Shown: positions 1 through 64,000 of the stretch, in pieces
Position numbering within the stretch: the first letter of the stretch is position 1
How the letters are laid out: every line of letters starts with the position of its first letter
Source of the DNA: a virus
Lineage: Duplodnaviria; Caudoviricetes
DNA length: 64,000 bases
IMG/VR virus record: IMGVR_UViG_3300038345_000144
Direction: 5' to 3' (one strand)
Made by a program: the position numbers and the translations under genes
Notes under the pieces: generated by a model
Told to the model about the DNA's origin: nothing
Databases searched by the model: none
The model's input: only the letters and a program-made list of their open reading frames with translations

Positions 1-24
1 ATATAGGTCTCCCTTCAAATGTGT

Positions 25-465
25 TTAATACCAACTTCTATGGTCTTCTTCGACGGTTTCCATACCATCATATTCGCTAATATGCCACTGGACATCATCA
101 GGAACATCTACAATGTGAATTTCGGCATAGTCACCGTTAGCCTCCGAACCCAGTTCCTTAATAACTGAAATCAAAAGCGGGTCGGTACGATTATCGTATG
201 AGCATACTTGGTGGCTAAACAAGATAATATCTTTGCAGTCGTTATATTCGACCTCTTCGCCTGCATCCTGCTTGAGAACATATAAGCGGTCAGTTGGCGT
301 ATTATTCTTCTCATAATAATCGTTTGGAACCTTTTTGAATACTTGAGTGTCATAACTCTTCCTTAAATAAAGGTGAGCCTCGCCATACTTTCTCTCACAA
401 TAAAGCATAAGTGCCTTTGTAGATAATCCAAATCCACCGTATCTCTCATTTATTGCTACTTCCAT
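25..465 (-). CDS. conserved phage-type hypothetical protein
   Basis: 146 aa; INxxYGGFGLS...RxDPxL...EYDGxE pattern recalled from phage hypotheticals; AGGAG RBS. Confidence 0.8.
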   Translation of the reverse strand: MEVAINERYGGFGLSTKALMLYCERKYGEAHLYLRKSYDTQVFKKVPNDYYEKNNTPTDRLYVLKQDAGEEVEYNDCKDIILFSHQVCSYDNRTDPLLISVIKELGSEANGDYAEIHIVDVPDDVQWHISEYDGMETVEEDHRSWY

Positions 466-483
466 AGTAATTTCTCCTTAATT

Positions 484-1083
484 TTAGTCCTCTTCTGGTC
501 CTGGGTCGTTATAATAATAATTCTTCAAGTTATTTTCCCCGTCTGAAGTATCAAACTTGTAGTCCAGTATCTTAATAGTATGTGTGTTATTGCATAATTT
601 TGAGAAAAAAGCAGTTAACTCACTCATAAGAGCCTTATCATCAGTTATTTTACCAACAAGACTGTAACCAGTTGTGTCTTCGGGGTCATTAGGATTGCCC
701 CAAGAGTCAATAGCACTGTCATAGTCCAAATCAAAGGTAACAAGGAACTCCTTTGACCCATCTTCGTTTTCCTTAACGGAAACAATGTGAGTATTATCCC
801 ACCACTCAACCTTACACAAATCCATATATTTGTTAAGGATAGTTAAAAACTCTTCGTCAGCATCAAGGCTGAAATCATAATCATCCAATCTACGAAGTAA
901 ATCGGCTTCATATTCAAAGCCCTCTAACTCATATTTTAATGTCCAATCATCTTTGCGGGCTTGTTTGAATTCTTCCTCGGTCATTTCCTTTTGAGCCAAA
1001 AATTCATTTAACAAGGGTTCCTGTAAAAAGTTAATTGTAAGTTTTGCAAGAAACTTAACTCCCTCACGGTCCCAATTTATCAT
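484..1083 (-). CDS. hypothetical protein
   Basis: ORF; start moved to MINWD after AAGGAGAA RBS. Confidence 0.75.
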   Translation of the reverse strand: MINWDREGVKFLAKLTINFLQEPLLNEFLAQKEMTEEEFKQARKDDWTLKYELEGFEYEADLLRRLDDYDFSLDADEEFLTILNKYMDLCKVEWWDNTHIVSVKENEDGSKEFLVTFDLDYDSAIDSWGNPNDPEDTTGYSLVGKITDDKALMSELTAFFSKLCNNTHTIKILDYKFDTSDGENNLKNYYYNDPGPEED

Positions 1084-1096
1084 AGTTTTCTCCTTA

Positions 1097-1879
1097 TTAT
1101 AAGCAATTTTCCAGTTCATCAGCATACTTATAAAATGCCTTGAACTCCTTTAGGGCATTTATAGTAGCCGACACTAATGACTTAAATTTATCCTGACTGT
1201 CAAAAGTAGTCCTGATACGGAAATCGTCACCGTCTTGGTTAGTAATATCCACTATAAATCTGAACATTTCATCGCCGTCTTTTTCTACCTTTTCCAGCGT
1301 AATAATCGGCATTTTGGTATCTACTGCCATAATGGTAAGAGTATCGTTGAATTTGAAATCACTCTCAAAAAATCCTTCAATAGTGCCGTGGTTGGTTACG
1401 ACCTTTAATGTCTTGGAAGAGTCATCTACCTTGCAGATAAAGTCCTTAACCAAGTAAACAAAGTCCTTAATACCAAATTTCGGGAATTTCGTGTATTTCG
1501 TGTGCTTGGCTATCCAATTCTGTACCTCTTTAATACCATCGTTTGACAGGTCGGTATGTAGATGTTGGACAATTCTCGATGTGGAGCCTTTTCCCCACGA
1601 CCAATGACCAGGGTGTACCAATGAGTCCCAAAATATCTTTCTAATAACAATACCGTTGTTAGAATAGTCCGATTTACCCTCTGAAAAGTCTAATAATTTC
1701 AGGATAAAATATTCACCTTCGTCACACTCGCCAATGAACATTATCTCATTTTTAATAGGATAATATCCTAAATTCGGGTGGCTACGGTCACTTCCACAAG
1801 TATGTCTTATCTCATCATTCAAGGAAAGTCCATTATCTTTGCACCATTTATCAAATTTTGCAACAGTGGTATCTTTCAT
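1097..1879 (-). CDS. hypothetical protein, two-domain (A+B) member of local paralog set
   Basis: N-terminal half resembles 1906..2244; C-terminal half resembles 2587..3498 (both end FYKYAxxLENCL). Confidence 0.8.
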   Translation of the reverse strand: MKDTTVAKFDKWCKDNGLSLNDEIRHTCGSDRSHPNLGYYPIKNEIMFIGECDEGEYFILKLLDFSEGKSDYSNNGIVIRKIFWDSLVHPGHWSWGKGSTSRIVQHLHTDLSNDGIKEVQNWIAKHTKYTKFPKFGIKDFVYLVKDFICKVDDSSKTLKVVTNHGTIEGFFESDFKFNDTLTIMAVDTKMPIITLEKVEKDGDEMFRFIVDITNQDGDDFRIRTTFDSQDKFKSLVSATINALKEFKAFYKYADELENCL

Positions 1880-1905
1880 ACAGTATTCCCCTTTCTATAT
1901 CTCCT

Positions 1906-2244
1906 TTAATCCTCAAACTTTGCTGTTGGAAACGGAGTATATTCCGTGTTCTTTGCTAATAAACTCTGGATAGTTTCTACTCCGTCTTCATCAAATTTAA
2001 TCTCTGTTGTGCCTAATCTATACCAACCATCGTCGCCATTGGTTAAATCGCCAATAACAAACTGGTCATAGTTCAAATTAAGAGCAAGAGCCTTACGGGA
2101 GCCGTCTTTTGCTGTATATAACAAGCAAAACGCACTATCTTCCGCAAAGGAATATCCATCGTGGTCATAATTATCAATACCACCCTCGTCTTCAGGGATA
2201 TTATTGGCTAAACACCACTTTTTAATCTTATCAAAATAAGTCAT
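1906..2244 (-). CDS. hypothetical protein (domain A paralog)
   Basis: DGVETIQSLLAKNTEYTPFP matches DGIKEVQNWIAKHTKYTKFP in 1097..1879; start MTYFD after GAGGAG. Confidence 0.75.
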   Translation of the reverse strand: MTYFDKIKKWCLANNIPEDEGGIDNYDHDGYSFAEDSAFCLLYTAKDGSRKALALNLNYDQFVIGDLTNGDDGWYRLGTTEIKFDEDGVETIQSLLAKNTEYTPFPTAKFED

Positions 2245-2257
2245 ATTAAACTCCTCT

Positions 2258-2551
2258 TCAAGTATTTTCATCTAATGAAATGCTAAATCCTACTATAATA
2301 GGCACACAATCATTATATTTATCTAAAACAGATTTGTCTAACACAAAGGAGTTAGGACCTAAACTGATACGAGAGGAAGCAATAAATTGTTCTTCAGTAA
2401 TCTTTGGCACATCAAAGTCTTCTTTGATTTTCTCATAGGTATCATCAGACATATTTTTCCAAATAAGTTCCAAAATATCATCATCCTCATATTTATGAAT
2501 AAAACAATACTCACAATCTAACCAAACGGTCACAAAATACTCTTTTCCCAT
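2258..2551 (-). CDS. hypothetical protein
   Basis: ORF; start MGKEY after AAGGAG. Confidence 0.7.
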   Translation of the reverse strand: MGKEYFVTVWLDCEYCFIHKYEDDDILELIWKNMSDDTYEKIKEDFDVPKITEEQFIASSRISLGPNSFVLDKSVLDKYNDCVPIIVGFSISLDENT

Positions 2552-2586
2552 ATTAGTATCTCCTTTACTCTTCCTTATTCTCCTTT

Positions 2587-3498
2587 TTATAGACAATTTT
2601 CTAAATCTTCTGCATATTTGTAAAATTGAGGATAGGTTTTAAGGCTTTCTATCGTTTGTCTAATGAGATTTTCTAATTGTGTTTCATTGTCTATATAACA
2701 CTTTAGACTAAATCCTTCCCCATCTTCGGTATTTATATCAACAATAAATTTATATCTAACTTCCTCTGGAAAAACTTTTTTCTCAATTTTCATTATTGGG
2801 TCACTAATACCAATAGCATATAAGCATAAAGTATCTTCAGCCGTATTAGTAGTATCAAAAAAGTAATCTCCTGATGGAATAGTAATCTTAAGTTTATTAG
2901 ACTGTTCATTTATACGATATATAAAGTCTTGAACTACTTTTTGCGGCTGACCTCTAATTTGCCATTTTTCTTTGCCTGATTTAGTTAAGACTTGAATATA
3001 TATTTTTGGTGTATCATTTCCAGTATTACTTTGGCTTTTCTCTATATCAATATAAATATCTAAAGCATTATTCATTGTTCTAATGGTACGCACATATATT
3101 CCTAAACTTCTTAAATGGTTAGCAATAGGGTCAAGAGTTTTTTCCATTACCTTATAAAAATCATCTCGGCTCCAATCATCATCATTCACCATACTATAAA
3201 GGTCTTTAGGCACACCACCCAGAAAATCAGCAATAGTATAATCAAAAACAGAAAAGTCGTGTTCTGTTTCTCCAACTACGCCATAACAAAAATCATAATC
3301 TTCTGGTTCATCACTATTATAGCCCTCCCACGCATCCATACTCACCATATATAACTGTGTTCGACATCTATTATTATGTTCTTTGAACTTTTTAGAACAC
3401 AACGCTATGGTATCTAATACATCACTACGAGTTACGGATTTACAAAAGGATTTACCTATACTATCTGCCATTATGGTAATTGCTTCAGATTTGTTCAT
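2587..3498 (-). CDS. hypothetical protein (C-terminal domain B paralog)
   Basis: 303 aa; C-terminus shared with 1097..1879. Confidence 0.8.
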   Translation of the reverse strand: MNKSEAITIMADSIGKSFCKSVTRSDVLDTIALCSKKFKEHNNRCRTQLYMVSMDAWEGYNSDEPEDYDFCYGVVGETEHDFSVFDYTIADFLGGVPKDLYSMVNDDDWSRDDFYKVMEKTLDPIANHLRSLGIYVRTIRTMNNALDIYIDIEKSQSNTGNDTPKIYIQVLTKSGKEKWQIRGQPQKVVQDFIYRINEQSNKLKITIPSGDYFFDTTNTAEDTLCLYAIGISDPIMKIEKKVFPEEVRYKFIVDINTEDGEGFSLKCYIDNETQLENLIRQTIESLKTYPQFYKYAEDLENCL

Positions 3499-3503
3499 TT
3501 GTC

Positions 3504-4400
3504 TTATCCTCTCTGTCTGATTTTTTGTACCTCATTAAACATATCGTCAACAGTCATATCGGGCGTATAATCGTACTGGTCCTCGGCTAATGATGATACG
3601 GCAAATTTCTTATTAACTGCGTCAATGAAGAAGGTATATGAGCCTTCATCACCCATATAATTCTCCTGCCACATCTTTTCAGGGATTTTCTCCTGAAGTT
3701 TCAGATGCTCAATAGCGAGGTTATCAAATGAGATTACAGCAAAATTCTGTCTATATTCTGTCAAGATATTTTGTAAATTCTCGATATTTTCCAGAATTTC
3801 TGACTTATGCTCTTCGTAATAATCCCTACCTCTGCCTAAAATCTTATAGCCAAGAATTAAAAGTCGGAGGTTATGGTCGGATAAATTCTTCATATCCTCT
3901 TTGGTAATAACACCGTCAATGCAGTGAATAACCGTATTTTTGAGACCATTATTCCATAAAATATCATCTCTGGAGTTAATCAGGGAGATGCCAACACCAT
4001 AAATGAGTTCTCTATCCTGCCAGTCCTTTAATGTCTGGAGATGGTCTTTGAGATGTCTCTGGTTGATGGTAAGGTTGCAAATTACTCCCTTTTCCTTCAT
4101 TCTCTCTAAAAAAGCCTCCAAGTCAGGATGGGACAAATCGTTCGCATTGAGAGCAATTTCCTGTCCTCTATGGAGAGTATCAAAAAGAGGCTGGCTCAAA
4201 TCAGCGTGTTGACCCTGTTCATTACAGCCTAAATAACAATATTTACAGCCACCGTTACATTTAGTAGTGATGGTTATATCGTTACTTTCTGCAAAGTCAG
4301 GTGTAAGATTATCCAAGTCATTTGCTCTAATCTTCGTACCGTTGCTGAAGAGTGTTACCTCATAATTTCCATTCTTGTAATGTGCTAATAATTTAGGCAT
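3504..4400 (-). CDS. radical SAM domain protein
   Basis: CxxxCxxC motif ITTKCNGGCKYC near the N-terminus; NLTIN and GVGIS barrel-like strands; no C-terminal SPASM cysteines. Confidence 0.9.
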   Translation of the reverse strand: MPKLLAHYKNGNYEVTLFSNGTKIRANDLDNLTPDFAESNDITITTKCNGGCKYCYLGCNEQGQHADLSQPLFDTLHRGQEIALNANDLSHPDLEAFLERMKEKGVICNLTINQRHLKDHLQTLKDWQDRELIYGVGISLINSRDDILWNNGLKNTVIHCIDGVITKEDMKNLSDHNLRLLILGYKILGRGRDYYEEHKSEILENIENLQNILTEYRQNFAVISFDNLAIEHLKLQEKIPEKMWQENYMGDEGSYTFFIDAVNKKFAVSSLAEDQYDYTPDMTVDDMFNEVQKIRQRG

Positions 4401-4418
4401 AATTTCTTATAATTCCTT

Positions 4419-4658
4419 TCAACCTTGTATCTTTTCAAATTCATCTTCTGTATAAATATGTAAGTGTAGTTCTTTTACAATATCCGCATATTCTTTAGAA
4501 TACCCTTCAACTATTCCTTTGTAAATGGGTCCATAAGCCCCCTCTTCAAAATAATAGCAATTTGGACAATGATAGTGTGCTTCTACCACACCCCAACATT
4601 CTTCTGTATATTCTGAATACGGGTTAGATGTACCACATACGGGGCATTTCTTTTCCAT
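4419..4658 (-). CDS. small zinc-ribbon protein
   Basis: CPVC...CPNC; start MEKKCP after GAGGT. Confidence 0.7.
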   Translation of the reverse strand: MEKKCPVCGTSNPYSEYTEECWGVVEAHYHCPNCYYFEEGAYGPIYKGIVEGYSKEYADIVKELHLHIYTEDEFEKIQG

Positions 4659-4659
4659 A

Positions 4660-4932
4660 TTACTTACCTCTATATTTTTCAAACTTTTCGATGTCGAGAG
4701 CATCTTGCAACTCACTAATCAATTCTTCAACATTATACCACCAAATAGTCAACTCACAACGGTCAGAATTACTGCCGTTAGCATATTCTTTGGCTAAACT
4801 GCAAAATCTGACAGGCTTATCGTCAAATTTCACAACTTCTATGGTTGTATATGTTTCGCAGTAATCTCCAATTCCAGGTTCAGCCCCTTCGTGAATAATA
4901 GGTTGTCTTAATTTGATTTTTTCAAGTACCAT
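4660..4932 (-). CDS. hypothetical protein
   Basis: ORF with AGGAGG RBS. Confidence 0.7.
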   Translation of the reverse strand: MVLEKIKLRQPIIHEGAEPGIGDYCETYTTIEVVKFDDKPVRFCSLAKEYANGSNSDRCELTIWWYNVEELISELQDALDIEKFEKYRGK

Positions 4933-4946
4933 ATAAGCCTCCTTGT

Positions 4947-5276
4947 TTAGGTTTCATAGTTTTTCAGACCATTTTCAATCATTTCAGCACGGTATTGCCT
5001 GCCTGTAATCTCTTTTTCATCACGATGAGATATTAGAGGCAAGGTGTCCTCATATACAGCCTCAAGGTCTAAATCCGAGATATGAACATCGTTTGTAGAG
5101 GCAATTCCCCTACCTTCAGGGCTTAATAAGAAAATATTGAGAATATTGTACTCATCACCCTGTATATAGTCACTGTCCTTCAAAAACGCATATTGCTGTC
5201 CTCGTCTTGACTTCATATATGCCTTTTTGCCTGCTGGAAGATTGTATAATTCATCATAAAAAGCCTTTAAGTCCAT
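4947..5276 (-). CDS. hypothetical protein
   Basis: ORF with AGGAG RBS. Confidence 0.7.
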   Translation of the reverse strand: MDLKAFYDELYNLPAGKKAYMKSRRGQQYAFLKDSDYIQGDEYNILNIFLLSPEGRGIASTNDVHISDLDLEAVYEDTLPLISHRDEKEITGRQYRAEMIENGLKNYET

Positions 5277-5290
5277 AAAAATCTCCTTTT

Positions 5291-6544
5291 TTAGTCTTGA
5301 GGTGGGTAGGCAGGGTTTTTAACCGTAATACTTACCTCAAAAGTTCCTTCTAAATCATCATAGGTGCATTTTGTTCCTACAATTTTTAATCCAGTATCTT
5401 TAACACGGTCAACATATACTTGTTCTACTCTGTCAGAAAAATCATCATTTCTATAAGCATAAATATCGCTATCACATATACCATAAATAATATCTTTTAC
5501 GATTTTTTGCTTATCCTCACATCTCCAGAACATCTCTGATAATTGTTGGATAGAATAACAAGGCTTGGGATATACCGTTACTAACGAGTGAGTATCAGTA
5601 TCACAATCAGGCTGACTTATACAAACTATCACAGGACGGTGTGTGATTATACAATCTGGTTTCTCAAAGGTTATATCACAATTACCGTATATATCGTGCC
5701 AAACGCCAAAATTCAAATCAAGCGTAGGTTCATCTGCCATATCAGGGTTTTCTTTGAAAAATTGGCATAAATACTCCTCTAACTCTTTATTAAAGTCCGA
5801 TGCCTCAATAGCGTCTATAATACTATCCCCTAATTTGGTTTCTAAAACATTACGGTCAATTTTTGACTTAACTTCTTGAGCACTTACTCGCCTTTCCCCT
5901 TCAACACTACCCTCGGCATACATTGAAATATCTACTTCCAACCAATTTCTATTGTGTTTATTTCGAGGTAAACATCCGTGAATTGTGTGTGCTATGATAT
6001 TCTGTCCTTTAATATAAGGGTTCATAATGCCCATTTCATATAAGTCACAAACCGCCATAATATTTTTTGTATCAAATAATTTAGGCAGTTTTCTTTTAGC
6101 GTCTGGGTCACATTTTTTGAGTTTGTCTACTTCTGCTGGGGTTAATTCAATACTATGAACGGGAATATCTACCATATTAGATAAAACCTTTGGCGGGTAA
6201 TGCGTATTGTCTGAAAGATATATCTGCTTACCATAACAAATCTGCTGAAGAGTTGTTTGATTTTTGTCTAATACATACCAATAATCTTTCGTTTGAAAAT
6301 ACACATCGTCAAAATGTGGTTCAAAGATTTTATTTTCTACAAAATTAAGGAAAATATGATAATCTGGACTGCCCTCTAATTTGTGGGTATAATCAGGCTG
6401 AAGTTTCTTTATTGCGTCTTCAATTTTCGTTTCTTCATCAGGAAAACGCTTAACCAGCAACCTCAAAAACTCCACATCCTCCTTCGTCTTATCAGGAGCA
6501 GGGGGTTCTGGTATAGTTGATTGTTTAATTTTATCAAAGTCCAT
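5291..6544 (-). CDS. hypothetical protein, GLKI...NP family
   Basis: 417 aa; both termini similar to 38636..39958. Confidence 0.8.
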   Translation of the reverse strand: MDFDKIKQSTIPEPPAPDKTKEDVEFLRLLVKRFPDEETKIEDAIKKLQPDYTHKLEGSPDYHIFLNFVENKIFEPHFDDVYFQTKDYWYVLDKNQTTLQQICYGKQIYLSDNTHYPPKVLSNMVDIPVHSIELTPAEVDKLKKCDPDAKRKLPKLFDTKNIMAVCDLYEMGIMNPYIKGQNIIAHTIHGCLPRNKHNRNWLEVDISMYAEGSVEGERRVSAQEVKSKIDRNVLETKLGDSIIDAIEASDFNKELEEYLCQFFKENPDMADEPTLDLNFGVWHDIYGNCDITFEKPDCIITHRPVIVCISQPDCDTDTHSLVTVYPKPCYSIQQLSEMFWRCEDKQKIVKDIIYGICDSDIYAYRNDDFSDRVEQVYVDRVKDTGLKIVGTKCTYDDLEGTFEVSITVKNPAYPPQD

Positions 6545-6556
6545 AGTAATTACCTC

Positions 6557-6772
6557 TTATTTTATGCTAATAAACACCGTATTATCATTGATGTCAATAT
6601 CGCTTACCTCACGCTCAAACCATTCCTTCTCTTCATCGGAGGCTGGAAAGTTCATCTTCTTCTTGAGTTCGTGAATTCTTCCTGAATAATAGATGTTATT
6701 GCCTATTTCATCTGATAAACAGCAATCCATAAGAACGCTGTGCCATACCTTCAAAAGTGCTTTAAGGGTCAT
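6557..6772 (-). CDS. small hypothetical protein (~70-aa family)
   Basis: MTLxxLL...IYxG...EVxxI pattern shared with 8886, 42898, 52466. Confidence 0.7.
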   Translation of the reverse strand: MTLKALLKVWHSVLMDCCLSDEIGNNIYYSGRIHELKKKMNFPASDEEKEWFEREVSDIDINDNTVFISIK

Positions 6773-6774
6773 AA

Positions 6775-7212
6775 TTAGTCCTCCTCAATTTCATAGTCAG
6801 GATTGCCTCTATAACTCTCTAATTCCCACGGCTCACCATCTTCCCAAGTAAAGTGAAATCTACAATACATTCCAAACAAATAACCATTGAACCAAGTTAG
6901 ATAAGGTCTGCTTTGGTAATAATTGTCCCCCGTGTATTCAGGAATATCAACGGGCTTACCGTCAACAAATACCTTTTGTACTCCCTTATAGCCTAAATAT
7001 GCTAAAAAATCAGACAAGCGACCCTCTTTCTCTGCACTTTGATATTCAAGGGAGGGACCATCCATTTCTTCACCGTCCCAGTCATAATCATCTTCCTTTA
7101 TAGAAGTATCAATTTTGATTACTTTGGGTATGGTATATCCTGCAATTTGAGTTACAAAAGCACAACTGGACGAACTATTTGTCTCAAAAACTTCTCCTCT
7201 AATTTGTATCAT
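6775..7212 (-). CDS. FETNSS-motif protein 1
   Basis: N-terminus MIQIRGEVFETNSSSSC. Confidence 0.85.
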   Translation of the reverse strand: MIQIRGEVFETNSSSSCAFVTQIAGYTIPKVIKIDTSIKEDDYDWDGEEMDGPSLEYQSAEKEGRLSDFLAYLGYKGVQKVFVDGKPVDIPEYTGDNYYQSRPYLTWFNGYLFGMYCRFHFTWEDGEPWELESYRGNPDYEIEED

Positions 7213-7224
7213 ATAGTATTCTCC

Positions 7225-7932
7225 TTAACCAATTTTCACTACCTCAAATTTAGTAGTAGCGTCTTTATCCTGAATTAACTTACTTAATTTTTCAATCATT
7301 TCTACCATTTGATTGCCCTCATCGCCTTCAAAATTAAAGTTTTTCAGGAGCGTACATAATCGCTCTGCTGTCTCAAAGGAACCACCTCGTCTGCATACAT
7401 CGGAGGCAACTAAAATCACAAATAATGTGCCAAAGGATATTTGCTCATCAGATTTTTCTGCTACTATTCTTTGAAGCGTATTGTCAAAATCTATGTAGTC
7501 CATATAGGTATTATAGACATCAATGGCTTTTTTCAAAAAGGAAAAGTTTTCCCCGTGTTCATAGAGTTTTACATAGTCAAAGCACTTTATCCAACAGAAA
7601 AATGCCAGTTCGTAATTCTCTTGAAGTTCACTTATATAACCCTGTGCCATCCATTTTCTCAAATATTCAGGCATCTCTTTAGCGTTAATAATATTCTGGT
7701 AATTATCGGAAAATACATAAGCCCTTACGGTCTCATCTACTTCCGTATTACAAGAATACACAAAATGACATATAGGGCAAATTCCTACTAACTCCAGAAA
7801 TTCGCCCTTATCATCATTATAAATATCCTCGTAGCGGAGGTTTTGTTCCCACTTCCATTTACGAGGTTTTATTGCCTTGTTACAACAAGGACAGAGTGTT
7901 TTATTACCGAAATCAAAACTTACCTTAAACAT
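7225..7932 (-). CDS. zinc ribbon + TPR-like protein (DUF2225-like)
   Basis: CPCC...CPIC, then helical region ending CRRGGSFETA. Confidence 0.55.
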   Translation of the reverse strand: MFKVSFDFGNKTLCPCCNKAIKPRKWKWEQNLRYEDIYNDDKGEFLELVGICPICHFVYSCNTEVDETVRAYVFSDNYQNIINAKEMPEYLRKWMAQGYISELQENYELAFFCWIKCFDYVKLYEHGENFSFLKKAIDVYNTYMDYIDFDNTLQRIVAEKSDEQISFGTLFVILVASDVCRRGGSFETAERLCTLLKNFNFEGDEGNQMVEMIEKLSKLIQDKDATTKFEVVKIG

Positions 7933-7946
7933 AATAAATTCCCTTC

Positions 7947-8417
7947 TTATGTGAGCCTAATGTGGAACGATTTAGCGTCTGGACCGTATTTTTGGGTAAT
8001 ACCCCATTCATAATGGTCGCTCTCACAAAAAGCGATTGACTTTGAGCCAAAGAAGATATTAGCAAAGGTACTGCTACTTCCTGCAATAAATCTACCACTA
8101 AAACCGTTTTCCTGAATATCCTTTACAATTTCCATTACTTTAGGGTCATCACATTTAATGTCCTTTACACCAATAGCATATAAAGAACCGATAATGCGTG
8201 TGATGTAATCCCACTCGTCCTTGAGGCTATCAGCCCACAAATAGTGGACATTAAAGTAATAGTCAATCAGGTTTTTGCCCTTGCCTATTTCAATAAAATC
8301 CTTATCCGTAGGCAGTTCAATGCTTGTAGGAATATTGACTGTATCATTTTCAAAATACACAAACACATTACAGTCAGAACTGTTAGTCTCAAAGGTATTA
8401 CTTCTTATAACAAACAT
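7947..8417 (-). CDS. FETNSS-motif protein 2
   Basis: N-terminus MFVIRSNTFETNSSDC. Confidence 0.85.
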   Translation of the reverse strand: MFVIRSNTFETNSSDCNVFVYFENDTVNIPTSIELPTDKDFIEIGKGKNLIDYYFNVHYLWADSLKDEWDYITRIIGSLYAIGVKDIKCDDPKVMEIVKDIQENGFSGRFIAGSSSTFANIFFGSKSIAFCESDHYEWGITQKYGPDAKSFHIRLT

Positions 8418-8422
8418 ATGGA

Positions 8423-8875
8423 TTAGCCTCCACCTAATAGAATATACGCTATATTTTTATATTCACCTAAATAACCGTCGTGACCATAATAATCTCTATT
8501 TTCGGTTCCAAAAAACAGATTAAGTATGTCAGACTCACCAGCACAATGCCACATACAGCGAGGCTTTGGATAACCTAAATCTCTTTCAGGGTCTCTCTCA
8601 AGTTCCTTTTTCTCGGTCTTGATAGCCTTAATAAAGTCGGTATTTGAGCCATTATAGATGATTTTATCAACACCGTGTCTATATAGCCAGTTGGCTAATT
8701 TTTCGGACTCTTCTGCATCCAGTTCTCTAACAACTTTACGGAAAATATCTCCCGTATCATTATCAGCCGACAAATCAATTGTTTTAGTAAGTGATACCTC
8801 TTGCTCTTTTGGAATAATAAGAGCGTGGCACTCGGAACTATTAGTCTCGAATAATCCATATCTAACATTAAACAT
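8423..8875 (-). CDS. FETNSS-motif protein 3
   Basis: N-terminus MFNVRYGLFETNSSECH. Confidence 0.85.
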   Translation of the reverse strand: MFNVRYGLFETNSSECHALIIPKEQEVSLTKTIDLSADNDTGDIFRKVVRELDAEESEKLANWLYRHGVDKIIYNGSNTDFIKAIKTEKKELERDPERDLGYPKPRCMWHCAGESDILNLFFGTENRDYYGHDGYLGEYKNIAYILLGGG

Positions 8876-8885
8876 AAATATATCC

Positions 8886-9086
8886 TCACTTCAGCATAAT
8901 AATTGTAACGCTGTCATCTGACCTAATTCTATCAACTTCACTCTCAAGGATTTCCGTCTTATCAGGACCATCATAAGTAGCACGAAAATCACAACAATTT
9001 CCCTTATAAACTACTCTTCCGATAGTATCGTGGACAGCAATCTTGTCGTAAGCACTAATTAAAGCAATAACCTGTTCCATTTTCAT
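8886..9086 (-). CDS. small hypothetical protein (~70-aa family)
   Basis: VVYKG...EVDRI pattern; AGGAG RBS. Confidence 0.7.
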   Translation of the reverse strand: MKMEQVIALISAYDKIAVHDTIGRVVYKGNCCDFRATYDGPDKTEILESEVDRIRSDDSVTIIMLK

Positions 9087-9100
9087 AAGCCAAATTCTCC

Positions 9101-9583
9101 TTAATTGCCTTTTTCAATGACATCGTACTTATCGTGGTCATAATCATCTGCATCAGGCGGGTCGTCACTATTATCGTTTCCTGTGTCTACCCAACCACCG
9201 CCAAATAAAAATCTATCTAACAAATTCTCATTGGCAAATAGGTCATTTAACGGGATTTCGTAGCCGTGGTCAATATAACCTGGGTTATTCTCGGCATATT
9301 CCCCGTCGCCCCACGCAGTCCATCTTAATTCTGGGCAGTCAATCTCTTCAACGCCCTTACTCTTGAGATATGCAATAAAGCGTTCAACTTCTTCTCTACC
9401 ACTATCCACGCAGGCTTGATAAATATAATTGATGGTATCACTCTCGGAACCAAATGACCAGCCGTACTCACCACCAGTTAAATGTACCCTTTTCGGGATA
9501 TAGATGTTTGCGTCTTTAGGGATAACTAAACAGTGTACTGAAGAACTGTTAGTTTCGTATAATCCGTATCTAATATTTATCAT
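9101..9583 (-). CDS. FETNSS-motif protein 4
   Basis: N-terminus MINIRYGLYETNSSSVH; also GEYGW, GYIDH and TGNDN motifs. Confidence 0.85.
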   Translation of the reverse strand: MINIRYGLYETNSSSVHCLVIPKDANIYIPKRVHLTGGEYGWSFGSESDTINYIYQACVDSGREEVERFIAYLKSKGVEEIDCPELRWTAWGDGEYAENNPGYIDHGYEIPLNDLFANENLLDRFLFGGGWVDTGNDNSDDPPDADDYDHDKYDVIEKGN

Positions 9584-9589
9584 ATTAAA

Positions 9590-9904
9590 TCACTCCTCAA
9601 AATATGGTTTTTCTCTGTCCTGTAATGTCCACACGACAATTTTCTCAATATGCAGATTTTCAAATCCGCACTGCTTTATATTATCATTAAGTGCCTGCTT
9701 TAGTCCAGAGAAATCGAACTGTGGTTTACCAAAAAGATAAAAAAATCTCTTATTAGCCACATCGTCTTTCCACGCACCGTCATTACGCTCTTCGACAAAG
9801 GTAAGTCCGTGGTCTCTTAAAACCTCATCACAATCAGCGTCGGTCCAATCCATATATTCTATGGAATTGCCCTTAACGAACATAGTAACATCGTACTGTT
9901 TCAT
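9590..9904 (-). CDS. hypothetical protein
   Basis: ORF with RBS; termini weakly resemble 9921..10559. Confidence 0.7.
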   Translation of the reverse strand: MKQYDVTMFVKGNSIEYMDWTDADCDEVLRDHGLTFVEERNDGAWKDDVANKRFFYLFGKPQFDFSGLKQALNDNIKQCGFENLHIEKIVVWTLQDREKPYFEE

Positions 9905-9920
9905 ATCAATTTCTCCTAAC

Positions 9921-10559
9921 TCACTCTATTGGTGCATCAAAATTTATGTTACTGCTATCATATTCTGTAATATCTAATGGCTCGACCTCAACACGGGTAA
10001 TTGTGAGTGTATGATTTCCCAGCGTATTATGAATAAAATCGTTAAGAAAATGCTTCAACTCATCATATTGGCTTTCAGGAATGGGAGGATATATCTTATG
10101 AACCTTTACGCTGTTTTGCCATTCGTAATAATCTTCCAATTCCTCGTCTCCATCACATTCGCAAATACCGTACATCTCGAATTTCTCTTTAGCCCTAACC
10201 GTCTTATCTTCTTCTTTATACTCAAAATCGGTTTCCCAAACCGTATCGAGGTGTCCGTTGATAATTTTATTCATACCATTAGCAAAGTCAGGGTCTAATT
10301 TACCTGCTGTAAAACCTAATCCATAGAAATCCTCTCGCTTAATTTCCAAGAAATCACTCATATCATCTATTAAATTAGTTTTTTCATACAGTAAATCATC
10401 ATCTTGAGAATTGTCAGGAACACTCATAATCTGATTATATTTTTCAATTGAAAAATCAGGATAATAACGACGCTCCCACTCGATAAACTCTTCAAGGACA
10501 AATTCCTGTTTAGCGTACATAATTAAAGTGACAAATAATTGAATTTCGTACTTTCTCAT
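9921..10559 (-). CDS. hypothetical protein
   Basis: 212 aa with AGGAG RBS. Confidence 0.75.
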   Translation of the reverse strand: MRKYEIQLFVTLIMYAKQEFVLEEFIEWERRYYPDFSIEKYNQIMSVPDNSQDDDLLYEKTNLIDDMSDFLEIKREDFYGLGFTAGKLDPDFANGMNKIINGHLDTVWETDFEYKEEDKTVRAKEKFEMYGICECDGDEELEDYYEWQNSVKVHKIYPPIPESQYDELKHFLNDFIHNTLGNHTLTITRVEVEPLDITEYDSSNINFDAPIE

Positions 10560-10571
10560 ATCACTTTCTCC

Positions 10572-11336
10572 TTATTTCTTTCTCTTTAGAACCTCTTGAG
10601 TCATTTTTTCCTGAAGAGCCTCATAATAATCGTCATCAGAGGAATATTCCTGTTCCGCAATCTGCTCTGAAGACTCTTCATAAATCTCATCAAAAGTATC
10701 TAAATCAATGCCCCACTTCTCTCGGAAGGCAGTTTTATACTCCTCCCACTCCTTTTTCCTCTGCTCTTGGGCTTCTGCATCCTTTTTGAGTCTTTCAATC
10801 CATTCAGGCTTAAACTCCTGTTTAGCGAGAGAACACTCTTCCCACGGAATTTCCTCATCAGTGTCACCGTCAAAGACTTTAACGACATAGTTAGGGTCTT
10901 TTGCCATCTGCTGAATACGGTAGCCGTCTAAATAATTGATACCTGTGGGACTATCTTCTATCTCGCTTCCCCAACTCTCCCACTCGGAAAAAGACTCATA
11001 ACCTTCAGCAAAGAAACTCGCCATCAAATCTTCTTTAGCCATATGAGAGTGAAATCCTGTGGCTCTTTCTTTATCTACTGTAACTGGAGCACCATCGACA
11101 AAAATCTCTTCAACTCCATTTTCCAGTAAGAAAGTAAAAAATGAGTTAGTATCATCAAAAGCAACTGCCCAACCATCAATTACATAGCGATAGTAACCGT
11201 CAAGGCGTGAGTCACCTCTTGAGTCAATTTGGACCGTTTTAGGGATTTTTATTGCGTCTGGACGATAACTGATTACACTAAATACGCAAGCACTGGAACT
11301 GTTTGTCTCAAACATACATCGTCTTATCTGTAACAT
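10572..11336 (-). CDS. FETNSS-motif protein 5
   Basis: N-terminus MLQIRRCMFETNSSSAC; charged C-terminal extension. Confidence 0.85.
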   Translation of the reverse strand: MLQIRRCMFETNSSSACVFSVISYRPDAIKIPKTVQIDSRGDSRLDGYYRYVIDGWAVAFDDTNSFFTFLLENGVEEIFVDGAPVTVDKERATGFHSHMAKEDLMASFFAEGYESFSEWESWGSEIEDSPTGINYLDGYRIQQMAKDPNYVVKVFDGDTDEEIPWEECSLAKQEFKPEWIERLKKDAEAQEQRKKEWEEYKTAFREKWGIDLDTFDEIYEESSEQIAEQEYSSDDDYYEALQEKMTQEVLKRKK

Positions 11337-11347
11337 AATGTTTCTCC

Positions 11348-11737
11348 TTATTGCTCTTCTAAATAAAAACTAACTGCTGTGTAATCGTCAACTGATGCTG
11401 TTGTAATATCCGCACAACGAGAAGGCGGGAAGGCTCCAAAGTAGTAAATGGCATATGTACCTACAAGATGGTCAATCATATACTCATCATCATCTTCTAC
11501 ATACTTCTGATACTGCCTTTGCCAGTAACCATCGCTGTCCTGCTTTAACTTCTCAAGAACATCTTTGCCCTTAATGAATGTAACAACACCATCGTCATTC
11601 TTTTTAGCAAAAAGACGCTCTTCAAGTTCCTCATCTTCAGACCTCTTCCAAAGTTTGTAGTCTGGGGTCTTCATAATGATAAGGGAATGAACGCTGGAAC
11701 TATTAGTTTCAAAGATACAATTTCTTATCTGTAACAT
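11348..11737 (-). CDS. FETNSS-motif protein 6 (subfamily B)
   Basis: N-terminus MLQIRNCIFETNSSSVH; full-length similarity to 14876..15238. Confidence 0.85.
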   Translation of the reverse strand: MLQIRNCIFETNSSSVHSLIIMKTPDYKLWKRSEDEELEERLFAKKNDDGVVTFIKGKDVLEKLKQDSDGYWQRQYQKYVEDDDEYMIDHLVGTYAIYYFGAFPPSRCADITTASVDDYTAVSFYLEEQ

Positions 11738-11751
11738 AGTATTTTCTCCTT

Positions 11752-12195
11752 TTAATCAAGAGGCTCAAACGGAGGTTTGGTAAGATAAACTTCTGAACCA
11801 TTAGGCATTTCTCTATACTCTAAATGACCTACCGTAAACCTATCTCCTTCTCTTTTACGCAATTCGTGTGGGAATTGACAAAATAACTTACCGTGAATAC
11901 CATCATTAGCAACGGCTCTTAATTTATGTGAGATGGGGTCATAGACAACTTCAACAACTAATTTGCTATTGTCTAAAGGCTTACCACCCTTAACCTCAAT
12001 TACGATTGCTCGGTTATCACCAACAGTAATATACTTGATTGATTTTTCCAGTAATTCAGGCTCAATGGAGTCTTTTCCCCAGTTATCATACGCTACGGGG
12101 GCAGTATGCCAGTCATTTTCTTCGGTACAGTCATAGACCAAATAGTGACAATTTACATCAAACTCGTTGTTTTCAATAAGTTCTTTTAACTTCAT
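11752..12195 (-). CDS. hypothetical protein
   Basis: 147 aa; N-terminal half resembles the ~70-aa family. Confidence 0.7.
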   Translation of the reverse strand: MKLKELIENNEFDVNCHYLVYDCTEENDWHTAPVAYDNWGKDSIEPELLEKSIKYITVGDNRAIVIEVKGGKPLDNSKLVVEVVYDPISHKLRAVANDGIHGKLFCQFPHELRKREGDRFTVGHLEYREMPNGSEVYLTKPPFEPLD

Positions 12196-12197
12196 AA

Positions 12198-12479
12198 TTA
12201 GCCTCCTAACAAGCCAATGAATACTAAACTATGGACATCAACTCCACCCTCTTTGGTTGCAATAAGCCCTTCAGGGGTTAAGCCCTGATAATCAAACTGG
12301 TAAACATAGCCATAAGAAGTAACTGCAAATACAGGTGAACCTCTATCTGTGGCTGTCAAAAATAATTTAGTATTATCATCACCAAGAATTATTAACCCGT
12401 TAGGGTCGGGAGTTACCATATCAGGCATTAAAGCATTATTCAAAGACAACTTTCCGTAAGCAAATGTACTAAAAGTCAT
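12198..12479 (-). CDS. hypothetical protein
   Basis: ORF with AGGAG RBS. Confidence 0.7.
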   Translation of the reverse strand: MTFSTFAYGKLSLNNALMPDMVTPDPNGLIILGDDNTKLFLTATDRGSPVFAVTSYGYVYQFDYQGLTPEGLIATKEGGVDVHSLVFIGLLGG

Positions 12480-12501
12480 AGTAATTTCTCCTTTTCTTTT
12501 A

Positions 12502-13203
12502 TTATTCGGGTCTTTCTAATGGATTTTTACACGAAAGGTACACAAGAATTCCTGTTTGCTCGAAACTATATTGTGGTTGTGTACTATTCATACCCAGTTC
12601 TATGTTCTTAAGCCCAAATTCCTCTAACCTGTTAATTAAGGCATTGGCTATTTTTTGCGGGTCTACGCATAAGACATAGTTACTGGAATTTTTCTTTGTC
12701 ATAAAGAGTTCGGTTTCCTCAAAATATGGTTCAAATATATCCTTGACGGTCTCATACTTTACGACCTTATTTGTATAACTTGACCTAAAAAAGAACCCAA
12801 AAGTTGGTAATTTTGACAAGTTAATTACATAAAATGTCTGGTCATTACAGATTATCTCTGCTGACAAGGCATAAGGTCGGATTATTGTATGTTCGGTTTT
12901 TGGACCTTTAGGATATATCTCATATTGAGGAAGATTGACCAAGAAACTAAAGCCTAAAGTAGGTCTATATCCCGTGTGCTTTGAGTCGGTAAGCATTTTC
13001 TCGATAAATGTCTGTAAGTCATCATCTGGGATATTATCTATTGCAGATATAAAAGTATTGATAGACTCTGCCACATCTGCATCAAACTGCTTTAGTTTAT
13101 CACTAAAGTCCATTCGGACCTTGTTAAAGTCATCTTGTCTTGCTTTTCTGTCTGCGTTAAAGGAATTTACTTTATGCTGTACTTGGTCAATATTTATTCC
13201 CAT
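12502..13203 (-). CDS. hypothetical protein, GLK...NPL family
   Basis: C-terminus RLEEFGLK...KNPL. Confidence 0.75.
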   Translation of the reverse strand: MGINIDQVQHKVNSFNADRKARQDDFNKVRMDFSDKLKQFDADVAESINTFISAIDNIPDDDLQTFIEKMLTDSKHTGYRPTLGFSFLVNLPQYEIYPKGPKTEHTIIRPYALSAEIICNDQTFYVINLSKLPTFGFFFRSSYTNKVVKYETVKDIFEPYFEETELFMTKKNSSNYVLCVDPQKIANALINRLEEFGLKNIELGMNSTQPQYSFEQTGILVYLSCKNPLERPE

Positions 13204-13214
13204 AAGGGTTCTCC

Positions 13215-13601
13215 TTATTCTTTAAGAATAGCGTAACTATCACTAATCAAATCAATAGCAAAATTACCCCAGTCACCTGTGGCAATCTTGTTTTCTACCT
13301 GATTTACAGTGCCTCTTGCGAACATACCGTTCTTAACACCCTCGTTATAAGGGTGGCACAAGCAAGAGTGGAACAGAACAATCTCCCTGCCCTTGATAAT
13401 TGCTAAAATGTCCTCATCGGTCATCTTCAAAAATCTATTGGTGTCAATGGAGTTATCCTTTTCGTTCAACTCAATACGATGTGCAGGGGCTACTAATGAG
13501 TTATTACACTTGTCGCAACAACCCATTGTGTAGGGTACGATAGGTTCGGGAAAGTTACTAACTTCTGTGAAGGCTTCCCCACAAATATCACAAATCTTCA
13601 T
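13215..13601 (-). CDS. zinc-finger protein with DUF4314-like C-terminus
   Basis: CDIC...CCDKCN; RGTVxxV...WG; start MKICD after AGGAGG. Confidence 0.6.
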   Translation of the reverse strand: MKICDICGEAFTEVSNFPEPIVPYTMGCCDKCNNSLVAPAHRIELNEKDNSIDTNRFLKMTDEDILAIIKGREIVLFHSCLCHPYNEGVKNGMFARGTVNQVENKIATGDWGNFAIDLISDSYAILKE

Positions 13602-13614
13602 AGGCAAATCCTCC

Positions 13615-14622
13615 TTAATCGTTAGTAAATACTGAAATACCGCCCTTACGGTGTGCCGCCAAATAGAAATCGTGGCTGTGGAGGACATAAGTATTACCGC
13701 CTGCTCTCCACCAAATCAAGTCTGTAATCTCTCTGCCGTTATACTCAAGAGGTGGTAACTCTCTTACATTTCTGATAACAACATTACCAGAGTCGGGGTC
13801 AAAGTCTGTTGAGAGGGATTGATTTGTCATATCCAATACATAAGCCTGACGGAAATCGTTGATTTCGATAATCTCGCCTACATAGTGGTCATCAGTATTG
13901 AACATCTCTGCTACTGCCTTTTCCTCGGCTTTCTTGAACTTGATTGTACTTCTCTTGCTCATACCGTCCTTCATCATACCCATCCAGAGGTAGCCAGGTA
14001 TTACATACTGACCGTTTTCGGTATCTCTCTCAAAGCCTAACAAGGAATTAACGCCATCAGTACAAACCTTGATAATACCAAGTCCCTTTGGTCCGATATA
14101 CTTAACAGGAACCTTGATGTCAAATTCGCTGTTATATCCCTTTGGTGATACAGTTACATTGATATAATCGTTGTTAAAGTCCTTCTCACCCTCGTTGTGG
14201 ATAGCATACTCTCTGTAATCAAGAGCGTGTCCGTGTGCATAAGCGTTCTCTTTTGCTGTGGTAATACCAACATAAGACCTGATTGGCTGAATACCCTGCA
14301 ATCTTCCAGCACAATAGTTAACCAAAAGGGCAAAATAAAGGTCATTTGCCGAAATGTCATAACCAAAGCCTGTTCTTTCCATCAACTCGTCCCAGAATGT
14401 AAGGATTGTAGTGATGTCCTCAAACAACTCATCGTCAATCTTGCCTGAAAAGATTTCGTCCATCATAGGACTAACTTCACTCTCCCAGCAATCAACAAGG
14501 TTGTCTAACTGGAATTTAGCAATCTTCGGGTCTCTTGCAAATCTGCTGTAAATTCTGCCGTTGTCCTTATCTCCGTTCATTACACGGGTAAGAGCAACCT
14601 CTACTCCATAATCTTTAATCAT
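13615..14622 (-). CDS. hypothetical protein
   Basis: 335 aa with RBS. Confidence 0.8.
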   Translation of the reverse strand: MIKDYGVEVALTRVMNGDKDNGRIYSRFARDPKIAKFQLDNLVDCWESEVSPMMDEIFSGKIDDELFEDITTILTFWDELMERTGFGYDISANDLYFALLVNYCAGRLQGIQPIRSYVGITTAKENAYAHGHALDYREYAIHNEGEKDFNNDYINVTVSPKGYNSEFDIKVPVKYIGPKGLGIIKVCTDGVNSLLGFERDTENGQYVIPGYLWMGMMKDGMSKRSTIKFKKAEEKAVAEMFNTDDHYVGEIIEINDFRQAYVLDMTNQSLSTDFDPDSGNVVIRNVRELPPLEYNGREITDLIWWRAGGNTYVLHSHDFYLAAHRKGGISVFTND

Positions 14623-14640
14623 AGTGCTTGTATTTCTCCT

Positions 14641-14856
14641 TTATTCGGTAATTCCCCACTTCTTTTCGTACTCTTCGGTAGTCATTTTGCCTTCAAGAAG
14701 TAACTTAATGTCATCATTCTTGTCAGTAAACTTCTGCTTACGCTCCAAGTCTTCCTTTGTGGGCGGGTTTGTTTCTCTGTCGTGCATACGCTGTAATCTA
14801 TCAGCGTCCATCATAAATGCCTTTACATCTTCGGGTAAGTCTTTATACTGTCCCAT
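14641..14856 (-). CDS. hypothetical protein
   Basis: 71 aa; GGAGGT RBS. Confidence 0.7.
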   Translation of the reverse strand: MGQYKDLPEDVKAFMMDADRLQRMHDRETNPPTKEDLERKQKFTDKNDDIKLLLEGKMTTEEYEKKWGITE

Positions 14857-14875
14857 AATTTACCTCCAAAATTAT

Positions 14876-15238
14876 TTAATCTGCATAGTAGAAACTAATT
14901 GCTGTGTAGCCGTTCTTTTCGGCTGTTTCAATATCCATATAGTTAGGTGGATAAGCGTCAAGTTCTCTAATTGCAAAGGAAACAACATCATATTCTTGGT
15001 CAACATACTTTGCCCATCTGTTGTTCTTTTTCATTTTCTCAATGACCTTTTCACCTGAAATGAACTTTACATCGCCACTATCCTTATCAATAGTGTTAAC
15101 CTGCATAAACATCATATCTTTAATTTCGCCACTGTTTCTTGAATTCCACCACTTGTTGTATTCTGCGGTAGAAACAATGACTAAAGTATGTGTGCTTGAA
15201 CTGTTGGTTTCAAAAAGTCCTGCTCTAATCTGGAACAT
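14876..15238 (-). CDS. FETNSS-motif protein 7 (subfamily B)
   Basis: N-terminus MFQIRAGLFETNSSSTH. Confidence 0.85.
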   Translation of the reverse strand: MFQIRAGLFETNSSSTHTLVIVSTAEYNKWWNSRNSGEIKDMMFMQVNTIDKDSGDVKFISGEKVIEKMKKNNRWAKYVDQEYDVVSFAIRELDAYPPNYMDIETAEKNGYTAISFYYAD

Positions 15239-15250
15239 AATAATTCTCCT

Positions 15251-15862
15251 TTATAAAAATGTTTCAAGTTGGTCTAACTTGTTTACTGTACCATCGTCAT
15301 TAAAATCGACTATGGCTAATTGATAAACACAATATACATCGGTCTTCCCTCCGAAAAGGGAGTTTTTTATCGTATAGTGGTTAGGGCTATGAAGGTGTCC
15401 GTGTATAACTGTTTTAGGCTTGTTATCCTTGATATACTGGGAAATTCCTTTTAACCCACAATGAGCGTCGTCTTTATTCGGGTTATATGGACCATCGTGG
15501 CAGAATAAGACATCGGCTTTAGGTAGGCTCTTACAGACTATTATTCCCTCTGGCTGTTCATAGCCAAATGCCTGTGTCGGCTTATATCTATGGGAGCCAT
15601 TCAGTCCCGTATAGTGAAAATTGCCCAATTCCATCAACTTATGGTCGAAATTAGGGATATTTTGTAGGGTATCAGGCATATCGTGGTTGCCATAAAGCCC
15701 GTACATCAGAATATCCTTAAAATGCTCTTTCATCTGATTGACTTCAGCAACATAATGGTCGCCCAACAGGATAACCCTGTCCAAATCCACTAATTTATCC
15801 TTATTTTTCTCATATACACCCCTATATATGCCGTGGGTGTCGGTTATTACTAAAACTCGCAT
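15251..15862 (-). CDS. calcineurin-like metallophosphoesterase
   Basis: DTHG, LGD, GNHD, CHD and HGHLH metal-binding motifs. Confidence 0.9.
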   Translation of the reverse strand: MRVLVITDTHGIYRGVYEKNKDKLVDLDRVILLGDHYVAEVNQMKEHFKDILMYGLYGNHDMPDTLQNIPNFDHKLMELGNFHYTGLNGSHRYKPTQAFGYEQPEGIIVCKSLPKADVLFCHDGPYNPNKDDAHCGLKGISQYIKDNKPKTVIHGHLHSPNHYTIKNSLFGGKTDVYCVYQLAIVDFNDDGTVNKLDQLETFL

Positions 15863-15889
15863 TGTATAAAATTCCTTTCACATTAAGTT

Positions 15890-16417
15890 TTATTCAGCAA
15901 ATACACGGGCAAAGTTCTTGTCTTCTTCAGAAAAATGGAACTCTTTGCCTTTATAGTCTACTGAAATCTGATTGTTTGCGTCAACTGAATATCTAAATTT
16001 TTGAGAAATCAGGTTAATAATCTCTTCTTTTGGAAGTTGAACGGAAATAACAATACAATCGCTAAAGGCACATATCAAAATATTTGCATTATGCCCCGCA
16101 ATTTGATTAAGTCCTTCTTCTAACTTCTCTATTTCTCTGGATTTAGGTAGTCTTTGAGTTGGGAATAAGCCGTCGGCAGAATTATACCAAATAAAGCCAT
16201 TATGTTCGGCTCCCGCTTTGAAGTCTAACATTGTAGGGCTGGTATTTAATAGGTCAGCAAGTTGGTCAATCTGTTGATTGTCCGTATAGTAAGTTGTTAT
16301 TCCCCATTTAGACGATATACAAACTCCCCCTCCTAAACGGTTGCCAATAGGCTTTATTGTGCCGTCATATACTTCCATAGCGTCGTCCATCATAGTGACT
16401 AAATTATCAATTGTCAT
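15890..16417 (-). CDS. hypothetical protein
   Basis: start MTIDN after GAGGAG. Confidence 0.75.
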   Translation of the reverse strand: MTIDNLVTMMDDAMEVYDGTIKPIGNRLGGGVCISSKWGITTYYTDNQQIDQLADLLNTSPTMLDFKAGAEHNGFIWYNSADGLFPTQRLPKSREIEKLEEGLNQIAGHNANILICAFSDCIVISVQLPKEEIINLISQKFRYSVDANNQISVDYKGKEFHFSEEDKNFARVFAE

Positions 16418-16435
16418 ATGCCGTTTCTCCTCTCT

Positions 16436-16475
16436 AAAAAACAAAAGGAGATTGTGCATTTCTTACACAACCTCC
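16436..16475 (-). terminator. leader intrinsic terminator-like hairpin
   Basis: minus strand GGAGGTTGTGT-aagaaat-GCACAATCTCC-TTTTGTTTTT. Confidence 0.65.
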
Positions 16476-16490
16476 ATCCAAGCATACCAT

Positions 16491-16508
16491 TATTATAATT
16501 AAATAGTC
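16491..16508 (-). promoter_or_regulatory. putative promoter element GACTATTTAAT-TATAAT
   Basis: 18 bp identical to 41599..41616; contains perfect -10 TATAAT. Confidence 0.65.
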
Positions 16509-16527
16509 GTTCCTTGCCTTACACGAT

Positions 16528-16544
16528 TGTAACATAATTGTAAT
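16528..16544 (+). promoter_or_regulatory. TGTAAC-N5-TGTAAT direct repeat (WalR/OmpR-type box)
   Basis: matches TGTWAH-N5-TGTWAH; same motif at 41118 and 50114. Confidence 0.5.
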
Positions 16545-16551
16545 ATAAGGC

Positions 16552-16594
16552 AAAAAGAAGAATAGTGCCTATCAAACCGATAGACACTATCCTT
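16552..16594 (-). terminator. intrinsic terminator of pilus operon
   Basis: ATAGTGTCTATC-ggttt-GATAGGCACTAT-TCTTCTTTTT just after the adhesin stop. Confidence 0.8.
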
Positions 16595-16612
16595 TAGTTA
16601 GTTAAACCACGA

Positions 16613-19600
16613 TTAAGCAGTTTCTTCAGCACCGTCTTCTCTCTTCTTTTTGAAGATAAAGACCTTCATCATACCAGCCATCATTATGCAGATAATAATG
16701 ACAAATGTTGTGGTTGAAGTGTCCTTGAAGCCCGTAGGACTTGGGACAACTGAACCTGTGATATGGTATGTTTCATTACTGTTATAGTAATACTCTTCAG
16801 GGAGGTCAATACCGTTGAAGGAGATAACCTGACCCTTATTTACGATAAGAGTATTAGGGATAGCAGTATTAACTGTGCAAGGAATACCGATTGTGTAGGA
16901 AGACCTACCAGAAGTAGAACTACCCAACATACCGAACTTGACTGTTAATTTATTGCCATCGACAGTAACCGTAATGTTGTCATAACTGCTCAAAGGCTTA
17001 TCGTTAATCAAGATGTTTGCCTCATCTATTGTTACAGAAGCAGGGAGATTATCAGTAACGATTACATCAGTTAAGTCTGTATTCTCTCTGTTCTCAACCT
17101 TCAATGAGTACAAGAGCATATCGTCCTTGAATACTTCGTGCGGTGCTGTTTCTGTACCACTTTCAGGGTTAGAAGTGAGCGTTACAAGAAGTTCAGGTAA
17201 ATGAATTGTAGCATATGTTGTATTTACGGAAGGAGACTGCTCAACGAATGTTCCGTTCTTCTTCTCATCACGATAGAGAGTAGCGGTATTGTTGACCTGT
17301 GTTTCCTCGAAAATAGCATCTGCCTTCTCATAGATTACGATGTTAAATGCTCTTGCGGAGGAGCCATTACCTAAAATGAACTGCTCGCCGTTGACATCCT
17401 TACTGTAATCTACAACGATACCATAGACCTTCAATCCCGTAGGAATAGTCTTTGTCCAACCGTGCTCTGTGTCAATGTTATCAAAATCAGGTTCAGGGTC
17501 TAATGAGTACCAAACTTCACCCTTTGATGTTGTTGCAGTACCATCAGGCTTGTAACCACCGATTGTAGGAACATAAACGCTCTGGAGTGTACCAGCACCG
17601 TCTAACTTATCCTTGATAACCATATTTGTAGAGATGGTATCTTGGCTCTGACCATAGAAAATCTTGTAAGAATAGTTCTCACCTGGAACGATATTTACAG
17701 TAGAAGAATACTGGTTATTACCACGGGCAACTGAACCAAACAAACCATAAGCCTCTGCCTGTGGAGCGTAGTAATACAATGTTGTTGCCGCAGTTGATAC
17801 ATAGTAATCGTCTCTGTACTGCTCGTACAAGTCAGCATAATACTGTCTGTCCATTCTCATATTTCCATAGTAAGTATAGATGTTGTCATATACCTCGTCC
17901 ATATTAGAAGTATTGACGAAGAACATAGAGATATTACCCTCTGTTCCCAATATGAGAGCGTCTTGGTATGTACGCTGTGTTAAGAACTCTACATATACCT
18001 GTGAGTATTTAATATCGTGCATTGTGACGATAAGCATTGTTCTACCACTATTCTGCCAGTTGTTGACAAACTCGTAGTCATAGAACTCGGTAGAAATTCC
18101 ATAACCGTCCTTACTTGAGTCGTTATTGTTATTACCAATCAAGTAAACGGCTGAAGGGTTAGGTGATGCCTCTGGTAAGAGTACATAGAAAATACCTGAA
18201 CCAATCGGAGTTGTTGGAGTATTTCTGTCAGCGTGGTAGTTTCTTACGCCTGCAAATGCCCAAATACTTGAAACTCTGTTTGTAGGGTCTTCAGTTCTTT
18301 CATTGTTCTTGATACTGGAGTCAATAGACAATGCTGAAGATGGCAACTTGACAAGTTCATACAAGTCCTCAAATGCGTTAGGGTCAGTGTGTGTATGGTT
18401 CAAAACATAGTGCTGTGACTCCATACTTGCCTCGTCAAAGTTGAGGTCCAAATGACAACCAAGTTTAATTACTGTGGAAGCGTTAATATCAAAGTCAGAC
18501 TGTACCTGTGTCTTTACTCTTGCAGAAGACTTTAAGGTAACGAACGGGTCGAGCAATACTCTGATATAGAAGTGTTCAGAAGAGTCTGTAACGAACTTCC
18601 AAGCAATAGTACCTTCAGGGAGATTAACTGTTTGTGCTCTATTACCCCAGTATTCATTCTCGGTAAATAAAATCCAATCAGTATCGCCTGCCCTCTTAAC
18701 ATAGATAGAGTAAGGAATATCGCTTACATAAGTATCTTTTTGCTTTAATGTCCAAGCGACATCTTCATTTGTACTTACATCAGCATCATAAATCTCGATT
18801 GTGAATGTGAGTTTTGAGAACTCATAGTCATTCTCGCCCAAAATTATGTTACCGCAAGCAGGGTTCCACATATTGTAGTCATCGCCTGCACCAGAACTCA
18901 AGTAAACATCACCAATATCCATCCAGAGATTTACATTCTGGTTAACCCAACGGAATGTAGTATTTCCATCTGTATCAGTAAATGATGTCCACGGTGAAGT
19001 GTTCTGATACTTAACTGCCCACTCAAGTCCAGAAACGCCAGAACCATTAAGGATTGCGTTCTGTGAGTGCTTTGTAGGCTCGTAACCAACTCTACCGATT
19101 GTGAAGTTAGCCTCATCTCTCTGATAGAGTGCAAAACGATAATCTACTGCCTCTGCCTCGATGATATGTTCCTCACCATCAAAGATGACTTTAGCGGTAT
19201 TGTGTACGATAGTTCTACCACTATCACCCAACAATGATGTAGGATAACGGCAGAGAACATACATAGCACCGTAACCACTCTTACTATTTACACTATCACA
19301 ATTCTTGTAAGTGCCTTGCTGACCATATCCAACAACTTCACCCTCGCAGTCGTCAACGACATAGAGAGCCATTGAAGAGTAGTCAGATGAAGGGCAATAG
19401 AAAGATGTAGAATAAGTCCATAATACATAGAAGTAGTCATCAGAGTCTTCAGGTCTTGAACCCCAACTATTCTGCCATACAGTATAAGAAGTACCTGTAC
19501 CTCTTGTAGATGAATAGGAGTTACCGCTTCTTGGAGCAACTCTTACATTCATTTCATAAGACTTCTGTGTATCAAACTCACCATCGTTATCAGTATCAAT

Positions 19601-22600
19601 CATAAAGATAACAGGGAAAGTGACATTTGTACCATAAGAAGTGTACTGTGATGAATAGTTAATTGTAATGTTAAGACCTGCTGAACTGTTAGACAAGTTC
19701 GCATTATTTACAATAGCCCAGTTGTTAGAGTCATAATCCTTATAAGAGAAGAACATTTCACTTGATGTGTTAGGATATTGAGGTAACTCTGAAGCCAAGT
19801 CTGTGTTATTAGCATAGAAGATGGTCTTCGGAATGATAATCTGAATGTTTCCTTCAGGAATATCGTTACTGTTTTCCATTACATTGAACGCAACGTGCAA
19901 AGACGCTGTGTGTGAGTAACTACCATTTGCAAAATACAAGTGACTTGCATCAATCTTATCAGAATTGTTTGCCCAATATGCAGAACACTCAAAAGAGATA
20001 CCATTCTCATTGATTGTAGCAGTCATAGGCTCAAATACTGGATGATACTTTGTACCGAGTGCGGGTTTTGTTGCAGTTGTGAGTTGGTTGCCCTCGTCAT
20101 CAAACCAGCCTACAAGTCTCTGGTCTGCAACGGAAATACCAGGCAACGGTCCAAAAGTAACGCCTGCAACAACCTGTGTAGGTCTATAAGTTACACCGTC
20201 AATAGTAACGGCTGACTGATATACTCTACCATTTGTTGTGAAGTTGTTAGTGTAGCCTGAAACATCAAAGTAGACATAGCCACGCTCACCCCATTTAGCA
20301 ACAAGCGTTGTGTCTTTCTTAAAGTATGATGCTGAAGCAGTTGAGTATGTTATTGTTGTACCATCTTCCTTTACCTCATACCAATACAAGAATGAATAAT
20401 CATCTTTTGTAGGGATATAAGAACCAAGACCAACAGCACTATTATAAGGAACTGTTATTGCCTCGATTTCGGAACCGCCCTGTGTATCAAATGTGATTGT
20501 AACAGGTTCGTGGTTATCTTCTTCAGGGTTGTATGGGTTATACGGATTATCCTCTGGGTCAAGAGAGTCACCGTTTCGCTCCCAAACAGCGTGAAGAACA
20601 TTGTTTGTAGTGAGGTCAAGAACAGTCTCGTTGACAATTACCTGATTACCGTCCTTATCTACCCACTTAACAAGGTCATAACCCTGTCTTGTAATTGAAG
20701 GCAAGTAAGTTACCAGATAATTTTTAACATCAGGGCTGTAACCTGAACCAGGATATACACAAGAATATGTTGAAGTCTGACCGTTGATTTCACAATCATA
20801 CTCAAAAACAACTTTAGGTTCGAGCATAAGGTAAATATCAGCAGTATCACCATAAGTTACACGGTAATCATAAGCATAAACATAGTCATAATGATACTTT
20901 CCGTTACCATCATCAACATAAACGCTGTTATAACTATATCTACCAATCTGCTTTGACCAGTCAATACTGTTTGTGTTAGGGTCAATAGGGTCATCAACGG
21001 CAAACAATGTAGAATATACATATCCGAACTTGTCTTCAGGCTTGAATTCGTTATTGCTTGTAAGACCGTCAACATAGTTATTTGACCACTTGAAAGTAGA
21101 ACCGCTTAAATAAATGCTGAAATATGTTGAGAAGTTGTTGTGTGTCCAGTTATCATTACTATTTCCTCTGTTATAAGGAACTGCAAGAACTAACTCTCCG
21201 TCCTTGTACCACTGTCCATAGAACTTAACTTCAATATCTTCAGGGTTCTCATATTGAGAAGTTACATAATCAGCATAATGCACTCTCAAATAGACAGGAG
21301 GCATTATATAAGCATAAATGTCGCAACTTTCGTTGAATTTAGTGTTGTACTGATGTACTAATCCCCACGGATTGTCGTCCTCACCATTATAGGAATAACT
21401 AATTCCACTATCTTCATTGTAGAAGGTATAACCATTTTGAGAGAAGATTTCCTTACCGCTTTCAAAGTCACAATCACTACGCTTACTCCAGAACATAACG
21501 GTATCATCACCGAGTCTCTGGTTATAAGCAATACCAAAATCAATAAACTTTGCACCTGTTGTAGTTTCAATAATTACAGGGTCATACATCTGTGTACCGT
21601 CATAGGCATTGACATAATGAAGCGTAACTGTGATATTTTCAATTTTTCTCCACTGTGCGTAAAGAGTGATTGTTTCACCAGTCTGTGCTAATCCCTGAAC
21701 ACCGTCAGAAACCGCATAAGAAGTACCAGTGCCGTCAGCAGAGGTATTGTAACCTGTGAGTATGTATTCAGCATCAGAACTGAAAGCATTTGACAAAAAA
21801 TATAACTCGTCAATAGCCAATGTCTTTGTAATAGGCTCAAGTCCTTCTCTATTACCATCAATAATCAATGTGTAAGTGTCGGAAACATCCCAGTGAGCAT
21901 ACAAAGAAGTAGCAGTCATTTCAGGGTCATATTCCTCATATTTGTTGTCGCTTGAGTCATACCAACCTGTGAATGTATAGCCGTTTCTTGTAGCCGTAGG
22001 GAATGAGAAATCAGTTGTTTCAGTAGTAATATTGAGGGCATTGAAGGAAATTTCGCCACCATTACCATAGAAGTTAATTGTCTTCTGAACCTTTACCCAA
22101 GTACCAGCATATTTAGGTAAGAAACCGTTACCTAAAAGTGTGTTAAGAGGCATTGTTGTATTGTCAGAAAGTCTTACCCAGTCCATAGTATAAGATGAAC
22201 CATCAGTTGTAGTCCAAGCCTTATATCCCATACTGGTTGATAAACGGTTAGACCAACCTCTACCAACGATAACCTTATTAAGACTATTACAGCCACCCAA
22301 GAAGTAGCCCCAATATGCACCTGTATAAACCGTCCAACCAGAAAGGTCAACTGTTGTAAGGTTAGTACAGCCATTAAATACATTAGCACCGCCCCAAGAA
22401 GTATCTGTAAGACCTGTCAAATCCCAATTAAATTTAGGGAAAGTAGTCAAACTGGTACAATTTTGGAACATACCATATATAGTAGTTACCTTGTGCATAT
22501 CCATCGGTAAGTCTACTGTGGTTAATGCTCCGTCATTTAAGAACATTTCCTTTGCTGTGGTAAGATTACCAGTATTAGAAGGCATCTTAACTGACTCAAG

Positions 22601-23632
22601 ACCAGGCATATAACCAAACATACCCTCCATAGTAGTAGCACTACTAAAGTCACAGTCACTAAAATCAACCGACTTTAATTTAGGGCAGTTATTACCATAT
22701 TTATTACCAAATAACCAAGAAAAATCGGAAACTTGGCTGACATCAAACTTGTAGAAATCTACAATATTTTCCAAGTTCTTAAAGTCAGAGAAAATACCGT
22801 TATAACCCCAGAAACTATCGCCGTGACGGAGTGTAGTTGCACCAGTAATATAATCTTTGAAGATAATAGTTTTAACTAAATCAGTGTTCTGATAGTATGT
22901 ATCGCCAACTAAACGACCATTATCTCTCAAAAGTTTAATGCTGTTGTTTCCGTTAGATAATGCACCATAAGTCTCTGTGTCAGGAGTATTACCCTTCTGA
23001 ATTACAAGAGTACCGTCGGCATACAAAACAGAATATGCGTCTGTACCCAAAATTGCGGGTTCAGTACCTCTTGTAGCACCTCTTGAAGGCTCTTCTTCAG
23101 GTTCTTCTCCATCAGGATTTTCTCCATCGGGATTTTCAGCGTCAGGTGTTTGTTCATCAGGGGAACCAGCATCGGCAGGAGTTTCGCCGTCTGTTCCATC
23201 TGAATTACCACTTGTATCACCGTCAGTAGTACCATCGGTTGTTCCGTCGGTATTACCGTCCTGTCCTGCGGGAGCACCTAAAGGTCCTTGCTGACCTTCC
23301 TCACCATTATTATCAGGTGCGGGAGTGCTGTCTCCATCATCAGCAGGGTTTTCGGGTGTTTCCCCGTCTACGCTGTTTGCTCCGTTTGTGGTAGGGTTCT
23401 CTGTACCATCGTCCTGAATTGTCGCAGGGTCAGGTTTATCACCATCCGTATCGGAGTTCTCACTACCGTTGTCAGAAGAAGGAGCCTTGTCGGGAGTCTC
23501 TGTATCAACTACTGTTGTTGCAGTTGTAGGGTCTCCTGACTCTAACTCATCTGCCATTACTGTAATACTTCCGCTAAAAATATTGATAACGAAAATAGGA
23601 AGTAAAGCAAGAGTTAATAATCTTTTCTTCAT
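16613..23632 (-). CDS. large sortase-anchored surface adhesin (BspA/DUF285-like LRR, InlB B-repeats, DUF11-like domain)
   Basis: signal peptide; acidic linker; VTTIYGMFQNCTSL-type LRRs; TRNGYTFTGWY-type repeats; VIVTDNLP; C-terminal VPSPTG + TM + KKKR. Confidence 0.85.
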   Translation of the reverse strand: MKKRLLTLALLPIFVINIFSGSITVMADELESGDPTTATTVVDTETPDKAPSSDNGSENSDTDGDKPDPATIQDDGTENPTTNGANSVDGETPENPADDGDSTPAPDNNGEEGQQGPLGAPAGQDGNTDGTTDGTTDGDTSGNSDGTDGETPADAGSPDEQTPDAENPDGENPDGEEPEEEPSRGATRGTEPAILGTDAYSVLYADGTLVIQKGNTPDTETYGALSNGNNSIKLLRDNGRLVGDTYYQNTDLVKTIIFKDYITGATTLRHGDSFWGYNGIFSDFKNLENIVDFYKFDVSQVSDFSWLFGNKYGNNCPKLKSVDFSDCDFSSATTMEGMFGYMPGLESVKMPSNTGNLTTAKEMFLNDGALTTVDLPMDMHKVTTIYGMFQNCTSLTTFPKFNWDLTGLTDTSWGGANVFNGCTNLTTVDLSGWTVYTGAYWGYFLGGCNSLNKVIVGRGWSNRLSTSMGYKAWTTTDGSSYTMDWVRLSDNTTMPLNTLLGNGFLPKYAGTWVKVQKTINFYGNGGEISFNALNITTETTDFSFPTATRNGYTFTGWYDSSDNKYEEYDPEMTATSLYAHWDVSDTYTLIIDGNREGLEPITKTLAIDELYFLSNAFSSDAEYILTGYNTSADGTGTSYAVSDGVQGLAQTGETITLYAQWRKIENITVTLHYVNAYDGTQMYDPVIIETTTGAKFIDFGIAYNQRLGDDTVMFWSKRSDCDFESGKEIFSQNGYTFYNEDSGISYSYNGEDDNPWGLVHQYNTKFNESCDIYAYIMPPVYLRVHYADYVTSQYENPEDIEVKFYGQWYKDGELVLAVPYNRGNSNDNWTHNNFSTYFSIYLSGSTFKWSNNYVDGLTSNNEFKPEDKFGYVYSTLFAVDDPIDPNTNSIDWSKQIGRYSYNSVYVDDGNGKYHYDYVYAYDYRVTYGDTADIYLMLEPKVVFEYDCEINGQTSTYSCVYPGSGYSPDVKNYLVTYLPSITRQGYDLVKWVDKDGNQVIVNETVLDLTTNNVLHAVWERNGDSLDPEDNPYNPYNPEEDNHEPVTITFDTQGGSEIEAITVPYNSAVGLGSYIPTKDDYSFLYWYEVKEDGTTITYSTASASYFKKDTTLVAKWGERGYVYFDVSGYTNNFTTNGRVYQSAVTIDGVTYRPTQVVAGVTFGPLPGISVADQRLVGWFDDEGNQLTTATKPALGTKYHPVFEPMTATINENGISFECSAYWANNSDKIDASHLYFANGSYSHTASLHVAFNVMENSNDIPEGNIQIIIPKTIFYANNTDLASELPQYPNTSSEMFFSYKDYDSNNWAIVNNANLSNSSAGLNITINYSSQYTSYGTNVTFPVIFMIDTDNDGEFDTQKSYEMNVRVAPRSGNSYSSTRGTGTSYTVWQNSWGSRPEDSDDYFYVLWTYSTSFYCPSSDYSSMALYVVDDCEGEVVGYGQQGTYKNCDSVNSKSGYGAMYVLCRYPTSLLGDSGRTIVHNTAKVIFDGEEHIIEAEAVDYRFALYQRDEANFTIGRVGYEPTKHSQNAILNGSGVSGLEWAVKYQNTSPWTSFTDTDGNTTFRWVNQNVNLWMDIGDVYLSSGAGDDYNMWNPACGNIILGENDYEFSKLTFTIEIYDADVSTNEDVAWTLKQKDTYVSDIPYSIYVKRAGDTDWILFTENEYWGNRAQTVNLPEGTIAWKFVTDSSEHFYIRVLLDPFVTLKSSARVKTQVQSDFDINASTVIKLGCHLDLNFDEASMESQHYVLNHTHTDPNAFEDLYELVKLPSSALSIDSSIKNNERTEDPTNRVSSIWAFAGVRNYHADRNTPTTPIGSGIFYVLLPEASPNPSAVYLIGNNNNDSSKDGYGISTEFYDYEFVNNWQNSGRTMLIVTMHDIKYSQVYVEFLTQRTYQDALILGTEGNISMFFVNTSNMDEVYDNIYTYYGNMRMDRQYYADLYEQYRDDYYVSTAATTLYYYAPQAEAYGLFGSVARGNNQYSSTVNIVPGENYSYKIFYGQSQDTISTNMVIKDKLDGAGTLQSVYVPTIGGYKPDGTATTSKGEVWYSLDPEPDFDNIDTEHGWTKTIPTGLKVYGIVVDYSKDVNGEQFILGNGSSARAFNIVIYEKADAIFEETQVNNTATLYRDEKKNGTFVEQSPSVNTTYATIHLPELLVTLTSNPESGTETAPHEVFKDDMLLYSLKVENRENTDLTDVIVTDNLPASVTIDEANILINDKPLSSYDNITVTVDGNKLTVKFGMLGSSTSGRSSYTIGIPCTVNTAIPNTLIVNKGQVISFNGIDLPEEYYYNSNETYHITGSVVPSPTGFKDTSTTTFVIIICIMMAGMMKVFIFKKKREDGAEETA

Positions 23633-23633
23633 T

Positions 23634-24287
23634 CTAAATTTCCTCCAATTTTGTTATAAGTATAAGCCTATCTGTTCCTTCGCCTATGCAAGTGGATAAT
23701 ATCAAGTATCTTCCATCTGCAAGGTCATATTTCGCTTTTAAGAATTCTAAATTATGTTTTACATAAAGGTTATCGTAAGCACTGATTTTATCAGTAAATA
23801 GTGGTGTGATACTGTAAGTTTTGTTTTCTGTTATAAAAGTTCCTGTCTGATGAGTTGATAGATAATTTTCATCCATAAAGTCATCAAGATTTCCAAACAT
23901 TAGCCCGCCTGTCATATGGTGTCCGTAGATAACGATATAATCATCATCTAAAGTGGCATCAGCGTCTATATAGAGCGAGCCTGTTAAACTACTGTTTCCA
24001 TATAAATCTCTATTCAAGTAATTATATGTATCAGTGGCTTGTAGTACAGGGTAATCAATATTGGTGTTATCTATTGTTAGCCACCCTACTACATCAGGGT
24101 TGATTTGTTTTAGTTTTTCCAGAGAGAACTCTTCCTCGGCTACTGGCTTGACCTCTGAATAAGTCTCGGCTTTTGCTCGCTTTTGGATTGTTGCACTGTC
24201 ATACAAGAAAAACAGCATTATGGTTACAACAACCGCACAAAAGAGTTCAATGAGTGTAGTTACTACGAAATTTAACTTCTTCATCAT
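23634..24287 (-). CDS. srtB: class B sortase
   Basis: N-terminal TM; NPDVVGWL, IDYPVLQ, IYGHHM..GLMFGNL, LSTC and catalytic Arg. Confidence 0.9.
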   Translation of the reverse strand: MMKKLNFVVTTLIELFCAVVVTIMLFFLYDSATIQKRAKAETYSEVKPVAEEEFSLEKLKQINPDVVGWLTIDNTNIDYPVLQATDTYNYLNRDLYGNSSLTGSLYIDADATLDDDYIVIYGHHMTGGLMFGNLDDFMDENYLSTHQTGTFITENKTYSITPLFTDKISAYDNLYVKHNLEFLKAKYDLADGRYLILSTCIGEGTDRLILITKLEEI

Positions 24288-24790
24288 AGTCCAAAGCGTC
24301 TCACATCAAGTATTACTACACCAACTATCTGACTTTTATCAATAACTCCGAAATCTCGGCTGTCCGTATGAAACTCTCGGTTATCACACAAAACATAGTA
24401 TTGATTTTCTCCTAAAGTAACCTTGTAGTCGCTATTGGAGTTGTCAGAAGTATAAATATTATCTTCATACACCAAATAGTTATTCTGGAAAACACTACCA
24501 CTCTGACTTACATAAATCTCGTTATTTGGGGTTCCTACGAGTCGTCCGATGTATAATTCACCGTTGTATTTATAAACAACCACATCTCGTAAGGTAAAAT
24601 CCGAGTTAATTCTCGAATAAACTACGGTGTCGTGAAACTTAATGTTTGGCGACATACTATCGGAGTCCTGCGTAGTTACACCAATAACGAAAGTAAAGGT
24701 TATAATCAGCATTAGTAGAAAAACACCAAGTTTTGCTACTATCTCAACACCAGTTGAGTGCTTTTTTGTAAATTCCTTTATCTTATTCAC
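24284..24790 (-). CDS. S26 signal peptidase-like protein, probable SipA-type pilin chaperone
   Basis: SMSP box B and DNR..TDSRDFG box E; box D reads IGRLVG and lacks the catalytic Lys. Confidence 0.8.
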   Translation of the reverse strand: MNKIKEFTKKHSTGVEIVAKLGVFLLMLIITFTFVIGVTTQDSDSMSPNIKFHDTVVYSRINSDFTLRDVVVYKYNGELYIGRLVGTPNNEIYVSQSGSVFQNNYLVYEDNIYTSDNSNSDYKVTLGENQYYVLCDNREFHTDSRDFGVIDKSQIVGVVILDVRRFGL

Positions 24791-24819
24791 TTAACTTCCC
24801 TACCCATCTTAATTAGTTA

Positions 24820-26124
24820 TTATTGTTCGTCTTTCTTAACCTTAATCTTTCTAATAACGACTAAAGCACCGCCCATAAGACCAGCCAAAGCGATGAAAGG
24901 TAATACTCTCATCAAGAAACCTGTTGTAGATGGAGCGTTTGCCGTATTATAGAACTCTAATAAGAAACCCCTATTAGTAACTTCTTTAGACACATCCGTT
25001 AGAGAGTTCCTTGAAAGATAGTCTGAAACTGGCTTTCTTGTTACACCAAGTTGACCATTAGGCTGTAATACCTCATCTGTGAAAGAGTCATCAGATGTTG
25101 TTAATGTGTAAGTCAACTTTGTATTATTTGTCTCGATTACAGATAAAGATACATAAGGAGCAATACCGTAAATATAGCAACTTTTATCATCTGCCAAGCC
25201 AACAGCATAAGATTTGCTTGCTTCTGCTAACTGTCCCTCAACAGTACCAGCGAAAACGATGCCCTCGTAAGGAACCTCCTCTGCACCAGGAGCCGTATTT
25301 ACACGCTCATCTCTTAAAGTGATGGTGAACGGGAATGGGTGAGTAGTATCTGCCATATTACCGTCAATCTGCTTTGTAATAATAACATTATAAGTTTCAT
25401 AACGGTCAACAGAATTATCATCACCTACGCTGTATGTATAAACATCGTCAGCAGTTCCATCTTCGCCATCTTGACCAGCAGTATGAGTCTCGATAACATC
25501 TCCACCAATGACATAGCCTGGTGTTTTCTTGGTATCTGCAACTACGACAGGCGGGATTTCATCAAGGAGTACATAACCACTGATTTCTAACTTACCACTT
25601 GTGCTATTTCTTACTACATAAACATCAAGTTCTCTTGTAGTGTCAAAATCAGCACTTCTCATAATACCTGCTCTATACAAGTTTTCTGTTGGGGTTACAT
25701 CGGTAATTGTGTAACGATAGATACCAGGATTTTCAAACTTATCCAAATCTACCGTAAGTTCGATATTTTTAACCAACTGCTTGTTCAAAGCCGTACCCTC
25801 TGACTCTACTAATTCAGGAGTAAAAACAAGTTCAACTCCCTCGGTAAGACCACCTTCAGGACCAGCCAAAACTGGAGCCGAGATATTAGCGGAGTCTGTT
25901 ACTGCACCAAGATTTGTTGATGGTGCGATGCTGAATATATAAGTAATTTCGGGTGAATAAGACTTATCATATCCAGTATTTTGAATAATTATTCCTTTCG
26001 GAATACTGATTGTGGTGTCGGAGGTATTCGATATACCATCTTCACCGATTGTTGCCGCAAATGTAGGTACTGCCATTATCCCTACGGTGAGCAACGCAAC
26101 TAAAACCTTTGCGATTTTCTTCAT
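24820..26124 (-). CDS. putative backbone pilin (sortase B substrate)
   Basis: signal peptide; FxxPGIYRYTIT domain; C-terminal PSTTG + TM + basic tail. Confidence 0.75.
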   Translation of the reverse strand: MKKIAKVLVALLTVGIMAVPTFAATIGEDGISNTSDTTISIPKGIIIQNTGYDKSYSPEITYIFSIAPSTNLGAVTDSANISAPVLAGPEGGLTEGVELVFTPELVESEGTALNKQLVKNIELTVDLDKFENPGIYRYTITDVTPTENLYRAGIMRSADFDTTRELDVYVVRNSTSGKLEISGYVLLDEIPPVVVADTKKTPGYVIGGDVIETHTAGQDGEDGTADDVYTYSVGDDNSVDRYETYNVIITKQIDGNMADTTHPFPFTITLRDERVNTAPGAEEVPYEGIVFAGTVEGQLAEASKSYAVGLADDKSCYIYGIAPYVSLSVIETNNTKLTYTLTTSDDSFTDEVLQPNGQLGVTRKPVSDYLSRNSLTDVSKEVTNRGFLLEFYNTANAPSTTGFLMRVLPFIALAGLMGGALVVIRKIKVKKDEQ

Positions 26125-27458
26125 TTGTTCGTGTTTCCTTTCTTCTTTTTAACAACTATTATTGTTGCAGTTAAGCCAGTGATACCAACCAGTGCTATTC
26201 CTGCAAGAATAAACAAGTTAATATTGTCACCTGTTTTAGGTGAAGGCGGGAAGATAATCAAAGGGTTGTCTTTAACTGTGATAGGCACTAAAATACTACT
26301 GCCCTCATAGGAAACGCCCTCTGCATCTGGAGTTATATAGAATTTATCGGGATTGATTTCATATCCAGCAGGAGCCTTTGTTTCTTGAATATAATACTCT
26401 CTGCCGTCAATAGGAACTGTAAACTCTAAATTACCGTTGGCATCGGTAAGTCCAACACAAGGATTGCCGTTAATATCGTCTACAATGTTACCATCAGTAT
26501 CATAAAGGGTAAATTCTGCACCCTTGAGGTAATACTTAATGTTACCAGAAGAAACTTTGGCAATCTTAACATTAAAAGAAGTATAAGCAACAGGACTGCT
26601 CATCATAGTTACTGTATAAATATTATCACCGTCTTGTTTTGCCCAAGAGCCAGTATTTCCGTGTTCAGCAACTTCGTCCTTTACTACTGAATAGCCCTTA
26701 TCTAAAAGTCCTTGTAAAGTAACCTCATACATACCATAAGCGTCAGAACCACTTGTAGCGTTAACAGGGTCCATAAGGAGCATAGGCTCATTGAAACGAG
26801 CAACGCCCTTAACTACTGTTGTATTAGTCTTTTCAACTACTACGGGTTCATCAAAGGTATAAGCCAGAGGCTCAAGAACAACAGGGTCATTATCTACTAC
26901 TGTTTGTCCGAAAGGTTCGTGGCTTTCTGTAAACACAATGTCATCAGCAATTTGTGTTCCATCGTTGTCTACAAACCTAAAAATAATATTACTATTAACA
27001 ATCGCTGGTACATAAACAAATCCAGTATCTTTTACACCACTGGCGGTATAGAAGTGATAACTGGAAAGAACTAATTGACCATTATCATATAACACAGTAA
27101 CATCGAGAAGTCTGTATTCGTTCTGTGATGTATTGGTCAAGCGGTATCTGTAAGTACCTGCGTGGTCAAAAGGTGTAACATCAAAGGACATTGTGATGGG
27201 CTTTGTCTGCTTTTTACCGTCTGACAAAGAAAAGTCGAGAGTTTCAGTCTGTAATACGACACCACCCTCAACACCTTTTTCAATTCCATCAATTCCTTCG
27301 GGTTCTTCTGCTTCGAGAGTATAAGAGAAACTGCGTGAAGTTATGGAAGTTCCCTCGAAACTATTAGTTTGACTAATAGTTATACTGTCGTCTGCATATA
27401 CTACACCTCCGAAAAGCATTACACATACACATAATAAGGCTATCACGGCTTTTCGCAT
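26121..27458 (-). CDS. putative ancillary/base pilin with SpaA/CnaB domain
   Basis: signal peptide; LKGAEFTLY..TDANG..ETKAPAGY E-box; SPKTG + TM + KKKK. Confidence 0.8.
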   Translation of the reverse strand: MRKAVIALLCVCVMLFGGVVYADDSITISQTNSFEGTSITSRSFSYTLEAEEPEGIDGIEKGVEGGVVLQTETLDFSLSDGKKQTKPITMSFDVTPFDHAGTYRYRLTNTSQNEYRLLDVTVLYDNGQLVLSSYHFYTASGVKDTGFVYVPAIVNSNIIFRFVDNDGTQIADDIVFTESHEPFGQTVVDNDPVVLEPLAYTFDEPVVVEKTNTTVVKGVARFNEPMLLMDPVNATSGSDAYGMYEVTLQGLLDKGYSVVKDEVAEHGNTGSWAKQDGDNIYTVTMMSSPVAYTSFNVKIAKVSSGNIKYYLKGAEFTLYDTDGNIVDDINGNPCVGLTDANGNLEFTVPIDGREYYIQETKAPAGYEINPDKFYITPDAEGVSYEGSSILVPITVKDNPLIIFPPSPKTGDNINLFILAGIALVGITGLTATIIVVKKKKGNTNK

Positions 27459-27620
27459 TGAGTATATTCCTCCCTATACAAATTATTATTTCTCTGATAT
27501 TTCTACCAGTAATTAACAAGATAATTATATCATCTTATTTGTTCAAAAAATACAATTTTTAGTCAACTATTTAAGGCAATTTGCCCCAAATATTGCCTAA
27601 ATATCACCTTTTTTTAATAT

Positions 27621-27657
27621 AAAATGCCCCCGTATATAATTACTACACACGGGGACA
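27621..27657 (-). terminator. intrinsic terminator
   Basis: TGTCCCCGTGTGTA...TATACGGGGGCA-TTTT after the vWA gene. Confidence 0.7.
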
Positions 27658-27676
27658 ATTTATGCGTATATTTACT

Positions 27677-28348
27677 TTACTGGAGTTCTTCGTCCATCTT
27701 GGCAGATGCTTCATCAACCATAGCGTCAAACGCCATCGGAGCAAAGGAGTCTGCCTCCATTCTCTTGCCTCGTACTAAAGAAGCCGTACAGGACATAGCC
27801 TTATAAACGGAGTCTGTTCCTGCCTTGCTTGCTGTGTACTTCTTGGCTAATCGAGCATCAATACCCAAATCGCCAGAAACCTTCTCAACATCAATATTTG
27901 CACCAATAAAGGAGAATATCCAACTATACTTTTCTCTCTGGTGCTTAATCATACCCTGAACATCCTGCCAAGAGTATTCCTTACTGGCATTTTCCATACC
28001 ATCAGTAATAATAGTAACCATAACGGTTCCTGCTCGCTCTTCTTCAGGTGTTTTTGCTAAATTCGCACCAACTGAATTGATTGTCTTACCTACTGCATCG
28101 AGCATAGCCGTACAACCTAAAGGTCTATATTCCTTGTCGGTCAGGGGTTTTACATCTTTGAGAGGCACTCTGTCGTGGAGGACAATATATCTGTCATCGA
28201 ATAAAACTGTGGTAACTAATGCGTCACCCTTCTCCTTCTTTTGGTCCTCAATCAGAGTATTGTAGCCTCCGATGGTATCTTCTGTGAGCCGTCCCATTGA
28301 ACCACTCATATCGAGAATAAATACCAGTTCTGTTAAGTCTTTTCTCAT
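27677..28348 (-). CDS. von Willebrand factor A (vWA) domain protein
   Basis: MIDAS DMSGSM, TAMLDA, IITDGMENAS. Confidence 0.9.
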   Translation of the reverse strand: MRKDLTELVFILDMSGSMGRLTEDTIGGYNTLIEDQKKEKGDALVTTVLFDDRYIVLHDRVPLKDVKPLTDKEYRPLGCTAMLDAVGKTINSVGANLAKTPEEERAGTVMVTIITDGMENASKEYSWQDVQGMIKHQREKYSWIFSFIGANIDVEKVSGDLGIDARLAKKYTASKAGTDSVYKAMSCTASLVRGKRMEADSFAPMAFDAMVDEASAKMDEELQ

Positions 28349-28812
28349 TCGTCTTGTGTTCCTTTCTTTTTATTTATTTGTTTTCTTGGGTGTATGGTAT
28401 TCCATACATACTCCAAAAATGCGTCTTTATTTACCATAATCTGGTCATAGACATCTATCTTCATCTCGTCGCCGTATTTCGTTAAGTTAAAGAAGTCAAG
28501 GCTCTTTGATAATTCGTCATTGATGTCCAGTACCAACGGTGTCCATTTATCATTGGCAAACATAGAGGTTATTTCAACTTGGTTATCTTTTCTAATCCAA
28601 ATGGTTTCCCACTCGCATTTGCTCCAGTAATAATACCTCAAGTCTTTTTCAAATTGCTCGCAAAAATCTTTATAATCAGGGTACTTTCTAATGAGTTTTT
28701 TAAGGTCTTCCATAAGACTATAATGATTGAACACATTAAATTCCCTAATGTTCCTACGATTAAAGTCCTCTATATAAACCATCCACTTTAAGTCATTTAG
28801 TTTTTTAGTCAT
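28345..28812 (-). CDS. conserved phage-type hypothetical protein
   Basis: YYYWSKCEWE...KIDVYDQI pattern; GGAGGT RBS. Confidence 0.75.
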   Translation of the reverse strand: MTKKLNDLKWMVYIEDFNRRNIREFNVFNHYSLMEDLKKLIRKYPDYKDFCEQFEKDLRYYYWSKCEWETIWIRKDNQVEITSMFANDKWTPLVLDINDELSKSLDFFNLTKYGDEMKIDVYDQIMVNKDAFLEYVWNTIHPRKQINKKKGTQDE

Positions 28813-28834
28813 AAAAATTACCTCCGAAAAGAAT

Positions 28835-28861
28835 AAAGCGGGCTTGAATACCCGCTTTTTT
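28835..28861. terminator. possibly bidirectional terminator hairpin
   Basis: AAAGCGGG-cttgaata-CCCGCTTTTTT. Confidence 0.65.
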
Positions 28862-28912
28862 GCGTATTGTACTTAATTTTCTCTCGATATAGGTTTTTAT
28901 TACCATAATCCT

Positions 28913-28941
28913 ATTATATACCTTAATTTATATTTTGTGAA
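28913..28941 (-). promoter_or_regulatory. sigma70/SigA-like promoter
   Basis: TTCACA-17 bp-TATAAT on the minus strand with AT-rich upstream sequence. Confidence 0.7.
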
Positions 28942-28967
28942 GTGAGTTGAATGATTTTTTTATTTTT

Positions 28968-29279
28968 TCAGGCTAAAGTATCTAAATAATCCAGCAATTC
29001 ACGGACCGAGCCAATAGAATAAGGCGTTTCAAGGGTTCCCATAGACCTATCGTAAACCCACCATTCTTCACCCTCGCCAGTATCATTCCAGATAGCATTA
29101 GCAAGGTGCTGTACCATATTCATATTTTCTTCGTCAACTTCGTGCTTGATTAACTCCTTCATAGAATAAAAATCCATAAGGTAATCAACGCCAATATCAT
29201 TATCCAGAAGTAACTGTATAGCATCATCAAAGGATAAATCATTCTTCTTAATGTAATCTTTTGCTTCCTGAATAGTCAT
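28968..29279 (-). CDS. hypothetical protein
   Basis: start MTIQEA after GGAGGT. Confidence 0.7.
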   Translation of the reverse strand: MTIQEAKDYIKKNDLSFDDAIQLLLDNDIGVDYLMDFYSMKELIKHEVDEENMNMVQHLANAIWNDTGEGEEWWVYDRSMGTLETPYSIGSVRELLDYLDTLA

Positions 29280-29298
29280 TATTTTGTACCTCCAACCA

Positions 29299-29535
29299 CT
29301 ATATATAGCGTTTTGCTTCTTCAAAACTGTTATAACTACAAGATGTAGTACCTTCACTTAATCGAGAAACAAAGTAAAACCTGCTACCCTCGTTTGTAAC
29401 ATCGGCTACAATAATTGCAGTATCTTCGTCCTGAATATTAACACCAAGCACCCTAATCGTAGACTCTGGATAGGCACTCCTGAACAATTTTTTGAATTCT
29501 TCTCTTAATTCCATAGCCTGTTCTTCGGTAATCAT
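29299..29535 (-). CDS. hypothetical protein
   Basis: 78 aa with RBS. Confidence 0.7.
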   Translation of the reverse strand: MITEEQAMELREEFKKLFRSAYPESTIRVLGVNIQDEDTAIIVADVTNEGSRFYFVSRLSEGTTSCSYNSFEEAKRYI

Positions 29536-29536
29536 A

Positions 29537-30025
29537 TTAAACCTCTTTCTTTATGTATAAGTGCCAAGCCGTATAACAGTCATCGTCAGAAGGCTCTGCG
29601 TCCTCATACTTCTGGATGTAGCCCAAACTTCCCATCAAGGCTTTGCAATAAAGATGTTCGTGCTTCCAGTCGCCCATTATAATATGAATATGAACTCCCT
29701 CATCATCTTCGTAAAGTTCGTCCACCATTCCATAGAAATTATGGTCACGGAAGTATTTTTCAATGAATTCTTCTGTTGTCATAGAGCCATCATTTTCAGG
29801 GGGAGCCAATTCTTTCATATCATAAGTACGGAGTTCGTCAGTATTCAAAACACCGTCAAGTAAAACAAAAGTACCCCAAGTACCCTTATCATTCTGACCA
29901 TCACGCTCATCTAACGCTCTCAAATCCGAGGGGATAGTGCCAGGTCCGATACCGTGTGTGGTAAAATACCAATATCTTCTCTTCTCGTAAGGAACTTCAT
30001 CTGAATATCTTGCAGGCTTTTCCAT
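29537..30025 (-). CDS. protein with DarA C-terminal-like (polyvalent protein-associated) domain
   Basis: YWYFTTHGIGPGTIP...WG...LNTDELRTYDM resembles the DarA_C pattern. Confidence 0.45.
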   Translation of the reverse strand: MEKPARYSDEVPYEKRRYWYFTTHGIGPGTIPSDLRALDERDGQNDKGTWGTFVLLDGVLNTDELRTYDMKELAPPENDGSMTTEEFIEKYFRDHNFYGMVDELYEDDEGVHIHIIMGDWKHEHLYCKALMGSLGYIQKYEDAEPSDDDCYTAWHLYIKKEV

Positions 30026-30026
30026 A

Positions 30027-30410
30027 TCAATTCTCCTTATTTTCTGCACATTTTGTCGGGTGGTATTCTTTCCACTCTTCCAAAGTTACGCTAAATTGGT
30101 TAAGATAATCCTTAACGGCATTACCTACTCTATAATCTGGGTCATCTATCAACTGGTCTAACCCATAGCCCTGTGAAACCACCATCGCTCTAACATACCA
30201 GTCCGTATCGTTAATCAGAATATCAAGACCATATCCTCTACTGGCAACCATTGACCTGATAAATGGGTTCACATCATAAACCAACTTATCCAGTCCATAG
30301 CCGTGACTCGCCGCACCTCTGCGGATATAATCACTCTTGTTATCCACAATTTTATCTAACTCTGGGTCTGTTCCGTAAGGTGTCCACTCACAAGTTTTAG
30401 ATATATACAT
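30027..30410 (-). CDS. LRV/HEAT-like 22-aa repeat protein
   Basis: three GYGLDxLxxDxxxxV/IR repeats. Confidence 0.7.
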   Translation of the reverse strand: MYISKTCEWTPYGTDPELDKIVDNKSDYIRRGAASHGYGLDKLVYDVNPFIRSMVASRGYGLDILINDTDWYVRAMVVSQGYGLDQLIDDPDYRVGNAVKDYLNQFSVTLEEWKEYHPTKCAENKEN

Positions 30411-30420
30411 AAATTCCCCC

Positions 30421-30885
30421 TTAATGGTCTAAAAAGTTTCCAAGACCGTACTTTGTTCCGTTAAAATCAGTGTATTCAGGCTCGAAAGTAATTCTGCCAG
30501 TGATATATACAACTGTTCTCTTACCGTTCTTCTCAAAATCGGCTAATAAGAACTTGCTGTCGTCAACCTCGCCTGTGAAGTCCTCAATATATTCAATATA
30601 TTTAGTAACCCAAGTTTTTATGGCTACCCAGAATATGTTTCTACCAATCTCACCGATATATCTTTGATTTTTGGAAAACTTCATAACAAAGGTAATCTCT
30701 GGGTCAATGAATTTTTCGAGATTTTGCTCAAATCGCTCTCTACACTTCTCTGCAAGAGCCTCATCACCATATCCCCATTCTGTACCGTCAGAACACCATT
30801 CCTCAAACCAGCCTAACAGGTACTCTCTATCGTCTTTATCGTCCATAGAAATTGTTGCTGTAAGAACAAGGTCAGTAAATTTCAT
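30421..30885 (-). CDS. hypothetical protein
   Basis: ORF with RBS. Confidence 0.75.
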   Translation of the reverse strand: MKFTDLVLTATISMDDKDDREYLLGWFEEWCSDGTEWGYGDEALAEKCRERFEQNLEKFIDPEITFVMKFSKNQRYIGEIGRNIFWVAIKTWVTKYIEYIEDFTGEVDDSKFLLADFEKNGKRTVVYITGRITFEPEYTDFNGTKYGLGNFLDH

Positions 30886-30898
30886 ACAAAATCTCCTT

Positions 30899-31489
30899 TT
30901 ATGCTAAATATTCCTTAAATTTTTTTATTCGCAAGTCTTTACATTCATCTTCACCTAACATTTCTCTATCGCCAATATAGATACACATAAGGAGCAATTT
31001 AACTTTACCCAACTTGTCTAATTCGTCGGTAAATTTGGAATATGCGTCGTGACACCCCCAAGCACCCCAACGGCTTGCGTGTTTCTCTTGCCACTCTGAT
31101 TTAATTTCATAGGCACATTTTTCAACAAGTGGGAGGTCAATTTCTTTGATACAATCATATACATCGTCAATGCCAATACTCATACCTGCTCCTAACCAAA
31201 TTTCATTTCTACATACAGCATCAGTGAGTAAAGGAAAAGATTTGATTAACAAGTCTTCTTTCTCTCGATTAGTTAGTCCATCAGGGACAATAAAATCACC
31301 TAATTTGTCTAACTCCGCAAAAACATCTTCTATGGCAGGAGCCATATATTGTTCAGGATGGTCAACAATCCATTGTAACTCGGCTTTTGTTAAACCTGCA
31401 TAGTCGCTCATATCCAAACGACTTTTATCTATACCTTTTGCTTTAAGTTGGTTTTGAAAATAGTCCATTGAACCTGAATAGTCTCTCAT
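30899..31489 (-). CDS. hypothetical protein
   Basis: ORF with RBS. Confidence 0.75.
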   Translation of the reverse strand: MRDYSGSMDYFQNQLKAKGIDKSRLDMSDYAGLTKAELQWIVDHPEQYMAPAIEDVFAELDKLGDFIVPDGLTNREKEDLLIKSFPLLTDAVCRNEIWLGAGMSIGIDDVYDCIKEIDLPLVEKCAYEIKSEWQEKHASRWGAWGCHDAYSKFTDELDKLGKVKLLLMCIYIGDREMLGEDECKDLRIKKFKEYLA

Positions 31490-31502
31490 ACAAATACTCC
31501 TT

Positions 31503-31895
31503 TTATTGTCCTAAATTTTCATTAACTAATCCATCAAATATGAATTGGAATAGAAAATCATCGCAAAACTCTCTGAAGGCTTCCATATTGGTTTCATAAT
31601 AACCCTCTTTCTTCATTTCATCAATAACATCAGGGTCATCAACAACCTTATCAAAGATTTTCAAAAAGTCGCTGTCTGGATAGTCGGTATAGACATCATC
31701 CAGTACCTCTTCTTTGAGATTTTCCACATCATCTTCAGACATCATTTCTACTGGCTGATAGTCATAAAAATCTCTGCCTGATGGGTGGCTGATGGGCTTA
31801 CACCACTTCTCGTTCTCAAAAGATAAACGATATTTTAGGTTTTCCATAACATTGTCATAGTAACCATTATTTTTAGCATATTGAAGTGTCAACAT
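31503..31895 (-). CDS. hypothetical protein
   Basis: ORF with RBS. Confidence 0.75.
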   Translation of the reverse strand: MLTLQYAKNNGYYDNVMENLKYRLSFENEKWCKPISHPSGRDFYDYQPVEMMSEDDVENLKEEVLDDVYTDYPDSDFLKIFDKVVDDPDVIDEMKKEGYYETNMEAFREFCDDFLFQFIFDGLVNENLGQ

Positions 31896-31907
31896 ACTGG
31901 TATCTCC

Positions 31908-32246
31908 TTATAATTCTAACTGCAAACCTATCCTTACGGGATAAGGCTGTCCATAGATTTCGGTTTCTATACAAGCCGAGTTGGTATGAACATAAACACC
32001 CTCATAAGAGTCTTCCTCTCTTTCCCAAGTAAAATCAAACTGCTTATAGTTCTTTAACAAGAACTCTCTTACTTGGGTATTCCTGATTTTCATACAAAAA
32101 TCTTTGAACTCCTCTAAACTGTTGCAAGGAGCGATAACACCCTCACCCCCGATGGATATACCACCAGAACGAGTGTTTGCAATACCTAATTTGGTATATA
32201 TCTCTTTTAACTGATTACCAAGTTCAATACATTCTGTTAATCTCAT
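31908..32246 (-). CDS. hypothetical protein
   Basis: ORF with RBS. Confidence 0.7.
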   Translation of the reverse strand: MRLTECIELGNQLKEIYTKLGIANTRSGGISIGGEGVIAPCNSLEEFKDFCMKIRNTQVREFLLKNYKQFDFTWEREEDSYEGVYVHTNSACIETEIYGQPYPVRIGLQLEL

Positions 32247-32257
32247 ACCATATCTCC

Positions 32258-32782
32258 TTATTTATTGCCCCAGCGTAGATAGAATGGAACGCCATTATAT
32301 TCAGTACGCAATACATCGCCATCTAATTTACCACCTTCATCAAAGACACTCTGAACAAGCGTAGCAAATTCGTCTTTTGGAGATTGTCCATAAAAATCAA
32401 TGGTAACAAAACTTCCATTTAACTGAATTTGGTAGGAATAACCACTTAAATCCCACATTCTTTTAGCAATACTGATTACTCTATCGCAGGCTTCTGGAGT
32501 TAATGCTTCTTTGGGACAATTTGAACCCTCGCTCCAAGTACAATTCCACCAACGAACCCCTTTAAGATGATTTTCGCTGGATAAAACGGTCTTAACCCCA
32601 AGATTTTGCCACAGTTCTGATATGTGCTTTGCATCACGGTAAAAAGATATGATACAGGGTTCTTCATTCCCGTGTTCATAATACATACCAATATCTACAA
32701 ATTCTTGTATGATACTATGCAATTCTTGAAATAACGGTATGCAATCGTCACGAAGTTCAATCAATTTCTTTTCTGTAAGCAT
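32258..32782 (-). CDS. hypothetical protein, paralog of 37563..38057
   Basis: KLIxL/IRDxC, GV/IxW, AKR and YxGV shared. Confidence 0.75.
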   Translation of the reverse strand: MLTEKKLIELRDDCIPLFQELHSIIQEFVDIGMYYEHGNEEPCIISFYRDAKHISELWQNLGVKTVLSSENHLKGVRWWNCTWSEGSNCPKEALTPEACDRVISIAKRMWDLSGYSYQIQLNGSFVTIDFYGQSPKDEFATLVQSVFDEGGKLDGDVLRTEYNGVPFYLRWGNK

Positions 32783-32794
32783 AAGAATTCTCCT

Positions 32795-32983
32795 TTATAA
32801 GTCCCAATAGCCGTATTCAACAGCGTATTTATACACTTCTTGGGCAAAATCGCTGGCTACTTGCTGTGCTTCAATAAACTCACGAAAATAACCCAAGTCC
32901 TCAAATACAGTTGGAGTTATATGAACTTTAATGTTGTTGTATTTCATTACACTATTCAATATATAGTTTGGGAGGGTTTCCAC
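32795..32983 (-). CDS. hypothetical protein
   Basis: short ORF tiling the operon; start uncertain. Confidence 0.5.
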   Translation of the reverse strand: METLPNYILNSVMKYNNIKVHITPTVFEDLGYFREFIEAQQVASDFAQEVYKYAVEYGYWDL

Positions 32984-33125
32984 TATTGAAATTATCTAAA
33001 CGAATATCCCCAAACTTATCTGAAACCATAATAACAGCGTCATCAGGAACCGATGCTAACCATTTCTTCAACTCGGCTACTGTAACCGTGTCATTCTGTC
33101 GGAGATAGAATAATACCTTTTCCAT
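32952..33125 (-). CDS. hypothetical protein
   Basis: start MEKVL after AGGAGG. Confidence 0.6.
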   Translation of the reverse strand: MEKVLFYLRQNDTVTVAELKKWLASVPDDAVIMVSDKFGDIRLDNFNSGNPPKLYIE

Positions 33126-33136
33126 ATAAACCTCCT

Positions 33137-33700
33137 TTAAGGCAACCATTCATAAAGTACGCCACAATCACCAACATACTTGCCCTCTCTGGTCTCAACT
33201 TGGAACTTAATTTTCGTATGAGTGTCATTAGGGTCAATGTAATACCTACCATTATAGTAGATTACACCTGTAAGGGCTGTGGAGTCTTCTCTGCCATCAT
33301 AAGCAGGAATAATGAGCCTAATATCCTTATTGAGTTCTTCAAGATAATCAGGAACTACCATTGTTTCCATAAACTCAACGAATTTCTGGCACTTACCAAG
33401 CATAGTAAGTACATCGTCAAGGTTCATTTCGCTTGTCTTCTTACCGTCAATCTCACCCTCATAGAAGGTAGCAATACTTACCGAGAAGTCCTCGCAATAA
33501 TCGTTAATCCCCAGCCTGATATTGATGTTATACTCAACATCATCTATGGTTTTAACGAACTTATAGGTTTTTGATGTTAAAGGAAGAAGATTTCTATGAA
33601 TTGAGTCGTCTATAAAGTCCTTTTCAACTCTGGGGTGAGGTGAGTTATCAAAACAACTCTCATAGATGTTTGATTTTACTGAAAAAGTATCGTACAGCAT
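33137..33700 (-). CDS. hypothetical protein immediately downstream of array 1
   Basis: 187 aa; AGGAGG RBS. Confidence 0.8.
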   Translation of the reverse strand: MLYDTFSVKSNIYESCFDNSPHPRVEKDFIDDSIHRNLLPLTSKTYKFVKTIDDVEYNINIRLGINDYCEDFSVSIATFYEGEIDGKKTSEMNLDDVLTMLGKCQKFVEFMETMVVPDYLEELNKDIRLIIPAYDGREDSTALTGVIYYNGRYYIDPNDTHTKIKFQVETREGKYVGDCGVLYEWLP

Positions 33701-33756
33701 ACTAATTCCTCCTAAAAATAATGTAGTTTCTTATTATTAGCATAGAAACTGAATAG

Positions 33757-34133
33757 TGTCAACCTCCATAACTGGAGAACAGAACTGGAAACATCCAATT
33801 TTCCACAAACATTTTCTCCAAGAAAAACCCCCATTCACACGGGGAAGATACGGTAGATTTCATACTGGAAGGTGTAAACAATGAATAACCTCCGCAGATA
33901 CGGAGAATTCTTGAATATCCCGCAAAATAATGGTACTCGATTGATAAACCCCCAACAAGTGAGGAAGGTGTCCAGCGGTTTTAGAGTCGGTTGCTCTACC
34001 TGAAAAACCCCAGCAATAAGGGAAAGTGTGATGTCAGCATCTTGACCGAACAACCCCCAAAAAATGAGGAAAGCAGTCTAACCGTGTCCGAGCCTGGTGT
34101 ACTACCTGATAAACCTCCGAGAAATCGGAGAAG
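33757..34133 (-). CRISPR. degenerate type I-E-like repeat/spacer array 1 (7 repeats, no cas genes)
   Basis: + strand units GAnnAACCYCC-N-GRGGAA/GGAGAA starting near 33757, 33822, 33883, 33943, 34002, 34048, 34108; mostly ~60-bp period; reverse complement resembles GTTTTCCCCGC..GCGGGGGTGATCC. Confidence 0.75.
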
Positions 34134-34145
34134 TTAATTGATTTT

Positions 34146-34484
34146 TTAATCGTCTACGAGCATTTCCCAAGCCCTGTCGTCTTCTACTACCTTCTGGACC
34201 AAAATAAATGCTTTGAGAGCGTCAAACCAAGTAGAATTAACAAAGTTCTCGGCTTTACCCATAACCCAAACACCTTGATAGGTTAAATTGCAGGTAAAAT
34301 CATAGCCGTCAACTACTAACGGAACTTCATCAGTGTCCCAACCGTTTGCTTCTGCTGTCTTGTAGTCAAAGTGCTCGTCTTCTTTGACATACTGGGCAAA
34401 TGTCTTATAGGTCATCAATAACTCATAGTTATAACCAGAGTCATCACAAACCTCAATAATATCGTTATAAGGAATATAAGCCAT
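34146..34484 (-). CDS. hypothetical protein immediately upstream of array 1
   Basis: 112 aa; stop codon 12 bp before the first repeat. Confidence 0.75.
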   Translation of the reverse strand: MAYIPYNDIIEVCDDSGYNYELLMTYKTFAQYVKEDEHFDYKTAEANGWDTDEVPLVVDGYDFTCNLTYQGVWVMGKAENFVNSTWFDALKAFILVQKVVEDDRAWEMLVDD

Positions 34485-35212
34485 TATTCGTCCTCCTCAT
34501 CTGTTTCTTCACGCTCATCATAGTCACTCTGCTTGTAAGCATAATAGCCGTCTCCGAGGTCAATTTCTCTGCCATCATATCTTGAGATAAAGTGAGCAAT
34601 ACCGTCTACATCAATACACTCATCAACGATTGCGTCCATATCAAAAGAGATGGAACCATTCTTAACGAGTTCACGCATTTCAGACTTACCGAACTCCTGA
34701 ATGAACCACTCACCGTAACTGCTGTAATTATTGGCTACATCTTCAACGAGATAATCAACCAAGAGTTCTTCAGGGTCGTCTTTACCGATATATTTACCGT
34801 TCTCGTCAATCTCTTCTTCCTTGATTACACCAGCGTCAACACATTCCTGAATTAAGCGGTTCTCATAGGTTCCTGATACACGGTCAGGCTCGTCAGCGAT
34901 GTCACTGGCATAACCCTCGTAGTCTTCTCTACAATAGTCCTCAAACCAATCATCATCAACAGCATTGGATAAAATCCATTCAACAAATTCAGGTGTGAAG
35001 GCGTCAAGTCCTAAATCGTCCATACAGTTATCAATGTCTGCATAAGTAGCCTTTTTACCCTCATCTTCGGTAAGTACCCAGAATGTACCCTCTGGAGTTC
35101 TAAACTCTGTTGACCAGTCTTCGTAGCCCCACTCTTTAACCTGAATTTCTGACTCTTTAATGTCCAAATAATCAGCCAACAATTTTACTCTGTCTTTAAT
35201 GTTATCCAACAT
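34484..35212 (-). CDS. conserved phage-type acidic protein
   Basis: VLTEDE...DGIAHFISRYDGRE pattern; start MLDNI after GAGGAG. Confidence 0.75.
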   Translation of the reverse strand: MLDNIKDRVKLLADYLDIKESEIQVKEWGYEDWSTEFRTPEGTFWVLTEDEGKKATYADIDNCMDDLGLDAFTPEFVEWILSNAVDDDWFEDYCREDYEGYASDIADEPDRVSGTYENRLIQECVDAGVIKEEEIDENGKYIGKDDPEELLVDYLVEDVANNYSSYGEWFIQEFGKSEMRELVKNGSISFDMDAIVDECIDVDGIAHFISRYDGREIDLGDGYYAYKQSDYDEREETDEEDE

Positions 35213-35216
35213 AGTC

Positions 35217-35423
35217 TTACTCCTCATCATTAAAAATCTTATCTAACTTTGTACGCCAATCCATAGGAAATCCAGCATACATAGGACAACCCTCTGGTTT
35301 ACCCCATTCACCAAATTTCATAAAGATACACTTATCACAGCCTGTTTCTTCACAATAGGCAACCAAACCATAAGCACACTTACGAGCATATCTATCATTG
35401 TCATTAGGCTTCTTTTTAGTCAT
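35217..35423 (-). CDS. small Cys-rich protein
   Basis: YC..GCDKCIF..GC..PMDW; paralog of 38455..38634. Confidence 0.65.
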   Translation of the reverse strand: MTKKKPNDNDRYARKCAYGLVAYCEETGCDKCIFMKFGEWGKPEGCPMYAGFPMDWRTKLDKIFNDEE

Positions 35424-35793
35424 AACGCCACCTCGCTATATCTTCATATTCTACGGTGATTTCGGCTATATAATAATACTCGTTAGAGCCTGTTAAGCCT
35501 AATTCTTCAAAATCTGCCTTGATTATAAAAATCATACTGTTGTTGTCATAAAGAGCCTGGTTGACCTGTTCCTCGGTAAGCGTTCTACTGGGATTTGCTC
35601 GGTTGTACTCTTCAAGATTAACCAAGTTTGTTTTACCATCTCGACATCTGGAGATGAGATTATCGGTAATGATTTTTAGCGGGCTTATACGACACTCAAG
35701 GTCACTTAAATCACTATTGCTTAACATAGTGTTTTGAGGAATTTTGGGTAAGTGCTTGGTCAAATCAAACACGCCTCCTACTTTAATGTTCAT
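35416..35793 (-). CDS. hypothetical protein
   Basis: ORF with RBS. Confidence 0.7.
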   Translation of the reverse strand: MNIKVGGVFDLTKHLPKIPQNTMLSNSDLSDLECRISPLKIITDNLISRCRDGKTNLVNLEEYNRANPSRTLTEEQVNQALYDNNSMIFIIKADFEELGLTGSNEYYYIAEITVEYEDIARWRYD

Positions 35794-35804
35794 AAACTTA
35801 CTCC

Positions 35805-36113
35805 TTATAAATAATCGTGAACAAAGGTGTTAATCTTCTTTTTGTCCTCTTCAGAAACCTTATAGGTCTTAAAGAACTCTCTCAAAACATCAGATAACTC
35901 TGCGGGTCCAAATATTACACCATTATCATCGTCAATCATTTTATATCTTGGAGAATATCTGGAAAGCCATTTTTCGTCATCACACAGTATTCTGATGCCA
36001 TTATATTGTGTCTGGGCTTCCATATAGAAAGTATCGTTCAGACAACCCTGCTCATAGGCTCCGTCCTGAAAAAAGACATCAACGATTTCATTTTCTGATA
36101 CTTCGTGTGCCAT
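35805..36113 (-). CDS. hypothetical protein
   Basis: ORF with RBS. Confidence 0.7.
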   Translation of the reverse strand: MAHEVSENEIVDVFFQDGAYEQGCLNDTFYMEAQTQYNGIRILCDDEKWLSRYSPRYKMIDDDNGVIFGPAELSDVLREFFKTYKVSEEDKKKINTFVHDYL

Positions 36114-36123
36114 AGGCTTCTCC

Positions 36124-36432
36124 TTATTCTTCTACCAGTTTGCCAAGATAAGCAACTTGAGCGATTTTTCCCTCTAACTTGATATACTGTCTCAATTCTG
36201 GAGAGGGTTCAAAAGGCTTTAGACCTTTGTATTCCTCATCAAATATAGTTCTGATGTTTCCAAAATAATCAGTCAACAGAGATACTTCAAGTTCGTTATT
36301 GAAGATTGCTAACATCTCATCGTCAGCACCCTCGGTCATCCAATCCTCACAGCCTGCTAACTTTGCCTGCTCTGCACGGAACTGCCTGATTAAGGCACAC
36401 TGTTCTTTATTCAATATGTTGCCCATATTCAT
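36124..36432 (-). CDS. hypothetical protein
   Basis: ORF with RBS. Confidence 0.7.
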   Translation of the reverse strand: MNMGNILNKEQCALIRQFRAEQAKLAGCEDWMTEGADDEMLAIFNNELEVSLLTDYFGNIRTIFDEEYKGLKPFEPSPELRQYIKLEGKIAQVAYLGKLVEE

Positions 36433-36450
36433 ATCCTTTCGTTATACCAT

Positions 36451-36510
36451 TTATACCTGAAAGGGTATAATCTGTCCTAATTCCTGCTAAATCATACCCT
36501 ATCGGGTATA
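36451..36510. promoter_or_regulatory. pair of ATACC-N6-GGTAT palindromes 40 bp apart
   Basis: TTATACCTGAAAGGGTATAA (36451) and ATCATACCCTATCGGGTATA (36491). Confidence 0.45.
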
Positions 36511-36618
36511 TAAGGCTTGTAAATCCGTTTCTGTCGGACTTTCTCCAAACATTCTTTCAAATGTTTCAATCAGTTCAAGTCTTTTTTCTTTCTCTTCAGG
36601 GGTTAATTCTTTTTCCAT
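36499..36618 (-). CDS. 39-aa small protein (not in ORF track)
   Basis: MEKELTPEEKEKRLELIETFERMFGESPTETDLQALYTR; GAGG RBS; fills an operon gap. Confidence 0.55.
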   Translation of the reverse strand: MEKELTPEEKEKRLELIETFERMFGESPTETDLQALYTR

Positions 36619-36620
36619 AA

Positions 36621-37193
36621 TTAAACCTCATCATAATCTATTCCATTTTTCTCCAAACAATTAAGACCGTCCTTGTGAAGCATCATACGGTCTCCACTAT
36701 CATAGTCGTACCACAGACCCTCCTCATCAAGACATCTTTCAGCCTCGGCTCCGTCACCTGTTCTAAAGATTACTCTATAAACAGGGTCGGCATCGGGGTC
36801 ATAATCAAAATTCTCTTCAAGTTGGTCCAAAATGCTCTTAACCAGTTCATCTTTATTTGTAATACAAGACTCAAATTCTATATTGGTATTACGCTCCAGA
36901 TAAACAGGAAGGGTCTCAAAATCAGAGTCCAGATAAACATTCTCCAAAAAATTCTTTAAGTCTTCTGGGTCTTTGATAGTGCCTTCTTTTAATAAATAGT
37001 CTATCGTAGTCTGCTTATCTAATTTAATGAGAGGATATTCGATGATAATATCATCTGCTTCTGCCTCAAGGTCATTTGATATAACCCTAATTCCATTATC
37101 TAATATAAATTCGTGAGCCTCTGGTGGTAAAAAATCTAAAATGAAGTCTACCATACCACAAAACTCACAAAAGTTACCAATTATTTTTCCCAT
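36621..37193 (-). CDS. hypothetical protein
   Basis: ORF with RBS. Confidence 0.75.
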   Translation of the reverse strand: MGKIIGNFCEFCGMVDFILDFLPPEAHEFILDNGIRVISNDLEAEADDIIIEYPLIKLDKQTTIDYLLKEGTIKDPEDLKNFLENVYLDSDFETLPVYLERNTNIEFESCITNKDELVKSILDQLEENFDYDPDADPVYRVIFRTGDGAEAERCLDEEGLWYDYDSGDRMMLHKDGLNCLEKNGIDYDEV

Positions 37194-37218
37194 AATACGC
37201 TTCTCCTTTAATCTTTTC

Positions 37219-37548
37219 TTATCTATGCCAAACGCTTATAACAGCCTCATAAGCAGAATTAAAGATAGACAGAACACTGTCAGGGTGGGCTAATTGATAC
37301 TCATATTCAATATCCTTAACACCTTCAGCACTCTTTACGCCGATTGCTGTATGCTTAAACGCCTCTTTTAAGGCATCAAACGACTGATATGTATAAAAAA
37401 CATCATCCAGTACGCCATCTTCGGCTCTGTCTAATGCTTGGTGGACCACTCCCCACGGAACATCAGGTCTAACACCTAACTTCTTGGCAATTTTGTTCTG
37501 ATACTCTCTAAACGAGTGGTTGTCGTTGATTAACACGCAGTAATACAT
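37219..37548 (-). CDS. hypothetical protein
   Basis: ORF with RBS. Confidence 0.7.
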   Translation of the reverse strand: MYYCVLINDNHSFREYQNKIAKKLGVRPDVPWGVVHQALDRAEDGVLDDVFYTYQSFDALKEAFKHTAIGVKSAEGVKDIEYEYQLAHPDSVLSIFNSAYEAVISVWHR

Positions 37549-37562
37549 ATTAGTTCTCCTCC

Positions 37563-38057
37563 TTAAATCCTATTTTTTATCAGCCAAGATACTCCACCGT
37601 ATTTTGATGTATATACGCCTGCCTCTGCTGTTTCTTTCAAATCAGGGAAAACTTCCTTCAATAACTTAACCAGTCTTGGGTTATCGTCCTCTTGGAACTG
37701 AAGTGCTGTTTGTCTTGAAATGGTAATATTGCAAGAAGGCACACTGATTTCATCAAGTCTCTTGGCACACTGAACCAAGTTATTCAGGATGGTGTTATCT
37801 AAAGGCTGTTCGGTTACTTCGTTATCCCCTGTTCGATTTATCCAGTTAATGCCTCTATAACGGTAAACGCCATCGCCAACATCAGTTCCCTGACCGTTAA
37901 ACATCGCTTTGAAAGTAGCATTATCCTTGTAATATGTACCAATAATTGTACCAACGGCTATAAAACCATAACTGTTGATAATGCCCTTAATATAAGAACT
38001 TAACTCTTGGCATAAACAATTATCCCTGATGTTAATTAACTTCTGTTTTGAAATCAT
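37563..38057 (-). CDS. hypothetical protein, paralog of 32258..32782
   Basis: shared motifs with 32258..32782. Confidence 0.75.
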   Translation of the reverse strand: MISKQKLINIRDNCLCQELSSYIKGIINSYGFIAVGTIIGTYYKDNATFKAMFNGQGTDVGDGVYRYRGINWINRTGDNEVTEQPLDNTILNNLVQCAKRLDEISVPSCNITISRQTALQFQEDDNPRLVKLLKEVFPDLKETAEAGVYTSKYGGVSWLIKNRI

Positions 38058-38068
38058 AGGTCTTCTCC

Positions 38069-38443
38069 TTATCGGGTCATAAAGATAACAATTCTACCAC
38101 TTGAAAGGTAATATCCGTCCATTGAAGAAGGCAGGTTACATACCAAGAAATCACATAAAGACTTCTTTGAGTCTTCATTGTCCGTATAATCTAAATACTT
38201 TTTAAGCAATTCCTCGCCTGAAGTATGGTCAGCCCAATACTCTAAAAAGTCCTCATAATAATCAAACAACTGGAAGAATACCCAAGCGTTCTTATCAAAT
38301 CCTGTATAAGCACTGCCTATCATATCAAAGAGTTCTTCGGCTTCCGCAGGAGTTAGTTTATAAATTGTACCCCTTGCTCCCATATCATCTTCGGTAATAG
38401 TGGTTAGATATTTAATAAATTCGTCTTTGTCTTGTTTATTCAT
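38069..38443 (-). CDS. hypothetical protein
   Basis: ORF with RBS. Confidence 0.7.
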   Translation of the reverse strand: MNKQDKDEFIKYLTTITEDDMGARGTIYKLTPAEAEELFDMIGSAYTGFDKNAWVFFQLFDYYEDFLEYWADHTSGEELLKKYLDYTDNEDSKKSLCDFLVCNLPSSMDGYYLSSGRIVIFMTR

Positions 38444-38454
38444 ATTTGTTCTCC

Positions 38455-38634
38455 TTAATCAAACCAGCCAAAAGGTTGACCATATCCGTCGCTGTCCTCA
38501 AACATACAGGTACGGTATGGGTTGTTTTTCACATCGAAAGGACAACCAACACAACCTTCAGGCTCCTTATTTTTACAATACTCGGAAATGGCTCTTGCAT
38601 AAGCCATTAACTTTACGGCATTATCATCATCCAT
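38455..38634 (-). CDS. 59-aa Cys-rich protein (not in ORF track)
   Basis: MDDDNAVKLMAYARAISEYCKNKEPEGCVGCPF...C...QPFGWFD; AGGAG RBS; paralog of 35217..35423. Confidence 0.65.
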   Translation of the reverse strand: MDDDNAVKLMAYARAISEYCKNKEPEGCVGCPFDVKNNPYRTCMFEDSDGYGQPFGWFD

Positions 38635-38635
38635 A

Positions 38636-39958
38636 TTAGTCGTCTCCTTGTAATAGCGGGTTTTTTATTATAAATCCAATATAAACACAGTTTAGTTTAT
38701 CTGAAATAACATCACTATAATATTTCGCAGTATTGATTTTAATATTATTTTCTTTAAGTCTTGGTTTCAAAATGTCACATAGCACATCATCTAATTTATA
38801 ATCTAAAACTGTACCACTATCACTAAAATACACACAAAGGTCATAGCGATACTTCATAACATTTTTAGACATAGGAATAACCACTTCAGGTATATTGATT
38901 TTTAGGAATTCCCAATTAAAAAAACTGCTGAAATGTGAGCCATATTCGTCAGCAGAGGACAATACGGCAACTACATTAACTGGGTCCGTATTTACTACTA
39001 AAGCAGAGTCGCTCCAATCGTAATGTATAACCCTTTCAGTGCCATCATCGTCTTTATAAAAGTATGCACCTATGGTTAAAAGAAACTCTTTTTCAGTTTT
39101 TGCTTGAGGGGACGCACTGAAAAAATCATAGAACAAGTTTTCTAATGGCTCGCTTAAGTCCTCGGATTGAAGGGCTTTTGTGATTTCCTGTGTAATCTGT
39201 TTGGTATTTAAGTCTCCAAAGATTTCTTGTTGCTTTTCCTCTAATTCCCTCTTTGCTAACAGTTTCATACCATCCGAACTTCCCTCGATATAAACTGTAT
39301 AACCCTCAATAAACTTACTTGACCTACCACTCTCACCAGCACATCGTATATCCGTAGTAATAACCTTTTCAGGAATATTATCAATAAAAGGCTTAAATAT
39401 ACCTAAAGCATCTTTTATGATATGAACATCACTATAACTACAACCATTAACGGTACTATCCATATTGCGTTCTGCCTGTACGAATTTCTTGAATTCAGTG
39501 ATTTCCATATCAGTTAGAGCAATTGAGGTTGATTTGAATGTAATGGTATTAGAAAGTGGAAGAAAATCTGCTTCATCTCTTGCCCTTACACAAGCATATA
39601 GGTCATCTACGGGAAAATAACAAGCCGTTGCCGTATTATATTTAGGTACTTTGGTAAGGGTTTTATTGTCCTCATCCAATATATAATAATAGGCTTCCAT
39701 TGTATCAAGATATATGCCTTGTGGTTTTCCTAAAAAAGTAGAGGTAAACAAAAAGCCAAAGTGATATTGTTTATTATATGGGTGCAATTTATCTTCACGA
39801 TACATCTCTTTTTTACAGTTAACCACATTGAAGGATTGCATAGCGTCAGTAAACGCATCCTTCTCATTTGGAAATTTAGCAATAACGCTTTTTATTACTT
39901 CCTTATTAGTCTGGAAGTTAGTTTCCTGTCCTGCTTGTTTTAATCTCTCTAAATCCAT
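38636..39958 (-). CDS. hypothetical protein, paralog of 5291..6544
   Basis: 440 aa; MDxxxLKQ, FPxE and YxLD motifs; C-terminal IKNPL. Confidence 0.8.
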   Translation of the reverse strand: MDLERLKQAGQETNFQTNKEVIKSVIAKFPNEKDAFTDAMQSFNVVNCKKEMYREDKLHPYNKQYHFGFLFTSTFLGKPQGIYLDTMEAYYYILDEDNKTLTKVPKYNTATACYFPVDDLYACVRARDEADFLPLSNTITFKSTSIALTDMEITEFKKFVQAERNMDSTVNGCSYSDVHIIKDALGIFKPFIDNIPEKVITTDIRCAGESGRSSKFIEGYTVYIEGSSDGMKLLAKRELEEKQQEIFGDLNTKQITQEITKALQSEDLSEPLENLFYDFFSASPQAKTEKEFLLTIGAYFYKDDDGTERVIHYDWSDSALVVNTDPVNVVAVLSSADEYGSHFSSFFNWEFLKINIPEVVIPMSKNVMKYRYDLCVYFSDSGTVLDYKLDDVLCDILKPRLKENNIKINTAKYYSDVISDKLNCVYIGFIIKNPLLQGDD

Positions 39959-39969
39959 TACTAATCTCC

Positions 39970-40509
39970 TTATGCTCGCTTAACGAAATTCACTACGCTA
40001 TCCTGAACATTGTTTTTTATGCCATTAACGGTGAACAATTTTTCTTCTACCTTCGGAGGCTCAATATAGCCCTTTTCAAGGTTATAAAAAGCACCATAAA
40101 GCGTACCATCGTAAATCTTAATCAACTCTGCTTTGTCAAAAGTAACAAACTTGACCTTTGCATCGTTGATAGCGTCAAGATACATACAGACCCTTTCCTC
40201 AACAGTATGTCCAAGTTCTAAAGTGTTTTCTTTAGTAAACGCAGGACAAGGGTTATTATAATCGTTCAGGTCATAAAAACGAATACCAATAGCGGGATGT
40301 CCTAAAAACAAGCCCAAACAAAGTGTAAAGCCAGTATCTTCGGTAAAAGCAATATCAGGTTGCTTAACTACCGCATTTATTTGGTCAATTACCCAGTTTT
40401 CATACTCGTTTTCACGAAGTTGATTAGTTGGCTTGATGTTTGTTCCATCTAAAGATGTATCAATTCTGATAATCACTGTTTCTGTGTTATTCAAAGCGTG
40501 GTTGTTCAT
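39970..40509 (-). CDS. hypothetical protein
   Basis: ORF with RBS. Confidence 0.75.
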   Translation of the reverse strand: MNNHALNNTETVIIRIDTSLDGTNIKPTNQLRENEYENWVIDQINAVVKQPDIAFTEDTGFTLCLGLFLGHPAIGIRFYDLNDYNNPCPAFTKENTLELGHTVEERVCMYLDAINDAKVKFVTFDKAELIKIYDGTLYGAFYNLEKGYIEPPKVEEKLFTVNGIKNNVQDSVVNFVKRA

Positions 40510-40522
40510 AATAAGGCTCCTT

Positions 40523-41095
40523 TTATTCTTTTGCCACCAATTCTATAAATTTGTTAATAGCGGTTGCTGTGTCTTCTGCCGTGATACTTTCAAAAGACTT
40601 ATCAACATTCCACCAATAAAAGCGTTTCTCATAAGGTTGCTCGATTTTATACTTACTAATCGCATAGTGGTGCATCTTGGCAACATAGCGTAACTCGTAG
40701 GTCTCGGAAAAGATTATGTACCAGCCCGCTTCCATAAAGTGAATTTTGTCCAGCACCTCTTTCGGAGCGACAGCCTTAAGCATTTGGGTTGCTTCTTCCA
40801 AAGACTTAATGCGTTCCTGTTGGTCTATCTCGTCCTGTCTTTTCTTATTTTTGATACGCTCAACATATTTATTCAGGTCTTCTTCAGTAAAACCGTTATA
40901 CTTATCTCCACCAAACCATATATCATCGTCATATAGTCCGTCTACAACAGGTATATATACTGTTATTGGACCATAACAGGCAAAAATGTCAAGCACCTCA
41001 TCGTTCCACGGCAACTTGATTTTACCTATGATGCGTTCATAACAAAACGGTTTCTTGTCATAAATATCCTTAAAATATGCCTTTAATTCACTCAT
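40523..41095 (-). CDS. hypothetical protein
   Basis: ORF preceded by TGTAAT boxes. Confidence 0.75.
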   Translation of the reverse strand: MSELKAYFKDIYDKKPFCYERIIGKIKLPWNDEVLDIFACYGPITVYIPVVDGLYDDDIWFGGDKYNGFTEEDLNKYVERIKNKKRQDEIDQQERIKSLEEATQMLKAVAPKEVLDKIHFMEAGWYIIFSETYELRYVAKMHHYAISKYKIEQPYEKRFYWWNVDKSFESITAEDTATAINKFIELVAKE

Positions 41096-41117
41096 ATTGG
41101 ATAGGTTCCTTCCTAAT

Positions 41118-41156
41118 ATTACATTTAGATTACATTTATATTACAAACAAATTACA
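41118..41156 (-). promoter_or_regulatory. four TGTAAT boxes at exact 11-bp period
   Basis: ATTACA on + strand at 41118, 41129, 41140, 41151. Confidence 0.7.
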
Positions 41157-41538
41157 TTGACTCGTAAGCCTTCCTGACTACCTTGCCAAATTCAAAGCCT
41201 GTGATTGCTACTGGATTTCCATTATAGCACCAATACTTGGGCTTATAATACTCCTGCTCATTGTCCCAAAGAGTATAAGCACGGTACATAGCACCGTTCC
41301 AGTTACCCTGTTCAACAGCGTCTTTGCAGGACTTGATAAGGTCGTCAGTAGTGAAGATATAACAGCCTATGGTATCTCTTTCCTGATACATAGCGTCTAA
41401 AATATCATCAAAGTTCTGCTCATTATACCTCTCAATAAGGTATTCCTTGTCATATTTCTTGTCTTTAATCCACTTGATTGCCTCTGTAACCCAATACTCG
41501 TTGAACTTATCATTCATTTTAAGCGTGTAGGAACTCAT
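41152..41538 (-). CDS. hypothetical protein downstream of array 2
   Basis: start MSSYT after AAGGAGAA. Confidence 0.75.
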   Translation of the reverse strand: MSSYTLKMNDKFNEYWVTEAIKWIKDKKYDKEYLIERYNEQNFDDILDAMYQERDTIGCYIFTTDDLIKSCKDAVEQGNWNGAMYRAYTLWDNEQEYYKPKYWCYNGNPVAITGFEFGKVVRKAYESM

Positions 41539-41557
41539 AATCTTCTCCTTTCGTACA

Positions 41558-41593
41558 TAAAAAATGTGGTGAGTCACATTATTCACCACATTT
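41558..41593 (-). terminator. leader intrinsic terminator-like hairpin
   Basis: AAATGTGGTGA-10 nt-TCACCACATTT-TTT. Confidence 0.65.
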
Positions 41594-41598
41594 ACCTA

Positions 41599-41616
41599 TA
41601 TTATAATTAAATAGTC
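41599..41616 (-). promoter_or_regulatory. putative promoter element GACTATTTAAT-TATAAT (copy 2)
   Basis: identical to 16491..16508. Confidence 0.65.
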
Positions 41617-41660
41617 ATTAAAACCCTGAATATTGGCAGTATTCGAGATTTACTGCTAAA

Positions 41661-41895
41661 AATCAGCCTCCGATAACGGAGAAAAACAATGTTAACTTCA
41701 CACTGCCAACCTGACTTTGAGAAACCTCCACGAACGGAGAAGTAATCCTGCGTGAGCATCCTACACACGGGGAAAAGTCTGATTGCGAAGTGTTCTTTGC
41801 ATCGGAAAGAATAACCCCCGTAAAACAGGGATAAAAAAATAATAAAGGGGATAGTTCAAAATTTGCCTCGAAAAACCTCCGAAAATTCGGAGAAG
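41661..41895 (-). CRISPR. degenerate type I-E-like repeat/spacer array 2 (4-5 repeats)
   Basis: units near 41661, 41719, 41754 (very degenerate), 41809, 41870; 41870..41916 is 44/47 identical to 34108..34154. Confidence 0.65.
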
Positions 41896-41914
41896 TTAAT
41901 TGATTTTTTAATCG

Positions 41915-42181
41915 TCATTCGTTAAGTTGGGCGATATAATCCATTATTTGCTTCACGGCAGAGTTGTCTACTGCCTGAATATTCCAGCCATCTTCTACAC
42001 ACTGAATTGCAGAAGTGTCCTGACCCTTCATATATGTAGTGTGGTTAGCAATAAATTCCCTGATTGTCTCATTGTCAATTTCACTTGCCTCACACTCATA
42101 CTCACGCTTAATCTCTTCGACCAATCTCTCAATATCAATCTCGATTGACGCACTTACTTCAATGGTTGTCCAATTACTCAT
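41915..42181 (-). CDS. hypothetical protein upstream of array 2
   Basis: 88 aa with RBS. Confidence 0.7.
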   Translation of the reverse strand: MSNWTTIEVSASIEIDIERLVEEIKREYECEASEIDNETIREFIANHTTYMKGQDTSAIQCVEDGWNIQAVDNSAVKQIMDYIAQLNE

Positions 42182-42193
42182 AGTAATTCTCCT

Positions 42194-42886
42194 TTACTTA
42201 ATATATCCTTTTTCAATAGCCAACTTAACAAGGGTCTGAACTGTCTTTACATCTGCATCTGAAGAACTAAAACCGTGACGATTGCAGAAGTCTCTCCTAA
42301 TTCCACAGGTTTCTGCAAAATCAAAGCCTACATCATTTGGACCATACTTGAGCCATTCAGCCTTTCTCTTTGGGGTAAGTTTGTTCAAATACTCCTGAAC
42401 ACGCTGAAAGATTTTGTCTTGGTTCTGAATAAGTATGTTGATGTAGTCAATATCGTTAATGTGGTAAGTGTCCCACATATAAGAAATTTGAGCAGAAACA
42501 TCAGGTCTGTTCATAAAACGAGCCGTCTCATTTATCCAATCACAAAGTCTCTCAATATCTGCCTGCTGAAGAATTCCTGTAAATTCCATCGGGTGCAGAT
42601 ATACATTTGCGGGTTCATATTGAGCGTCGGCAGGCTTAATTTCACAGCAACTACTGGAGTTGGGGTCTTTTTCTACAAAGAGTAACTTACCGAAGTAACG
42701 CTCCTTGATAATGGTACTCATAGTGTACTTTAAGGACTCTAACATCTTACGGAAGTCCTGAAAATCCTTGTCCGTTCTATATCTATCACCACAGTAATAC
42801 AAGCCGTTAATTCTAATCTGAAACTGCTTATAGTTGCTTATTTCCTTGTCGATTTCAATACAATTACTAAAGTTAATGCTTGCCAT
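42194..42886 (-). CDS. hypothetical protein
   Basis: 230 aa; YLHPMEFTG motif. Confidence 0.75.
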   Translation of the reverse strand: MASINFSNCIEIDKEISNYKQFQIRINGLYYCGDRYRTDKDFQDFRKMLESLKYTMSTIIKERYFGKLLFVEKDPNSSSCCEIKPADAQYEPANVYLHPMEFTGILQQADIERLCDWINETARFMNRPDVSAQISYMWDTYHINDIDYINILIQNQDKIFQRVQEYLNKLTPKRKAEWLKYGPNDVGFDFAETCGIRRDFCNRHGFSSSDADVKTVQTLVKLAIEKGYIK

Positions 42887-42897
42887 ATTAAATCTCC

Positions 42898-43113
42898 TTA
42901 TCTTAAACTAATACCGACAGTCAAGACATCACCGTTAACGCTCCAGTGCATTACTTGTTTCTCGCACCAGTCATTTTCTTTCATAACCGTAGTTATAAAA
43001 TCCGTACAAGTGCCATCATAAATAACGGTCTGTTGCCAAGCGTCTTTAACGACAAGCCTTGTGAAGTCGGATAAGGTATCACAACAACCTAAAAACATAA
43101 ATAAACGCAACAT
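42898..43113 (-). CDS. small hypothetical protein (~70-aa family)
   Basis: VIYDG pattern; RBS. Confidence 0.65.
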   Translation of the reverse strand: MLRLFMFLGCCDTLSDFTRLVVKDAWQQTVIYDGTCTDFITTVMKENDWCEKQVMHWSVNGDVLTVGISLR

Positions 43114-43130
43114 AAAGGGTCTCCTATTTA

Positions 43131-43499
43131 TTAAATGTCATCCTTGTACTCTTCAACCCATTCGGTAATGTTCTTAAATCCGTCATCTTGGGCATATTCA
43201 TCAAGTAACTTCTTGAACATCTTTTCCTCATCGGCGGTGAGTTCCCAATCAAAGTCTTGGTCGCCTTTATTACTATCTACAATAATATAGATAGCAGACA
43301 ATTTGCCTGTTTCAAAGTTGTATCGGATATACATATTTATCCAAATATCATCATCGTCATTGACTTCGGTTCCAAAATACTTATCTGTATCAAACCAAGT
43401 CTCAACATAAAACTCAATAGCAGGCTGATTATCAACAAATTCAGGGTCTATCAAGCGAACATTATCTTCCTTTAACTCAATCTGTCTCTGTTTACCCAT
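43131..43499 (-). CDS. hypothetical protein
   Basis: FYVETWFDTDKYFG motif; RBS. Confidence 0.75.
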   Translation of the reverse strand: MGKQRQIELKEDNVRLIDPEFVDNQPAIEFYVETWFDTDKYFGTEVNDDDDIWINMYIRYNFETGKLSAIYIIVDSNKGDQDFDWELTADEEKMFKKLLDEYAQDDGFKNITEWVEEYKDDI

Positions 43500-43511
43500 A
43501 GGTGTTTCTCC

Positions 43512-43709
43512 TTATTCTACGATAGACACATCACCCTCTAATGAAAGTGGTGGTTCTGTTTCTTCTGGTTTTGACTCCCGAATATCAATCGGGGGTCCAT
43601 ATACATCAACTTCAGGGGCTTCAGGTGGTACGCACCCTACCAACCCAAAAGTTGTACCTACTGCCAAAGCCAAAGCAGTAAAAGTTAATGGCTTTTTTGA
43701 CCTTTTCAT
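43512..43709 (-). CDS. small putative lipoprotein
   Basis: basic N-terminus, hydrophobic stretch, lipobox LVGC; VYGPP motif. Confidence 0.6.
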   Translation of the reverse strand: MKRSKKPLTFTALALAVGTTFGLVGCVPPEAPEVDVYGPPIDIRESKPEETEPPLSLEGDVSIVE

Positions 43710-44059
43710 TTAGCAATTCCTCCGTGGCTGGCAAAGTATTCCTGTCTGTTTTCGTGCCAGTTTTTCTCAACAACAAGTGTAGTAGTAGGATAGCCAAACT
43801 CTACTGAAATATGATGGGTACTTGAAAACCAAGCAATAATGTCCTGTTTAGCCTCATCATCAATCTCGAATTCAAGTTCTTTTAGCCCCTTTCGATTAGG
43901 AATATCAAGAGTACACCAACCAGTACCGTCATATTGTCCTAAATAATCAACCTCGCAAAAGTGTGAGGAAAAACCATATCCCTGTGAGGCTAAATATTCC
44001 TTAAATTCATTAGCGATTTCTTCAGTAATACCGCCGTTTCTTGTAGGAAATCTTGACAT
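43706..44059 (-). CDS. hypothetical protein
   Basis: ORF with RBS. Confidence 0.7.
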   Translation of the reverse strand: MSRFPTRNGGITEEIANEFKEYLASQGYGFSSHFCEVDYLGQYDGTGWCTLDIPNRKGLKELEFEIDDEAKQDIIAWFSSTHHISVEFGYPTTTLVVEKNWHENRQEYFASHGGIAK

Positions 44060-44070
44060 ATAGCCACCTC

Positions 44071-44478
44071 TTAAATCTCACTCATCTTGGTAAACCTACT
44101 CCAGAGTTCGTTATAGGTAATGTTTACCGTAGCGATATAATCCCAACCTTCAAAAGTACCACCTTCGTAATACTGGTCAAGGTTAACCTTCTTAATTTCC
44201 AAAGTACCATTCTCGGCTCTATCTGTGATTACCTTTTCAATATACTCAAGGAAGGCATCTTCCTTATCTTCATCATATTCGAACTCATCGAGATTACTGA
44301 AGGCATCAATTCCCTGATTACCAATACGCTCTGGAATGTCGCCCATAATGTCGTCGTAAGGGTGAAAGATAATCTCTTCGGACTTCAAATCTTCTCCGCT
44401 ATAATCACCCTGATAACCAATATTAGGGCAATTTATATAACCGCTTATTTCAACATAAATCTTTGCTTCGTCACTCAT
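44071..44478 (-). CDS. hypothetical protein
   Basis: start MSDEA after AGGAGG. Confidence 0.7.
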   Translation of the reverse strand: MSDEAKIYVEISGYINCPNIGYQGDYSGEDLKSEEIIFHPYDDIMGDIPERIGNQGIDAFSNLDEFEYDEDKEDAFLEYIEKVITDRAENGTLEIKKVNLDQYYEGGTFEGWDYIATVNITYNELWSRFTKMSEI

Positions 44479-44491
44479 AATATTATCCTCC

Positions 44492-44887
44492 TTAATCCCA
44501 CCAAGCATAAGCATAGTCAAGGTCAAGTTCATCAGCCTCATTTGCTAAATCCTCAAAGGCATTACGCTCTGCAAAAGACTCAAACTCACAATTCTTTGTG
44601 AATGTATCAATGCTCACACGGTAATCATCACGGTCAGCACTTACAACATATCCACCAAAGCGATAGGACTCTTTACCCCACTTTTCTGCAAAATCCATCA
44701 ACTCTTTGATAGTTGGAGCACAATTTTGTCTCTCTTCAAGGTCAACAAAACCCTCATCAATTAACTGCTTTAGTGTGTTATAGGACATTTCCTCAAACTG
44801 TCTGATACCACCTGAATAAGCCTCTTTGTCATAGGAACCAAAGATAATCTCATCTCTTTTTGGCTCATTCTTGCATAAATATTTCAT
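44492..44887 (-). CDS. hypothetical protein, paralog of 61452..61964
   Basis: GGIRxFEE...PT...GYxV..RxDYRV...ADEL...AWWD. Confidence 0.8.
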   Translation of the reverse strand: MKYLCKNEPKRDEIIFGSYDKEAYSGGIRQFEEMSYNTLKQLIDEGFVDLEERQNCAPTIKELMDFAEKWGKESYRFGGYVVSADRDDYRVSIDTFTKNCEFESFAERNAFEDLANEADELDLDYAYAWWD

Positions 44888-44898
44888 AGCGTCTCCTC

Positions 44899-45414
44899 CT
44901 ACTTCTTCCAGCACCAAAGAACGCCGTCTAACTCGACATCATCTAAAATAATAGCGTCATTTGGTATTGGATATTCCTGAATTTCCATATTGCCCTTGTA
45001 TTCTTCATAGTCCTCACTACCGCTTTCAATCATAGGCTCAATATAAGCGTCTACGACATCTACGGGAGCAGAACATAACCAAACACAATAGTTTCTATCC
45101 TCAATAACGGCATCAATAATTTTCTCCAGCACTTGTTGACACTGTTCTTCGGAGTCAAATAGTTTTGTGGCTTCCCAACCATCTTTCTCGGTTATAAGCG
45201 ACATTACTACCCCTCTTAATTGAGCGTTCAACTTATCTTTATAGTGTCTGTTGATAAACTCTAATGCCCCCAAATTGCCTAACTCCATAATTTCGTGGAT
45301 AAGCACTTCCTTTGGGTCGTGATAGCCCTCACCAAAAAGGCTATCATCACGATAGCCTTTCTTACTCTTATACATCTTTTGTGCATATTCACTGCAACTG
45401 GTAATGTCTAACAT
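44899..45414 (-). CDS. hypothetical protein
   Basis: start MLDIT after AGGAG. Confidence 0.7.
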   Translation of the reverse strand: MLDITSCSEYAQKMYKSKKGYRDDSLFGEGYHDPKEVLIHEIMELGNLGALEFINRHYKDKLNAQLRGVVMSLITEKDGWEATKLFDSEEQCQQVLEKIIDAVIEDRNYCVWLCSAPVDVVDAYIEPMIESGSEDYEEYKGNMEIQEYPIPNDAIILDDVELDGVLWCWKK

Positions 45415-45424
45415 ATTGTCTCCT

Positions 45425-45940
45425 TTAAGGTTGACCTTTGCATTGGAACCACTGTGGACAACTTGTACCCGAACAAGCAAGAGGACCGCCGTTATCACAA
45501 GCCATATTACCTATGGCTCCGTCATCATCCAGTATTTCGTTGATGATGCTCTCGTTTACCGTACCTCTAATCTTGTAGTCATCATCAAATCTGACGGCAT
45601 TGTTACTAATACCCTTTTCTTGCAACTGTGTAATAACATAGTCAGCAATATCAGCCCAGTATTCATCTTCTTGCTCGTCTGTAAGTTCCTCGTCAAGTCC
45701 AAGAGTGAATATGCCATCACCGTTCTCATACTTGCCTGCAACATCACTGACCGTAAAAGCAAGGTCAACACTATCTCCATTAAAGTACAGATTGAAGTAA
45801 ATGCGTATGCCCTCTTCCAAACTGCTCTTAATGTCTGCGGAAAGAACTCTGTTTACCTGTCTCCTGATATTTGACAATACCAAGAACTCGTCTATCAGAG
45901 TCTTCATTTCATTTAACTTATCTTCTTCGTAGCCTTTCAT
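45425..45940 (-). CDS. hypothetical protein with C-terminal Cys cluster
   Basis: CDNGG..CSGTSCPQWFQC. Confidence 0.7.
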   Translation of the reverse strand: MKGYEEDKLNEMKTLIDEFLVLSNIRRQVNRVLSADIKSSLEEGIRIYFNLYFNGDSVDLAFTVSDVAGKYENGDGIFTLGLDEELTDEQEDEYWADIADYVITQLQEKGISNNAVRFDDDYKIRGTVNESIINEILDDDGAIGNMACDNGGPLACSGTSCPQWFQCKGQP

Positions 45941-46332
45941 TTTTTACCACCTTCTACCATAGCCGACCTCAAAAGTGCGTGATGGTAGTTAAGGATAGCA
46001 GATGCAGGTGAACCCTGTTCATAGTACGCAAATGAGCCTAAATCAAGGTTTTCGGGGTCTTCAACGTCATCAAAGACCAAACTAATATCCCACTGTGGTA
46101 AATTTGCGTTGTCTTCTTCTTCCCAAGCACAATAAATACCCTCAACGGCATAGTAAGTCTTACCGCCTAATGTGATTTTATAGATAGGTTCATATACAAC
46201 TACAAAGTCCTTATCTCCGAACTCTTCACTGTTGACGATTTCCTCATCGGCATCAATGTAGGAGTCTGCTACTTCGTCGCTTACCAAATAAGCCTCAAGG
46301 TCTTCCATACGGTCAAATTCTTGAATTTTCAT
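45937..46332 (-). CDS. hypothetical protein
   Basis: acidic ORF tiling the operon. Confidence 0.7.
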   Translation of the reverse strand: MKIQEFDRMEDLEAYLVSDEVADSYIDADEEIVNSEEFGDKDFVVVYEPIYKITLGGKTYYAVEGIYCAWEEEDNANLPQWDISLVFDDVEDPENLDLGSFAYYEQGSPASAILNYHHALLRSAMVEGGKK

Positions 46333-46356
46333 TTCTTTAATTTCCTTTCGTTATTT

Positions 46357-46653
46357 TTACACAAGTTTTTCGTGCTTAATCTCAATATACTCTCCGTTAG
46401 CATAAGTAGCGTAGAGTTCGTCTTCAATGGCTTCCCACCAATCCGTGCCATACATCAGGCTGGCATAATTTGAAATACGAATTTGTCCCTGTGCATTTAC
46501 AGAAACCATATTCGGCACTTCTTCTATTGCCGTTGTGCTTTCAGGAAACTCTTTCTTGAGTTGCTCCCATACCTGTCTGGGGAGCCACAACTGATACTCA
46601 TTCTCGGTATCATCATAGACACTTACAAAATCATTTAACTTAATTTTTCCCAT
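46357..46653 (-). CDS. hypothetical protein
   Basis: ORF with RBS. Confidence 0.7.
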   Translation of the reverse strand: MGKIKLNDFVSVYDDTENEYQLWLPRQVWEQLKKEFPESTTAIEEVPNMVSVNAQGQIRISNYASLMYGTDWWEAIEDELYATYANGEYIEIKHEKLV

Positions 46654-46665
46654 AATCGTCTCCTT

Positions 46666-47040
46666 TTAATCTAAATGACATCTTGTATAGAACAATTCGT
46701 CAAAAGTCTTACCATCAATCTTCAGATTTTCCCTCACATAATCAATCTGTGGTCTCTGAACGGTTGTGCTTTGTACCATATAAGCAACAGGACAAATAAG
46801 GCTATCCCAGCCATCATATTTATCCCATTCTTTACGCATTTCAGGGTCTTTTGGTGTAACTAACCACCAACCACAATCAAGTCCCCACTTACTATGCTGT
46901 TCATCTCTGCCAAGTGTTTCCAGGTCAGTATAACCCATTTGTTTCAACATATACCCAATGATAGCATTTTCATTCTCGGTAGTGAAGTTTTCAATTATGG
47001 TTTCAATTTCTTCTTTTGAAGGGAATTTACGATTTGCCAT
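46666..47040 (-). CDS. hypothetical protein
   Basis: GLDCGW...QSTT motif; RBS. Confidence 0.7.
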   Translation of the reverse strand: MANRKFPSKEEIETIIENFTTENENAIIGYMLKQMGYTDLETLGRDEQHSKWGLDCGWWLVTPKDPEMRKEWDKYDGWDSLICPVAYMVQSTTVQRPQIDYVRENLKIDGKTFDELFYTRCHLD

Positions 47041-47051
47041 AGTTCACCTCT

Positions 47052-47384
47052 TTAAGTAACGCTCTTGATATATTCTTTAAGGTCTGAAATCTCGATTTCA
47101 ATATTAAACACAATCAAATCGCAAGCCAAATCAACCTCATCAATATAAACATCTGAAGGGTCTGTAAGAATTGTTACCAACCAGTCAAAGTCATTTTCAC
47201 TGAAGGTTTTATCACTATTCTGTGCGTTGGTAATTTCCTCTTGAGTAATTCCATTATCCAATGCAAAGTTAATGAAATCATCTTTCCAAACCAAGTCCTG
47301 CATACTGTCCCAGACATACTCTCGTAAGTCGGGTTTCTCAAAATAACTTGTCAAGTTACCCATTACTACTAAATTATATTTCAT
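47052..47384 (-). CDS. hypothetical protein
   Basis: ORF with RBS; resembles 59607 and 57322. Confidence 0.7.
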   Translation of the reverse strand: MKYNLVVMGNLTSYFEKPDLREYVWDSMQDLVWKDDFINFALDNGITQEEITNAQNSDKTFSENDFDWLVTILTDPSDVYIDEVDLACDLIVFNIEIEISDLKEYIKSVT

Positions 47385-47396
47385 AGCAATATCTCC

Positions 47397-47930
47397 TTAA
47401 AAAGTCTCTCCGATTACGCCTTCTACGAATTCTTTTACTTCATTAAAATCAAAGTCGTACTCTATTTTATCATATTCCTCATCGGTTAGTCCAATAATAG
47501 CCGTTGTAGAACCCATAGGAACATCGTGAGAAGACTCGCTACAAATCAAGGCTCTACCCTCAATATGATTTTTATAAATGAAGGTAGCCTCATAAGGTCT
47601 GCGGAGAACATCAAGTATCTTGTTGCAAACGGTATAGCCACTGGCTCCATTATATCTGCAACCATTAGCAAATACCAAATAATGTGAGTGGTTTCCAATC
47701 CAAGACTCTAAAAGGTCCGTACACTCAAGGTCATCAAAGTCAGCACTTTCGTACTCAATATAATCTTCTAAATTATTCTTGCTTACGGTATCACCATCAA
47801 CACTGTTATAACCGTCTTCGTCCCAATCACAACCAGCGTCTTTGATTTCCTGAATAGCCTCTGGGGTTAAATCATCTTTGAAACTGTAATAAGTACAAGC
47901 CTCAATAATATCCATCTTCTCGTATGCCAT
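47397..47930 (-). CDS. hypothetical protein
   Basis: YNGASGY and SSHDVPMG motifs; RBS. Confidence 0.75.
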   Translation of the reverse strand: MAYEKMDIIEACTYYSFKDDLTPEAIQEIKDAGCDWDEDGYNSVDGDTVSKNNLEDYIEYESADFDDLECTDLLESWIGNHSHYLVFANGCRYNGASGYTVCNKILDVLRRPYEATFIYKNHIEGRALICSESSHDVPMGSTTAIIGLTDEEYDKIEYDFDFNEVKEFVEGVIGETF

Positions 47931-47941
47931 AAGTATTCTCC

Positions 47942-48418
47942 TTAATTCGCCCTGTCTTTTAATGGGTTGACTATCTTAATGTGATAGGTATGAAAATAGC
48001 ACTTACTATCATCATCAATTCTGCCACCACAAGTTACACCGATAACCTTTATGCCCTCAAAGTCCTTAATGATAGACTCAATATGTGTTGCTAACATATC
48101 ATTTTGCCAATAGTTGTAGTCGTGTGGGTTTTGAATGTTATCAAATACTGGTCCTTCTATACGGGAGCCTGTGCTATTCATCTTGTCATAAAGATTGTAA
48201 TAAAAGGCAATATTACCACTTCCCGTTCTGGGTAAACCAACGCCAAAGAAGATGTCAAGGTTGTCATTTGAGGGTAACTCGCCTCTTTCGGTTACGCCTA
48301 CAAGATAATCACCAAATCTTTCCTCGGTTAATTGGTCGGTTATAGCCCTTTTGAGTTTTAACATAATTCCGCTATCGCCCTGATTTGCCTGTCTCATTCT
48401 GTCTGCTATACTTGGCAT
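47942..48418 (-). CDS. hypothetical protein, GIK...NPL family
   Basis: C-terminus GIKVI...IVNPL. Confidence 0.7.
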   Translation of the reverse strand: MPSIADRMRQANQGDSGIMLKLKRAITDQLTEERFGDYLVGVTERGELPSNDNLDIFFGVGLPRTGSGNIAFYYNLYDKMNSTGSRIEGPVFDNIQNPHDYNYWQNDMLATHIESIIKDFEGIKVIGVTCGGRIDDDSKCYFHTYHIKIVNPLKDRAN

Positions 48419-48430
48419 AAATGTTCTCCT

Positions 48431-48940
48431 TTAATATTTGAATTCTTCTTGGAATGTTTCAATAGAGATAATCGGTAAACCCGCATATATTTCTTGTAAG
48501 CCAACAACCAACTCATCATCAGGATTGTTACGGCTTTTTACTGATGGGAATTCAATCTCTGGTACTGGGTATGGATATTCCGCAGGGTCGCCTGTCATAA
48601 TGCCAGTATGTCTCTCTGGGATATATTCACCCTCCCACTCAAAGTCCACATCATCAACACTGACAGTAATGAAAATTGAGTAGAAATCAGAGTCCGTAGG
48701 CGAATAATCAACCCTCTTACCCGAAATCTTGCGAACATAGATAAGGTCATACTCGTCTACCTTCTCTTTAGGTATTTTTGTGACCTTTGTGTAGTAAGGA
48801 ATGATGAGAGCGTTCAATTTATTGATAAACGATATATCATTTACCATTTCCTCTGCTCTCTTAAAGGCGATGTCTGCCTGTTGACCCTTTTCTGCCTTTA
48901 ATTGAATGTGTATTGTCTGTATAAAATCAGTGGTCTCCAT
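48431..48940 (-). CDS. hypothetical protein
   Basis: ORF with RBS. Confidence 0.7.
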   Translation of the reverse strand: METTDFIQTIHIQLKAEKGQQADIAFKRAEEMVNDISFINKLNALIIPYYTKVTKIPKEKVDEYDLIYVRKISGKRVDYSPTDSDFYSIFITVSVDDVDFEWEGEYIPERHTGIMTGDPAEYPYPVPEIEFPSVKSRNNPDDELVVGLQEIYAGLPIISIETFQEEFKY

Positions 48941-48950
48941 AAAGTTCTCC

Positions 48951-49145
48951 TCATTTTGTTTGTAGATAAATTTTGTATGCCTCTTTGACTTTAGGGATAT
49001 TCATATAGCCGTTTTCTTTGTCTCCGCAAGGCTCCTTAACTACCTGCTCTAACGCCGTCATAAGTTCCTGACAACGACCTCTACCACAGGCTTTTACATT
49101 TCCCTGTTCGTCAAATACTTTTGCATACAATTCTTCAATAGTCAT
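48951..49145 (-). CDS. small hypothetical protein
   Basis: LYxxVFDxxGxVKACGRxxC pattern. Confidence 0.7.
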   Translation of the reverse strand: MTIEELYAKVFDEQGNVKACGRGRCQELMTALEQVVKEPCGDKENGYMNIPKVKEAYKIYLQTK

Positions 49146-49160
49146 AAACTTGGTCCTTTC

Positions 49161-49661
49161 TTAATCATACATATTACTTGGTGTAGTGTTAACAATCTCT
49201 CTTAACTTATCAACGGTATATACACCTCTCTGAATATCCTCGTATAGATGGTCAAAACAGTTGTCATTGATAAATGGAGAGTCAACTTCAACCTTTGTTG
49301 GTGTAAAATTGAAGAATACCGTAGCATAATCTCCGTACTGATGCCAACTATAATCGGTAATCTTGTGTTCTTTGATTTTCTTTATTAAATCTAATAATTG
49401 AGCATCATCAAACACTAATTGGTCTAACCCTTCGCTTCGGTCAAACAACAACATAAGGGTTGTTTCTTCGTTATAAGTGTCCCAAATCTGCCAGCAAGCA
49501 TTTTGAATATTATTCAAAGTCTGGAGGGATAATTCGCCTGCCAACTTTTCCCATTCTTGCATTTCCAGATAGGCTAAACAACTACATATTGTGTCTTCAT
49601 TAGCCCCTAACCACAATATATCGGCATCAGTAAGTCCATCTAAATACTTCCAACCGTACAT
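49161..49661 (-). CDS. hypothetical protein
   Basis: ORF with RBS. Confidence 0.7.
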   Translation of the reverse strand: MYGWKYLDGLTDADILWLGANEDTICSCLAYLEMQEWEKLAGELSLQTLNNIQNACWQIWDTYNEETTLMLLFDRSEGLDQLVFDDAQLLDLIKKIKEHKITDYSWHQYGDYATVFFNFTPTKVEVDSPFINDNCFDHLYEDIQRGVYTVDKLREIVNTTPSNMYD

Positions 49662-49671
49662 AAGTTACTCC

Positions 49672-49992
49672 TTAATCAAAACTTTCTATTTTTCTAAAAC
49701 AGGTTCTATCACAAAAATATGGCTTACCATTTGCTATGATAATGTCGGAGGTAGACATACTTCTGCCTTTATAATCGGCTGGGTGATGTTGATTAAACTC
49801 ACAAAAGAGCGACTCAAGATAATCATAAATATCAAGTAAGTCGGTCTCATCTACCCTGTTATATACCTTTTCATAGTTATCAGTAGTAAACTTAAAGCCA
49901 TTTTCGGTGCAGAACTCATAGTCCATAAAACCAAAAGTTCTAAACTGTGGGCAATCGTGTGGGATTTGCCAAATCTCAAATGCTACTATCAT
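49672..49992 (-). CDS. YodL-like domain protein
   Basis: IWQ...NYEKVY...LESLFCEFNQHHPADYKGRSMSTSDII...YFCD..F matches the YodL signature. Confidence 0.75.
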   Translation of the reverse strand: MIVAFEIWQIPHDCPQFRTFGFMDYEFCTENGFKFTTDNYEKVYNRVDETDLLDIYDYLESLFCEFNQHHPADYKGRSMSTSDIIIANGKPYFCDRTCFRKIESFD

Positions 49993-50003
49993 TTCCTATC
50001 TCC

Positions 50004-50075
50004 TTACTCTTCACTGCATAAGCACCAGAATAGTTCAATCCCTAATATCATAAATAGGGCAATTATTCCAGCCAT
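50004..50075 (-). CDS. 23-aa hydrophobic peptide (not in ORF track)
   Basis: MAGIIALFMILGIELFWCLCSEE; GAGGTG RBS; stop fused to the next RBS (TAAGGAG). Confidence 0.55.
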   Translation of the reverse strand: MAGIIALFMILGIELFWCLCSEE

Positions 50076-50113
50076 TCTTTTTCACCTCATTTAACCCAGT
50101 TTCCTTCGCCTAT

Positions 50114-50141
50114 ATTACATTTATGTTACATTTAGATTACA
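50114..50141 (-). promoter_or_regulatory. three TGTAAY boxes at 11-bp period
   Basis: minus strand TGTAAT-CTAAA-TGTAAC-ATAAA-TGTAAT. Confidence 0.7.
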
Positions 50142-50408
50142 TTACTCTAACTCAACATCGAGTATGCCGTCTGATGTAACATAGAAATTCTTGATATTTC
50201 GCATAGTAAGGGTGTTTTCAGCGTTCTGAATGGTTAATGCTGGACCTGTCAGGTAGGTTTTACCGTTATTATGGTCAATCTGAAACTTCAGCAGTTTATC
50301 ACCATTCAATAAACCCTCTGTTGCATTATTCTTCGACCAAATACGCACTTGACTGTTATTTTGGTCGCCATCTGGTCTGTAATGTAAAATCAATTCGCCT
50401 AACTGCAT
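50142..50408 (-). CDS. hypothetical protein downstream of array 3
   Basis: start MQLGE after AAAGGA; the longer track start lies inside a repeat. Confidence 0.7.
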   Translation of the reverse strand: MQLGELILHYRPDGDQNNSQVRIWSKNNATEGLLNGDKLLKFQIDHNNGKTYLTGPALTIQNAENTLTMRNIKNFYVTSDGILDVELE

Positions 50409-50434
50409 ATGTGTATTTCCTTTCTTATATATAA

Positions 50435-50935
50435 ATAGTGCCTCCATATCTGGAGAAATTTAGTTTTAACATAAGTCTTTATGTGTTCCCAAGAAAAACC
50501 TCCGAACAGAGAAATAGCGTACTATTAAGGGTGATGTTGTTTAGTCCACCGATAAACCCCCGTGTTCGGGGAAAAGACTCAAGGTATTTTTGCGTTGATT
50601 AGTCCAACCGAATAACCCCCCATATATACGAGGAAACCTAAACCATTCTGACTATATCAGGAGTACCGTCAGATAAACCCCCGTGTGTACGGAGAAACGG
50701 AAAAATTGGCTCTTTTTTGCATCATTTGTCCGAACAACCCCCGTGTGCGAGGAAACCGAGATTATCCATATATAAGTAGCAATACCCGTGGAATAACCCC
50801 CAATATTGGGGAAAACTCAAACGAAGATGTTATGGAAGTTATTTATGAGGAATAACCCCCGTGTTCGGGGAAAATAACCTCCACCAGTTTGTTTTATGCC
50901 AAAATAAGAATAACCATCAATGATACGGGTCATAA
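50435..50935 (-). CRISPR. type I-E-like repeat/spacer array 3 (9 repeats, 32-35 nt spacers)
   Basis: units near 50435, 50493, 50551, 50610, 50672, 50732, 50791, 50850, 50908; best copy on minus strand TTTTCCCCGAACACGGGGGTTATTC; 58-62 bp period. Confidence 0.85.
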
Positions 50936-51201
50936 ACAATCCTACCACCCGTAATACGAGCATTTGTTATAGATATACGATGTTGAGAAAATCCTCTTGT
51001 AAGCACATCTGCATCTACATAAAACTTTTTACCATCGGCTCCCTCAATCTCGTATGAAGAAATCTCCTTTTGAGGATATTTCCACGGCTGGATAGAGTGT
51101 TCTATCATAGCCTTACCCGTCCACTTACCCTCTTTTTCGAGTTGACCGATAATTCTATAATCCTGTTGAGGTATGTTTTGAACATTGTAATAAACTACCA
51201 T
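50917..51201 (-). CDS. 94-aa protein embedded between two CRISPR-like repeats
   Basis: GGGAGGAG RBS directly after repeat 51214..51239; stop codon inside the repeat at 50908. Confidence 0.75.
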   Translation of the reverse strand: MVVYYNVQNIPQQDYRIIGQLEKEGKWTGKAMIEHSIQPWKYPQKEISSYEIEGADGKKFYVDADVLTRGFSQHRISITNARITGGRIVYDPYH

Positions 51202-51213
51202 TCAGCTCCTCCC

Positions 51214-51239
51214 GAATAACCCCCAAATATTGGGGATAA
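51214..51239 (-). repeat. solitary type I-E-like repeat (first unit of array 3)
   Basis: GAATAACCCCCAAATATTGGGGATAA, nearly identical to the copy at 50791. Confidence 0.8.
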
Positions 51240-51241
51240 TT

Positions 51242-51469
51242 TTATTTGATTTCTGTATCATCATACCACAAGTAATATGGCTTCAAGCAGTGATTTCTGA
51301 AGTATTTATCAATCTCCTTGATTTCCTCCACGCCTTCCTGCTCGGCTACTCTTGCATAGATTACATTATCTACGCCAAGTGTCTCGGCAACAAAGAAGAA
51401 CCTATTACCGTCCTTAAACTTGTCAGCCCAAAGCATATCGTCCCTGTGGATAAGTAGTTTTATTAGCAT
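51242..51469 (-). CDS. hypothetical protein
   Basis: 75 aa; stop codon 2 bp before the repeat. Confidence 0.7.
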   Translation of the reverse strand: MLIKLLIHRDDMLWADKFKDGNRFFFVAETLGVDNVIYARVAEQEGVEEIKEIDKYFRNHCLKPYYLWYDDTEIK

Positions 51470-51502
51470 ATATAAGTTCCTTTCAAGGTTTTCTGTTTTA
51501 TT

Positions 51503-52069
51503 TTACTCATCATCTGTGGTTTCGTAAAGTTCTAACTTATAACTATTAGTCTGCCAGTCAAATGAAACCATCTGGTGATAATCGTCCTCATTAGGCTCAT
51601 CATACGAGTTTGAATTCTCACGGGCATACTGATAAGCATAATCGTCCTTGTCACCGTACTCTTCCTGTTCTTCTGGGGACAAATCATCATACTCATCTTC
51701 GCCTTCTTCATAAGCCTCATCCCAATCTCGTCTGTCATATTCATAATCGTCTTCGTTGAAATCATCAGCAAAATCCTGTTGCTCAAAGCCTTCACCAAGA
51801 CCATCAGAGTTCTGACCACCAATCCAATCACTGATAGGGGCAAGTTCCGCTTCAGTTAATTCTCTCCTTGTTTTGAGTTCAATATAGCCTGAATTGTCAT
51901 TCTCCAACTCCCAACGAATACTGATAATAGCGTTTCTTGTGTCCATCAAAACATCGTCATCGTCAAGAAGATAACTTGTCATATTATCTTCCGTAAGATA
52001 TTCATACGCCGCATCATAATCGTTAACGGAGCCTGTAAGATTAAAGTATGTACGATAAATGTAAATCAT
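51503..52069 (-). CDS. conserved hypothetical protein with acidic insert
   Basis: GQNSDGLGEGFEQ motif. Confidence 0.75.
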   Translation of the reverse strand: MIYIYRTYFNLTGSVNDYDAAYEYLTEDNMTSYLLDDDDVLMDTRNAIISIRWELENDNSGYIELKTRRELTEAELAPISDWIGGQNSDGLGEGFEQQDFADDFNEDDYEYDRRDWDEAYEEGEDEYDDLSPEEQEEYGDKDDYAYQYARENSNSYDEPNEDDYHQMVSFDWQTNSYKLELYETTDDE

Positions 52070-52080
52070 AAGACTTCTCC

Positions 52081-52455
52081 TTATAATTCAATAGATTTAG
52101 GGTCTGCTAATGCTGTAACTATATCAAGTACATTCTGTGCCAAATTAGTTAAGGCTTTATTTTCCTTAAAGTTAGCCATTCTTCCCTTAATATAGTCTGC
52201 ATAATCTTCCCACTTCCAACCACCTGTGGAAAGTACGCTCTCGCCACACTCTTCAGAGATATTCTCAACTGTATTGTCGGCTACCATTTCCAAATGTCCT
52301 GAAACTACGCCAAGAACATCAGAAAGCGTTTCGCACTCTTCCTCAAAGGTATCATCTTCATAATCATAAACAAAGAAATTGCCTGTTTCTTCATTTCTCT
52401 CGTAGTAGAAACCGACATATCCTAAAATCTCTTCAAGTGATATAGAATTAGCCAT
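52081..52455 (-). CDS. hypothetical protein
   Basis: start MANSI after AAGGAGAA. Confidence 0.7.
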   Translation of the reverse strand: MANSISLEEILGYVGFYYERNEETGNFFVYDYEDDTFEEECETLSDVLGVVSGHLEMVADNTVENISEECGESVLSTGGWKWEDYADYIKGRMANFKENKALTNLAQNVLDIVTALADPKSIEL

Positions 52456-52465
52456 AGACTTCTCC

Positions 52466-52690
52466 TTATGTTCTGATGCAAAGTGTCTCATTAGGACCAG
52501 CACTTACACTATAAACCTCAACATCGTAGTAGGGCTTGAGTTTATCATCAAACTTATTAGCGATTGACTGGAAATTACCACTGCCAGGTCTGATGTTCAA
52601 AATAGGTGTATTTACCACCTCAAATACAAGTCTTTGATTGTTCTCCACAACATTAAGTAAATCGTATAACTTCATAAAGTAATCCTCCAT
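52466..52690 (-). CDS. small hypothetical protein (~70-aa family)
   Basis: MKLYDLL...EVYSV; true start probably the internal Met. Confidence 0.65.
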   Translation of the reverse strand: MEDYFMKLYDLLNVVENNQRLVFEVVNTPILNIRPGSGNFQSIANKFDDKLKPYYDVEVYSVSAGPNETLCIRT

Positions 52691-53145
52691 TATTTAATCT
52701 CAACTCTATAACCATTAACGCACTGAACACAATATCCGTACTCGTCAGAAAGCCAATCGGTCATTACATCTTCATCATCGAGTTCATTGAAGAAACGATA
52801 CATTTCGGTTGTAATGCCCTTGCCTTCAACAGTAAGGTTAAAAGGCAAATCTGCGTCATCGTTATACTCATTAGTATCTTCATCGTAAGTGTCCCACTCT
52901 ACGCCCTCAATATAAACTGTGATTGAGTTGTAGTAGAACTCTTTAAGAGCCTTTTCAAGTTCTTTTGCATCGAGATACTCATAGTCCTTGAGCAAATCCC
53001 ACTTGTCTGTACCGTTGTAACTCTCAAAAGTCTCTCCAAACGGAATAGCGGAAATAACGGCTAAAATGTCATCAAACATCTGCTCGTTATCCTCATACAT
53101 AGGATAGAGTTTTGCTCTTAATTTGTCTAATTCTTCAATATACAT
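52690..53145 (-). CDS. hypothetical protein
   Basis: C-terminal VEWD...LP...DWLSDEYGYCV pattern. Confidence 0.75.
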   Translation of the reverse strand: MYIEELDKLRAKLYPMYEDNEQMFDDILAVISAIPFGETFESYNGTDKWDLLKDYEYLDAKELEKALKEFYYNSITVYIEGVEWDTYDEDTNEYNDDADLPFNLTVEGKGITTEMYRFFNELDDEDVMTDWLSDEYGYCVQCVNGYRVEIK

Positions 53146-53157
53146 AGTTGTTCTCCT

Positions 53158-53484
53158 TTACTCATAGAAAAATATAACTCTCTTCGTTGACGGGCAGTAA
53201 ATTGTAGTGCCTAATCCATCTTCAGTAAGATATTGAGCGTATTCAGACACAAACTGCTCCCAATCAAGAAAATGCAGTTTAAGGAATGAGCCTAAATCTC
53301 CTATACCACATTCCGTAGAGTCCATTATGTCATTAAACCAAGACTCACCAGGCTGGGTAAACTTTACCTTCCAGTTTTCTCTGGAAAGGTCTCCATTTAG
53401 GTTATATTGCTTTTTAATATCAGTAATTTCGGAGTATTTAAGTCCTTGTTTTCCTAAATACAATTCCCACTGTGCTAAAGTCAT
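53158..53484 (-). CDS. hypothetical protein
   Basis: ORF with RBS. Confidence 0.7.
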   Translation of the reverse strand: MTLAQWELYLGKQGLKYSEITDIKKQYNLNGDLSRENWKVKFTQPGESWFNDIMDSTECGIGDLGSFLKLHFLDWEQFVSEYAQYLTEDGLGTTIYCPSTKRVIFFYE

Positions 53485-53493
53485 ATTAACTCC

Positions 53494-53946
53494 TTAATCT
53501 TCCTCATCGCCCCAGCCTTGATTTGGGTCTGAAGGACTTGGTTTACACTCGTCATAGGAAGCACCCTCTTTATAAGTAACCTTAATTGGGTACTCCAAAC
53601 ACTCATTGTTTCTATCATCACAAGCCATAACAATACCAATATCTCGGAGTGGGATGTTAATAGGCTCGCCATTATAGAAGTGCATCATTTCTTCATCAGT
53701 AACCCACGGAAGTCCTCTATCCCAAGTGCCTGCCTTAATTCGTCTGATGATTTCAGGTATCATATCCTTATTCCACACGGCAACAAGGTCATATACATCT
53801 TTCCCTCCGAAATGTCCGTAACCGTCATATTCGGGTTCTTCGAGGTTACTACCAAATTTAGGCGGTACTAACAAATAGCACCATTTCTTTTTATTATCTA
53901 AAATTGGCTTACCTGTAATACAATCTCTCCAACTAAACTGTCCCAT
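53494..53946 (-). CDS. conserved phage-type hypothetical protein
   Basis: MGQFSW...YDGYGHFGGKDVY...DPNQGW. Confidence 0.75.
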   Translation of the reverse strand: MGQFSWRDCITGKPILDNKKKWCYLLVPPKFGSNLEEPEYDGYGHFGGKDVYDLVAVWNKDMIPEIIRRIKAGTWDRGLPWVTDEEMMHFYNGEPINIPLRDIGIVMACDDRNNECLEYPIKVTYKEGASYDECKPSPSDPNQGWGDEED

Positions 53947-53957
53947 AATAAATCTCC

Positions 53958-54377
53958 TTATGAAATATTGAAATAGTCCATATAGTATAAAATGTCCCTT
54001 ACAACATCAACAAAAGACTTATCTTCAGCCTTCTTTGACGCTATAAGACATTTTTCACCTAACGGGGTAAGTGGAATATCAAGAGAAACTCCGTCCAAGT
54101 GCATAAACTCAATATCGGAGCCGTTTCTATGTGCTGTAAAGAAAAAGAATTTCTTTTGCGGTGTAATGCCAAACTTTATTCCTTTAGGGAACCACCATTC
54201 ACCATTTCTTTCAAAAGCACCAAAATTTTCAAACAACTCTCTGGTCTCTGGGTCATCATTACCACACTCACCGTAGCAGGTATCTTCTGCAAAGGTAATC
54301 TCTTTGATATTGAATATTCTCTCGTCCCAGACAGCATTATCTATAATGTCATAGCCGTTATTCTCATCAACTATCAT
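53958..54377 (-). CDS. hypothetical protein
   Basis: ORF tiling the operon. Confidence 0.7.
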   Translation of the reverse strand: MIVDENNGYDIIDNAVWDERIFNIKEITFAEDTCYGECGNDDPETRELFENFGAFERNGEWWFPKGIKFGITPQKKFFFFTAHRNGSDIEFMHLDGVSLDIPLTPLGEKCLIASKKAEDKSFVDVVRDILYYMDYFNIS

Positions 54378-54378
54378 A

Positions 54379-54774
54379 TTATTTGCCCTCTACATACTTA
54401 TCTACATATTCGTCCATAAATCTTTGAGCATCGTGGATATGATACTTGAGGTCTTTGCAAATACGAGTTATGAGGTCAGGAATATTGCTGTCCTCGTAGA
54501 TAGTGTAAAAAGTCTCGGTATCATCTACTTCTCCTGTATTCTTGTCAAAAGGCATATTCCAGTCAAAGTCATACTCGTTCATAGCACTGTTAATAGGGCA
54601 ATAAGCCTCTTTAACCCCAATCATATCAAGGTCATTAGGTTCCTCAATATAACCAAATACATAAGCCCAAATATAGTTATCGTCTCTGGCAAATTCAAGC
54701 CAACAGGTAGTAGAGTGTTCTTTCATAATCTCTGTAACGAACTCTTTTACGGTTGCATTGTCTAATTCTTTCAT
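54379..54774 (-). CDS. hypothetical protein
   Basis: YDFDWNMP..TGEVDDTE motif; GAGGTG RBS. Confidence 0.7.
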   Translation of the reverse strand: MKELDNATVKEFVTEIMKEHSTTCWLEFARDDNYIWAYVFGYIEEPNDLDMIGVKEAYCPINSAMNEYDFDWNMPFDKNTGEVDDTETFYTIYEDSNIPDLITRICKDLKYHIHDAQRFMDEYVDKYVEGK

Positions 54775-54777
54775 AAA

Positions 54778-55113
54778 TCACCTCAACCACATCTCGTAGA
54801 TAACATCATAAGAGATGTTCAACATCTTGCTCAACTTTGAAAACATACGCTCTCTTACAATGGAGTCACCTACACCAAAGCACTCATATACATCGGTTCC
54901 GTCATTCAAACAATCCCAAAGGTTCTCAAATGTAGCCTTTTCGTCAAGGTCCTGACCTAACTCATCAGTAGGGAAAGTCTTGGTGTAGAACTCTTTAAGG
55001 AACTGCTCTGATAATACTCTACGGGCATTTGGAGCCAATGCAATCTTTTCACCGTTCTTAACACGGGCAATCAATTCCTCTTCGGAAATTTCAGAATAAG
55101 CGTTAATATCCAT
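54778..55113 (-). CDS. conserved phage-type hypothetical protein
   Basis: FPTDELG...DVY..GVGDSIVRERMF; start MDINA. Confidence 0.7.
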   Translation of the reverse strand: MDINAYSEISEEELIARVKNGEKIALAPNARRVLSEQFLKEFYTKTFPTDELGQDLDEKATFENLWDCLNDGTDVYECFGVGDSIVRERMFSKLSKMLNISYDVIYEMWLR

Positions 55114-55114
55114 A

Positions 55115-55615
55115 TTATTCGTCTCCATTAAACATCTTAATAAGTTCTTTTTCGTATCTTCTTTGAACCGTACAAAGTTCATCAAATTGTAACGCATTTT
55201 CATAGGAAATGTCAACACAAATATGACGACCACTTCTGCCTAACAGGTACACTTTTACGCCTGTTTCAGCCTCAAACTGCTCTGCAAACTGGTTTACTAC
55301 AAAAGAGTAGTCTTCTGCGTCAAAGTCGTCCGTAATGTTAATGTCCCATATAGTACGGTTGTCGGACAACTGAATGTAACTTCCGTGGTCGCCTCTGTAT
55401 AAGTGATTTTCTCTTATATCATCAGCGAGTTTAACGGTTTGGACCATCATTTTCTTGAGTTCTTTGTAGTCATCAAAGTCCTCAACATCCCAATCGGTAA
55501 ACTTATCCAACTGGGCTTGAATACTATCCTTCTTGGTGAGGTTACACTCTAAAATGTCCTCATTATCCATCTGATAGTCAAACAATTCTCTTGCAATACA
55601 ATACATATCAGGCAT
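55115..55615 (-). CDS. hypothetical protein
   Basis: GRSGRH motif; AGGAGG RBS. Confidence 0.75.
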   Translation of the reverse strand: MPDMYCIARELFDYQMDNEDILECNLTKKDSIQAQLDKFTDWDVEDFDDYKELKKMMVQTVKLADDIRENHLYRGDHGSYIQLSDNRTIWDINITDDFDAEDYSFVVNQFAEQFEAETGVKVYLLGRSGRHICVDISYENALQFDELCTVQRRYEKELIKMFNGDE

Positions 55616-55628
55616 AAATATAGCCTCC

Positions 55629-55892
55629 TTAATTATAGCGTCTTAAATCGTCGTACTCTTCCAATATAATTCCCTTGAGCCTCTCAAACATAGGGTCATC
55701 AAGGCAACAATTCTCAATAGTGCCTGCAATACAGTTGATTACGGGGATATTGTCATAGTAGATTTCCCACCATCTATCATACCCACCTCTTGCCATACTC
55801 CAGTGAGTAGCAACTGCTAATCGTCCATCTTCATCGAATTTTCTTAAAATCTGTCTAAATCCGTTAATGCTACCAATCGTTACCATACTCAT
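55629..55892 (-). CDS. hypothetical protein
   Basis: ORF tiling the operon. Confidence 0.65.
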   Translation of the reverse strand: MSMVTIGSINGFRQILRKFDEDGRLAVATHWSMARGGYDRWWEIYYDNIPVINCIAGTIENCCLDDPMFERLKGIILEEYDDLRRYN

Positions 55893-56223
55893 CCACCTCG
55901 TCTTGTGTTAAGGATAAATTAACACACTTCTTGTTGTACTTGAACTTGGCGAATTTTTCACCAGCCGTATCGCCTTTTAACACAATAAGCCCCTTTGGAA
56001 TACCTTGCCAGTACCAAAAATACATATCACAGAGGTATGATGTACCATCGGATAAGATTACCTCAATAGTATAAATACCATCATCAGCAGGCAATTCTAA
56101 CAAACAAATGCAATCATATCCGTTAATCTCTTCTATTTTTCCGTGGAGATATACTGCGTATATACAACCACCTTTTTTGTATGTGCTGGATTTAGCATCA
56201 TTTCTTACGGCATATCCAATCAT
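55870..56223 (-). CDS. hypothetical protein
   Basis: ORF with GAGGTG RBS. Confidence 0.65.
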   Translation of the reverse strand: MIGYAVRNDAKSSTYKKGGCIYAVYLHGKIEEINGYDCICLLELPADDGIYTIEVILSDGTSYLCDMYFWYWQGIPKGLIVLKGDTAGEKFAKFKYNKKCVNLSLTQDEVDEYGNDW

Positions 56224-56591
56224 AATTCACCTCTGAAAATTCCAGAAACAATACGGCTTTCTGTTGGCTTAAAATCCAAATAGCGAGTATTGACTGCCTT
56301 CGCTCCTTCTGAAAGTGATAATGTAATATGAGGTACGGGAATTTGGTCATATAAATCCTTTAATATCGCTACCTGTTCATCTTGAGCGTAAATCTTGACT
56401 AATCTTACTTTATAGCCCTCATTTACTCCGTCATTACCATATCCAATAATCTCAAAATCAGCAGTAATGCCATAGAGACTATCATTAGTCTTTGCAGGCT
56501 TATACTCGGTGGTAATGTGCTTCTTTTCAATATTCCTCGCTAATGTATGAGGTAATTCCTCTGTAATGAAAAAGCCTTCATAATGTATCAT
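56220..56591 (-). CDS. 2H phosphoesterase family protein
   Basis: two HxT motifs, KHITT and PHITL. Confidence 0.7.
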   Translation of the reverse strand: MIHYEGFFITEELPHTLARNIEKKHITTEYKPAKTNDSLYGITADFEIIGYGNDGVNEGYKVRLVKIYAQDEQVAILKDLYDQIPVPHITLSLSEGAKAVNTRYLDFKPTESRIVSGIFRGEL

Positions 56592-56983
56592 TGTGCTTGT
56601 TCCTCGTCCTGCTGTGCAAATACGGTATTGCCTAACAATCCATAAAGATAATCGTCAATGTGTATGCCTACCCAAACTCTTACTGTATCATTACTGATGT
56701 CCTCAAAAGTAATGGTATCTTCCATCACCTTCAATCGGGATAATACAATGTGTGGGTCAAGTCTGCATAAGTTAGTCTTAAATACCGTTGAAAAAACGAT
56801 TGACTTATCAGCGTTGTTATTCTCCCACCACTTACAGTAGCAGTCATAAACGCCTTCAGTAATCTCGCTGTCGTGATTTTCCAATTTAGCCTTAACAGTT
56901 TCCTGTATGTTAATGCTTTGTGCCAATAAATCTACTCGTTTGCCCTCAAAAAGACAAACAGCAAACCATTCATAATTTTCCAT
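56588..56983 (-). CDS. hypothetical protein
   Basis: start MENYE after AAAGGA. Confidence 0.65.
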   Translation of the reverse strand: MENYEWFAVCLFEGKRVDLLAQSINIQETVKAKLENHDSEITEGVYDCYCKWWENNNADKSIVFSTVFKTNLCRLDPHIVLSRLKVMEDTITFEDISNDTVRVWVGIHIDDYLYGLLGNTVFAQQDEEQAQ

Positions 56984-57007
56984 CCTAAAGTGTTCCTTTC
57001 TTTTCAA

Positions 57008-57039
57008 TAAAAAATAGGTAGAATTCTACCTACCTATTA
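57008..57039 (-). terminator. intrinsic terminator
   Basis: ATAGGTAG-gtagaatt-CTACCTAT-TTTTT. Confidence 0.65.
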
Positions 57040-57315
57040 TCTGCTTTTTTCAGCCCAAAATGTTGAGCCTGTGTTGTTGTAATGTAACTTAATGTCAAAT
57101 GTTCTCAAGAGGAAATCTTCCATATCTGCTTGAGCACTGTCATCAAGATAGATATAAGGGCAGTGAAAGCCTCTGGAAGAAGCAAGAACTAATACGCCTA
57201 CGCCCTCTTCGGTATCTGACCACTCTCTCGGTTCAAACTTTACTCTGAAATCATACTGCTTTGCTAAATAATCATTTAACTCGGCTACAACTTTCTCGGT
57301 AATTCCCATAAACAT
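57037..57315 (-). CDS. hypothetical protein
   Basis: YNNTGSTFW C-terminus; RBS. Confidence 0.7.
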   Translation of the reverse strand: MFMGITEKVVAELNDYLAKQYDFRVKFEPREWSDTEEGVGVLVLASSRGFHCPYIYLDDSAQADMEDFLLRTFDIKLHYNNTGSTFWAEKSR

Positions 57316-57321
57316 TCTCCT

Positions 57322-57690
57322 TTATACTGTGGTATATGTAACAAACTCGTAAAGCCTTTGTAAGTCAATTGTAATAGGAAGGTAATACTGTATCATTGGT
57401 GTTTCTTTTTCAACGGTCTCAATGTACTGCATTTCCTTTGGTGTAAGTTGGGTTAGATTTGATACACCTATTAACCACTTAAAAGTCAGGTCTGTGTCAA
57501 ACTGAAACTTATCGAAAATTTCAAGTAACTTCTGGACCTCTTCCTTATTAAGTTCGGGCTGACCATTAAGCCAGTTTTCCATATCTGTCTCAATCCAGTT
57601 ACGAACTGCCTGATGTATTGTAGTATCAAAGTTCAGTCGGTTAAATATATCTAACGCACTGACTTCAAATCTTAAATTAAGCGTCGCCAT
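57322..57690 (-). CDS. hypothetical protein
   Basis: ORF with RBS. Confidence 0.7.
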   Translation of the reverse strand: MATLNLRFEVSALDIFNRLNFDTTIHQAVRNWIETDMENWLNGQPELNKEEVQKLLEIFDKFQFDTDLTFKWLIGVSNLTQLTPKEMQYIETVEKETPMIQYYLPITIDLQRLYEFVTYTTV

Positions 57691-57699
57691 TCTTGTACC

Positions 57700-58056
57700 T
57701 CATTCGATATTTTTCCAATTTTTCCAAGATGAGCGTTCTGCTTGCATATCATCAGTCATTCTCTCTATAACCTGAACCTTATCCTCGATATACGCTTCAA
57801 CAAGTTCTACCAAGTGAGGAACTCTCTCATCGTTCTTGTGAATAATCTTGTGGGAAAGAACAATGTCAATATCTGCCTCATCAAAAGGCTCCCACTTAAC
57901 TCTTTCTTGTCCTGAATAGTCTTCACCAATATAGAAACTCAATATTTGAACTCTACCGTCGTTGGCTTCTAATTCAGGAAAGATAGCCATAATGCCCTTT
58001 TCTTCTGTGTAAGGGTTATAATCTTCTCTAAAAATAACTTTAACCATAGAAATCAC
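57700..58056 (-). CDS. hypothetical protein
   Basis: KVIFR...AIFP pattern. Confidence 0.7.
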   Translation of the reverse strand: MISMVKVIFREDYNPYTEEKGIMAIFPELEANDGRVQILSFYIGEDYSGQERVKWEPFDEADIDIVLSHKIIHKNDERVPHLVELVEAYIEDKVQVIERMTDDMQAERSSWKNWKNIE

Positions 58057-58538
58057 CTCACATAAACCTCAAAAACATATATCAAACTCTGCATACTACT
58101 ATCATACTGGGCTTTTGTTGCTTTTATTTTTAATCCAAGTGACTGTACTCGGTCAATAATTGCTGTTCTAAACGGCTCTGTTGCCTCTAAAACATCTTGT
58201 CCAGAGTTTTCAATCTCTTCTAAACTAAAAATATCGTCATCAAAGTGCTTAAAATCATCAACAATTACTCCAGTTTTTCCAAACTGAATAAGCAAATGCC
58301 ATTTGTCTAAAAAATTTTGATAATCCATACCCATAACAATTTTGGAATTTTCCGACTGCCCTGTGAGATAATGTTCCATAAGGGTTTGTACGGATGTTTC
58401 AAATTCGTTAGAGTCTAAATACTCTTGAAACTTGGCAAAAGTTTTATCTATTTTAGCCTGTATTAAGGCTCTTTCAGTTGCTTCTTTTTGGTCTTTTTGG
58501 TCTTGTAACTTATTTAGTTTATCTAAATCCAAAGCCAT
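58053..58538 (-). CDS. hypothetical protein, GLKI family
   Basis: DRVQSLGLKIKATKAQYD resembles DRVKDTGLKIVGTKCTYD in 5291..6544. Confidence 0.75.
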   Translation of the reverse strand: MALDLDKLNKLQDQKDQKEATERALIQAKIDKTFAKFQEYLDSNEFETSVQTLMEHYLTGQSENSKIVMGMDYQNFLDKWHLLIQFGKTGVIVDDFKHFDDDIFSLEEIENSGQDVLEATEPFRTAIIDRVQSLGLKIKATKAQYDSSMQSLIYVFEVYVR

Positions 58539-58541
58539 AAT

Positions 58542-58943
58542 TTATTTCTCTCCATAGGACTCACCAAACTTTTTCAGTTCGTTAACTATACCTGCATCAA
58601 CCCAGTCATACTTTGAAACCTGTTCAACTACCTTCTTGATAAAGGTCTTAAGGTCCTGCTCGGTTATTAAAATGGTTTCATTATGTTCAGGGTCTTTCTC
58701 ATCATACAACTCTTCTGTGTATAGGAAATTAGACTTATCGAACTCTATTGTAATTCCAAGTAAGTACCAACTTTCTACTACACTGTCATCTGGGTAATAA
58801 ATGTTTCTATCTATTCCCCAAAAATATGTATATCCGAACTTGTTTTCATAGAAAATAACTTCTTCTTTCGAGCCTTTTTGATACTCTGGTATTTGATTGC
58901 CTAACTCTCGAAAAATTAAATCAAGTTCGCTCATTTTTCCCAT
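58542..58943 (-). CDS. hypothetical protein
   Basis: start MGKMS after AAGGAGAA. Confidence 0.7.
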   Translation of the reverse strand: MGKMSELDLIFRELGNQIPEYQKGSKEEVIFYENKFGYTYFWGIDRNIYYPDDSVVESWYLLGITIEFDKSNFLYTEELYDEKDPEHNETILITEQDLKTFIKKVVEQVSKYDWVDAGIVNELKKFGESYGEK

Positions 58944-58953
58944 AGTATTCTCC

Positions 58954-59217
58954 TTATCGCATACTCCAAATAACTGCATTTACAAAACGGAGAGCCTCAT
59001 CATTACCGTGGTTTATCTCATCTTTGCAACACTCCATTATTGCTTTGGGCATCTTTCTCGTAAGACTGGTATAACAACCCGAACAATAATATACATTGTT
59101 AGCAAAGGCTACCATATTATCAATATAGTCGTGGGAGCCACAACAGGTACAAGTTATCTTTTGTGCTCTCTCACTAAAATAGTTTTCGTGAGCATATACA
59201 ATATCAAAATTATCCAT
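58954..59217 (-). CDS. small zinc-finger protein
   Basis: CTCC...CSGC. Confidence 0.65.
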   Translation of the reverse strand: MDNFDIVYAHENYFSERAQKITCTCCGSHDYIDNMVAFANNVYYCSGCYTSLTRKMPKAIMECCKDEINHGNDEALRFVNAVIWSMR

Positions 59218-59581
59218 TGGCTTTCTCCGTATAAATCATAAACTGACTATCTTTAGCGTCAGTAGTAATACACATAACGGGTTCAGGCGGTATCTCTTCG
59301 ATTTTCTCAAGAGTAGGTCCATCAGGCGTACCTATATGACAACCCTTATACACATCGAAATTAACCGACAAACCCATAGCGTCCATAGACTTCATTTCAC
59401 CGTTGACATAGATATTCCAAAGGTGAATATCAGAACTCTTGCTTGTCCTGTCATTCGAGAAGGTCAGCAAGAACATTTTATAAGGCATCATAATCGGGGT
59501 AACGGCAATAACCTTATGCCATTTGCCGTCCGTACCCATTATTTTGTCGCCCTTTTTAATATCCTTAATCGCTTTTTTCAT
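59210..59581 (-). CDS. stand-alone Hint (intein-like) domain protein lacking splice-junction residues
   Basis: IKDIKKGDKIMGTDGKWHKV; block B SSDIHLW; block F PVMCITTD..SQF; no N-terminal Cys and no HN. Confidence 0.7.
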   Translation of the reverse strand: MKKAIKDIKKGDKIMGTDGKWHKVIAVTPIMMPYKMFLLTFSNDRTSKSSDIHLWNIYVNGEMKSMDAMGLSVNFDVYKGCHIGTPDGPTLEKIEEIPPEPVMCITTDAKDSQFMIYTEKANG

Positions 59582-59606
59582 ATATAAATTCCCTTCTAAA
59601 TCGTAA

Positions 59607-59975
59607 TTATAAATTGTAGAGTGTCTTTAACTTCTCAAGGTCAATTTTAACATTTACCCAGAAGCCAATAACATCTTCGTCTAAAGTGTACTCGTCAATC
59701 TTCAAACTCTCGACATCGACCTCTACTGCCGACCAGAACCTACTCTCATCTGATATATCATCATCAATCTTGTTGCATAATTCATCATATAAGGTATCAT
59801 CCTCGGCATCGTAAATGTCCTGCAAGTCCTTACCATTACCGTTATCACAGATAGCACTAAAGCCATTCTGCTCAATATCCTGTAAAAGTTGTTCGTGGGC
59901 TTCACCTATAAGGTCATTTCCACCAACCTTAAACATATCTATTGTGTTCATTAAAATATTCACGCCGTATGTCAT
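59607..59975 (-). CDS. hypothetical protein
   Basis: ORF with RBS. Confidence 0.7.
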   Translation of the reverse strand: MTYGVNILMNTIDMFKVGGNDLIGEAHEQLLQDIEQNGFSAICDNGNGKDLQDIYDAEDDTLYDELCNKIDDDISDESRFWSAVEVDVESLKIDEYTLDEDVIGFWVNVKIDLEKLKTLYNL

Positions 59976-59987
59976 AGATAGTTCTCC

Positions 59988-60410
59988 TTAAATTTTATCT
60001 AACCAACAGAAAATTTTGTATATGAATAGGTCATATTCTTGGTCAACATAACGCTGAAACTTGGTGTTAAAATAATCATCAAGTATATCGCACAACTCAT
60101 CATAAGTATTGCCGATGTCACCAATGTCACCGTTCTCTTCTAATTGACGGAGATAGAAAGCAATAAAGTGGCTCATAGTGTCACCATTTGGAAGTTCTTG
60201 TGTTTCCTCATACTTAAAAAGAGCAACTATGTCGTCCTTTGAAAACCCAGCCTGTGTTAATTCAGCATCAACTTCGCCCTTACATAAATCTTCTTGGCTA
60301 CGGTCATCGCCCTCGGCAACCTCATAATCAGGTCCTTGCACATAGTTAGCCATTCCGTCAATATAACGCATCCACAAGGCTCCAAAGTTTCTAAATGTAA
60401 ACTGGTTCAT
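59988..60410 (-). CDS. hypothetical protein
   Basis: ORF with RBS. Confidence 0.7.
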   Translation of the reverse strand: MNQFTFRNFGALWMRYIDGMANYVQGPDYEVAEGDDRSQEDLCKGEVDAELTQAGFSKDDIVALFKYEETQELPNGDTMSHFIAFYLRQLEENGDIGDIGNTYDELCDILDDYFNTKFQRYVDQEYDLFIYKIFCWLDKI

Positions 60411-60420
60411 AGTATTCTCC

Positions 60421-60789
60421 TTACTCGTCTATCAACTCAAAGCCCTTTGCATCTAACCAAGCCTTGAATTCTCTCTCACGACCATCGTATAAGTCCTCAT
60501 CAGTCCAGTCATATCCACAACCGTGCTCCATAAGGAAACCCTTACGATACTCAAAATAGCATCTTACCTTGTCGGCAATATCCATTCCCTGTTCCTCATA
60601 CCACTGTGTAAGCAAATCCTTAAATGTGGCATTAGGGAAATACTCAATAGCAATTACGCTGGTGAGCATATCGTCCAGACTATAATAATTGTCCTTCCAG
60701 TTTGCTTCACAAAAGGCATAAACAACCTCATCTAAAGCCTCATCTTCCATAATGTTCTTTGATGTGTAATCAACAGTAATCTTTCCCAT
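60421..60789 (-). CDS. hypothetical protein
   Basis: ORF with RBS. Confidence 0.7.
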   Translation of the reverse strand: MGKITVDYTSKNIMEDEALDEVVYAFCEANWKDNYYSLDDMLTSVIAIEYFPNATFKDLLTQWYEEQGMDIADKVRCYFEYRKGFLMEHGCGYDWTDEDLYDGREREFKAWLDAKGFELIDE

Positions 60790-60801
60790 AATTATTCTCC
60801 C

Positions 60802-61113
60802 TTACTGCTCAAATATGGCATAAGCCGTTTTTGCGTCCTCATCGTAACCTAATTCTTTAGCCTCATAGAACGATAAACCAAAGATTTGAATTTCTTGTTC
60901 ATCTATCGTGTTCTGAAAAATGGCAGTGATAATTGATTTATTTCCTTCGTTATGTCCCATATAGTAAATACCTGTATGGATTTTTGCATAATCAAGCAAA
61001 CCTTCCTTGTGTAACATTCCTTTTGCTACTACAACCGAATTATCGTCAAGGTATTCAGCCTTTAGGTTAGTGGGGTAAATCTTAAATTTGTTATTAACTG
61101 TATGTTCTACCAT
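60802..61113 (-). CDS. hypothetical protein
   Basis: ORF with RBS. Confidence 0.7.
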   Translation of the reverse strand: MVEHTVNNKFKIYPTNLKAEYLDDNSVVVAKGMLHKEGLLDYAKIHTGIYYMGHNEGNKSIITAIFQNTIDEQEIQIFGLSFYEAKELGYDEDAKTAYAIFEQ

Positions 61114-61138
61114 TTACTTTTTACTCCTTTGTGTGTTA

Positions 61139-61426
61139 TCACTTGAACTTTAGTATAACACTACCTTCTTCGATTGGCAAGGAAAGACGCTTCAATTCAT
61201 ACCATAATTGCTTACGGTCATAGTCTTGAACAGGCTCGTCAACATCAACTTTTACATTGATAACAAAGTCTAACTGCGTCTGGCTTAAATTCTCGTCATA
61301 ATCAAAGGCGTGTACTTGTTCTAAAACCTTGTTAAGTACCTCTACAATGTTTACGACCAAACGACGCTGTTCGTCTGGAGCCATATTTCTTTCCGTAGTA
61401 AAATTAAATTCAATCAACTGTCTCAT
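61139..61426 (-). CDS. hypothetical protein
   Basis: ORF with GGGAGG RBS. Confidence 0.7.
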   Translation of the reverse strand: MRQLIEFNFTTERNMAPDEQRRLVVNIVEVLNKVLEQVHAFDYDENLSQTQLDFVINVKVDVDEPVQDYDRKQLWYELKRLSLPIEEGSVILKFK

Positions 61427-61451
61427 CTAATTTCCTCCCTTACTTGATTTT

Positions 61452-61964
61452 TTAGTCCCACCAGGCTCTACCCTCGGTGTCGCTTAATGAAAGTTCATCA
61501 GCATTTTTAGTGAAAGCATAAAACTCATCGAGTATATCTCTATCGAGTTTGTATCTACTCTTATATTTAATACCTTCGATAGTTACTCTATAATCTGCTC
61601 TTGACATATCAACAGCATAACCTATAAAAGTAACAACTAACTCATCATTTTCATCAGCCATTGATGTCATTTTCTCTACAAGTTTAATAAACTCACCTAC
61701 TGTCGGGCAATTGTTAAAGCAGTCGTCCGTGTGCATAAAATCTTCAGCAACTAATGTTTTGAGTTGGTCAAGGCTTAACTCTTCAAATCTACGAATACCA
61801 CCAACATAATATTGGGAATACAATGGTGAAGTAGCCCAAATATCATCGCTTTGACTTGCTTCTTTCCAAGCCTTTTTGAAATCAGCATCATTATTTTTGT
61901 TGTAATCTTGTTTGAAGATAATCTGTTCTCTTCTGTTGATGTCTTTGTTATAATCAAAAATCAT
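61452..61964 (-). CDS. hypothetical protein, paralog of 44492..44887
   Basis: shared motifs ending AWWD. Confidence 0.8.
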   Translation of the reverse strand: MIFDYNKDINRREQIIFKQDYNKNNDADFKKAWKEASQSDDIWATSPLYSQYYVGGIRRFEELSLDQLKTLVAEDFMHTDDCFNNCPTVGEFIKLVEKMTSMADENDELVVTFIGYAVDMSRADYRVTIEGIKYKSRYKLDRDILDEFYAFTKNADELSLSDTEGRAWWD

Positions 61965-61992
61965 AATGTGGTTCTCCTTCCTTTTTAATATT

Positions 61993-62057
61993 GGGGAGAG
62001 GATTTGTAATACAACAAGTCAAGCAAGCGTTTCTCCTATCACAAAGAGCCTCTCCCC
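61993..62057. other. long intergenic stem-loop (candidate structured RNA)
   Basis: GGGGAGAGG/CCTCTCCCC and TTTGTAATA/TATCACAAA arms around a 25-nt loop. Confidence 0.5.
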
Positions 62058-62074
62058 CACACGAAAGAAAATTG

Positions 62075-62308
62075 TCAATATAAATCTTCCTCTAAATACC
62101 AATCGTATTCATTTTCTTCATCTTCGTCCTCATCATCGTCCTCGTCTTCTCGGCTATTTCGGTAGTTGTTCTGGTTATTACGATACTGTACTCGTTGATT
62201 GTGCCAAAACATAACCTTATAGACAATATAAAATATAAATAAGACAGCAACGACAATGATAACGCCTATTAAAGCATAATTTTCCATACCAATATACACC
62301 CCTCTCAA
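62075..62308 (-). CDS. small single-pass membrane protein with acidic tail
   Basis: hydrophobic ALIGVIIVVAVLFIFYIVY, then D/E-rich tail; start probably MENY. Confidence 0.7.
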   Translation of the reverse strand: MRGVYIGMENYALIGVIIVVAVLFIFYIVYKVMFWHNQRVQYRNNQNNYRNSREDEDDDEDEDEENEYDWYLEEDLY

Positions 62309-62830
62309 TTAAACGGGCATTAGTGTAAAGCACTTAATAGTGTAATATTCATTAGTCTCTAATTGCTCGTCAACCGCCTGATAAACATTACCATCGTATT
62401 TGACATACTTGCCCTCGTCCATATTGCCGTAGAGGACTACACCAGCGTCCTCAACATCACTATCAGATTTAGGACAACCATCAAAGTGTGTTAAAGGTGC
62501 TATGATATAGTAAGACCTACACATAGCCTCAATCTTTTCAGAGATAGAACTGGCGGTAGCATCACAAATTCTGGATAACTCTCTACGAGTAAGTTTATCC
62601 TCTTCGTGAATTTTATATCTCTCACACTCAAGAGCCTGAAAGTCTCCGTCGGTATCAAAATCAACCAACTTCTTGAGGCACTTAATCAGCATAGTAAACT
62701 GCTCTGTGAGGTTACTTGCGTCAGTGGATAATGACAGTGTATAGCCCTGATAGATTACATCATCGGCAGGGACATTGTTCTCATCGTGAATTCGGACCAT
62801 TCTCTGAAGTAAAACTGCGTCCTGTTCCAT
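62309..62830 (-). CDS. hypothetical protein
   Basis: ORF with RBS. Confidence 0.75.
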   Translation of the reverse strand: MEQDAVLLQRMVRIHDENNVPADDVIYQGYTLSLSTDASNLTEQFTMLIKCLKKLVDFDTDGDFQALECERYKIHEEDKLTRRELSRICDATASSISEKIEAMCRSYYIIAPLTHFDGCPKSDSDVEDAGVVLYGNMDEGKYVKYDGNVYQAVDEQLETNEYYTIKCFTLMPV

Positions 62831-62848
62831 AAATAAAACTCCTTTTTG

Positions 62849-63139
62849 TTACCTTAAAGCACATCTATTGAAATAGTGTTGCTTATTTTTTTCGATTTGT
62901 AAGTGTTCTTCTACTTTGTTTCTAAACTCGCCCTCATTTATTCTCAAGAGGCTAATCTTCAAATAACGAGGCAAGTCGTTCGGGACTCTCTGCTCTTTGG
63001 ACAACTGTATTAGATATAAACAAGTCTTATAGTTCTTAATATGGGTATGTGCAAACCCACTCATCATATTGTTTCTTACAATAAATCCGTTGGCTACTCT
63101 GATAATTACAAAAATCCCGTCATCATACATCATAAACAA
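62849..63139 (-). CDS. conserved phage-type hypothetical protein
   Basis: FIVxN..HTHIKNY..SLLR pattern. Confidence 0.7.
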   Translation of the reverse strand: MFMMYDDGIFVIIRVANGFIVRNNMMSGFAHTHIKNYKTCLYLIQLSKEQRVPNDLPRYLKISLLRINEGEFRNKVEEHLQIEKNKQHYFNRCALR

Positions 63140-63242
63140 TTACTCCTTAATAATTGCACTTGCTATTCCTAACTTGTCAATATTAAGTAAGTTACCCGCA
63201 CCAAAAGCGAGTATTTATTTTAGTCTTGCATATAGTTACTCC

Positions 63243-63635
63243 TTATAATTTGGTAATCTTTAATCGGCTATTCTCCTGATAACCGTAATTGATTACATCT
63301 TGGCGATTTTCGTCAAGTATCTCTGATACATAGTCTTTGAGTTCGTCTGCTTTAGATGTACCCTTATAAACCATATCTCCGTTTAAGACAAGTTCTATAT
63401 ACATATTGCCCGTCTCGGAGGCTCGTATGATATGGGACTTCTGCAACAGTTCCTTAAAGACATAATCTGTGTTCTGATAAATCGTATAACCTTTGCCATA
63501 GAGCATATACCAGTGAGCATAATCTCCCGTAATAATGAGAGTATTAGGGTCATCCACCAAAATAGGTTCTTCATCCTTAATGTGATGAACTTCCTGCTCT
63601 GGTTCGGGTTTCTTTAGTAACTTGTCTAAAAACAT
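63243..63635 (-). CDS. hypothetical protein
   Basis: ORF with RBS. Confidence 0.7.
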   Translation of the reverse strand: MFLDKLLKKPEPEQEVHHIKDEEPILVDDPNTLIITGDYAHWYMLYGKGYTIYQNTDYVFKELLQKSHIIRASETGNMYIELVLNGDMVYKGTSKADELKDYVSEILDENRQDVINYGYQENSRLKITKL

Positions 63636-63655
63636 TACTTTCCTTTCCGCATAAG

Positions 63656-63687
63656 TAAAAGCCCCCCAATGTTACTTGAGGGGCTTA
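63656..63687 (-). terminator. intrinsic terminator
   Basis: AAGCCCCTCAA-gtaaca-TTGGGGGGCTT-TT. Confidence 0.65.
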
Positions 63688-63720
63688 CCTACACTATAAT
63701 ACAGTATTCTCGTCAATTAC

Positions 63721-64000
63721 TTACTTCTTGCAAGATGCCTTGTAGTTCTCGTATGCGTCCTGAAGAGAGTCCTTGTATGACTCAAATGGTGTGTCCTCGA
63801 TAAGGATGAGGCACTTACCAAGAGCCTTTGTAATGTCATTCTGTGAAGTGACATATACCTTAAAGGAAACGCTCTGACCGTCTGCAAGGTCAATCTTGAA
63901 TGTGAAGGTGTAAGGTGCTCCATCGTTTTCAGTCTTTCTGACTGCGATGATTGTCTGAACACCTCTGGTGTCAATGGACTTTGCTCTAACGAGGATTTCG
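63721..64000 (-). CDS. 3' part of a gene truncated by the window edge; domain B-like
   Basis: open frame EILVRAKSIDTRGVQTIIAVRKTENDGAPYTFTFKIDLADGQ...FESYKDSLQDAYENYKASCKK*; resembles C-termini of 1097..1879 and 2587..3498. Confidence 0.7.
   Translation of the reverse strand, partial: EILVRAKSIDTRGVQTIIAVRKTENDGAPYTFTFKIDLADGQSVSFKVYVTSQNDITKALGKCLILIEDTPFESYKDSLQDAYENYKASCKK

Follow-up and report, generated by a model that had tools for sequence, protein, structure and literature searches.

A radical SAM enzyme and proteins with a common N-terminal tag form a candidate protein maturation system of large phages

Analysis of a 64-kb window of giant-phage DNA (the whole stretch of 64,000 nucleotides) suggests a hitherto undescribed phage system for the chemical maturation of whole proteins. 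The window encodes one radical SAM enzyme and seven small proteins that begin with the same short, serine-rich tag. In our best reading (probability, about 0.5), the target of the enzyme is the free N-terminal tail of co-encoded whole proteins, which are thereby matured or activated. As part of this reading, the four tagged proteins of the window other than those of types A and B would be additional clients, specific to the lineage and descended from type A. The relevant features are the following.

3504 to 4400, minus strand: radical SAM enzyme of the PHROG 16999 family (match 3e-37), 298 residues
4419 to 6772, minus strand: group of five ORFs without the tag, located between the enzyme and the closest tagged gene, no significant Pfam family
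6775 to 7212, minus strand: tagged protein, 145 residues, N-terminal half type-A-like
7947 to 8417, minus strand: tagged protein, 156 residues, tag of the form ..ETNSSD
8423 to 8875, minus strand: tagged protein, 150 residues, N-terminal half type-A-like
9101 to 9583, minus strand: tagged protein of type A, the core conserved partner, 160 residues, GW, YIDH and GNDN motifs, C-terminal KGN
10572 to 11336, minus strand: tagged protein, 254 residues, N-terminal half type-A-like, C-terminal half an acidic, lysine-rich helical extension
11348 to 11737, minus strand: tagged protein of type B, 129 residues, sister of 14876-15238
14876 to 15238, minus strand: tagged protein of type B, 120 residues, divergent member that aligns with the type-B family, C-terminal strand ..TAISFYYAD

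Tagged proteins of the window

The N-terminal sequence M-x-x-[IV]-R-x-x-x-[FY]-E-T-N-S-S is encoded by exactly seven ORFs, all on the minus strand, and a six-frame scan of the 64-kb window revealed the tag motif at no place other than their N termini. All of the ORFs reported in the initial annotation to share an N-terminal ETNSS motif were thus found in place, the motif being unique to them. In every one, Arg is residue 5, Phe or Tyr is residue 9, and E-T-N-S-S occupies residues 10 to 14; each starts with ATG preceded by a GGAG-type ribosome site. The codons for E10, T11, N12, and S14 differ synonymously among the seven copies, indicating selection at the level of the protein rather than of a DNA or RNA element. 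The five untagged ORFs at 4419-6772 are probably outside the system, since they contain no significant Pfam family, belong to no widespread gene group, and separate two genes that are adjacent in most loci (the window has 2.4 kb between the enzyme and the closest tagged gene). When the gene groups of 83 compared loci were ranked by how widespread they are, the only groups among the top 30 to include a window gene were the enzyme and the tag family.

BLAST comparison performed after removal of the first ~23 residues of each tagged protein assigned the seven bodies to five groups. The bodies of 10572-11336 and 6775-7212 formed one group, that of 8423-8875 was a singleton, and the groups of 9101-9583 and 7947-8417 were present in 122 and 4 loci, respectively. 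With hhalign, four proteins aligned with the type-A profile, namely, 6775-7212 (93 columns; probability, 97.4%), 8423-8875 (82 columns; 98.3%), 10572-11336 (82 columns; 96.7%), and 7947-8417 (38 columns; 95.5%). Just 27 N-terminal columns aligned between the type-A and type-B (11348/14876 type) profiles. Only ~26 N-terminal residues are common to all seven proteins, and five share up to ~90. No Pfam family was detected in any of 40 diverse tagged proteins. The 27-column overlap and the bodies devoid of Pfam families indicate that the conserved part is the tag rather than the body. Both the body grouping and the profile comparison bear out the subfamilies A and B of the initial annotation; its designation of the seven proteins as paralogs holds just in part.

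The type-A protein (9101-9583) has 115 homologue clusters, the alignment of which revealed a set of invariant polar residues of its own; it might itself be an enzyme. The AF2 model of this protein, the sole body modeled, has a pLDDT of 90, with residues 1 to 11 below 50 and the remainder averaging >90, and fold searches returned no PDB match for it. The low values for residues 1 to 11 would fit a flexible tail. Among the refuting observations listed in the initial annotation was a motif that is merely a buried strand; the first 11 residues of the tag are placed outside the modeled type-A fold, and the motif is thus not simply such a strand. In the same model, the invariant N-S-S-S-x-H of the tag continues into strand 1 of the fold. 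PADLOC gave no match for the tagged proteins.

Linkage of the tag and the enzyme across phages

Co-occurrence and synteny of the tag and radical SAM families, which the initial annotation had proposed as a check, were found in both directions. The enzyme retrieved 80 viral contigs, and 79 of these contained one to six tag ORFs on the same strand, usually <1.5 kb away, and the sole exception was a contig ending ~780 nt upstream of the enzyme. The six-residue motif occurred 180 times on the enzyme strand of these contigs (1.54 Mb) and never on the other strand, with 178 of the 180 copies located 8 to 10 residues after a Met. Seeding on the tag alone afforded 79 new contigs. In 73 of them, a member of the enzyme family was encoded on the tag's strand no more than 10 kb away; of the other six, at least two are incomplete. 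In the 83 loci compared, the enzyme was present in 83, the tag family in 82, and the next most common gene family in 25.

Types A and B and the enzyme form a constant operon whose genes overlap or are closely spaced, the type-B gene usually being located directly upstream of the enzyme. In the Lak megaphages, the enzyme is followed by five tandem tagged genes. The pair corresponds to gp128 and gp130 in Microcystis phage Ma-LMM01 and to YS40_162 and YS40_161 in Thermus phage phiYS40. Salmonella phage Arash encodes a fusion, in which a type-A domain precedes the enzyme in a single polypeptide and the tag has remained at the very N terminus. A related form of the tag (core aromatic-x-[TS]-N-S-S-S) is present at the same distance from Met in Vibrio phage D479, from which the tag of the window differs by its invariant Arg and Glu; the D479 enzyme aligns with the window enzyme family over just 80 columns.

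The tag profile matched 7,444 clusters (50% identity) among 1.84 billion proteins, and the enzyme family comprises 5,145 clusters at 90% identity. Since the pair was found only on ~50 MAG contigs in 185,579 species genomes, the system appears, from these sequence surveys, to be almost confined to phages. The phages in question are large, and their hosts are gut Bacteroidota (Lak), cyanobacteria, Thermus, and enterobacteria. We found no publication on the tag/enzyme system in the literature.

The radical SAM enzyme at 3504-4400

The C-x3-C-x2-C motif of the enzyme (C48, C52, and C55) is invariant in alignments of 15 and of 25 homologues. In both alignments C59 is the sole further conserved cysteine, none being conserved after it, indicating that the enzyme contains no SPASM or twitch motif, in agreement with its initial description as a CxxxCxxC radical SAM gene without SPASM in the minus-strand run. 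The position of the GGE motif, which in radical SAM enzymes binds the amino group of SAM, is occupied by N-A-N-D in the window enzyme and by NGND, GGNP, or GGDP in its clade, with replacement of Glu by Asp or Asn, and the phiYS40 and Arash enzymes have kept GGGEP. The window enzyme scored 13.7 bits against Pfam Radical_SAM (PF04055), for a gathering cutoff of 29.5. Its full-length homologue from phiYS40, with which it aligned over 238 columns (hhalign, 99.3%), passes at 46.6 bits, and the fused homologue from Arash passes at 51.4 bits and also matches Pfam Fer4_12. Searches with Pfam and NCBIfam did not detect any PqqD/RRE family in the whole enzyme sequence.

The AF2 model of the enzyme (pLDDT, 92.9) contains a 38-residue three-stranded N-terminal domain and, by structural matches, the partial TIM-barrel fold of radical SAM enzymes. 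The best match was SkfB (Z, 17.4; 267 aligned residues; rmsd, 4.0), and other peptide-modifying enzymes were SuiB (Z, 16.7) and EpeE (Z, 15.8). The small-molecule enzymes viperin (Z, 15.6) and BlsE (Z, 15.2) are nearby, less than 2 Z units below the peptide-modifying ones, and lower matches included anSMEcpe (Z, 13.2), MoaA (Z, 12.9), PflA (Z, 10.0), and QueE (Z, 8.3). The top ranks in Foldseek were CteB, SkfB, and SuiB. The C-terminal region aligns structurally with SkfB and SuiB through residue 298, although it lacks the SPASM cysteines.

Candidate reaction and alternatives

We infer the contact between enzyme and tag, the covalent outcome, and the role of the matured proteins as follows. 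The dedicated two-part phage system would be composed of one radical SAM enzyme without auxiliary clusters and of tagged client proteins, the core clients being type A (9101-9583) and type B (11348-11737 and 14876-15238). The enzyme would recognize the free tail M-(K)-x-Q-I-R-x-G-V-F-E-T-N-S-S-S-x-H of whole proteins, and a radical reaction begun by hydrogen abstraction would occur within the F-E-T-N-S-S-S stretch, resulting in the maturation or activation of the tagged proteins. The lack of auxiliary clusters makes a two-electron oxidation less likely than a redox-neutral outcome, which could be epimerization, radical-driven cleavage, or a stable protein radical. Glu10 of the tag is invariant in 419 of 419 tags of the clade whose enzyme has Asp or Asn in place of the GGE glutamate, and Ala or Met is found at this position in Arash and phiYS40, which have GGGEP enzymes; this covariation involves two or three independent lineages only. 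Weighing against our reading are the viperin and BlsE scores, the 2.4-kb gap between the enzyme and the closest tagged gene of the window, the Pfam score below the cutoff, and the changed GGE motif. In a more specific scheme, which we consider rather improbable, the tail would thread into the radical SAM site, Glu would replace the lost glutamate of GGE, and SAM cleavage would be gated by the client, which would be left with a stable radical or a new protein-derived cofactor.

In structure, the enzyme model most closely resembles the SPASM/twitch maturases of RiPPs (SkfB, SuiB, CteB, and EpeE), and the RiPP systems similarly combine one enzyme with several neighboring genes that have a common N-terminal recognition stretch. 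Unlike these maturases, the phage enzyme has neither auxiliary-cluster cysteines nor a Pfam-detected RRE domain. RiPP precursors are short peptides made of a leader and a core, whereas the phage partners are proteins of 96 to 260 residues, the modeled one being folded at a pLDDT of 90, with a fixed tag of 14 to 17 residues at the very N terminus. Like the phage enzyme in our reading, the anSMEs (AtsB/anSME) act on whole proteins, changing a serine in a short motif of sulfatases, but they need two auxiliary SPASM clusters and target C/S-x-P/A-x-R, which are absent from the phage enzyme and tag, respectively. The glycyl-radical activases (PflA and NrdG) are small radical SAM enzymes without auxiliary clusters that have a whole-protein partner, and the Fer4_12 match of the Arash homologue adds to this likeness. 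However, PflA reached just Z 10.0, the conserved phage site is N-terminal, and the R-V-x-G-[FY] glycine loop is absent from the tagged proteins, which end in ..KGN, ..AFGYYGHD, or ..TAISFYYAD; the type-B proteins of the window lack the glycine of such a C-terminal loop. The HXS antiphage system sets a precedent for whole-protein maturation that depends on radical SAM enzymes and targets a Ser/His-rich motif; the radical SAM enzymes HxsB and HxsC, with HxsD, mature HxsA, leading to a +8-Da change mapped to SHRSS and to N-terminal processing (PMC13128918). HXS is a bacterial defense system with two radical SAM enzymes, the small HxsD partner, internal HxS repeats, and periplasmic export, whereas the phage system has a single, cluster-poor radical SAM gene and an N-terminal tag and resides in phage genomes. 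None of the seven tagged proteins contains HxS repeats.

The tagged proteins might instead be interchangeable subunits or adaptors of the enzyme, with docking of the tail (perhaps Glu10 completing the SAM site) and variable bodies that bring a different substrate, for instance a small molecule or a nucleic acid such as tRNA. We regard this as unlikely, albeit with an appreciable probability: the natural fusion in Arash and the constant operon of A, B, and enzyme fit a multisubunit enzyme equally well, the conserved polar residues of type A are typical of a binding or active site, and the tag Glu covaries with loss of the GGE glutamate. A minority of loci also have RNA-repair neighbors: of the 83 loci, 25 encode a P-loop kinase with an HD domain and 15 have a Thg1-like gene, and locus L007 contains a T4-type RNA ligase. 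Such genes are missing from most loci and from the window, and Pfam detected no nucleic-acid-binding or other known domain in the bodies of 40 diverse tagged proteins. A single enzyme is also accompanied by as many as six or seven divergent tagged proteins, a ratio that would suit clients better than subunits. Of the maturase and substrates proposed in the initial annotation, an uncharacterized maturase with protein partners is supported by linkage, fusion, structural matches, and the placement of the first tag residues outside the modeled fold; the partners may be substrates or subunits, the fusion being compatible with either. The removal of a leader, which it also considered, gains no support from these results.

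Two explanations assign the enzyme little or no part. The internal proteins of T4 carry an N-terminal capsid-targeting sequence of ~10 residues ending in Glu, which is removed by the prohead protease. By analogy, the phage tag, which is strictly N-terminal, constant in length, and carried by many divergent small proteins and which has an invariant Glu (position 10 or 11), could be a sorting or processing signal that involves no radical chemistry, for instance a capsid-targeting sequence cut after Glu, the enzyme being a mere neighbor. This is very improbable, as it leaves unexplained both the near-obligate two-way linkage with the enzyme across unrelated phages and the fusion; moreover, the genes common to the 83 loci include none for head proteins or proteases, and the invariant N-S-S-S-x-H extends beyond the supposed cut site into the first modeled strand. 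Serine after the bond to be cleaved is characteristic of pyruvoyl and Ntn enzymes, and the invariant Asn-Ser-Ser could accordingly, as the initial annotation suggested, mark a self-processing site (Asn-Ser cleavage, N-terminal nucleophile, or pyruvoyl) with the enzyme at most assisting. We give this the least credence, because the matches listed in searches of Pfam, NCBIfam, and PDB folds included no known self-processing family, known cases need a surrounding fold whereas the tagged bodies differ, and the nearly always present radical SAM enzyme would have no role.

Neither the enzyme family nor the tag family, both very large, has a known function. Should the tag be modified by the enzyme, the pair would constitute a widespread phage route for the posttranslational maturation of whole proteins, based on a short, portable, strictly N-terminal tag and a radical SAM enzyme stripped of auxiliary clusters. 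If the scheme with a client-gated radical site were true, the >7,000 clusters of phage proteins would represent a previously unknown radical-activated class. The question is directly testable, since Ma-LMM01, phiYS40, and Arash are cultured phages that carry the pair. Modification of the tag by the enzyme would provide a new reaction, a possible handle for protein engineering, and an entry to thousands of phage "hypothetical proteins."

The radical SAM enzyme and the tagged genes of the window

The window is part of a single sequence of >326 kb, and its source is therefore most likely a very large phage. Its small minus-strand genes, with a G+C content of 36-39%, form a run in which the initial annotation had reported a radical SAM gene with a C-x3-C-x2-C triad and seven ORFs that share an N-terminal tag, M-x-x-[IV]-R-x-x-x-[FY]-E-T-N-S-S. 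Coordinates, residue positions, a six-frame scan and codon comparison bore out this description.

3504-4400, minus strand: radical SAM enzyme (298 residues), C-x3-C-x2-C triad, with C59 as the only other conserved cysteine
6775-7212, minus strand: tagged protein
7947-8417, minus strand: tagged protein
8423-8875, minus strand: tagged protein
9101-9583, minus strand: tagged protein, type A (160 residues)
10572-11336, minus strand: tagged protein
11348-11737, minus strand: tagged protein, type B
14876-15238, minus strand: tagged protein, type B

Each of the seven tagged ORFs has an ATG start preceded by a GGAG-type ribosome site, and in 7/7 the Arg is residue 5, the Phe or Tyr residue 9, and Glu-Thr-Asn-Ser-Ser residues 10 to 14. 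The six-frame scan revealed no further copy of the motif in the 64 kb. The tag copies differ by synonymous codons at E10, T11, N12 and S14, indicating that conservation acts on the protein.

Three further minus-strand ORFs were noted. A small zinc-ribbon-like ORF (4419-4715; C-x2-C ... C-x2-C) lies immediately upstream of the radical SAM gene and belongs to none of the gene groups that are widespread in the other loci examined. The outermost tagged gene has a calcineurin-like metallophosphoesterase gene (15251-15862; Pfam Metallophos_2, 5e-10) as its direct upstream neighbor. The ORF at 16613-23632 encodes 2339 residues comprising a signal-like N terminus, a long acidic low-complexity stretch, a repeat-rich middle and a C-terminal hydrophobic anchor; it is a giant surface-type protein in an apparent megaphage genome.

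The enzyme scored below the Pfam Radical_SAM cut-off, its homologues in Thermus phage phiYS40 and Salmonella phage Arash being above it, and its profile had no significant match among PDB sequences. An exhaustive structural search with its AlphaFold2 (AF2) model (pLDDT 92.9) ranked peptide-modifying enzymes highest, with SkfB first (Z 17.4; 267 residues, rmsd 4.0), then SuiB (16.7) and EpeE (15.8), ahead of viperin (15.6), BlsE (15.2), ChlB (14.1), PqqE (13.8) and anSME (13.2); Z was 10.0 for PflA and 8.3 for QueE. The Foldseek order, with CteB, SkfB and SuiB first, agreed with this search. Since the SkfB and SuiB alignments extend from the first residues through residue 298, the auxiliary-cluster region is present in the enzyme and its cysteines are absent.

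Near-obligate linkage of the tag and one radical SAM family

IMG/VR was searched with the enzyme alignment, and 80 loci were kept with 10-kb flanks. Tag-bearing ORFs occurred in 79 of them, one to six per locus, all on the strand of the enzyme and most adjoining it directly upstream or downstream. In the sole locus lacking a tag ORF, the sequence ends ~780 nt upstream of the enzyme. Across these loci (1.54 Mb), all 180 copies of the six-residue motif are on the strand of the enzyme, and 178 of them are located 8 to 10 residues after a Met. Of the 79 new loci obtained in the reverse search, which was seeded with the tag only, 73 carry this enzyme family within 10 kb and on the same strand. Among the six exceptions, at least two are cut off too early for the enzyme to show: locus L143 ends 0.9 kb past the seed tag, and L150 ends short of the position at which its sibling L151 carries the enzyme. 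For L087, another exception, there is just 2.6 kb downstream. When the ORFs of 83 loci were clustered, only two families proved near-universal, the enzyme in 83 and the tag family in 82; the next was present in 25. Thus, the tag and one radical SAM family are linked near-obligately in both directions, the co-occurrence that the initial annotation had set as a test.

The pair is likewise present in cultured or completed phages whose hosts are unrelated. Prevotella Lak megaphages carry the enzyme followed by five tandem tagged genes. In Microcystis phage Ma-LMM01 and relatives, the pair consists of the radical SAM gene gp128 and the tagged gene gp130. In phiYS40 it consists of YS40_162 and YS40_161, with a degenerate tag (..M-T-N-S-S-S) and a full-length enzyme homologue (hhalign probability 99.3%). 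In Arash, the enzyme and a preceding type-A domain are fused into the single 476-residue protein gp146c (L083:3491-4921), which bears the tag at its very N terminus. It matches Pfam Radical_SAM (1.9e-13), and its public annotation as a 'methyltransferase' is probably wrong; close relatives of the fusion were not found in IMG/VR. In Vibrio phage D479, a different but related tag (aromatic-x-[TS]-N-S-S-S) adjoins a radical SAM-like gene, of which only 80 columns align with this enzyme family. Among 185,579 species genomes, the enzyme was detected only in ~50 contigs of metagenome bins, and the full-length gene in no isolate, which is consistent with a phage-borne system.

Additional genes accompany the pair in some lineages. 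In one phage group (L007:5154-11730), an RNA-repair-like block surrounds the pair. It encodes a Thg1-like tRNA-His guanylyltransferase, whose family was present in 15 of the 83 loci, a kinase combining AAA_33 and HD domains, whose family was present in 25, and a T4-type RNA ligase. A role in RNA repair was not adopted, since most loci, like the window, lack these genes. In Ma-LMM01, gp129 (L001:6538-6876), between gp130 and gp128, matches the Pfam family 'Phage ProQ C-terminal-like' (7e-15), and the neighboring gp131, annotated as a histidyl-tRNA synthetase, matched no Pfam family. About nine related loci (L026, L050 and relatives; clusters 26 and 27) carry a second small radical SAM-like gene (C-x-C-x-C-x2-C) and an adenylosuccinate-synthase-like gene, both 2 to 3 kb upstream of the pair.

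A shared N-terminal module on divergent bodies

All of the 182 tags compared carry the Arg, 93% have a His after the serines, and in 180 the Phe stands 8 or 9 residues from the Met. A tag-only profile retrieved 7,444 clusters at 50% identity from 1.84 billion proteins, the match starting at residue 1 in almost all of the 150 matches listed. The best two-copy matches, metagenome proteins P0237 and P0238, each contain two tandem tagged proteins in one gene call, the second tag being internal and still preceded by a Met. Fusion to another domain was rejected for both; either the gene calls run through two genes, or A and B are truly fused in them.

Once the first ~23 residues were removed, the seven bodies of the window fell into five BLAST groups. 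Profile comparison indicated that the proteins encoded at 6775, 8423 and 10572 have their first 82 to 93 columns in common with type A (9101), a stretch in which the tag is followed by two or three strands and by a helix with G-V at its end, and that the 7947 protein has 38 columns in common with it. The 11348 and 14876 proteins form a separate body family, type B, with only 27 N-terminal columns in common with type A. Common to all seven is thus an N-terminal module of ~26 residues. The description of these genes as paralogs therefore holds only in part; the proposed division into subfamilies A and B is real, since type B is a body family apart. Type A bodies were found in 122 of the fetched loci and type B bodies in 130. 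The canonical module therefore consists of A, B and the enzyme; the other bodies are lineage-specific.

Type A has 115 homologue clusters, and its polar positions outside the tag include a set that never varies: G-W, Y, Y-I-D-H, G-N-D-N and, at the C terminus, K-G-N. The type A AF2 model had a pLDDT of 90, but <50 for residues 1 to 11, the first strand being formed by residues 15 to 22. Foldseek returned no PDB match to this model at E ≤0.001, and the best Z in an exhaustive alignment (VIA wide) was 2.3; in the ESM Atlas it matched unnamed viral clusters only, plus one Tad2-like 261-residue cluster at TM 0.56. No longer, fused relatives of type A were found in a set of 5.8 billion proteins. 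The seven tagged proteins had no significant match in Pfam or NCBIfam and matched only phrog_28997, which has no assigned function, among PHROGs; a diverse set of 40 such proteins encoded by other phages likewise matched no Pfam family. PADLOC returned no match for the six tagged proteins scanned (all except that of 11348-11737), and megablast of the window region against phage records returned none.

A putative maturase with protein clients

The fixed-length N-terminal tag on differing bodies, the two-way linkage, the natural fusion, the peptide-modifying nearest solved relatives of the enzyme and a tail that the model leaves outside the fold are established. From these we infer, with a probability of about one half, that the enzyme would bind the free N-terminal tail and start a radical reaction within F-E-T-N-S-S-S, thereby maturing the whole tagged protein. 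Radical SAM enzymes devoid of auxiliary clusters are less likely to perform two-electron oxidations of the anSME type. Because the phage enzyme has no such clusters, a redox-neutral outcome would be favored, which might be epimerization, a stored radical or radical-driven cleavage. The maturase-plus-substrate system proposed in the initial annotation is thus supported in part: the linkage is firmly established, and the substrate role and the chemistry stay putative.

A possible covariation between the two partners was noted in the window (enzyme at 3504-4400), the fetched loci L003-L164, Arash (L083:3491-4921) and locus L084:2015-4032. The glutamate that radical SAM enzymes normally have in the GGE motif is replaced by D or N in the clade of the window enzyme, which reads NAND; other members read NGND, GGNP or GGDP. 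In 419/419 tags of this clade, a Glu precedes T/S-N-S-S. GGGEP is retained by the enzymes of phiYS40 and Arash, whose tags carry Ala or Met in place of the Glu. Such a pattern, behind which just two or three lineages are independent, would be compatible with a tail extending to the SAM site. Complex prediction for the enzyme and type A, each entered as an alignment, gave scores of 0.77, 0.21 and 0.19; with the median below the mark, it speaks neither for nor against a complex.

A less likely alternative is that the tagged proteins are subunits or adaptors of the enzyme. The type-A/enzyme fusion, the constant three-gene operon and the conserved polar residues that type A has of its own speak for it. 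Some loci contain RNA-repair genes (Thg1, T4-type RNA ligase and kinase-HD protein), and Ma-LMM01 has the ProQ-like gene between the partners, but such neighbors are missing from most loci and from the window. That the tag is a capsid-targeting or other sorting signal is improbable, as this would leave both the enzyme linkage and the fusion unexplained. Self-processing at Asn-Ser, to which nothing points but the residues themselves and which would leave the enzyme without a role, is very improbable.

Viewed as a maturase with its clients, the system would work most like a radical SAM enzyme maturing cognate proteins. The RiPP maturases SkfB and SuiB are closest to it in fold; anSME with its sulfatases, the glycyl-radical activases and the HXS defence system, in which the whole protein HxsA is matured by radical SAM enzymes at an SHRSS motif (PMC13128918), are closest in logic. 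The phage system belongs to none of these, since it lacks the defining features examined, namely, SPASM cysteines, an RRE, the target motifs, a glycine loop and HxS repeats. The FxSxx peptides associated with radical SAM/SPASM enzymes in other systems (Kaur et al. 2020; PMC7159879) differ from this tag, and a literature search (ETNSSS/TNSSS tag; radical SAM in phages) retrieved no paper on the tag or the enzyme family. Radical SAM-dependent protein maturation is already known; the phage system, which is large, essentially phage-specific and experimentally tractable, would add a new form of it.

Follow-up and report, generated by a model that had tools for sequence, protein, structure and literature searches.

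CreA/CreR are degenerate mini-CRISPRs, crRNA-like regulators which repress promoters via partial matches, and consist of a single unit with one pseudo-spacer matching a nearby promoter. In the canonical type I-E arrays of E. coli and Thermus, Cas6e processing yields crRNAs of 61 nt; the repeat hairpin is C-rich in its 5' arm and G-rich in its 3' arm, mostly has a tetraloop and precedes a handle of ~8 nt; spacers of ~32 nt recur with a period of ~61 nt, the terminal repeat is degenerate, and between strains the leader-end spacers are variable and the trailer-end spacers conserved. Adaptation-less CRISPR-Cas systems have been described in huge phages (Al-Shayeb et al. 2020, PMC7162821; reviewed in PMC11656645). 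There the arrays, detected by MinCED or CRISPRDetect, are compact with a median of six repeats, and the type I example cited is an I-C variant (PMC7162821). RNA anti-CRISPRs and solitary repeat units of phages are also mentioned (PMC11656645).

The DNA analysed here, which we call the window, is a stretch of 64 kb. Three repeat clusters in its intergenic gaps are probably type I-E arrays of guide RNAs (CRISPR) belonging to a phage of ~400 kb from the cattle gut, which seems to have type I-E cas genes of its own. The 64-kb window, one stretch of that ~400-kb genome, contains no cas genes, and the link from array to cas operon rests on relatives and on a contig from the same sample. The window arrays share with canonical type I-E arrays the form of the hairpin, the handle, the length and period of the spacers, the degenerate terminal repeat and the polarity of the spacers. 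They differ in that adjacent repeats are not identical, only structure and a 6-nt handle being kept, in being leaderless and scattered between ordinary genes, in having no cas1/cas2 beside them and in their occasional inverted spacers. As in the huge-phage systems (PMC7162821), the phage exceeds 200 kb, and the complete relative has genes for Cas effectors and none for Cas1/Cas2; the window arrays have 5-8 units against the median of six repeats. In the literature that we searched we met no account of leaderless arrays dispersed in large number through a genome, with repeats conserved in structure alone.

Hairpin units of the three arrays

The features discussed below are as follows.

33733..33762, minus strand: promoter-like site TTGACA-18-AATAAT, 11/12 match
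33757..34134, minus strand: array 1, seven hairpin repeats (U1-U7) and six spacers; hairpin 3' ends at 34114, 34054, 34008, 33949, 33889, 33828 and 33763
33763-33778, minus strand: terminal repeat U7 of array 1, without the UUNWUC handle
34108..34154, minus strand: 47-bp module, 94% identical to 41870-41916
41661..41893, minus strand: array 2, five units (W1-W5); the terminal unit W5 is without a handle
~41750-41775, minus strand: unit W3 of array 2, stem broken
50435..50871, minus strand: array 3, eight units (V1-V8); hairpin 3' ends at 50856, 50797, 50738, 50678, 50616, 50557, 50499 and 50441
50872..50916, minus strand: degenerate lead-in of array 3, with handle remnants GGTTATTC and GGAGGTTATT and no intact hairpin
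51214..51239, minus strand: solitary repeat unit, UAUCCCCAAUAUUUGGGGG followed by UUAUUC, between two genes

Read on the minus strand, each unit has a hairpin of 5-8 bp, followed by the UUNWUC handle and then by a spacer of ~32 nt, and the period is ~61 nt. All of the window units (20/20) fold, with stems of 5-8 bp, loops of 3-6 nt and a U-G closing pair, and comparable folding was observed for only 5% of other purine-rich ends within the window. When the hairpins of all alleles were pooled (55 distinct ones), pair 3 was C-G in 28, U-A in 22, U-G in 5 and a mismatch in none; the same 55 hairpins have 37 different loops, and their U-G wobbles pair on the sense strand only. We conclude that the sense (minus)-strand hairpin is under structural selection.

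The distance from handle to hairpin is 36-37 nt in 13 of 16 cases, which equals 32 nt plus two handle and two to three repeat bases, and the same distance was found in a complete related phage (G001) and in the array alleles of other strains. A spacer length held at ~32 nt, unique spacers recurring every ~61 nt, and a hairpin with a handle of ~8 nt at the putative Cas6e cut site together give the units a type I-E repeat geometry, and the CRISPR-like nature that a preliminary description had ascribed to the arrays is supported. Adjacent repeats always differ, rather than being near-identical direct repeats of about 28-29 nt, and what they retain is the stem pattern and UUNWUC alone; the non-adjacent V1 and V6 have the same hairpin sequence. 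In all three arrays the terminal repeat is missing its handle. The repeat geometry, the strand-specific covariation and the absence of promoters led us to reject an integron attC site, plasmid iterons or centromere repeats, TIGR arrays, and small-RNA genes with their own promoters. An Rfam search and a tRNA scan gave no matches, and only sortase and pilin families were matched when 20 window proteins were searched against Pfam.

The arrays start 3-20 nt past the stop codon of the preceding gene, with no AT-rich leader, and a promoter scan found no promoter-like site upstream of them. The promoter-like site at 33733..33762 starts right past the terminal hairpin of array 1, precedes the RBS and ATG of a 187-aa gene (33700) and is kept in L002-L005. 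Its position after array 1 would suit a reading in which the units are not CRISPR at all and insulate neighbouring transcription units, either as weak intrinsic terminators in tandem or as hairpins that stabilise mRNA, as would the U-rich tail after the hairpin and the number of units passing a lenient terminator scan (3 against 0.7 expected and 5 against 1.1, eight in total), in which stems are short and tails UUAUUC-like. The 36-37-nt ruler, however, has no role in termination, and the poorest U-tails are those of the terminal units. The solitary unit lies immediately 5' of the RBS of a 94-aa gene with no promoter between, the same units form an array within a cas operon, and the class also includes arrays whose repeats are identical, all of which makes this reading very improbable. 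The solitary unit is an insertion of ~28 nt found in the window strain only, six other alleles having AAATAAAGGAGGGGCTGAATG in its place. The degenerate lead-in of array 3 is likewise private to the window strain; in the other alleles the first repeat begins 3 nt past the TGA.

Related phages and their cas operons

Megablast and tblastn found no relatives in phage and plasmid collections, and exact repeat and terminal-unit patterns had no match (0) in IMG/VR. A structure-based pattern search recovered the same design in a 27%-GC phage and in a 60%-GC phage, and hence it is not a one-off. The phage G001, complete at 467 kb with terminal repeats, has homologs of ~35 window ORFs at 24-54% identity, the sortase-pilus operon included. 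Its operon has the order cas8e-cas7-cas5-cas6e-array-cas3, with an array geometry identical to that of the window arrays; the genes encode Cse1, a 168-aa ORF in the Cse2/Cas11 position without a family match, Cas7e, Cas5e and Cas6e, followed by a five-unit array and Cas3. Cas1 was not found in the complete G001 genome, in agreement with the earlier view that the arrays do without it.

In L048 and L050 (39-40% GC), Cse1-Cse2-Cas7-Cas5-Cas6e are followed by a 60-nt gap with two hairpins and then by Cas3. L048 comes from sample SRR16020831, which is also the source of a 178-kb contig with the array 1 locus of the window. Relatives with such arrays thus encode Cascade, Cas6e and Cas3, and their Cas3 has HD and helicase domains. 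Canonical identical-repeat arrays of the same repeat class were also found, in L009 (..CCCCGCCAGCGCGGGGGTTGTTCG), in L068 (ACTTTCCCCGTGTGTACGGGGGTTATTC, four copies with a 61-nt period) and in L066, L076 and L080; the handles GUUGUUC, GUUAUUC and GUUUAUC are common to these canonical arrays and those of the window.

Spacer pairs, strain-to-strain turnover and targets

Arrays 1 and 3 had been taken for collinear paralogs, and all of the sequence letters quoted for that claim are present in the window. At the low-coordinate end of the plus strand both arrays carry AATAGTG(TCAA)CCTCCATAwCTGGAGAA (33751-33778 and 50437-50459), then CCAAGAAAAACC (33818-33829 and 50489-50500), and in both GAACAACCCCC...GAGGAAA (34048-34073 and 50731-50757), preceded by GCATC..TTG.CC, is the sixth unit counted from there. 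The two arrays have in common a special terminal repeat, the handle of the penultimate unit and possibly unit six: correspondence is confined to U7 with V8, which are reciprocal best matches, to the penultimate handle UUUUUCUUGG and, weakly, to U2 with V3. Overall collinearity did not hold, the distal-registered diagonal giving P = 0.25 for repeats, 0.19 for spacers and 0.25 for whole units against random unit assignment. Since the terminal repeat UCUCCAGWUAUGGAGG also closes the unrelated array L047, it is a specialised end unit and not evidence of whole-array paralogy.

Spacers had also been said to share their seed ends, and the two pairs named, U1/U3 in array 1 and V5/V6 in array 3, do so. 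In a check of 16 spacers with 2000 shuffles, the 5' ends of V5/V6 agree at 13/16 positions (P~0.005, taking the maximum over all pairs) and those of U1/U3 at 11/16 (P~0.06). As a general rule the claim failed, since the mean 5'-end similarity over all spacer pairs, 6.77, is close to that of the shuffles (6.60 +/- 0.14). The U1/U3 spacers are alike over their entire length, and the spacer of a relative is intermediate between them, with nine differences from each; judged from these sequences, their likeness is a whole-unit duplication and not seed retention.

Eight further alleles of array 3, in which the upstream 94-aa protein is 100% identical, have only trailer-end spacers in common. Most of the array 3 alleles examined keep the spacers of V6 and V7 together with the terminal V8, and the spacers upstream are strain-specific, the leader-end ones being unrelated and of the same 36-37-nt length. 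Turnover in these alleles is therefore polar, new at the leader end and old at the trailer end, and one of them (L063) equals another (L058) plus one extra proximal unit. In all, 36 spacer families were counted among ~15 alleles with identical flanking proteins. At a neutral divergence of ~4-8%, point divergence cannot explain unrelated leader-end spacers, and duplication must be a minor route: the proposal that spacers arose by duplication and divergence stands for families 1/3 and 19/20, and not as their main source. It is most likely, from the alleles compared, that exchange between strains, and not duplication, accounts for most spacers.

Two spacers common to L004 and L047 are 33/33 and 35/36 identical, with different flanking hairpins and at a different locus, and L047 also has a homolog of the W4 spacer of array 2. 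Among the joints listed between contigs and the window, 10 of 15 fall inside the arrays, which take up ~1.2 kb of 19 kb, and these include unit-sized deletions of 56, 116, 220 and 226 nt. Some strains carry two conserved spacers in inverted orientation, which is awkward for a PAM-dependent guide. Spacers common to the window and L005 differ at 9 of 114 nt, as against 7 of 95 four-fold sites; they diverge at about the neutral rate, so that purifying selection on the guides is not demonstrated.

Protospacers were sought in several places. No match above chance was found in the window, for the spacers of arrays 1 and 3 in a phage collection (one chance match, E=0.4), for the G001 spacers in its own complete genome, or for 42 distinct spacers in 700 kb of related DNA. 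Three conserved spacers had no protospacer in IMG/VR, and a degenerate pattern of one spacer family retrieved only another array from JGI metagenomes. The search of host and rumen viromes was partial.

These results bear on the mechanism that the preliminary description had favoured, in which old paralogous arrays with duplicated and diverged spacers retain seeds that guide Cascade to partly matching promoters for CreA/CreR-like repression, without cleavage. The two pairs with common 5' ends, the duplicate families 1/3 and 19/20 and the lack of Cas1 in complete G001 are in keeping with it. So are the hairpin units in the cas6e-cas3 gap of the lineage operon, where self-processing of the cas mRNA is conceivable. 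Like CreA/CreR, the arrays would have degenerate repeats working with Cascade and spacers not derived from acquisition. However, neither general seed conservation nor significant collinearity was observed, and 36 unrelated spacer families in rapid turnover, in arrays of 5-8 units, are unlike a single pseudo-spacer between two degenerate repeats with seed complementarity to a promoter. Seed matches in the cas promoter regions of L048-L050 were no better than shuffles (P 0.76-1.0), and neither seed nor full matches rose above chance in the window, the G001 genome or 700 kb of related DNA; with no target found in the window, relatives or databases, regulatory seed targeting is unsupported. The HD and helicase domains of Cas3 in relatives make cleavage possible. 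We consider this explanation quite unlikely.

The same want of targets in the window, the phage collection, the 700 kb of related DNA and IMG/VR would be expected of RNA decoys, that is, type I-E repeat mimics which titrate host Cas6e/Cascade as an RNA anti-CRISPR and whose spacers are filler. The repeat class is that of canonical type I-E arrays in bacteria and, as with RNA anti-CRISPRs, the phage carries repeat-like hairpins and one solitary unit (51214-51239). Unlike them, the window spacers are full-length and constant in length and the phage lineage has its own Cascade: related phages encode a complete Cascade and a Cas3 of their own, and an array of this kind lies within the operon. Polarised turnover and exact conservation of some spacers across loci are unexpected of filler, and a decoy function is improbable to us.

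Possible routes of processing and spacer gain

Read as type I-E arrays, the clusters would work as follows. Because they have no leader or promoter-like site, they may be transcribed by read-through from upstream genes. The phage's own Cas6e would then cut 3' of each hairpin, giving a crRNA of ~61 nt in which the 8-nt handle UUNWUCNN is followed by a 32-nt guide and then by the next hairpin, and these crRNAs would load phage Cascade, which would recruit Cas3 against competitor or host DNA. The last repeat would need only to supply a 3' hairpin, which would explain the loss of its handle.

New spacers would enter mostly at the upstream end, through cassette exchange between arrays or strains or through an integrase supplied in trans, and unit duplication and inversion would be minor routes. 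Adjacent repeats that are identical, as canonical Cas1-Cas2 insertion would produce, do not occur, which counts against the type I-E reading, as does the lack of a leader. We tentatively propose, as a possibility that we rate below even chances, that a clade of ~400-kb rumen phages builds its type I-E arrays to be non-repetitive and gains spacers upstream, without a phage Cas1, by non-canonical acquisition or exchange. Cas6e would read shape and a 6-nt handle, leaving repeats free, or even selected, to diverge, and such divergence would protect leaderless, scattered arrays in a recombining genome. Candidate routes for the cassettes are a host integrase acting in trans and recombination among a population-wide spacer pool, which would also account for the inverted spacers and the new solitary repeat.

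Standard CRISPR finders such as MinCED and CRISPRDetect rely on near-identical repeats and would be expected to miss such arrays; if they do, the CRISPR content of phages, and perhaps of cells, is undercounted. The arrays may also serve as a natural experiment, indicating that Cas6e/Cascade need no more of a repeat than shape and a short handle, and may reveal how an element without Cas1 renews its set of guides. Sequence-variable type I-E repeats could be useful for multiplex guide arrays that do not recombine.

In the 47-bp module shared by the starts of arrays 1 and 2, the final codons of the upstream gene and its stop are followed by 19 nt of linker and by the first repeat, UCUCCGAWUUYUCGGAGG. 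A Logan contig from the source sample breaks at the array 1 copy of this module.

Hairpin units and their RNA structure

The genes of the window, which has a GC content of 38%, are oriented on the minus strand throughout, and the hairpin units lie on the same strand in three clusters, referred to here as arrays, and at one solitary position.

Hairpin units in the window (coordinates, strand, description)
33757-34134, minus, array 1: seven units, intergenic
41661-41893, minus, array 2: five units, one of them broken, intergenic
50435-50871, minus, array 3: eight units, intergenic
51214-51239, minus, solitary hairpin unit: an insertion of about 28 nt, restricted to the window's strain

Read on the minus strand, each unit consists of a hairpin, the handle UUNWUC and a sequence without general conservation, the spacer. 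The hairpin has a stem of 5-8 bp, rich in C/U on its 5' arm and in G/A on its 3' arm, and a loop of 3-6 nt with a U-G closing pair. In 13 of the 16 handle-to-hairpin intervals, the next hairpin follows the 6-nt handle after 36-37 nt. This is the length expected if the handle spans 8 nt, the spacer 32 nt and the 5' part of the repeat 2-3 nt, and the unit period is 58-61 nt. This geometry is that of a type I-E repeat-spacer unit, for which E. coli serves as the comparison. Arrays 2 and 3 are each closely followed by phased direct repeats of the ATTACA/TGTAAT type with an 11-bp period, which precede the next gene block (41116-41156 and 50112-50152; family D3).

Covariation was assessed in a set of 55 different hairpins drawn from the window and the allelic arrays. 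Stem pair 3 was C-G in 28, U-A in 22 and U-G in 5, with no mismatches, and stem pair 6 was G-C in 32, A-U in 11, G-U in 6 and U-A in 1; 37 different loops were present. The numerous U-G pairs would read as C-A mismatches on the opposite strand, and only 5% of the other purine-rich ends in the window, taken as a control, folded like the units. The hairpin is selected as an RNA structure of the sense strand. Such structures might act as terminators or insulators, and some units do pass a lenient scan, but this reading is difficult to reconcile with the 36-37-nt spacing ruler, the poor tails of the terminal units, the solitary unit placed directly ahead of an RBS, and the occurrence of such an array inside a cas operon.

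The units of the window represent a genuine class of CRISPR repeats. A search for three handles spaced 45-56 nt, a pattern that takes no account of structure, recovered canonical arrays of the same design with identical repeats (L009, L066, L068, L076 and L080), as well as degenerate window-like arrays on phage contigs, one from a 467-kb phage (L006) and two from a 60%-GC phage (L007 and L011).

Canonical arrays with identical repeats
L009: identical repeats ..CCCCGCCAGCGCGGGGGTTGTTCG
L068, 2536-2749: mini-array of four identical repeats ACTTTCCCCGTGTGTACGGGGGTTATTC with a 61-nt period, the last repeat degenerate

The mini-array is carried by a Prevotella-binned contig of 3.1 kb, where it adjoins an EcoRI-like methylase and a GmrSD/HNH nuclease, and no cas gene was found on this contig. 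The seven-unit array of L007 (G002, 17.3-18.1 kb), on the 60%-GC phage contig, has variable handles, and the 5' part of its repeat is conserved over a longer stretch (CTCGCAAACACCTCCCC..). This array adjoins Cas7e and Cas6e; neither Cas3 nor Cas1 was found on this 73-kb phage fragment.

Cas genes in related phages

G001, a complete 467-kb record with direct terminal repeats, is in the same clade as the window's phage, and about 35 window ORFs have homologs in it at 24-54% identity. Among these is a block encoding a sortase, a signal-peptidase-like protein, pilins and a giant adhesin of 2339 aa (window 16613-27458, G001 295.9-311.7 kb; 24-45% identity). Since the block is conserved in both huge phages, it is a feature of the clade and not a recent pickup. 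The hairpin units also occur in G001, where they form six clusters on a single strand. Ten handle-to-hairpin distances, measured in five of these clusters, are 35-37 nt, and a cas operon encloses one cluster.

Order of the G001 cas operon
Cse1 (515 aa)
168-aa ORF
Cas7e
Cas5e
Cas6e
Five-unit array, 245.96-246.22 kb
Cas3

The G001 Cas3 has HD and helicase domains, and Cas1 was not found in the complete genome with two different models. In the same 903-aa frame (L031 6271-8982, equal to G001 246,271-248,982), an N-terminal Cas2e domain was identified (PF09707, E 2.8e-10), so that this type I-E system has Cas2 fused to Cas3, although no Cas1 was found. The Cas3 of the window's lineage is 800 aa long and has no Cas2e domain.

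The G001 Cas7, used as a query, identified 63 homologs, the longest contig among their sources reaching 532 kb. Two of these contigs, L048 and L050 (39-40% GC), carry Cse1-Cse2-Cas7 (432 aa)-Cas5-Cas6e-Cas3 (800 aa), with Cas6e at 4849-5430 in L050, and the 60-nt gap between cas6e and cas3 (L050 5431-5490; L048 8431-8490) contains two repeat-like hairpins, reading ..CTCCCCGCTTCGGTGGGGG ACGCTTTC TTTCCTTGTATTACGGGG TATAAACA A ATG. The second hairpin ends in TATAAACA, 1 nt ahead of the cas3 ATG, so that Cas6e could cut the mRNA of its own operon just ahead of cas3. Just upstream of the L048 operon (1865-3772), precomputed Pfam matches place a radical SAM gene split by an intein with a LAGLIDADG domain. 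The run that yielded L048 (SRR16020831) also contains a 178-kb contig with the array-1 locus of the window and an identical 57-aa neighbouring protein. Taken together, G001, the L048 and L050 operons and this contig indirectly suggest that the window's phage likely encodes its own Cascade, Cas6e and Cas3. The arrays could alternatively produce decoy RNAs against a type I-E system of the host; the phages' own Cascade argues against this, as do the spacer dynamics described below.

Turnover of units and the ends of the arrays

The phage was sampled from cattle gut and turns up in 15 studies. When aligned to window 33000-52000, contigs of four further runs showed 95-99% identity. Of the 15 joints listed, 10 lie inside an array, and the three arrays together occupy about 6% of this region. 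Among the array joints are deletions of 56, 79, 116, 220 and 226 nt, a duplication of 104 nt and three switches of strand. Between arrays, some strains skip the region of a 440-aa gene without family match (38446-39965); other-run contigs join across it with skips of 1518 or 1285 nt, so this gene is accessory.

Spacer order in array-1 alleles
Window: 1-2-3-4-5-6
Relative: 7-2-3-4-5-8
Relative: 7-2-1'-4-9-8
Relative: 1-2-3-4-8

Spacer 6 of the window corresponds to spacer 8 read on the opposite strand. The array-3 alleles all adjoin a 100% identical 94-aa protein. At the trailer end, spacers 20 and 21 and the terminal repeat are retained in most of them; the spacers further upstream are mostly unrelated, all measuring 36-37 nt. 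One allele (L063) differs from another (L058) only by an additional unit at its upstream end, and in a further one (L062) spacer 20 is inverted. In total, 36 spacer families were counted among about 15 alleles. Since divergence at four-fold sites between strains is only about 3-12%, point divergence cannot explain the spacer differences. Two spacers of an array-1 allele (L004) were 33/33 and 35/36 identical to spacers at another locus (L047), with completely different flanking hairpins. The hairpin upstream of the conserved spacer 20 differs in almost every strain, and thus hairpin sequence changes faster than the neighbouring spacers. The duplication and divergence of spacers put forward in the preliminary description does occur (families 1/3 and 19/20) but contributes little; the arrays change mainly by gaining, losing and exchanging whole units, with an upstream-end bias as in ordinary CRISPR arrays. 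Unlike these, the window arrays have no leader and their repeats are never identical, and the complete relative has no Cas1.

Pairs of spacers had also been said to share their 5' seed ends, and every string quoted in that description occurs in the sequence. Similarity was scored over the first 16 nt of each of the 16 spacers, with offsets of up to 3 nt permitted, and 2000 shuffles served as the control. The two named pairs ranked highest, V5/V6 with 13/16 matches (P~0.005 for the maximum) and U1/U3 with 11/16 (P~0.06 for the second highest), but the all-pair mean was 6.77 against 6.60 +/- 0.14 in shuffles, and therefore the 5' end is not generally conserved. U1 and U3 are similar along their entire length, and by sequence reading a relative's spacer differs from each at nine positions; this likeness is whole-unit duplication and not seed retention.

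Collinearity of arrays 1 and 3 was not upheld, since the distal-registered diagonal of the score matrix was no better than random assignment (P 0.19-0.25). Two elements truly correspond, the terminal repeat UCUCCAGWUAUGGAGG and the penultimate handle UUUUUCUUGG, and the sixth unit does so weakly. This terminal repeat is also found at the end of the unrelated array L047, which shares with arrays 1 and 2 a special first repeat, UCUCCGAWUUYUCGGAGG, inside a 47-bp module. The units at both ends of an array are therefore specialised, and this accounts for the apparent collinearity.

Comparison with known phage systems and search for targets

MinCED and CRISPRDetect require near-identical repeats. 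Huge phages having Cas systems without adaptation genes, together with compact arrays, are already known (PMC7162821; PMC11656645; PMC13037316); the two surveys among these detected their arrays with MinCED (PMC7162821, PMC13037316), one of them also with CRISPRDetect (PMC7162821). The literature searched yielded no account of type I-E arrays that are dispersed, lack a leader and have repeats conserved in shape only.

No target was found for the window's spacers in the window, for G001 spacers in the whole G001 genome, for the spacers of arrays 1 and 3 in a phage collection, for three conserved spacers in IMG/VR or for one spacer family in JGI metagenomes, and seed-anchored matches to the cas promoter regions of the lineage were no better than shuffles. 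Regulatory targeting through the seed, as proposed earlier, is therefore unsupported, and interference is unproven. Since the Cas3 of relatives has HD and helicase domains, DNA cleavage is possible. A comparison of 42 different spacers with 700 kb of related DNA likewise found no target but gave one marginal lead: the first 19 nt of spacer V4 (50636-50671) match G001 308,432-308,450 at 18/19 positions, marginal after multiple testing, with roughly 0.05 such chance hits estimated over all spacers. The matched region lies in the giant adhesin gene and encodes NGDGTPDIV.

Follow-up and report, generated by a model that had tools for sequence, protein, structure and literature searches.

The 64-kb stretch of DNA analyzed here (the window) carries three clusters of hairpin-forming repeats that, judging from sequence comparisons, are probably genuine type I-E CRISPR arrays providing working guides for the element's own adaptation-less Cascade-Cas3 system (probability about 0.78). 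The carrier is a giant mobile element of ~400 kb from bovine and sheep gut or rumen, either plasmid-like or phage-like.

Repeat units and arrays in the window

In total, 21 clear hairpin units were identified in the window, all on the minus strand: seven in array A, five in array B, eight in array C, and one solitary unit, D1 (Table 1). An earlier, sequence-only reading had proposed about 22 units at three loci. The three clusters are real, although only 21 units are clear, the rest being remnants, and the repeats of the presumed third locus belong to array C and to the separate solitary unit. On the minus strand, the sequence of a unit reads TT-[U C Y Y C R]-loop(3-8)-[Y G R R G G]-UUWWUC, with the handle behind the GC-rich hairpin as in type I-E repeats, which have ~28-29 nt and a 7-8-nt handle. 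The units recur with a period of ~60 bp (58-62 nt in 14 of 17 intervals, with outliers of 46, 65, and 90 nt) and are separated by spacers of ~30-34 nt, unique within the window, in agreement with the ~60-bp period and the mostly 32-35-nt spacers described previously. All genes of the region are on the minus strand as well, and the intergenic clusters thus run in the sense of the operons, as had been proposed.

Table 1. Positions of repeat arrays, units, and associated features in the window
Feature	Position	Strand	Remarks
Candidate promoter, sigma-70-like	33733..33762	-	TTGACA-18-AATAAT; 11/12 consensus positions match
Array A	33754..34137	-	7 units, 6 spacers; sequence and covariance model
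Units A1-A4	34105-34137, 34045-34076, 33999-34029, 33940-33971	-	
Units A5-A7	33880-33912, 33819-33851, 33754-33784	-	
Array A 5' junction	34133..34151	-	GATTAAAAAATCAATTAAC; spans the upstream ORF's stop codon
Array B	41658..41899	-	5 units; sequence and covariance model
Units B1-B3	41867-41899, 41806-41837, ~41750-41780	-	B3 degenerate
Units B4, B5	41716-41746, 41658-41688	-	
Array B 5' junction	41895..41913	-	identical to array A junction
Array C	50432..50877	-	8 units; sequence and covariance model
Units C1-C4	50847-50877, 50788-50818, 50729-50759, 50669-50701	-	
Units C5-C8	50607-50640, 50548-50578, 50490-50518, 50432-50462	-	C7 with short stem; C8 terminal
Repeat remnants	50878..50916	-	flanked by C1 and the stop codon of ORF 50917-51201
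Solitary unit D1	51211..51242	-	ATCCCCAATATTTGGGGGTTATTC; covariance-model E 0.0076

A covariance model trained on eight window units and then run over the window found 11 more units (E<0.04), every one on the minus strand and at the loci of Table 1. The next match (43942-43974, E 0.058) lies inside an ORF, and nothing credible was detected in the remaining ~60 kb of the window. An independent scan of the window by regular expression and hairpin search returned three minus-strand clusters and no plus-strand ones. Not a single pair of identical cores occurs among the 19 model-detected units, in which stems, loops, and mid-handle are all variable; the near absence of identical repeats reported before is therefore confirmed, and the repeat identity expected within a type I-E array is lacking. 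BLAST of the spacers against the window matched only the arrays themselves, and protospacers, and with them a target or a PAM, were found for none of them.

Array A begins 8 nt past the stop codon of ORF 34146-34484 and has periods of 60, 46, 59, 60, 61, and 65 nt; its units match the model at E 6e-7 to 0.02, A3 being weak (E 1.3). Matches in array B range from E 1.8e-7 to 0.015, with B3 missed by the model, and those in array C, where the periods are 58-62 nt, from E 3e-9 to 0.02. The distance from the stop codon of the preceding ORF to the array is no more than ~10 nt for arrays A and C and 15 nt for array B, which leaves no room for a leader. The junction shared by arrays A and B is present in two exact copies in the window versus 0.14 expected by chance, and the ORFs upstream of these arrays show no homology to each other. 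At the 3' side, array C ends ~25 nt ahead of the start codon of ORF 50142-50447, and the -35 box of the candidate promoter, which probably drives ORF 33137-33700, overlaps the handle position of A7. The terminal units A7, B5, and C8 have kept the hairpin and lost the handle (TTGACAC, CTGATTT, and CACTATT), as expected of a terminal repeat, whose handle no downstream guide needs; the same holds for the terminal units of a distant relative (G001).

The remnants adjoining C1 comprise GGTTATTC, a ~25-nt spacer, and GGAGGTTATT, all without the 5' stem arm, at a position where a complete first repeat abuts the stop codon in other strains (L274 versus L273 and L275-L282). Since these remnants, B3, and C7 are degenerate, some decay does occur. 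Unit D1 directly precedes the ribosome-binding site of ORF 50917-51201, which parts it from array C, and is found only in the window's own strain, where the intergenic gap is 40 nt versus 12 nt in other strains.

Structural constraint and relation to canonical type I-E repeats

Covariation was analyzed in the window units together with those of seven related strain loci, 56 distinct units in all. Every stem cell pairs (335 of 335), the third pair occurring as CG (32 units), UA (21), or UG (3) and the sixth as GC (40), AU (12), or GU (3). These exchanges support the earlier claim of covarying stems, and all five stems named there were found (CCCCG/CGGGG, CCCCAA/TTGGGG, CTCCGA/TCGGAG, CTCCG/CGGAG, and CTCCA/TGGAG). 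For this alignment, which was fitted to the model and consists of units related by descent, none of 500 shuffles reached the observed covariation score, and every slid register scored worse. Instead of many independent compensatory events, descent from a small number of ancestral repeat types (GGGGG and GGAGG) may underlie the covariation. In RNA folding, the minus strand beats the plus strand for most units (e.g. -7.7 versus -1.2 and -6.5 versus -0.5 kcal/mol), and the G-U pairs work in the sense RNA only, which fixes the orientation of the units. The handle and stem are conserved, whereas loop columns and positions beyond the handle carry little or no information. The paired stems, sense-only G-U pairs, and free loops support selection on RNA structure rather than simple decay, as had been suggested.

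Layout and covariance model alike show homology of the window units to canonical type I-E repeats, and their description as type I-E-like is upheld. The related contig L151/L293 encodes cas7, cas5, cas6e, a cas2-cas3 fusion, and cas1, followed by 23 identical 28-nt repeats, GTTTTCCCCGTGCGAGCGGGGGTTATTC, with a period of 61 nt and a leader. Its Cas7 shares 56% identity with that of the window's lineage, and a radical-SAM gene lies a short way upstream of cse1 on a second contig with the Cas1 of L151, as it does at the cas locus of the window's lineage (L291). The window-unit model matches the canonical arrays of relatives, both that of L151/L293 and a 16-repeat array (L284), and the bona fide Kitasatospora type I-E repeats (L040), which end in ...GCGGGGGTTGCTCC, have the same layout as the window units.

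Cas genes of the lineage and spacer turnover

The term "cas-less" applied to the arrays earlier is true of the window, in which no cas genes were found, but not of its lineage. The ENA scaffold ERZ919351:scaffold_1 (407,848 bp) contains a locus syntenic with array C (L273), with flanks 93-98% identical, and also encodes cse1-cse2-cas7-cas5-cas6e-(60 nt)-cas3 (L291) ~152 kb from it. Pfam domains identify Cse1, Cse2 (weakly), Cas7, Cas5, Cas6e, and a Cas3 with HD, DEAD, and C-terminal domains, and the Cas6e matches the solved Cse3 of the T. fusca Cascade (E 7e-8). By extension from this near-identical relative, the element of the window is predicted to encode its own Cse1, Cse2, Cas7, Cas5, Cas6e, and Cas3. 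No cas1 or cas2 was found within ~10 kb of the L291 operon. According to the sequence-only reading, a cognate cas operon elsewhere with perfect repeats would mark the units as inert remnants; the operon exists in the relative, but no perfect-repeat array stands beside a cas operon in the window's lineage, and the dispersed arrays do not look inert. Type I-E genes are likewise combined with heterogeneous arrays, one of them directly after cas6e, in the distant relative G001 (467 kb, complete per IMG/VR), and no Cas1 Pfam match was obtained in its genome. Its Cas7 shares 48-98% identity with 63 Cas7 clusters, on contigs of up to 532 kb; this clade is only ~25% identical to bacterial Cas7e.

Spacers of array C differ strongly between strains, with flanks 93-98% identical. 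The units and spacers of the 3' end are shared and C8 is kept, while those of the 5' end are variable. Locus L280 equals L277 plus one extra 5' unit, whose repeat is not a copy of the first repeat, so classical acquisition fails to account for the turnover. Replacement in other strains extends to arrays A and B; at array B, their contigs break or are replaced between 41726 and 41927. The linkers are swapped between strains for unrelated sequence of equal length.

Alternative explanations and proposed function

The units might instead be processing, stability, or termination signals for long operons, acted upon by Cas6e or another RNase, with the "spacers" as linkers. They lie inside or at the end of operons in sense orientation, D1 just precedes a ribosome-binding site, two hairpins occupy the cas6e-cas3 gap of L291, and 11 units score as terminator-like in a loose scan, owing to the U-rich handle. 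We regard this role as improbable, since mRNA processing does not need a strict ~60-nt period with linkers of type I-E guide length, the runs of U are short and broken up (UUAUUC, UUUAUC), other strains have unrelated linkers of unchanged length, and the units are homologous to canonical arrays adjoining cas genes. An intrinsic terminator is a GC-rich hairpin with a run of U directly behind it at the end of a transcription unit; here, the units recur every 60 nt, and array C leads directly into the ribosome-binding site of the next gene. Such signals could nevertheless be a secondary function of the same elements. It also appears very unlikely that loss of the adaptation genes has left the units as inert relics of former arrays in the course of decay. 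The missing cas1/cas2 near the operon, the degenerate or truncated units (B3, C7, and the remnants next to C1), and the repeat heterogeneity, which decay yields, speak for it. They are outweighed by the complete stem pairing over 56 distinct units with two-sided changes, the conservation of handle and stem beside free loops, the retention of C8 and the 3'-end spacers across strains, and spacers that turn over far faster than the flanks diverge.

The earlier proposal that the units form an RNA anti-CRISPR or decoy library, mimicking host type I-E crRNAs and sequestering or redirecting host Cas6e and Cascade, appears very unlikely. Solitary repeat units and mini-arrays are known on viruses (PMC11656645), the window itself has no cas gene, and D1 is such a solitary unit. 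However, the lineage is not an effector-less carrier, as it encodes a complete type I-E interference module, and with only ~25% identity of its Cas7 clade to bacterial Cas7e, it is not obvious that components could be exchanged with a host system. Known viral mini-arrays, as summarized in the same review, have one or two spacers and host-identical repeats and depend on host Cas proteins. The short arrays and the solitary repeat of the window, far from any cas gene, resemble them, but here an array has up to seven spacers, the lineage has its own cas genes, and no two repeats agree, so that a given host repeat could have no more than one identical counterpart among them. A decoy need not keep a spacer length of 32-34 nt or combine handle decay in terminal units with intact internal handles. 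No host array with these repeats was identified, and multi-copy matches in a pattern scan of species genomes came only from Actinomycetota, with a handle (TTGCTCC) unlike that of the window. Spacer turnover with conserved flanks is also more easily reconciled with guides in active use than with an unchanging set of decoys.

If the arrays are indeed guides of the element's own Cascade-Cas3, the system both resembles and departs from described ones. With canonical type I-E systems (E. coli K-12, T. fusca, Streptomyces/Kitasatospora, L151/L293) it shares the order cse1-cse2-cas7-cas5-cas6e plus cas3, a short 5' flank, a 6-7-bp GC-rich stem, a small loop, a 6-8-nt handle, and a period of 59-61 nt; it differs in having no cas1/cas2 near the operon (in the relative), no leader, and no repeat identity, in its arrays dispersed in sense within operons, and in highly divergent proteins, with a Cas7 ~25% identical to bacterial ones. 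Huge phages and large plasmid-like elements carry CRISPR-Cas systems without adaptation genes and with compact arrays (Al-Shayeb et al. 2020, PMC7162821; reviewed in PMC11656645). The present lineage is likewise a large gut mobile element with a complete interference module, no cas1/cas2 nearby (as seen in the relative), and short arrays of 4-7 spacers. Unlike in those systems, the window arrays are scattered in operons up to ~150 kb from the cas genes, no array is located at the cas locus of this lineage, and each repeat is a different variant held by compensatory changes. Neither scattered arrays nor all-different repeats were described in the literature searched (Al-Shayeb et al. 2022, Cell, lying outside that search).

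We propose that the arrays, located in sense at operon 3' ends or interiors, would be read through from upstream promoters, and that the element's Cas6e would bind each hairpin and cut at its 3' base. The products would be ~60-nt crRNAs with a G/UUWWUC 5' handle, a 32-34-nt guide, and a 3' hairpin, and guide-loaded Cascade would recruit Cas3 to matching DNA. The repeats would not be homogenized, because no Cas1-Cas2 copies the first repeat, and would be constrained only by the needs of Cas6e and Cascade: the U-G closing pair, the C-G pairs, pairing at stem positions 3 and 6, and the UU..UC handle. A spacer and its downstream repeat would travel together as a cassette, and arrays may change by inter-array or inter-strain recombination within the conserved GGRGG-TTATTC rather than by classical acquisition. 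Plasmid type IV-A3 systems are without adaptation genes and make use of the Cas1-Cas2 of a host type I-E system in trans (bioRxiv 10.1101/2023.06.23.546257; summarized in PMC11656645). They too are borne by mobile elements, have no adaptation module of their own, and have arrays that differ between isolates, although the effector here is Cascade with Cas3 and not DinG; the heterogeneity of the window repeats argues against Cas1-Cas2 copying of the first repeat. Like those systems, the present one probably serves conflict between mobile elements, and its targets would presumably be competing mobile elements, phages, or host loci.

Structure-constrained repeat arrays in the window

The genes of the window are all encoded on the minus strand, with gaps of 10-14 nt between them, and the sequence reading confines the hairpin units to three longer intergenic stretches, on the same strand as the genes. 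Each unit follows the layout TT-UCYYCR-loop-YGRRGG-UUWWUC, that is, a hairpin repeat followed by a 3' handle, with a period of 58-62 nt for 14 of the 17 intervals; no two unit cores are identical. A covariance model built from eight units recovered 11 further ones at E<0.04, all of them on the minus strand and within the same loci, with no credible match elsewhere in the 64-kb window. In a regular-expression and hairpin scan, separate from the model, the minus strand gave three clusters and the plus strand gave none; the gene-sense orientation of the repeats, first proposed by the sequence-only reading, is borne out. One weak repeat-like match inside an ORF is probably a chance hit or a relic.

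Features of the window and of related loci (coordinates refer to the window unless a scaffold or locus is named)
Feature	Location	Strand	Description
Fe-S oxidoreductase / radical-SAM-like protein	3504-4400		298 aa; phrog_16999, E 3e-37; 54% identity to homologue in G001
Pilus operon	16613-27458		sortase-dependent
Array A	33754-34137	minus	7 units
Segment absent from X5 and X13 strains	38444-39960		contains 440-aa ORF 38636-39958
TGTAAT motif	41118-41145	minus	one gene downstream of array B
Array B	41658-41899	minus	5 units, 1 degenerate (B3)
Insertion point in X2, X5 and X13 strains	42184-42188		between ORF 41915-42181 and ORF 42194-42886
Weak repeat-like match	43942-43974	minus	E 0.058; within ORF 43706-44059
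TGTAAT motif	50114-50141	minus	one gene downstream of array C
Array C	50432-50877	minus	8 units, 1 with shortened stem
Common trailer spacer	50523-50556		inverted counterpart at L279:1703-1735
Solitary unit	51211-51242	minus	beyond ORF 50917-51201 from array C
cas operon	ERZ919351:scaffold_1, ~371-378 kb		cse1 526 aa, cse2 168 aa, cas7 432 aa, cas5 184 aa, cas6e 193 aa, 60-nt gap, cas3 800 aa
cas6e-cas3 gap	L291:12431-12490		two repeat-like hairpins
cas2-cas3 fusion (G001)	L261:6271-8982		Cas2 domain PF09707 at N-terminus of Cas3
cas2-cas3 fusion (L151)	L151:2467-5169		Cas2 domain PF09707 at N-terminus of Cas3

The proposed covariation of the stems was confirmed with 56 distinct units, drawn from the window plus seven related strain loci: standard pairing is found in 335 of 335 stem cells of an alignment that was itself fitted to the covariance model, with two-sided exchanges at pair 3 (C-G 32, U-A 21 and, as an intermediate, U-G 3) and pair 6 (G-C 40, A-U 12, G-U 3), and with a closing U-G pair without exception. 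The units share descent, and the independent compensatory events are therefore fewer than these cell counts suggest. The alignment was anchored on the 3' arm and the covariance model; MAFFT alone misaligns the 5' stem arms where loop lengths differ. The covariation score was reached by no shuffle, and every slid register scored worse. Because the G-U pairs become C-A mismatches on the opposite strand, and because the minus-strand RNA of most units folds better than the plus-strand RNA, the structure is conserved in the sense RNA only. The stem and UU..UC carry much information, the loop carries little, and the positions directly past the handle carry almost none.

The UUNNUC handle is kept in every internal unit except the degenerate B3. 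The terminal units A7, B5 and C8 have kept the hairpin and lost the handle (TTGACAC, CTGATTT and CACTATT, respectively), as expected from function rather than from random decay, since a terminal handle serves no guide. The stop codon of the preceding gene lies no more than about 10 nt before the start of arrays A and C and no more than 15 nt before that of array B, and array C leads directly into the following gene's ribosome-binding site; judged from this placement, the arrays appear to be transcribed together with their operons. The genes in front of arrays A and B are not homologous, and the 22-nt junction between gene and array is identical in the two cases; a good match to the promoter consensus overlaps array A at its end. 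The GGAGG motif was ruled out as a sequestered Shine-Dalgarno site, as internal units have no start codon after them. A TGTAAT motif with an 11-nt period (TGTAATNTAAATGTAAT, in overlapping copies) gave four close matches against 0.27 expected by chance and may represent an operator or promoter element.

Type I-E relatives and the cas genes of the lineage

A three-repeat pattern scan of species genomes recovered true type I-E arrays of Streptomyces and Kitasatospora, whose repeat GTCGGCCCCGCGCTCGCGGGGGTTGCTCC has the same hairpin-then-GGGGG-TTGYTC layout as the window units; many metagenome matches to this pattern with ~30-nt or other unrelated periods were set aside. A related metagenome contig (L151/L293) carries cas7, cas5, cas6e, a cas2-cas3 fusion and cas1; behind these genes an AT-rich leader precedes 23 copies of the repeat GTTTTCCCCGTGCGAGCGGGGGTTATTC, all identical and with a period of 61 nt. 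This canonical repeat equals the consensus of the window units, and the match, together with the shared layout, establishes the type I-E-like nature of the repeats; the Cas7 proteins of the contig and of the window's lineage are 56% identical. In a second contig with the same Cas1, a radical-SAM gene lies shortly upstream of cse1, as it does in L291, the cas operon locus of the lineage.

No cas genes were found within the 64-kb window. The 94-aa protein adjoining array C has a letter-for-letter copy, in the same gene order, at ~219 kb of ERZ919351:scaffold_1 (407,848 bp), a near-identical relative from ENA, and this scaffold encodes a complete Cascade and Cas3 operon 152 kb from its array C locus. 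The earlier description of the arrays as cas-less thus holds for the window but, judged from this relative, probably not for the element. The Cas3 protein contains HD, DEAD and C-terminal domains, and Cas6e matches the solved Cse3 of T. fusca Cascade. Neither cas1 nor cas2 was found within 10 kb of the operon, and the covariance model detected no array in the 21-kb L291 locus. The gap between cas6e and cas3 contains two repeat-like hairpins, CCCCGCUUCGGUGGGG and UCCUUGUAUUACGGGG-UAUAAACA, neither of which is scored by the model; the second stops just before the cas3 start codon.

A more distant relative, the IMG/VR record G001 (467,383 bp, 27% GC, with terminal repeats and called complete), shares 28 of the 112 window proteins at 24-54% identity. 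Its cas locus is composed, in this order, of cse1, cse2, cas7, cas5 and cas6e, a heterogeneous array of five units, and a cas2-cas3 fusion that, like the fusion of L151, has an I-E-type Cas2 domain; no match to Cas1 was found in its 467 kb. G001 has further heterogeneous arrays, confined to a single strand, at ~20, 36, 37, 424 and 433 kb. By cas content and repeat uniformity the relatives form a series: the complete system with identical repeats in L151; an array at the cas locus in L284, with 16 near-identical repeats between cas6e and cas3; heterogeneous arrays and no cas1 in G001; and the window's lineage, which has no cas1 or cas2 domain near its cas operon and only dispersed heterogeneous arrays. 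The Cas7 group comprises 63 clusters at 48-98% identity on contigs of up to 532 kb, and bacterial Cas7e proteins are only ~25% identical to it.

Spacer turnover, targets and type of element

The element is present in bovine and sheep gut sequencing runs from 12 studies; no RNA run is among those listed for it. The array C locus was compared in nine strain copies, whose flanks are 93-98% identical to the window and whose spacers are largely different: nearly all strains share the two 3'-terminal units together with their spacers, and the 5' part is variable. Several spacers reappear in differing combinations, and a spacer retains its downstream repeat variant while its upstream neighbour changes; for example, the spacer CACGGGTAT... 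is always followed by the UCCUCG...CGGGGG hairpin. Array C of strain copy L280 equals that of L277 with one additional 5' unit, whose stem (CUCCG/CGGAG) differs from that of the first repeat (CCCCG/CGGGG), and the extra unit is therefore not a Cas1-Cas2-type copy of that repeat. This suggests that cassettes may be exchanged through recombination within the conserved GGRGG-TTATTC stretch. In one strain the common trailer spacer is inverted, with a 28-nt core flipped and the repeats intact.

Searches with the exact proteins flanking arrays A and B returned only the window's own sample or nothing; in contigs aligned to the window, both arrays are likewise replaced in other strains. Strain differences also occur outside the arrays. 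A 440-aa ORF without a Pfam or PHROG match, which may be a mobile or accessory gene, is missing from the strains of runs X5 and X13, where contigs join cleanly over a 1515-bp skip, and the X2, X5 and X13 strains have ~440 extra nucleotides between ORF 41915-42181 and ORF 42194-42886.

The search for protospacers suggested by the sequence-only reading yielded none. Arrays A and C and the array C of L280 gave chance-level matches only (best E 0.4) against 50,697 phage records at E up to 10, array C had no match in 72,556 plasmids, and five spacers, including one common to nearly all strains, had no match as exact 24-27-mers in IMG/VR. No self-targets were found either: all 43 extracted spacers, compared with the window, G001 and all fetched loci, matched only other array copies. 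The window showed no similarity to phage records, and an exact 47-mer from it had no copy in IMG/VR, the JGI metagenomes or the GTDB genomes. G001 gave no Terminase_6N or HK97-capsid Pfam match; the element may be either a phage or a giant conjugative plasmid. A Gram-positive host is indicated by the pilus operon of the window, whose products include SpaA/FctA-type pilins, a sortase, an S26 signal peptidase and an adhesin-like protein of 2339 aa that contains Listeria-Bacteroides repeat and DUF285 domains.

A proposed role for dispersed arrays with diversified repeats

The arrays are structure-constrained type I-E repeat-spacer arrays, and in this respect the sequence-only reading was right. 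Its further proposal, that they act as decoys of a host system, is set against a lineage that has its own Cascade and Cas3; most likely, the arrays feed this adaptation-less machinery of the element. A fuller model, combining hard-wired non-repetitive guides, Cas1-free cassette recombination, selected repeat diversity and hairpins that double as mRNA-shaping Cas6e sites, is tentative, and we give it as a whole a probability of about 0.3. According to this model, cassettes made of a spacer and a repeat variant peculiar to it would be spread across many operon-embedded mini-arrays and would be gained, lost and exchanged via recombination without Cas1. Diversification of the repeats under selection would guard the arrays against recombinational collapse on a highly recombining element or, alternatively, would allow escape from repeat-mimicking inhibitors. 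The hairpins might additionally act as Cas6e cut sites shaping operon mRNAs, as suggested by the solitary unit, which precedes a ribosome-binding site, and by the hairpins in the cas6e-cas3 gap.

Mobile elements are known to carry CRISPR systems with compact arrays and without adaptation genes (PMC7162821, PMC11656645). The arrays of the window differ from these in being dispersed and in that every repeat is different, an arrangement of which no description was found in the searched literature, which does not cover Al-Shayeb et al. 2022 (Cell). Provided that the arrays function, their natural repeat variants, which number in the dozens, serve as a mutational scan of Cas6e and Cascade requirements, revealing the fixed stem pairs, the closing pair and the handle bases. 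They would also be natural examples of the non-repetitive multiplex guide arrays that engineers design by hand to avoid recombination, and the strain changes without Cas1-Cas2 repeat copying would indicate that guides on mobile elements turn over by a second route, based on recombination. Standard CRISPR finders depend on repeat identity and miss whole sets of such arrays, and the guide repertoire of mobile-element CRISPR systems in gut metagenomes is therefore under-counted.
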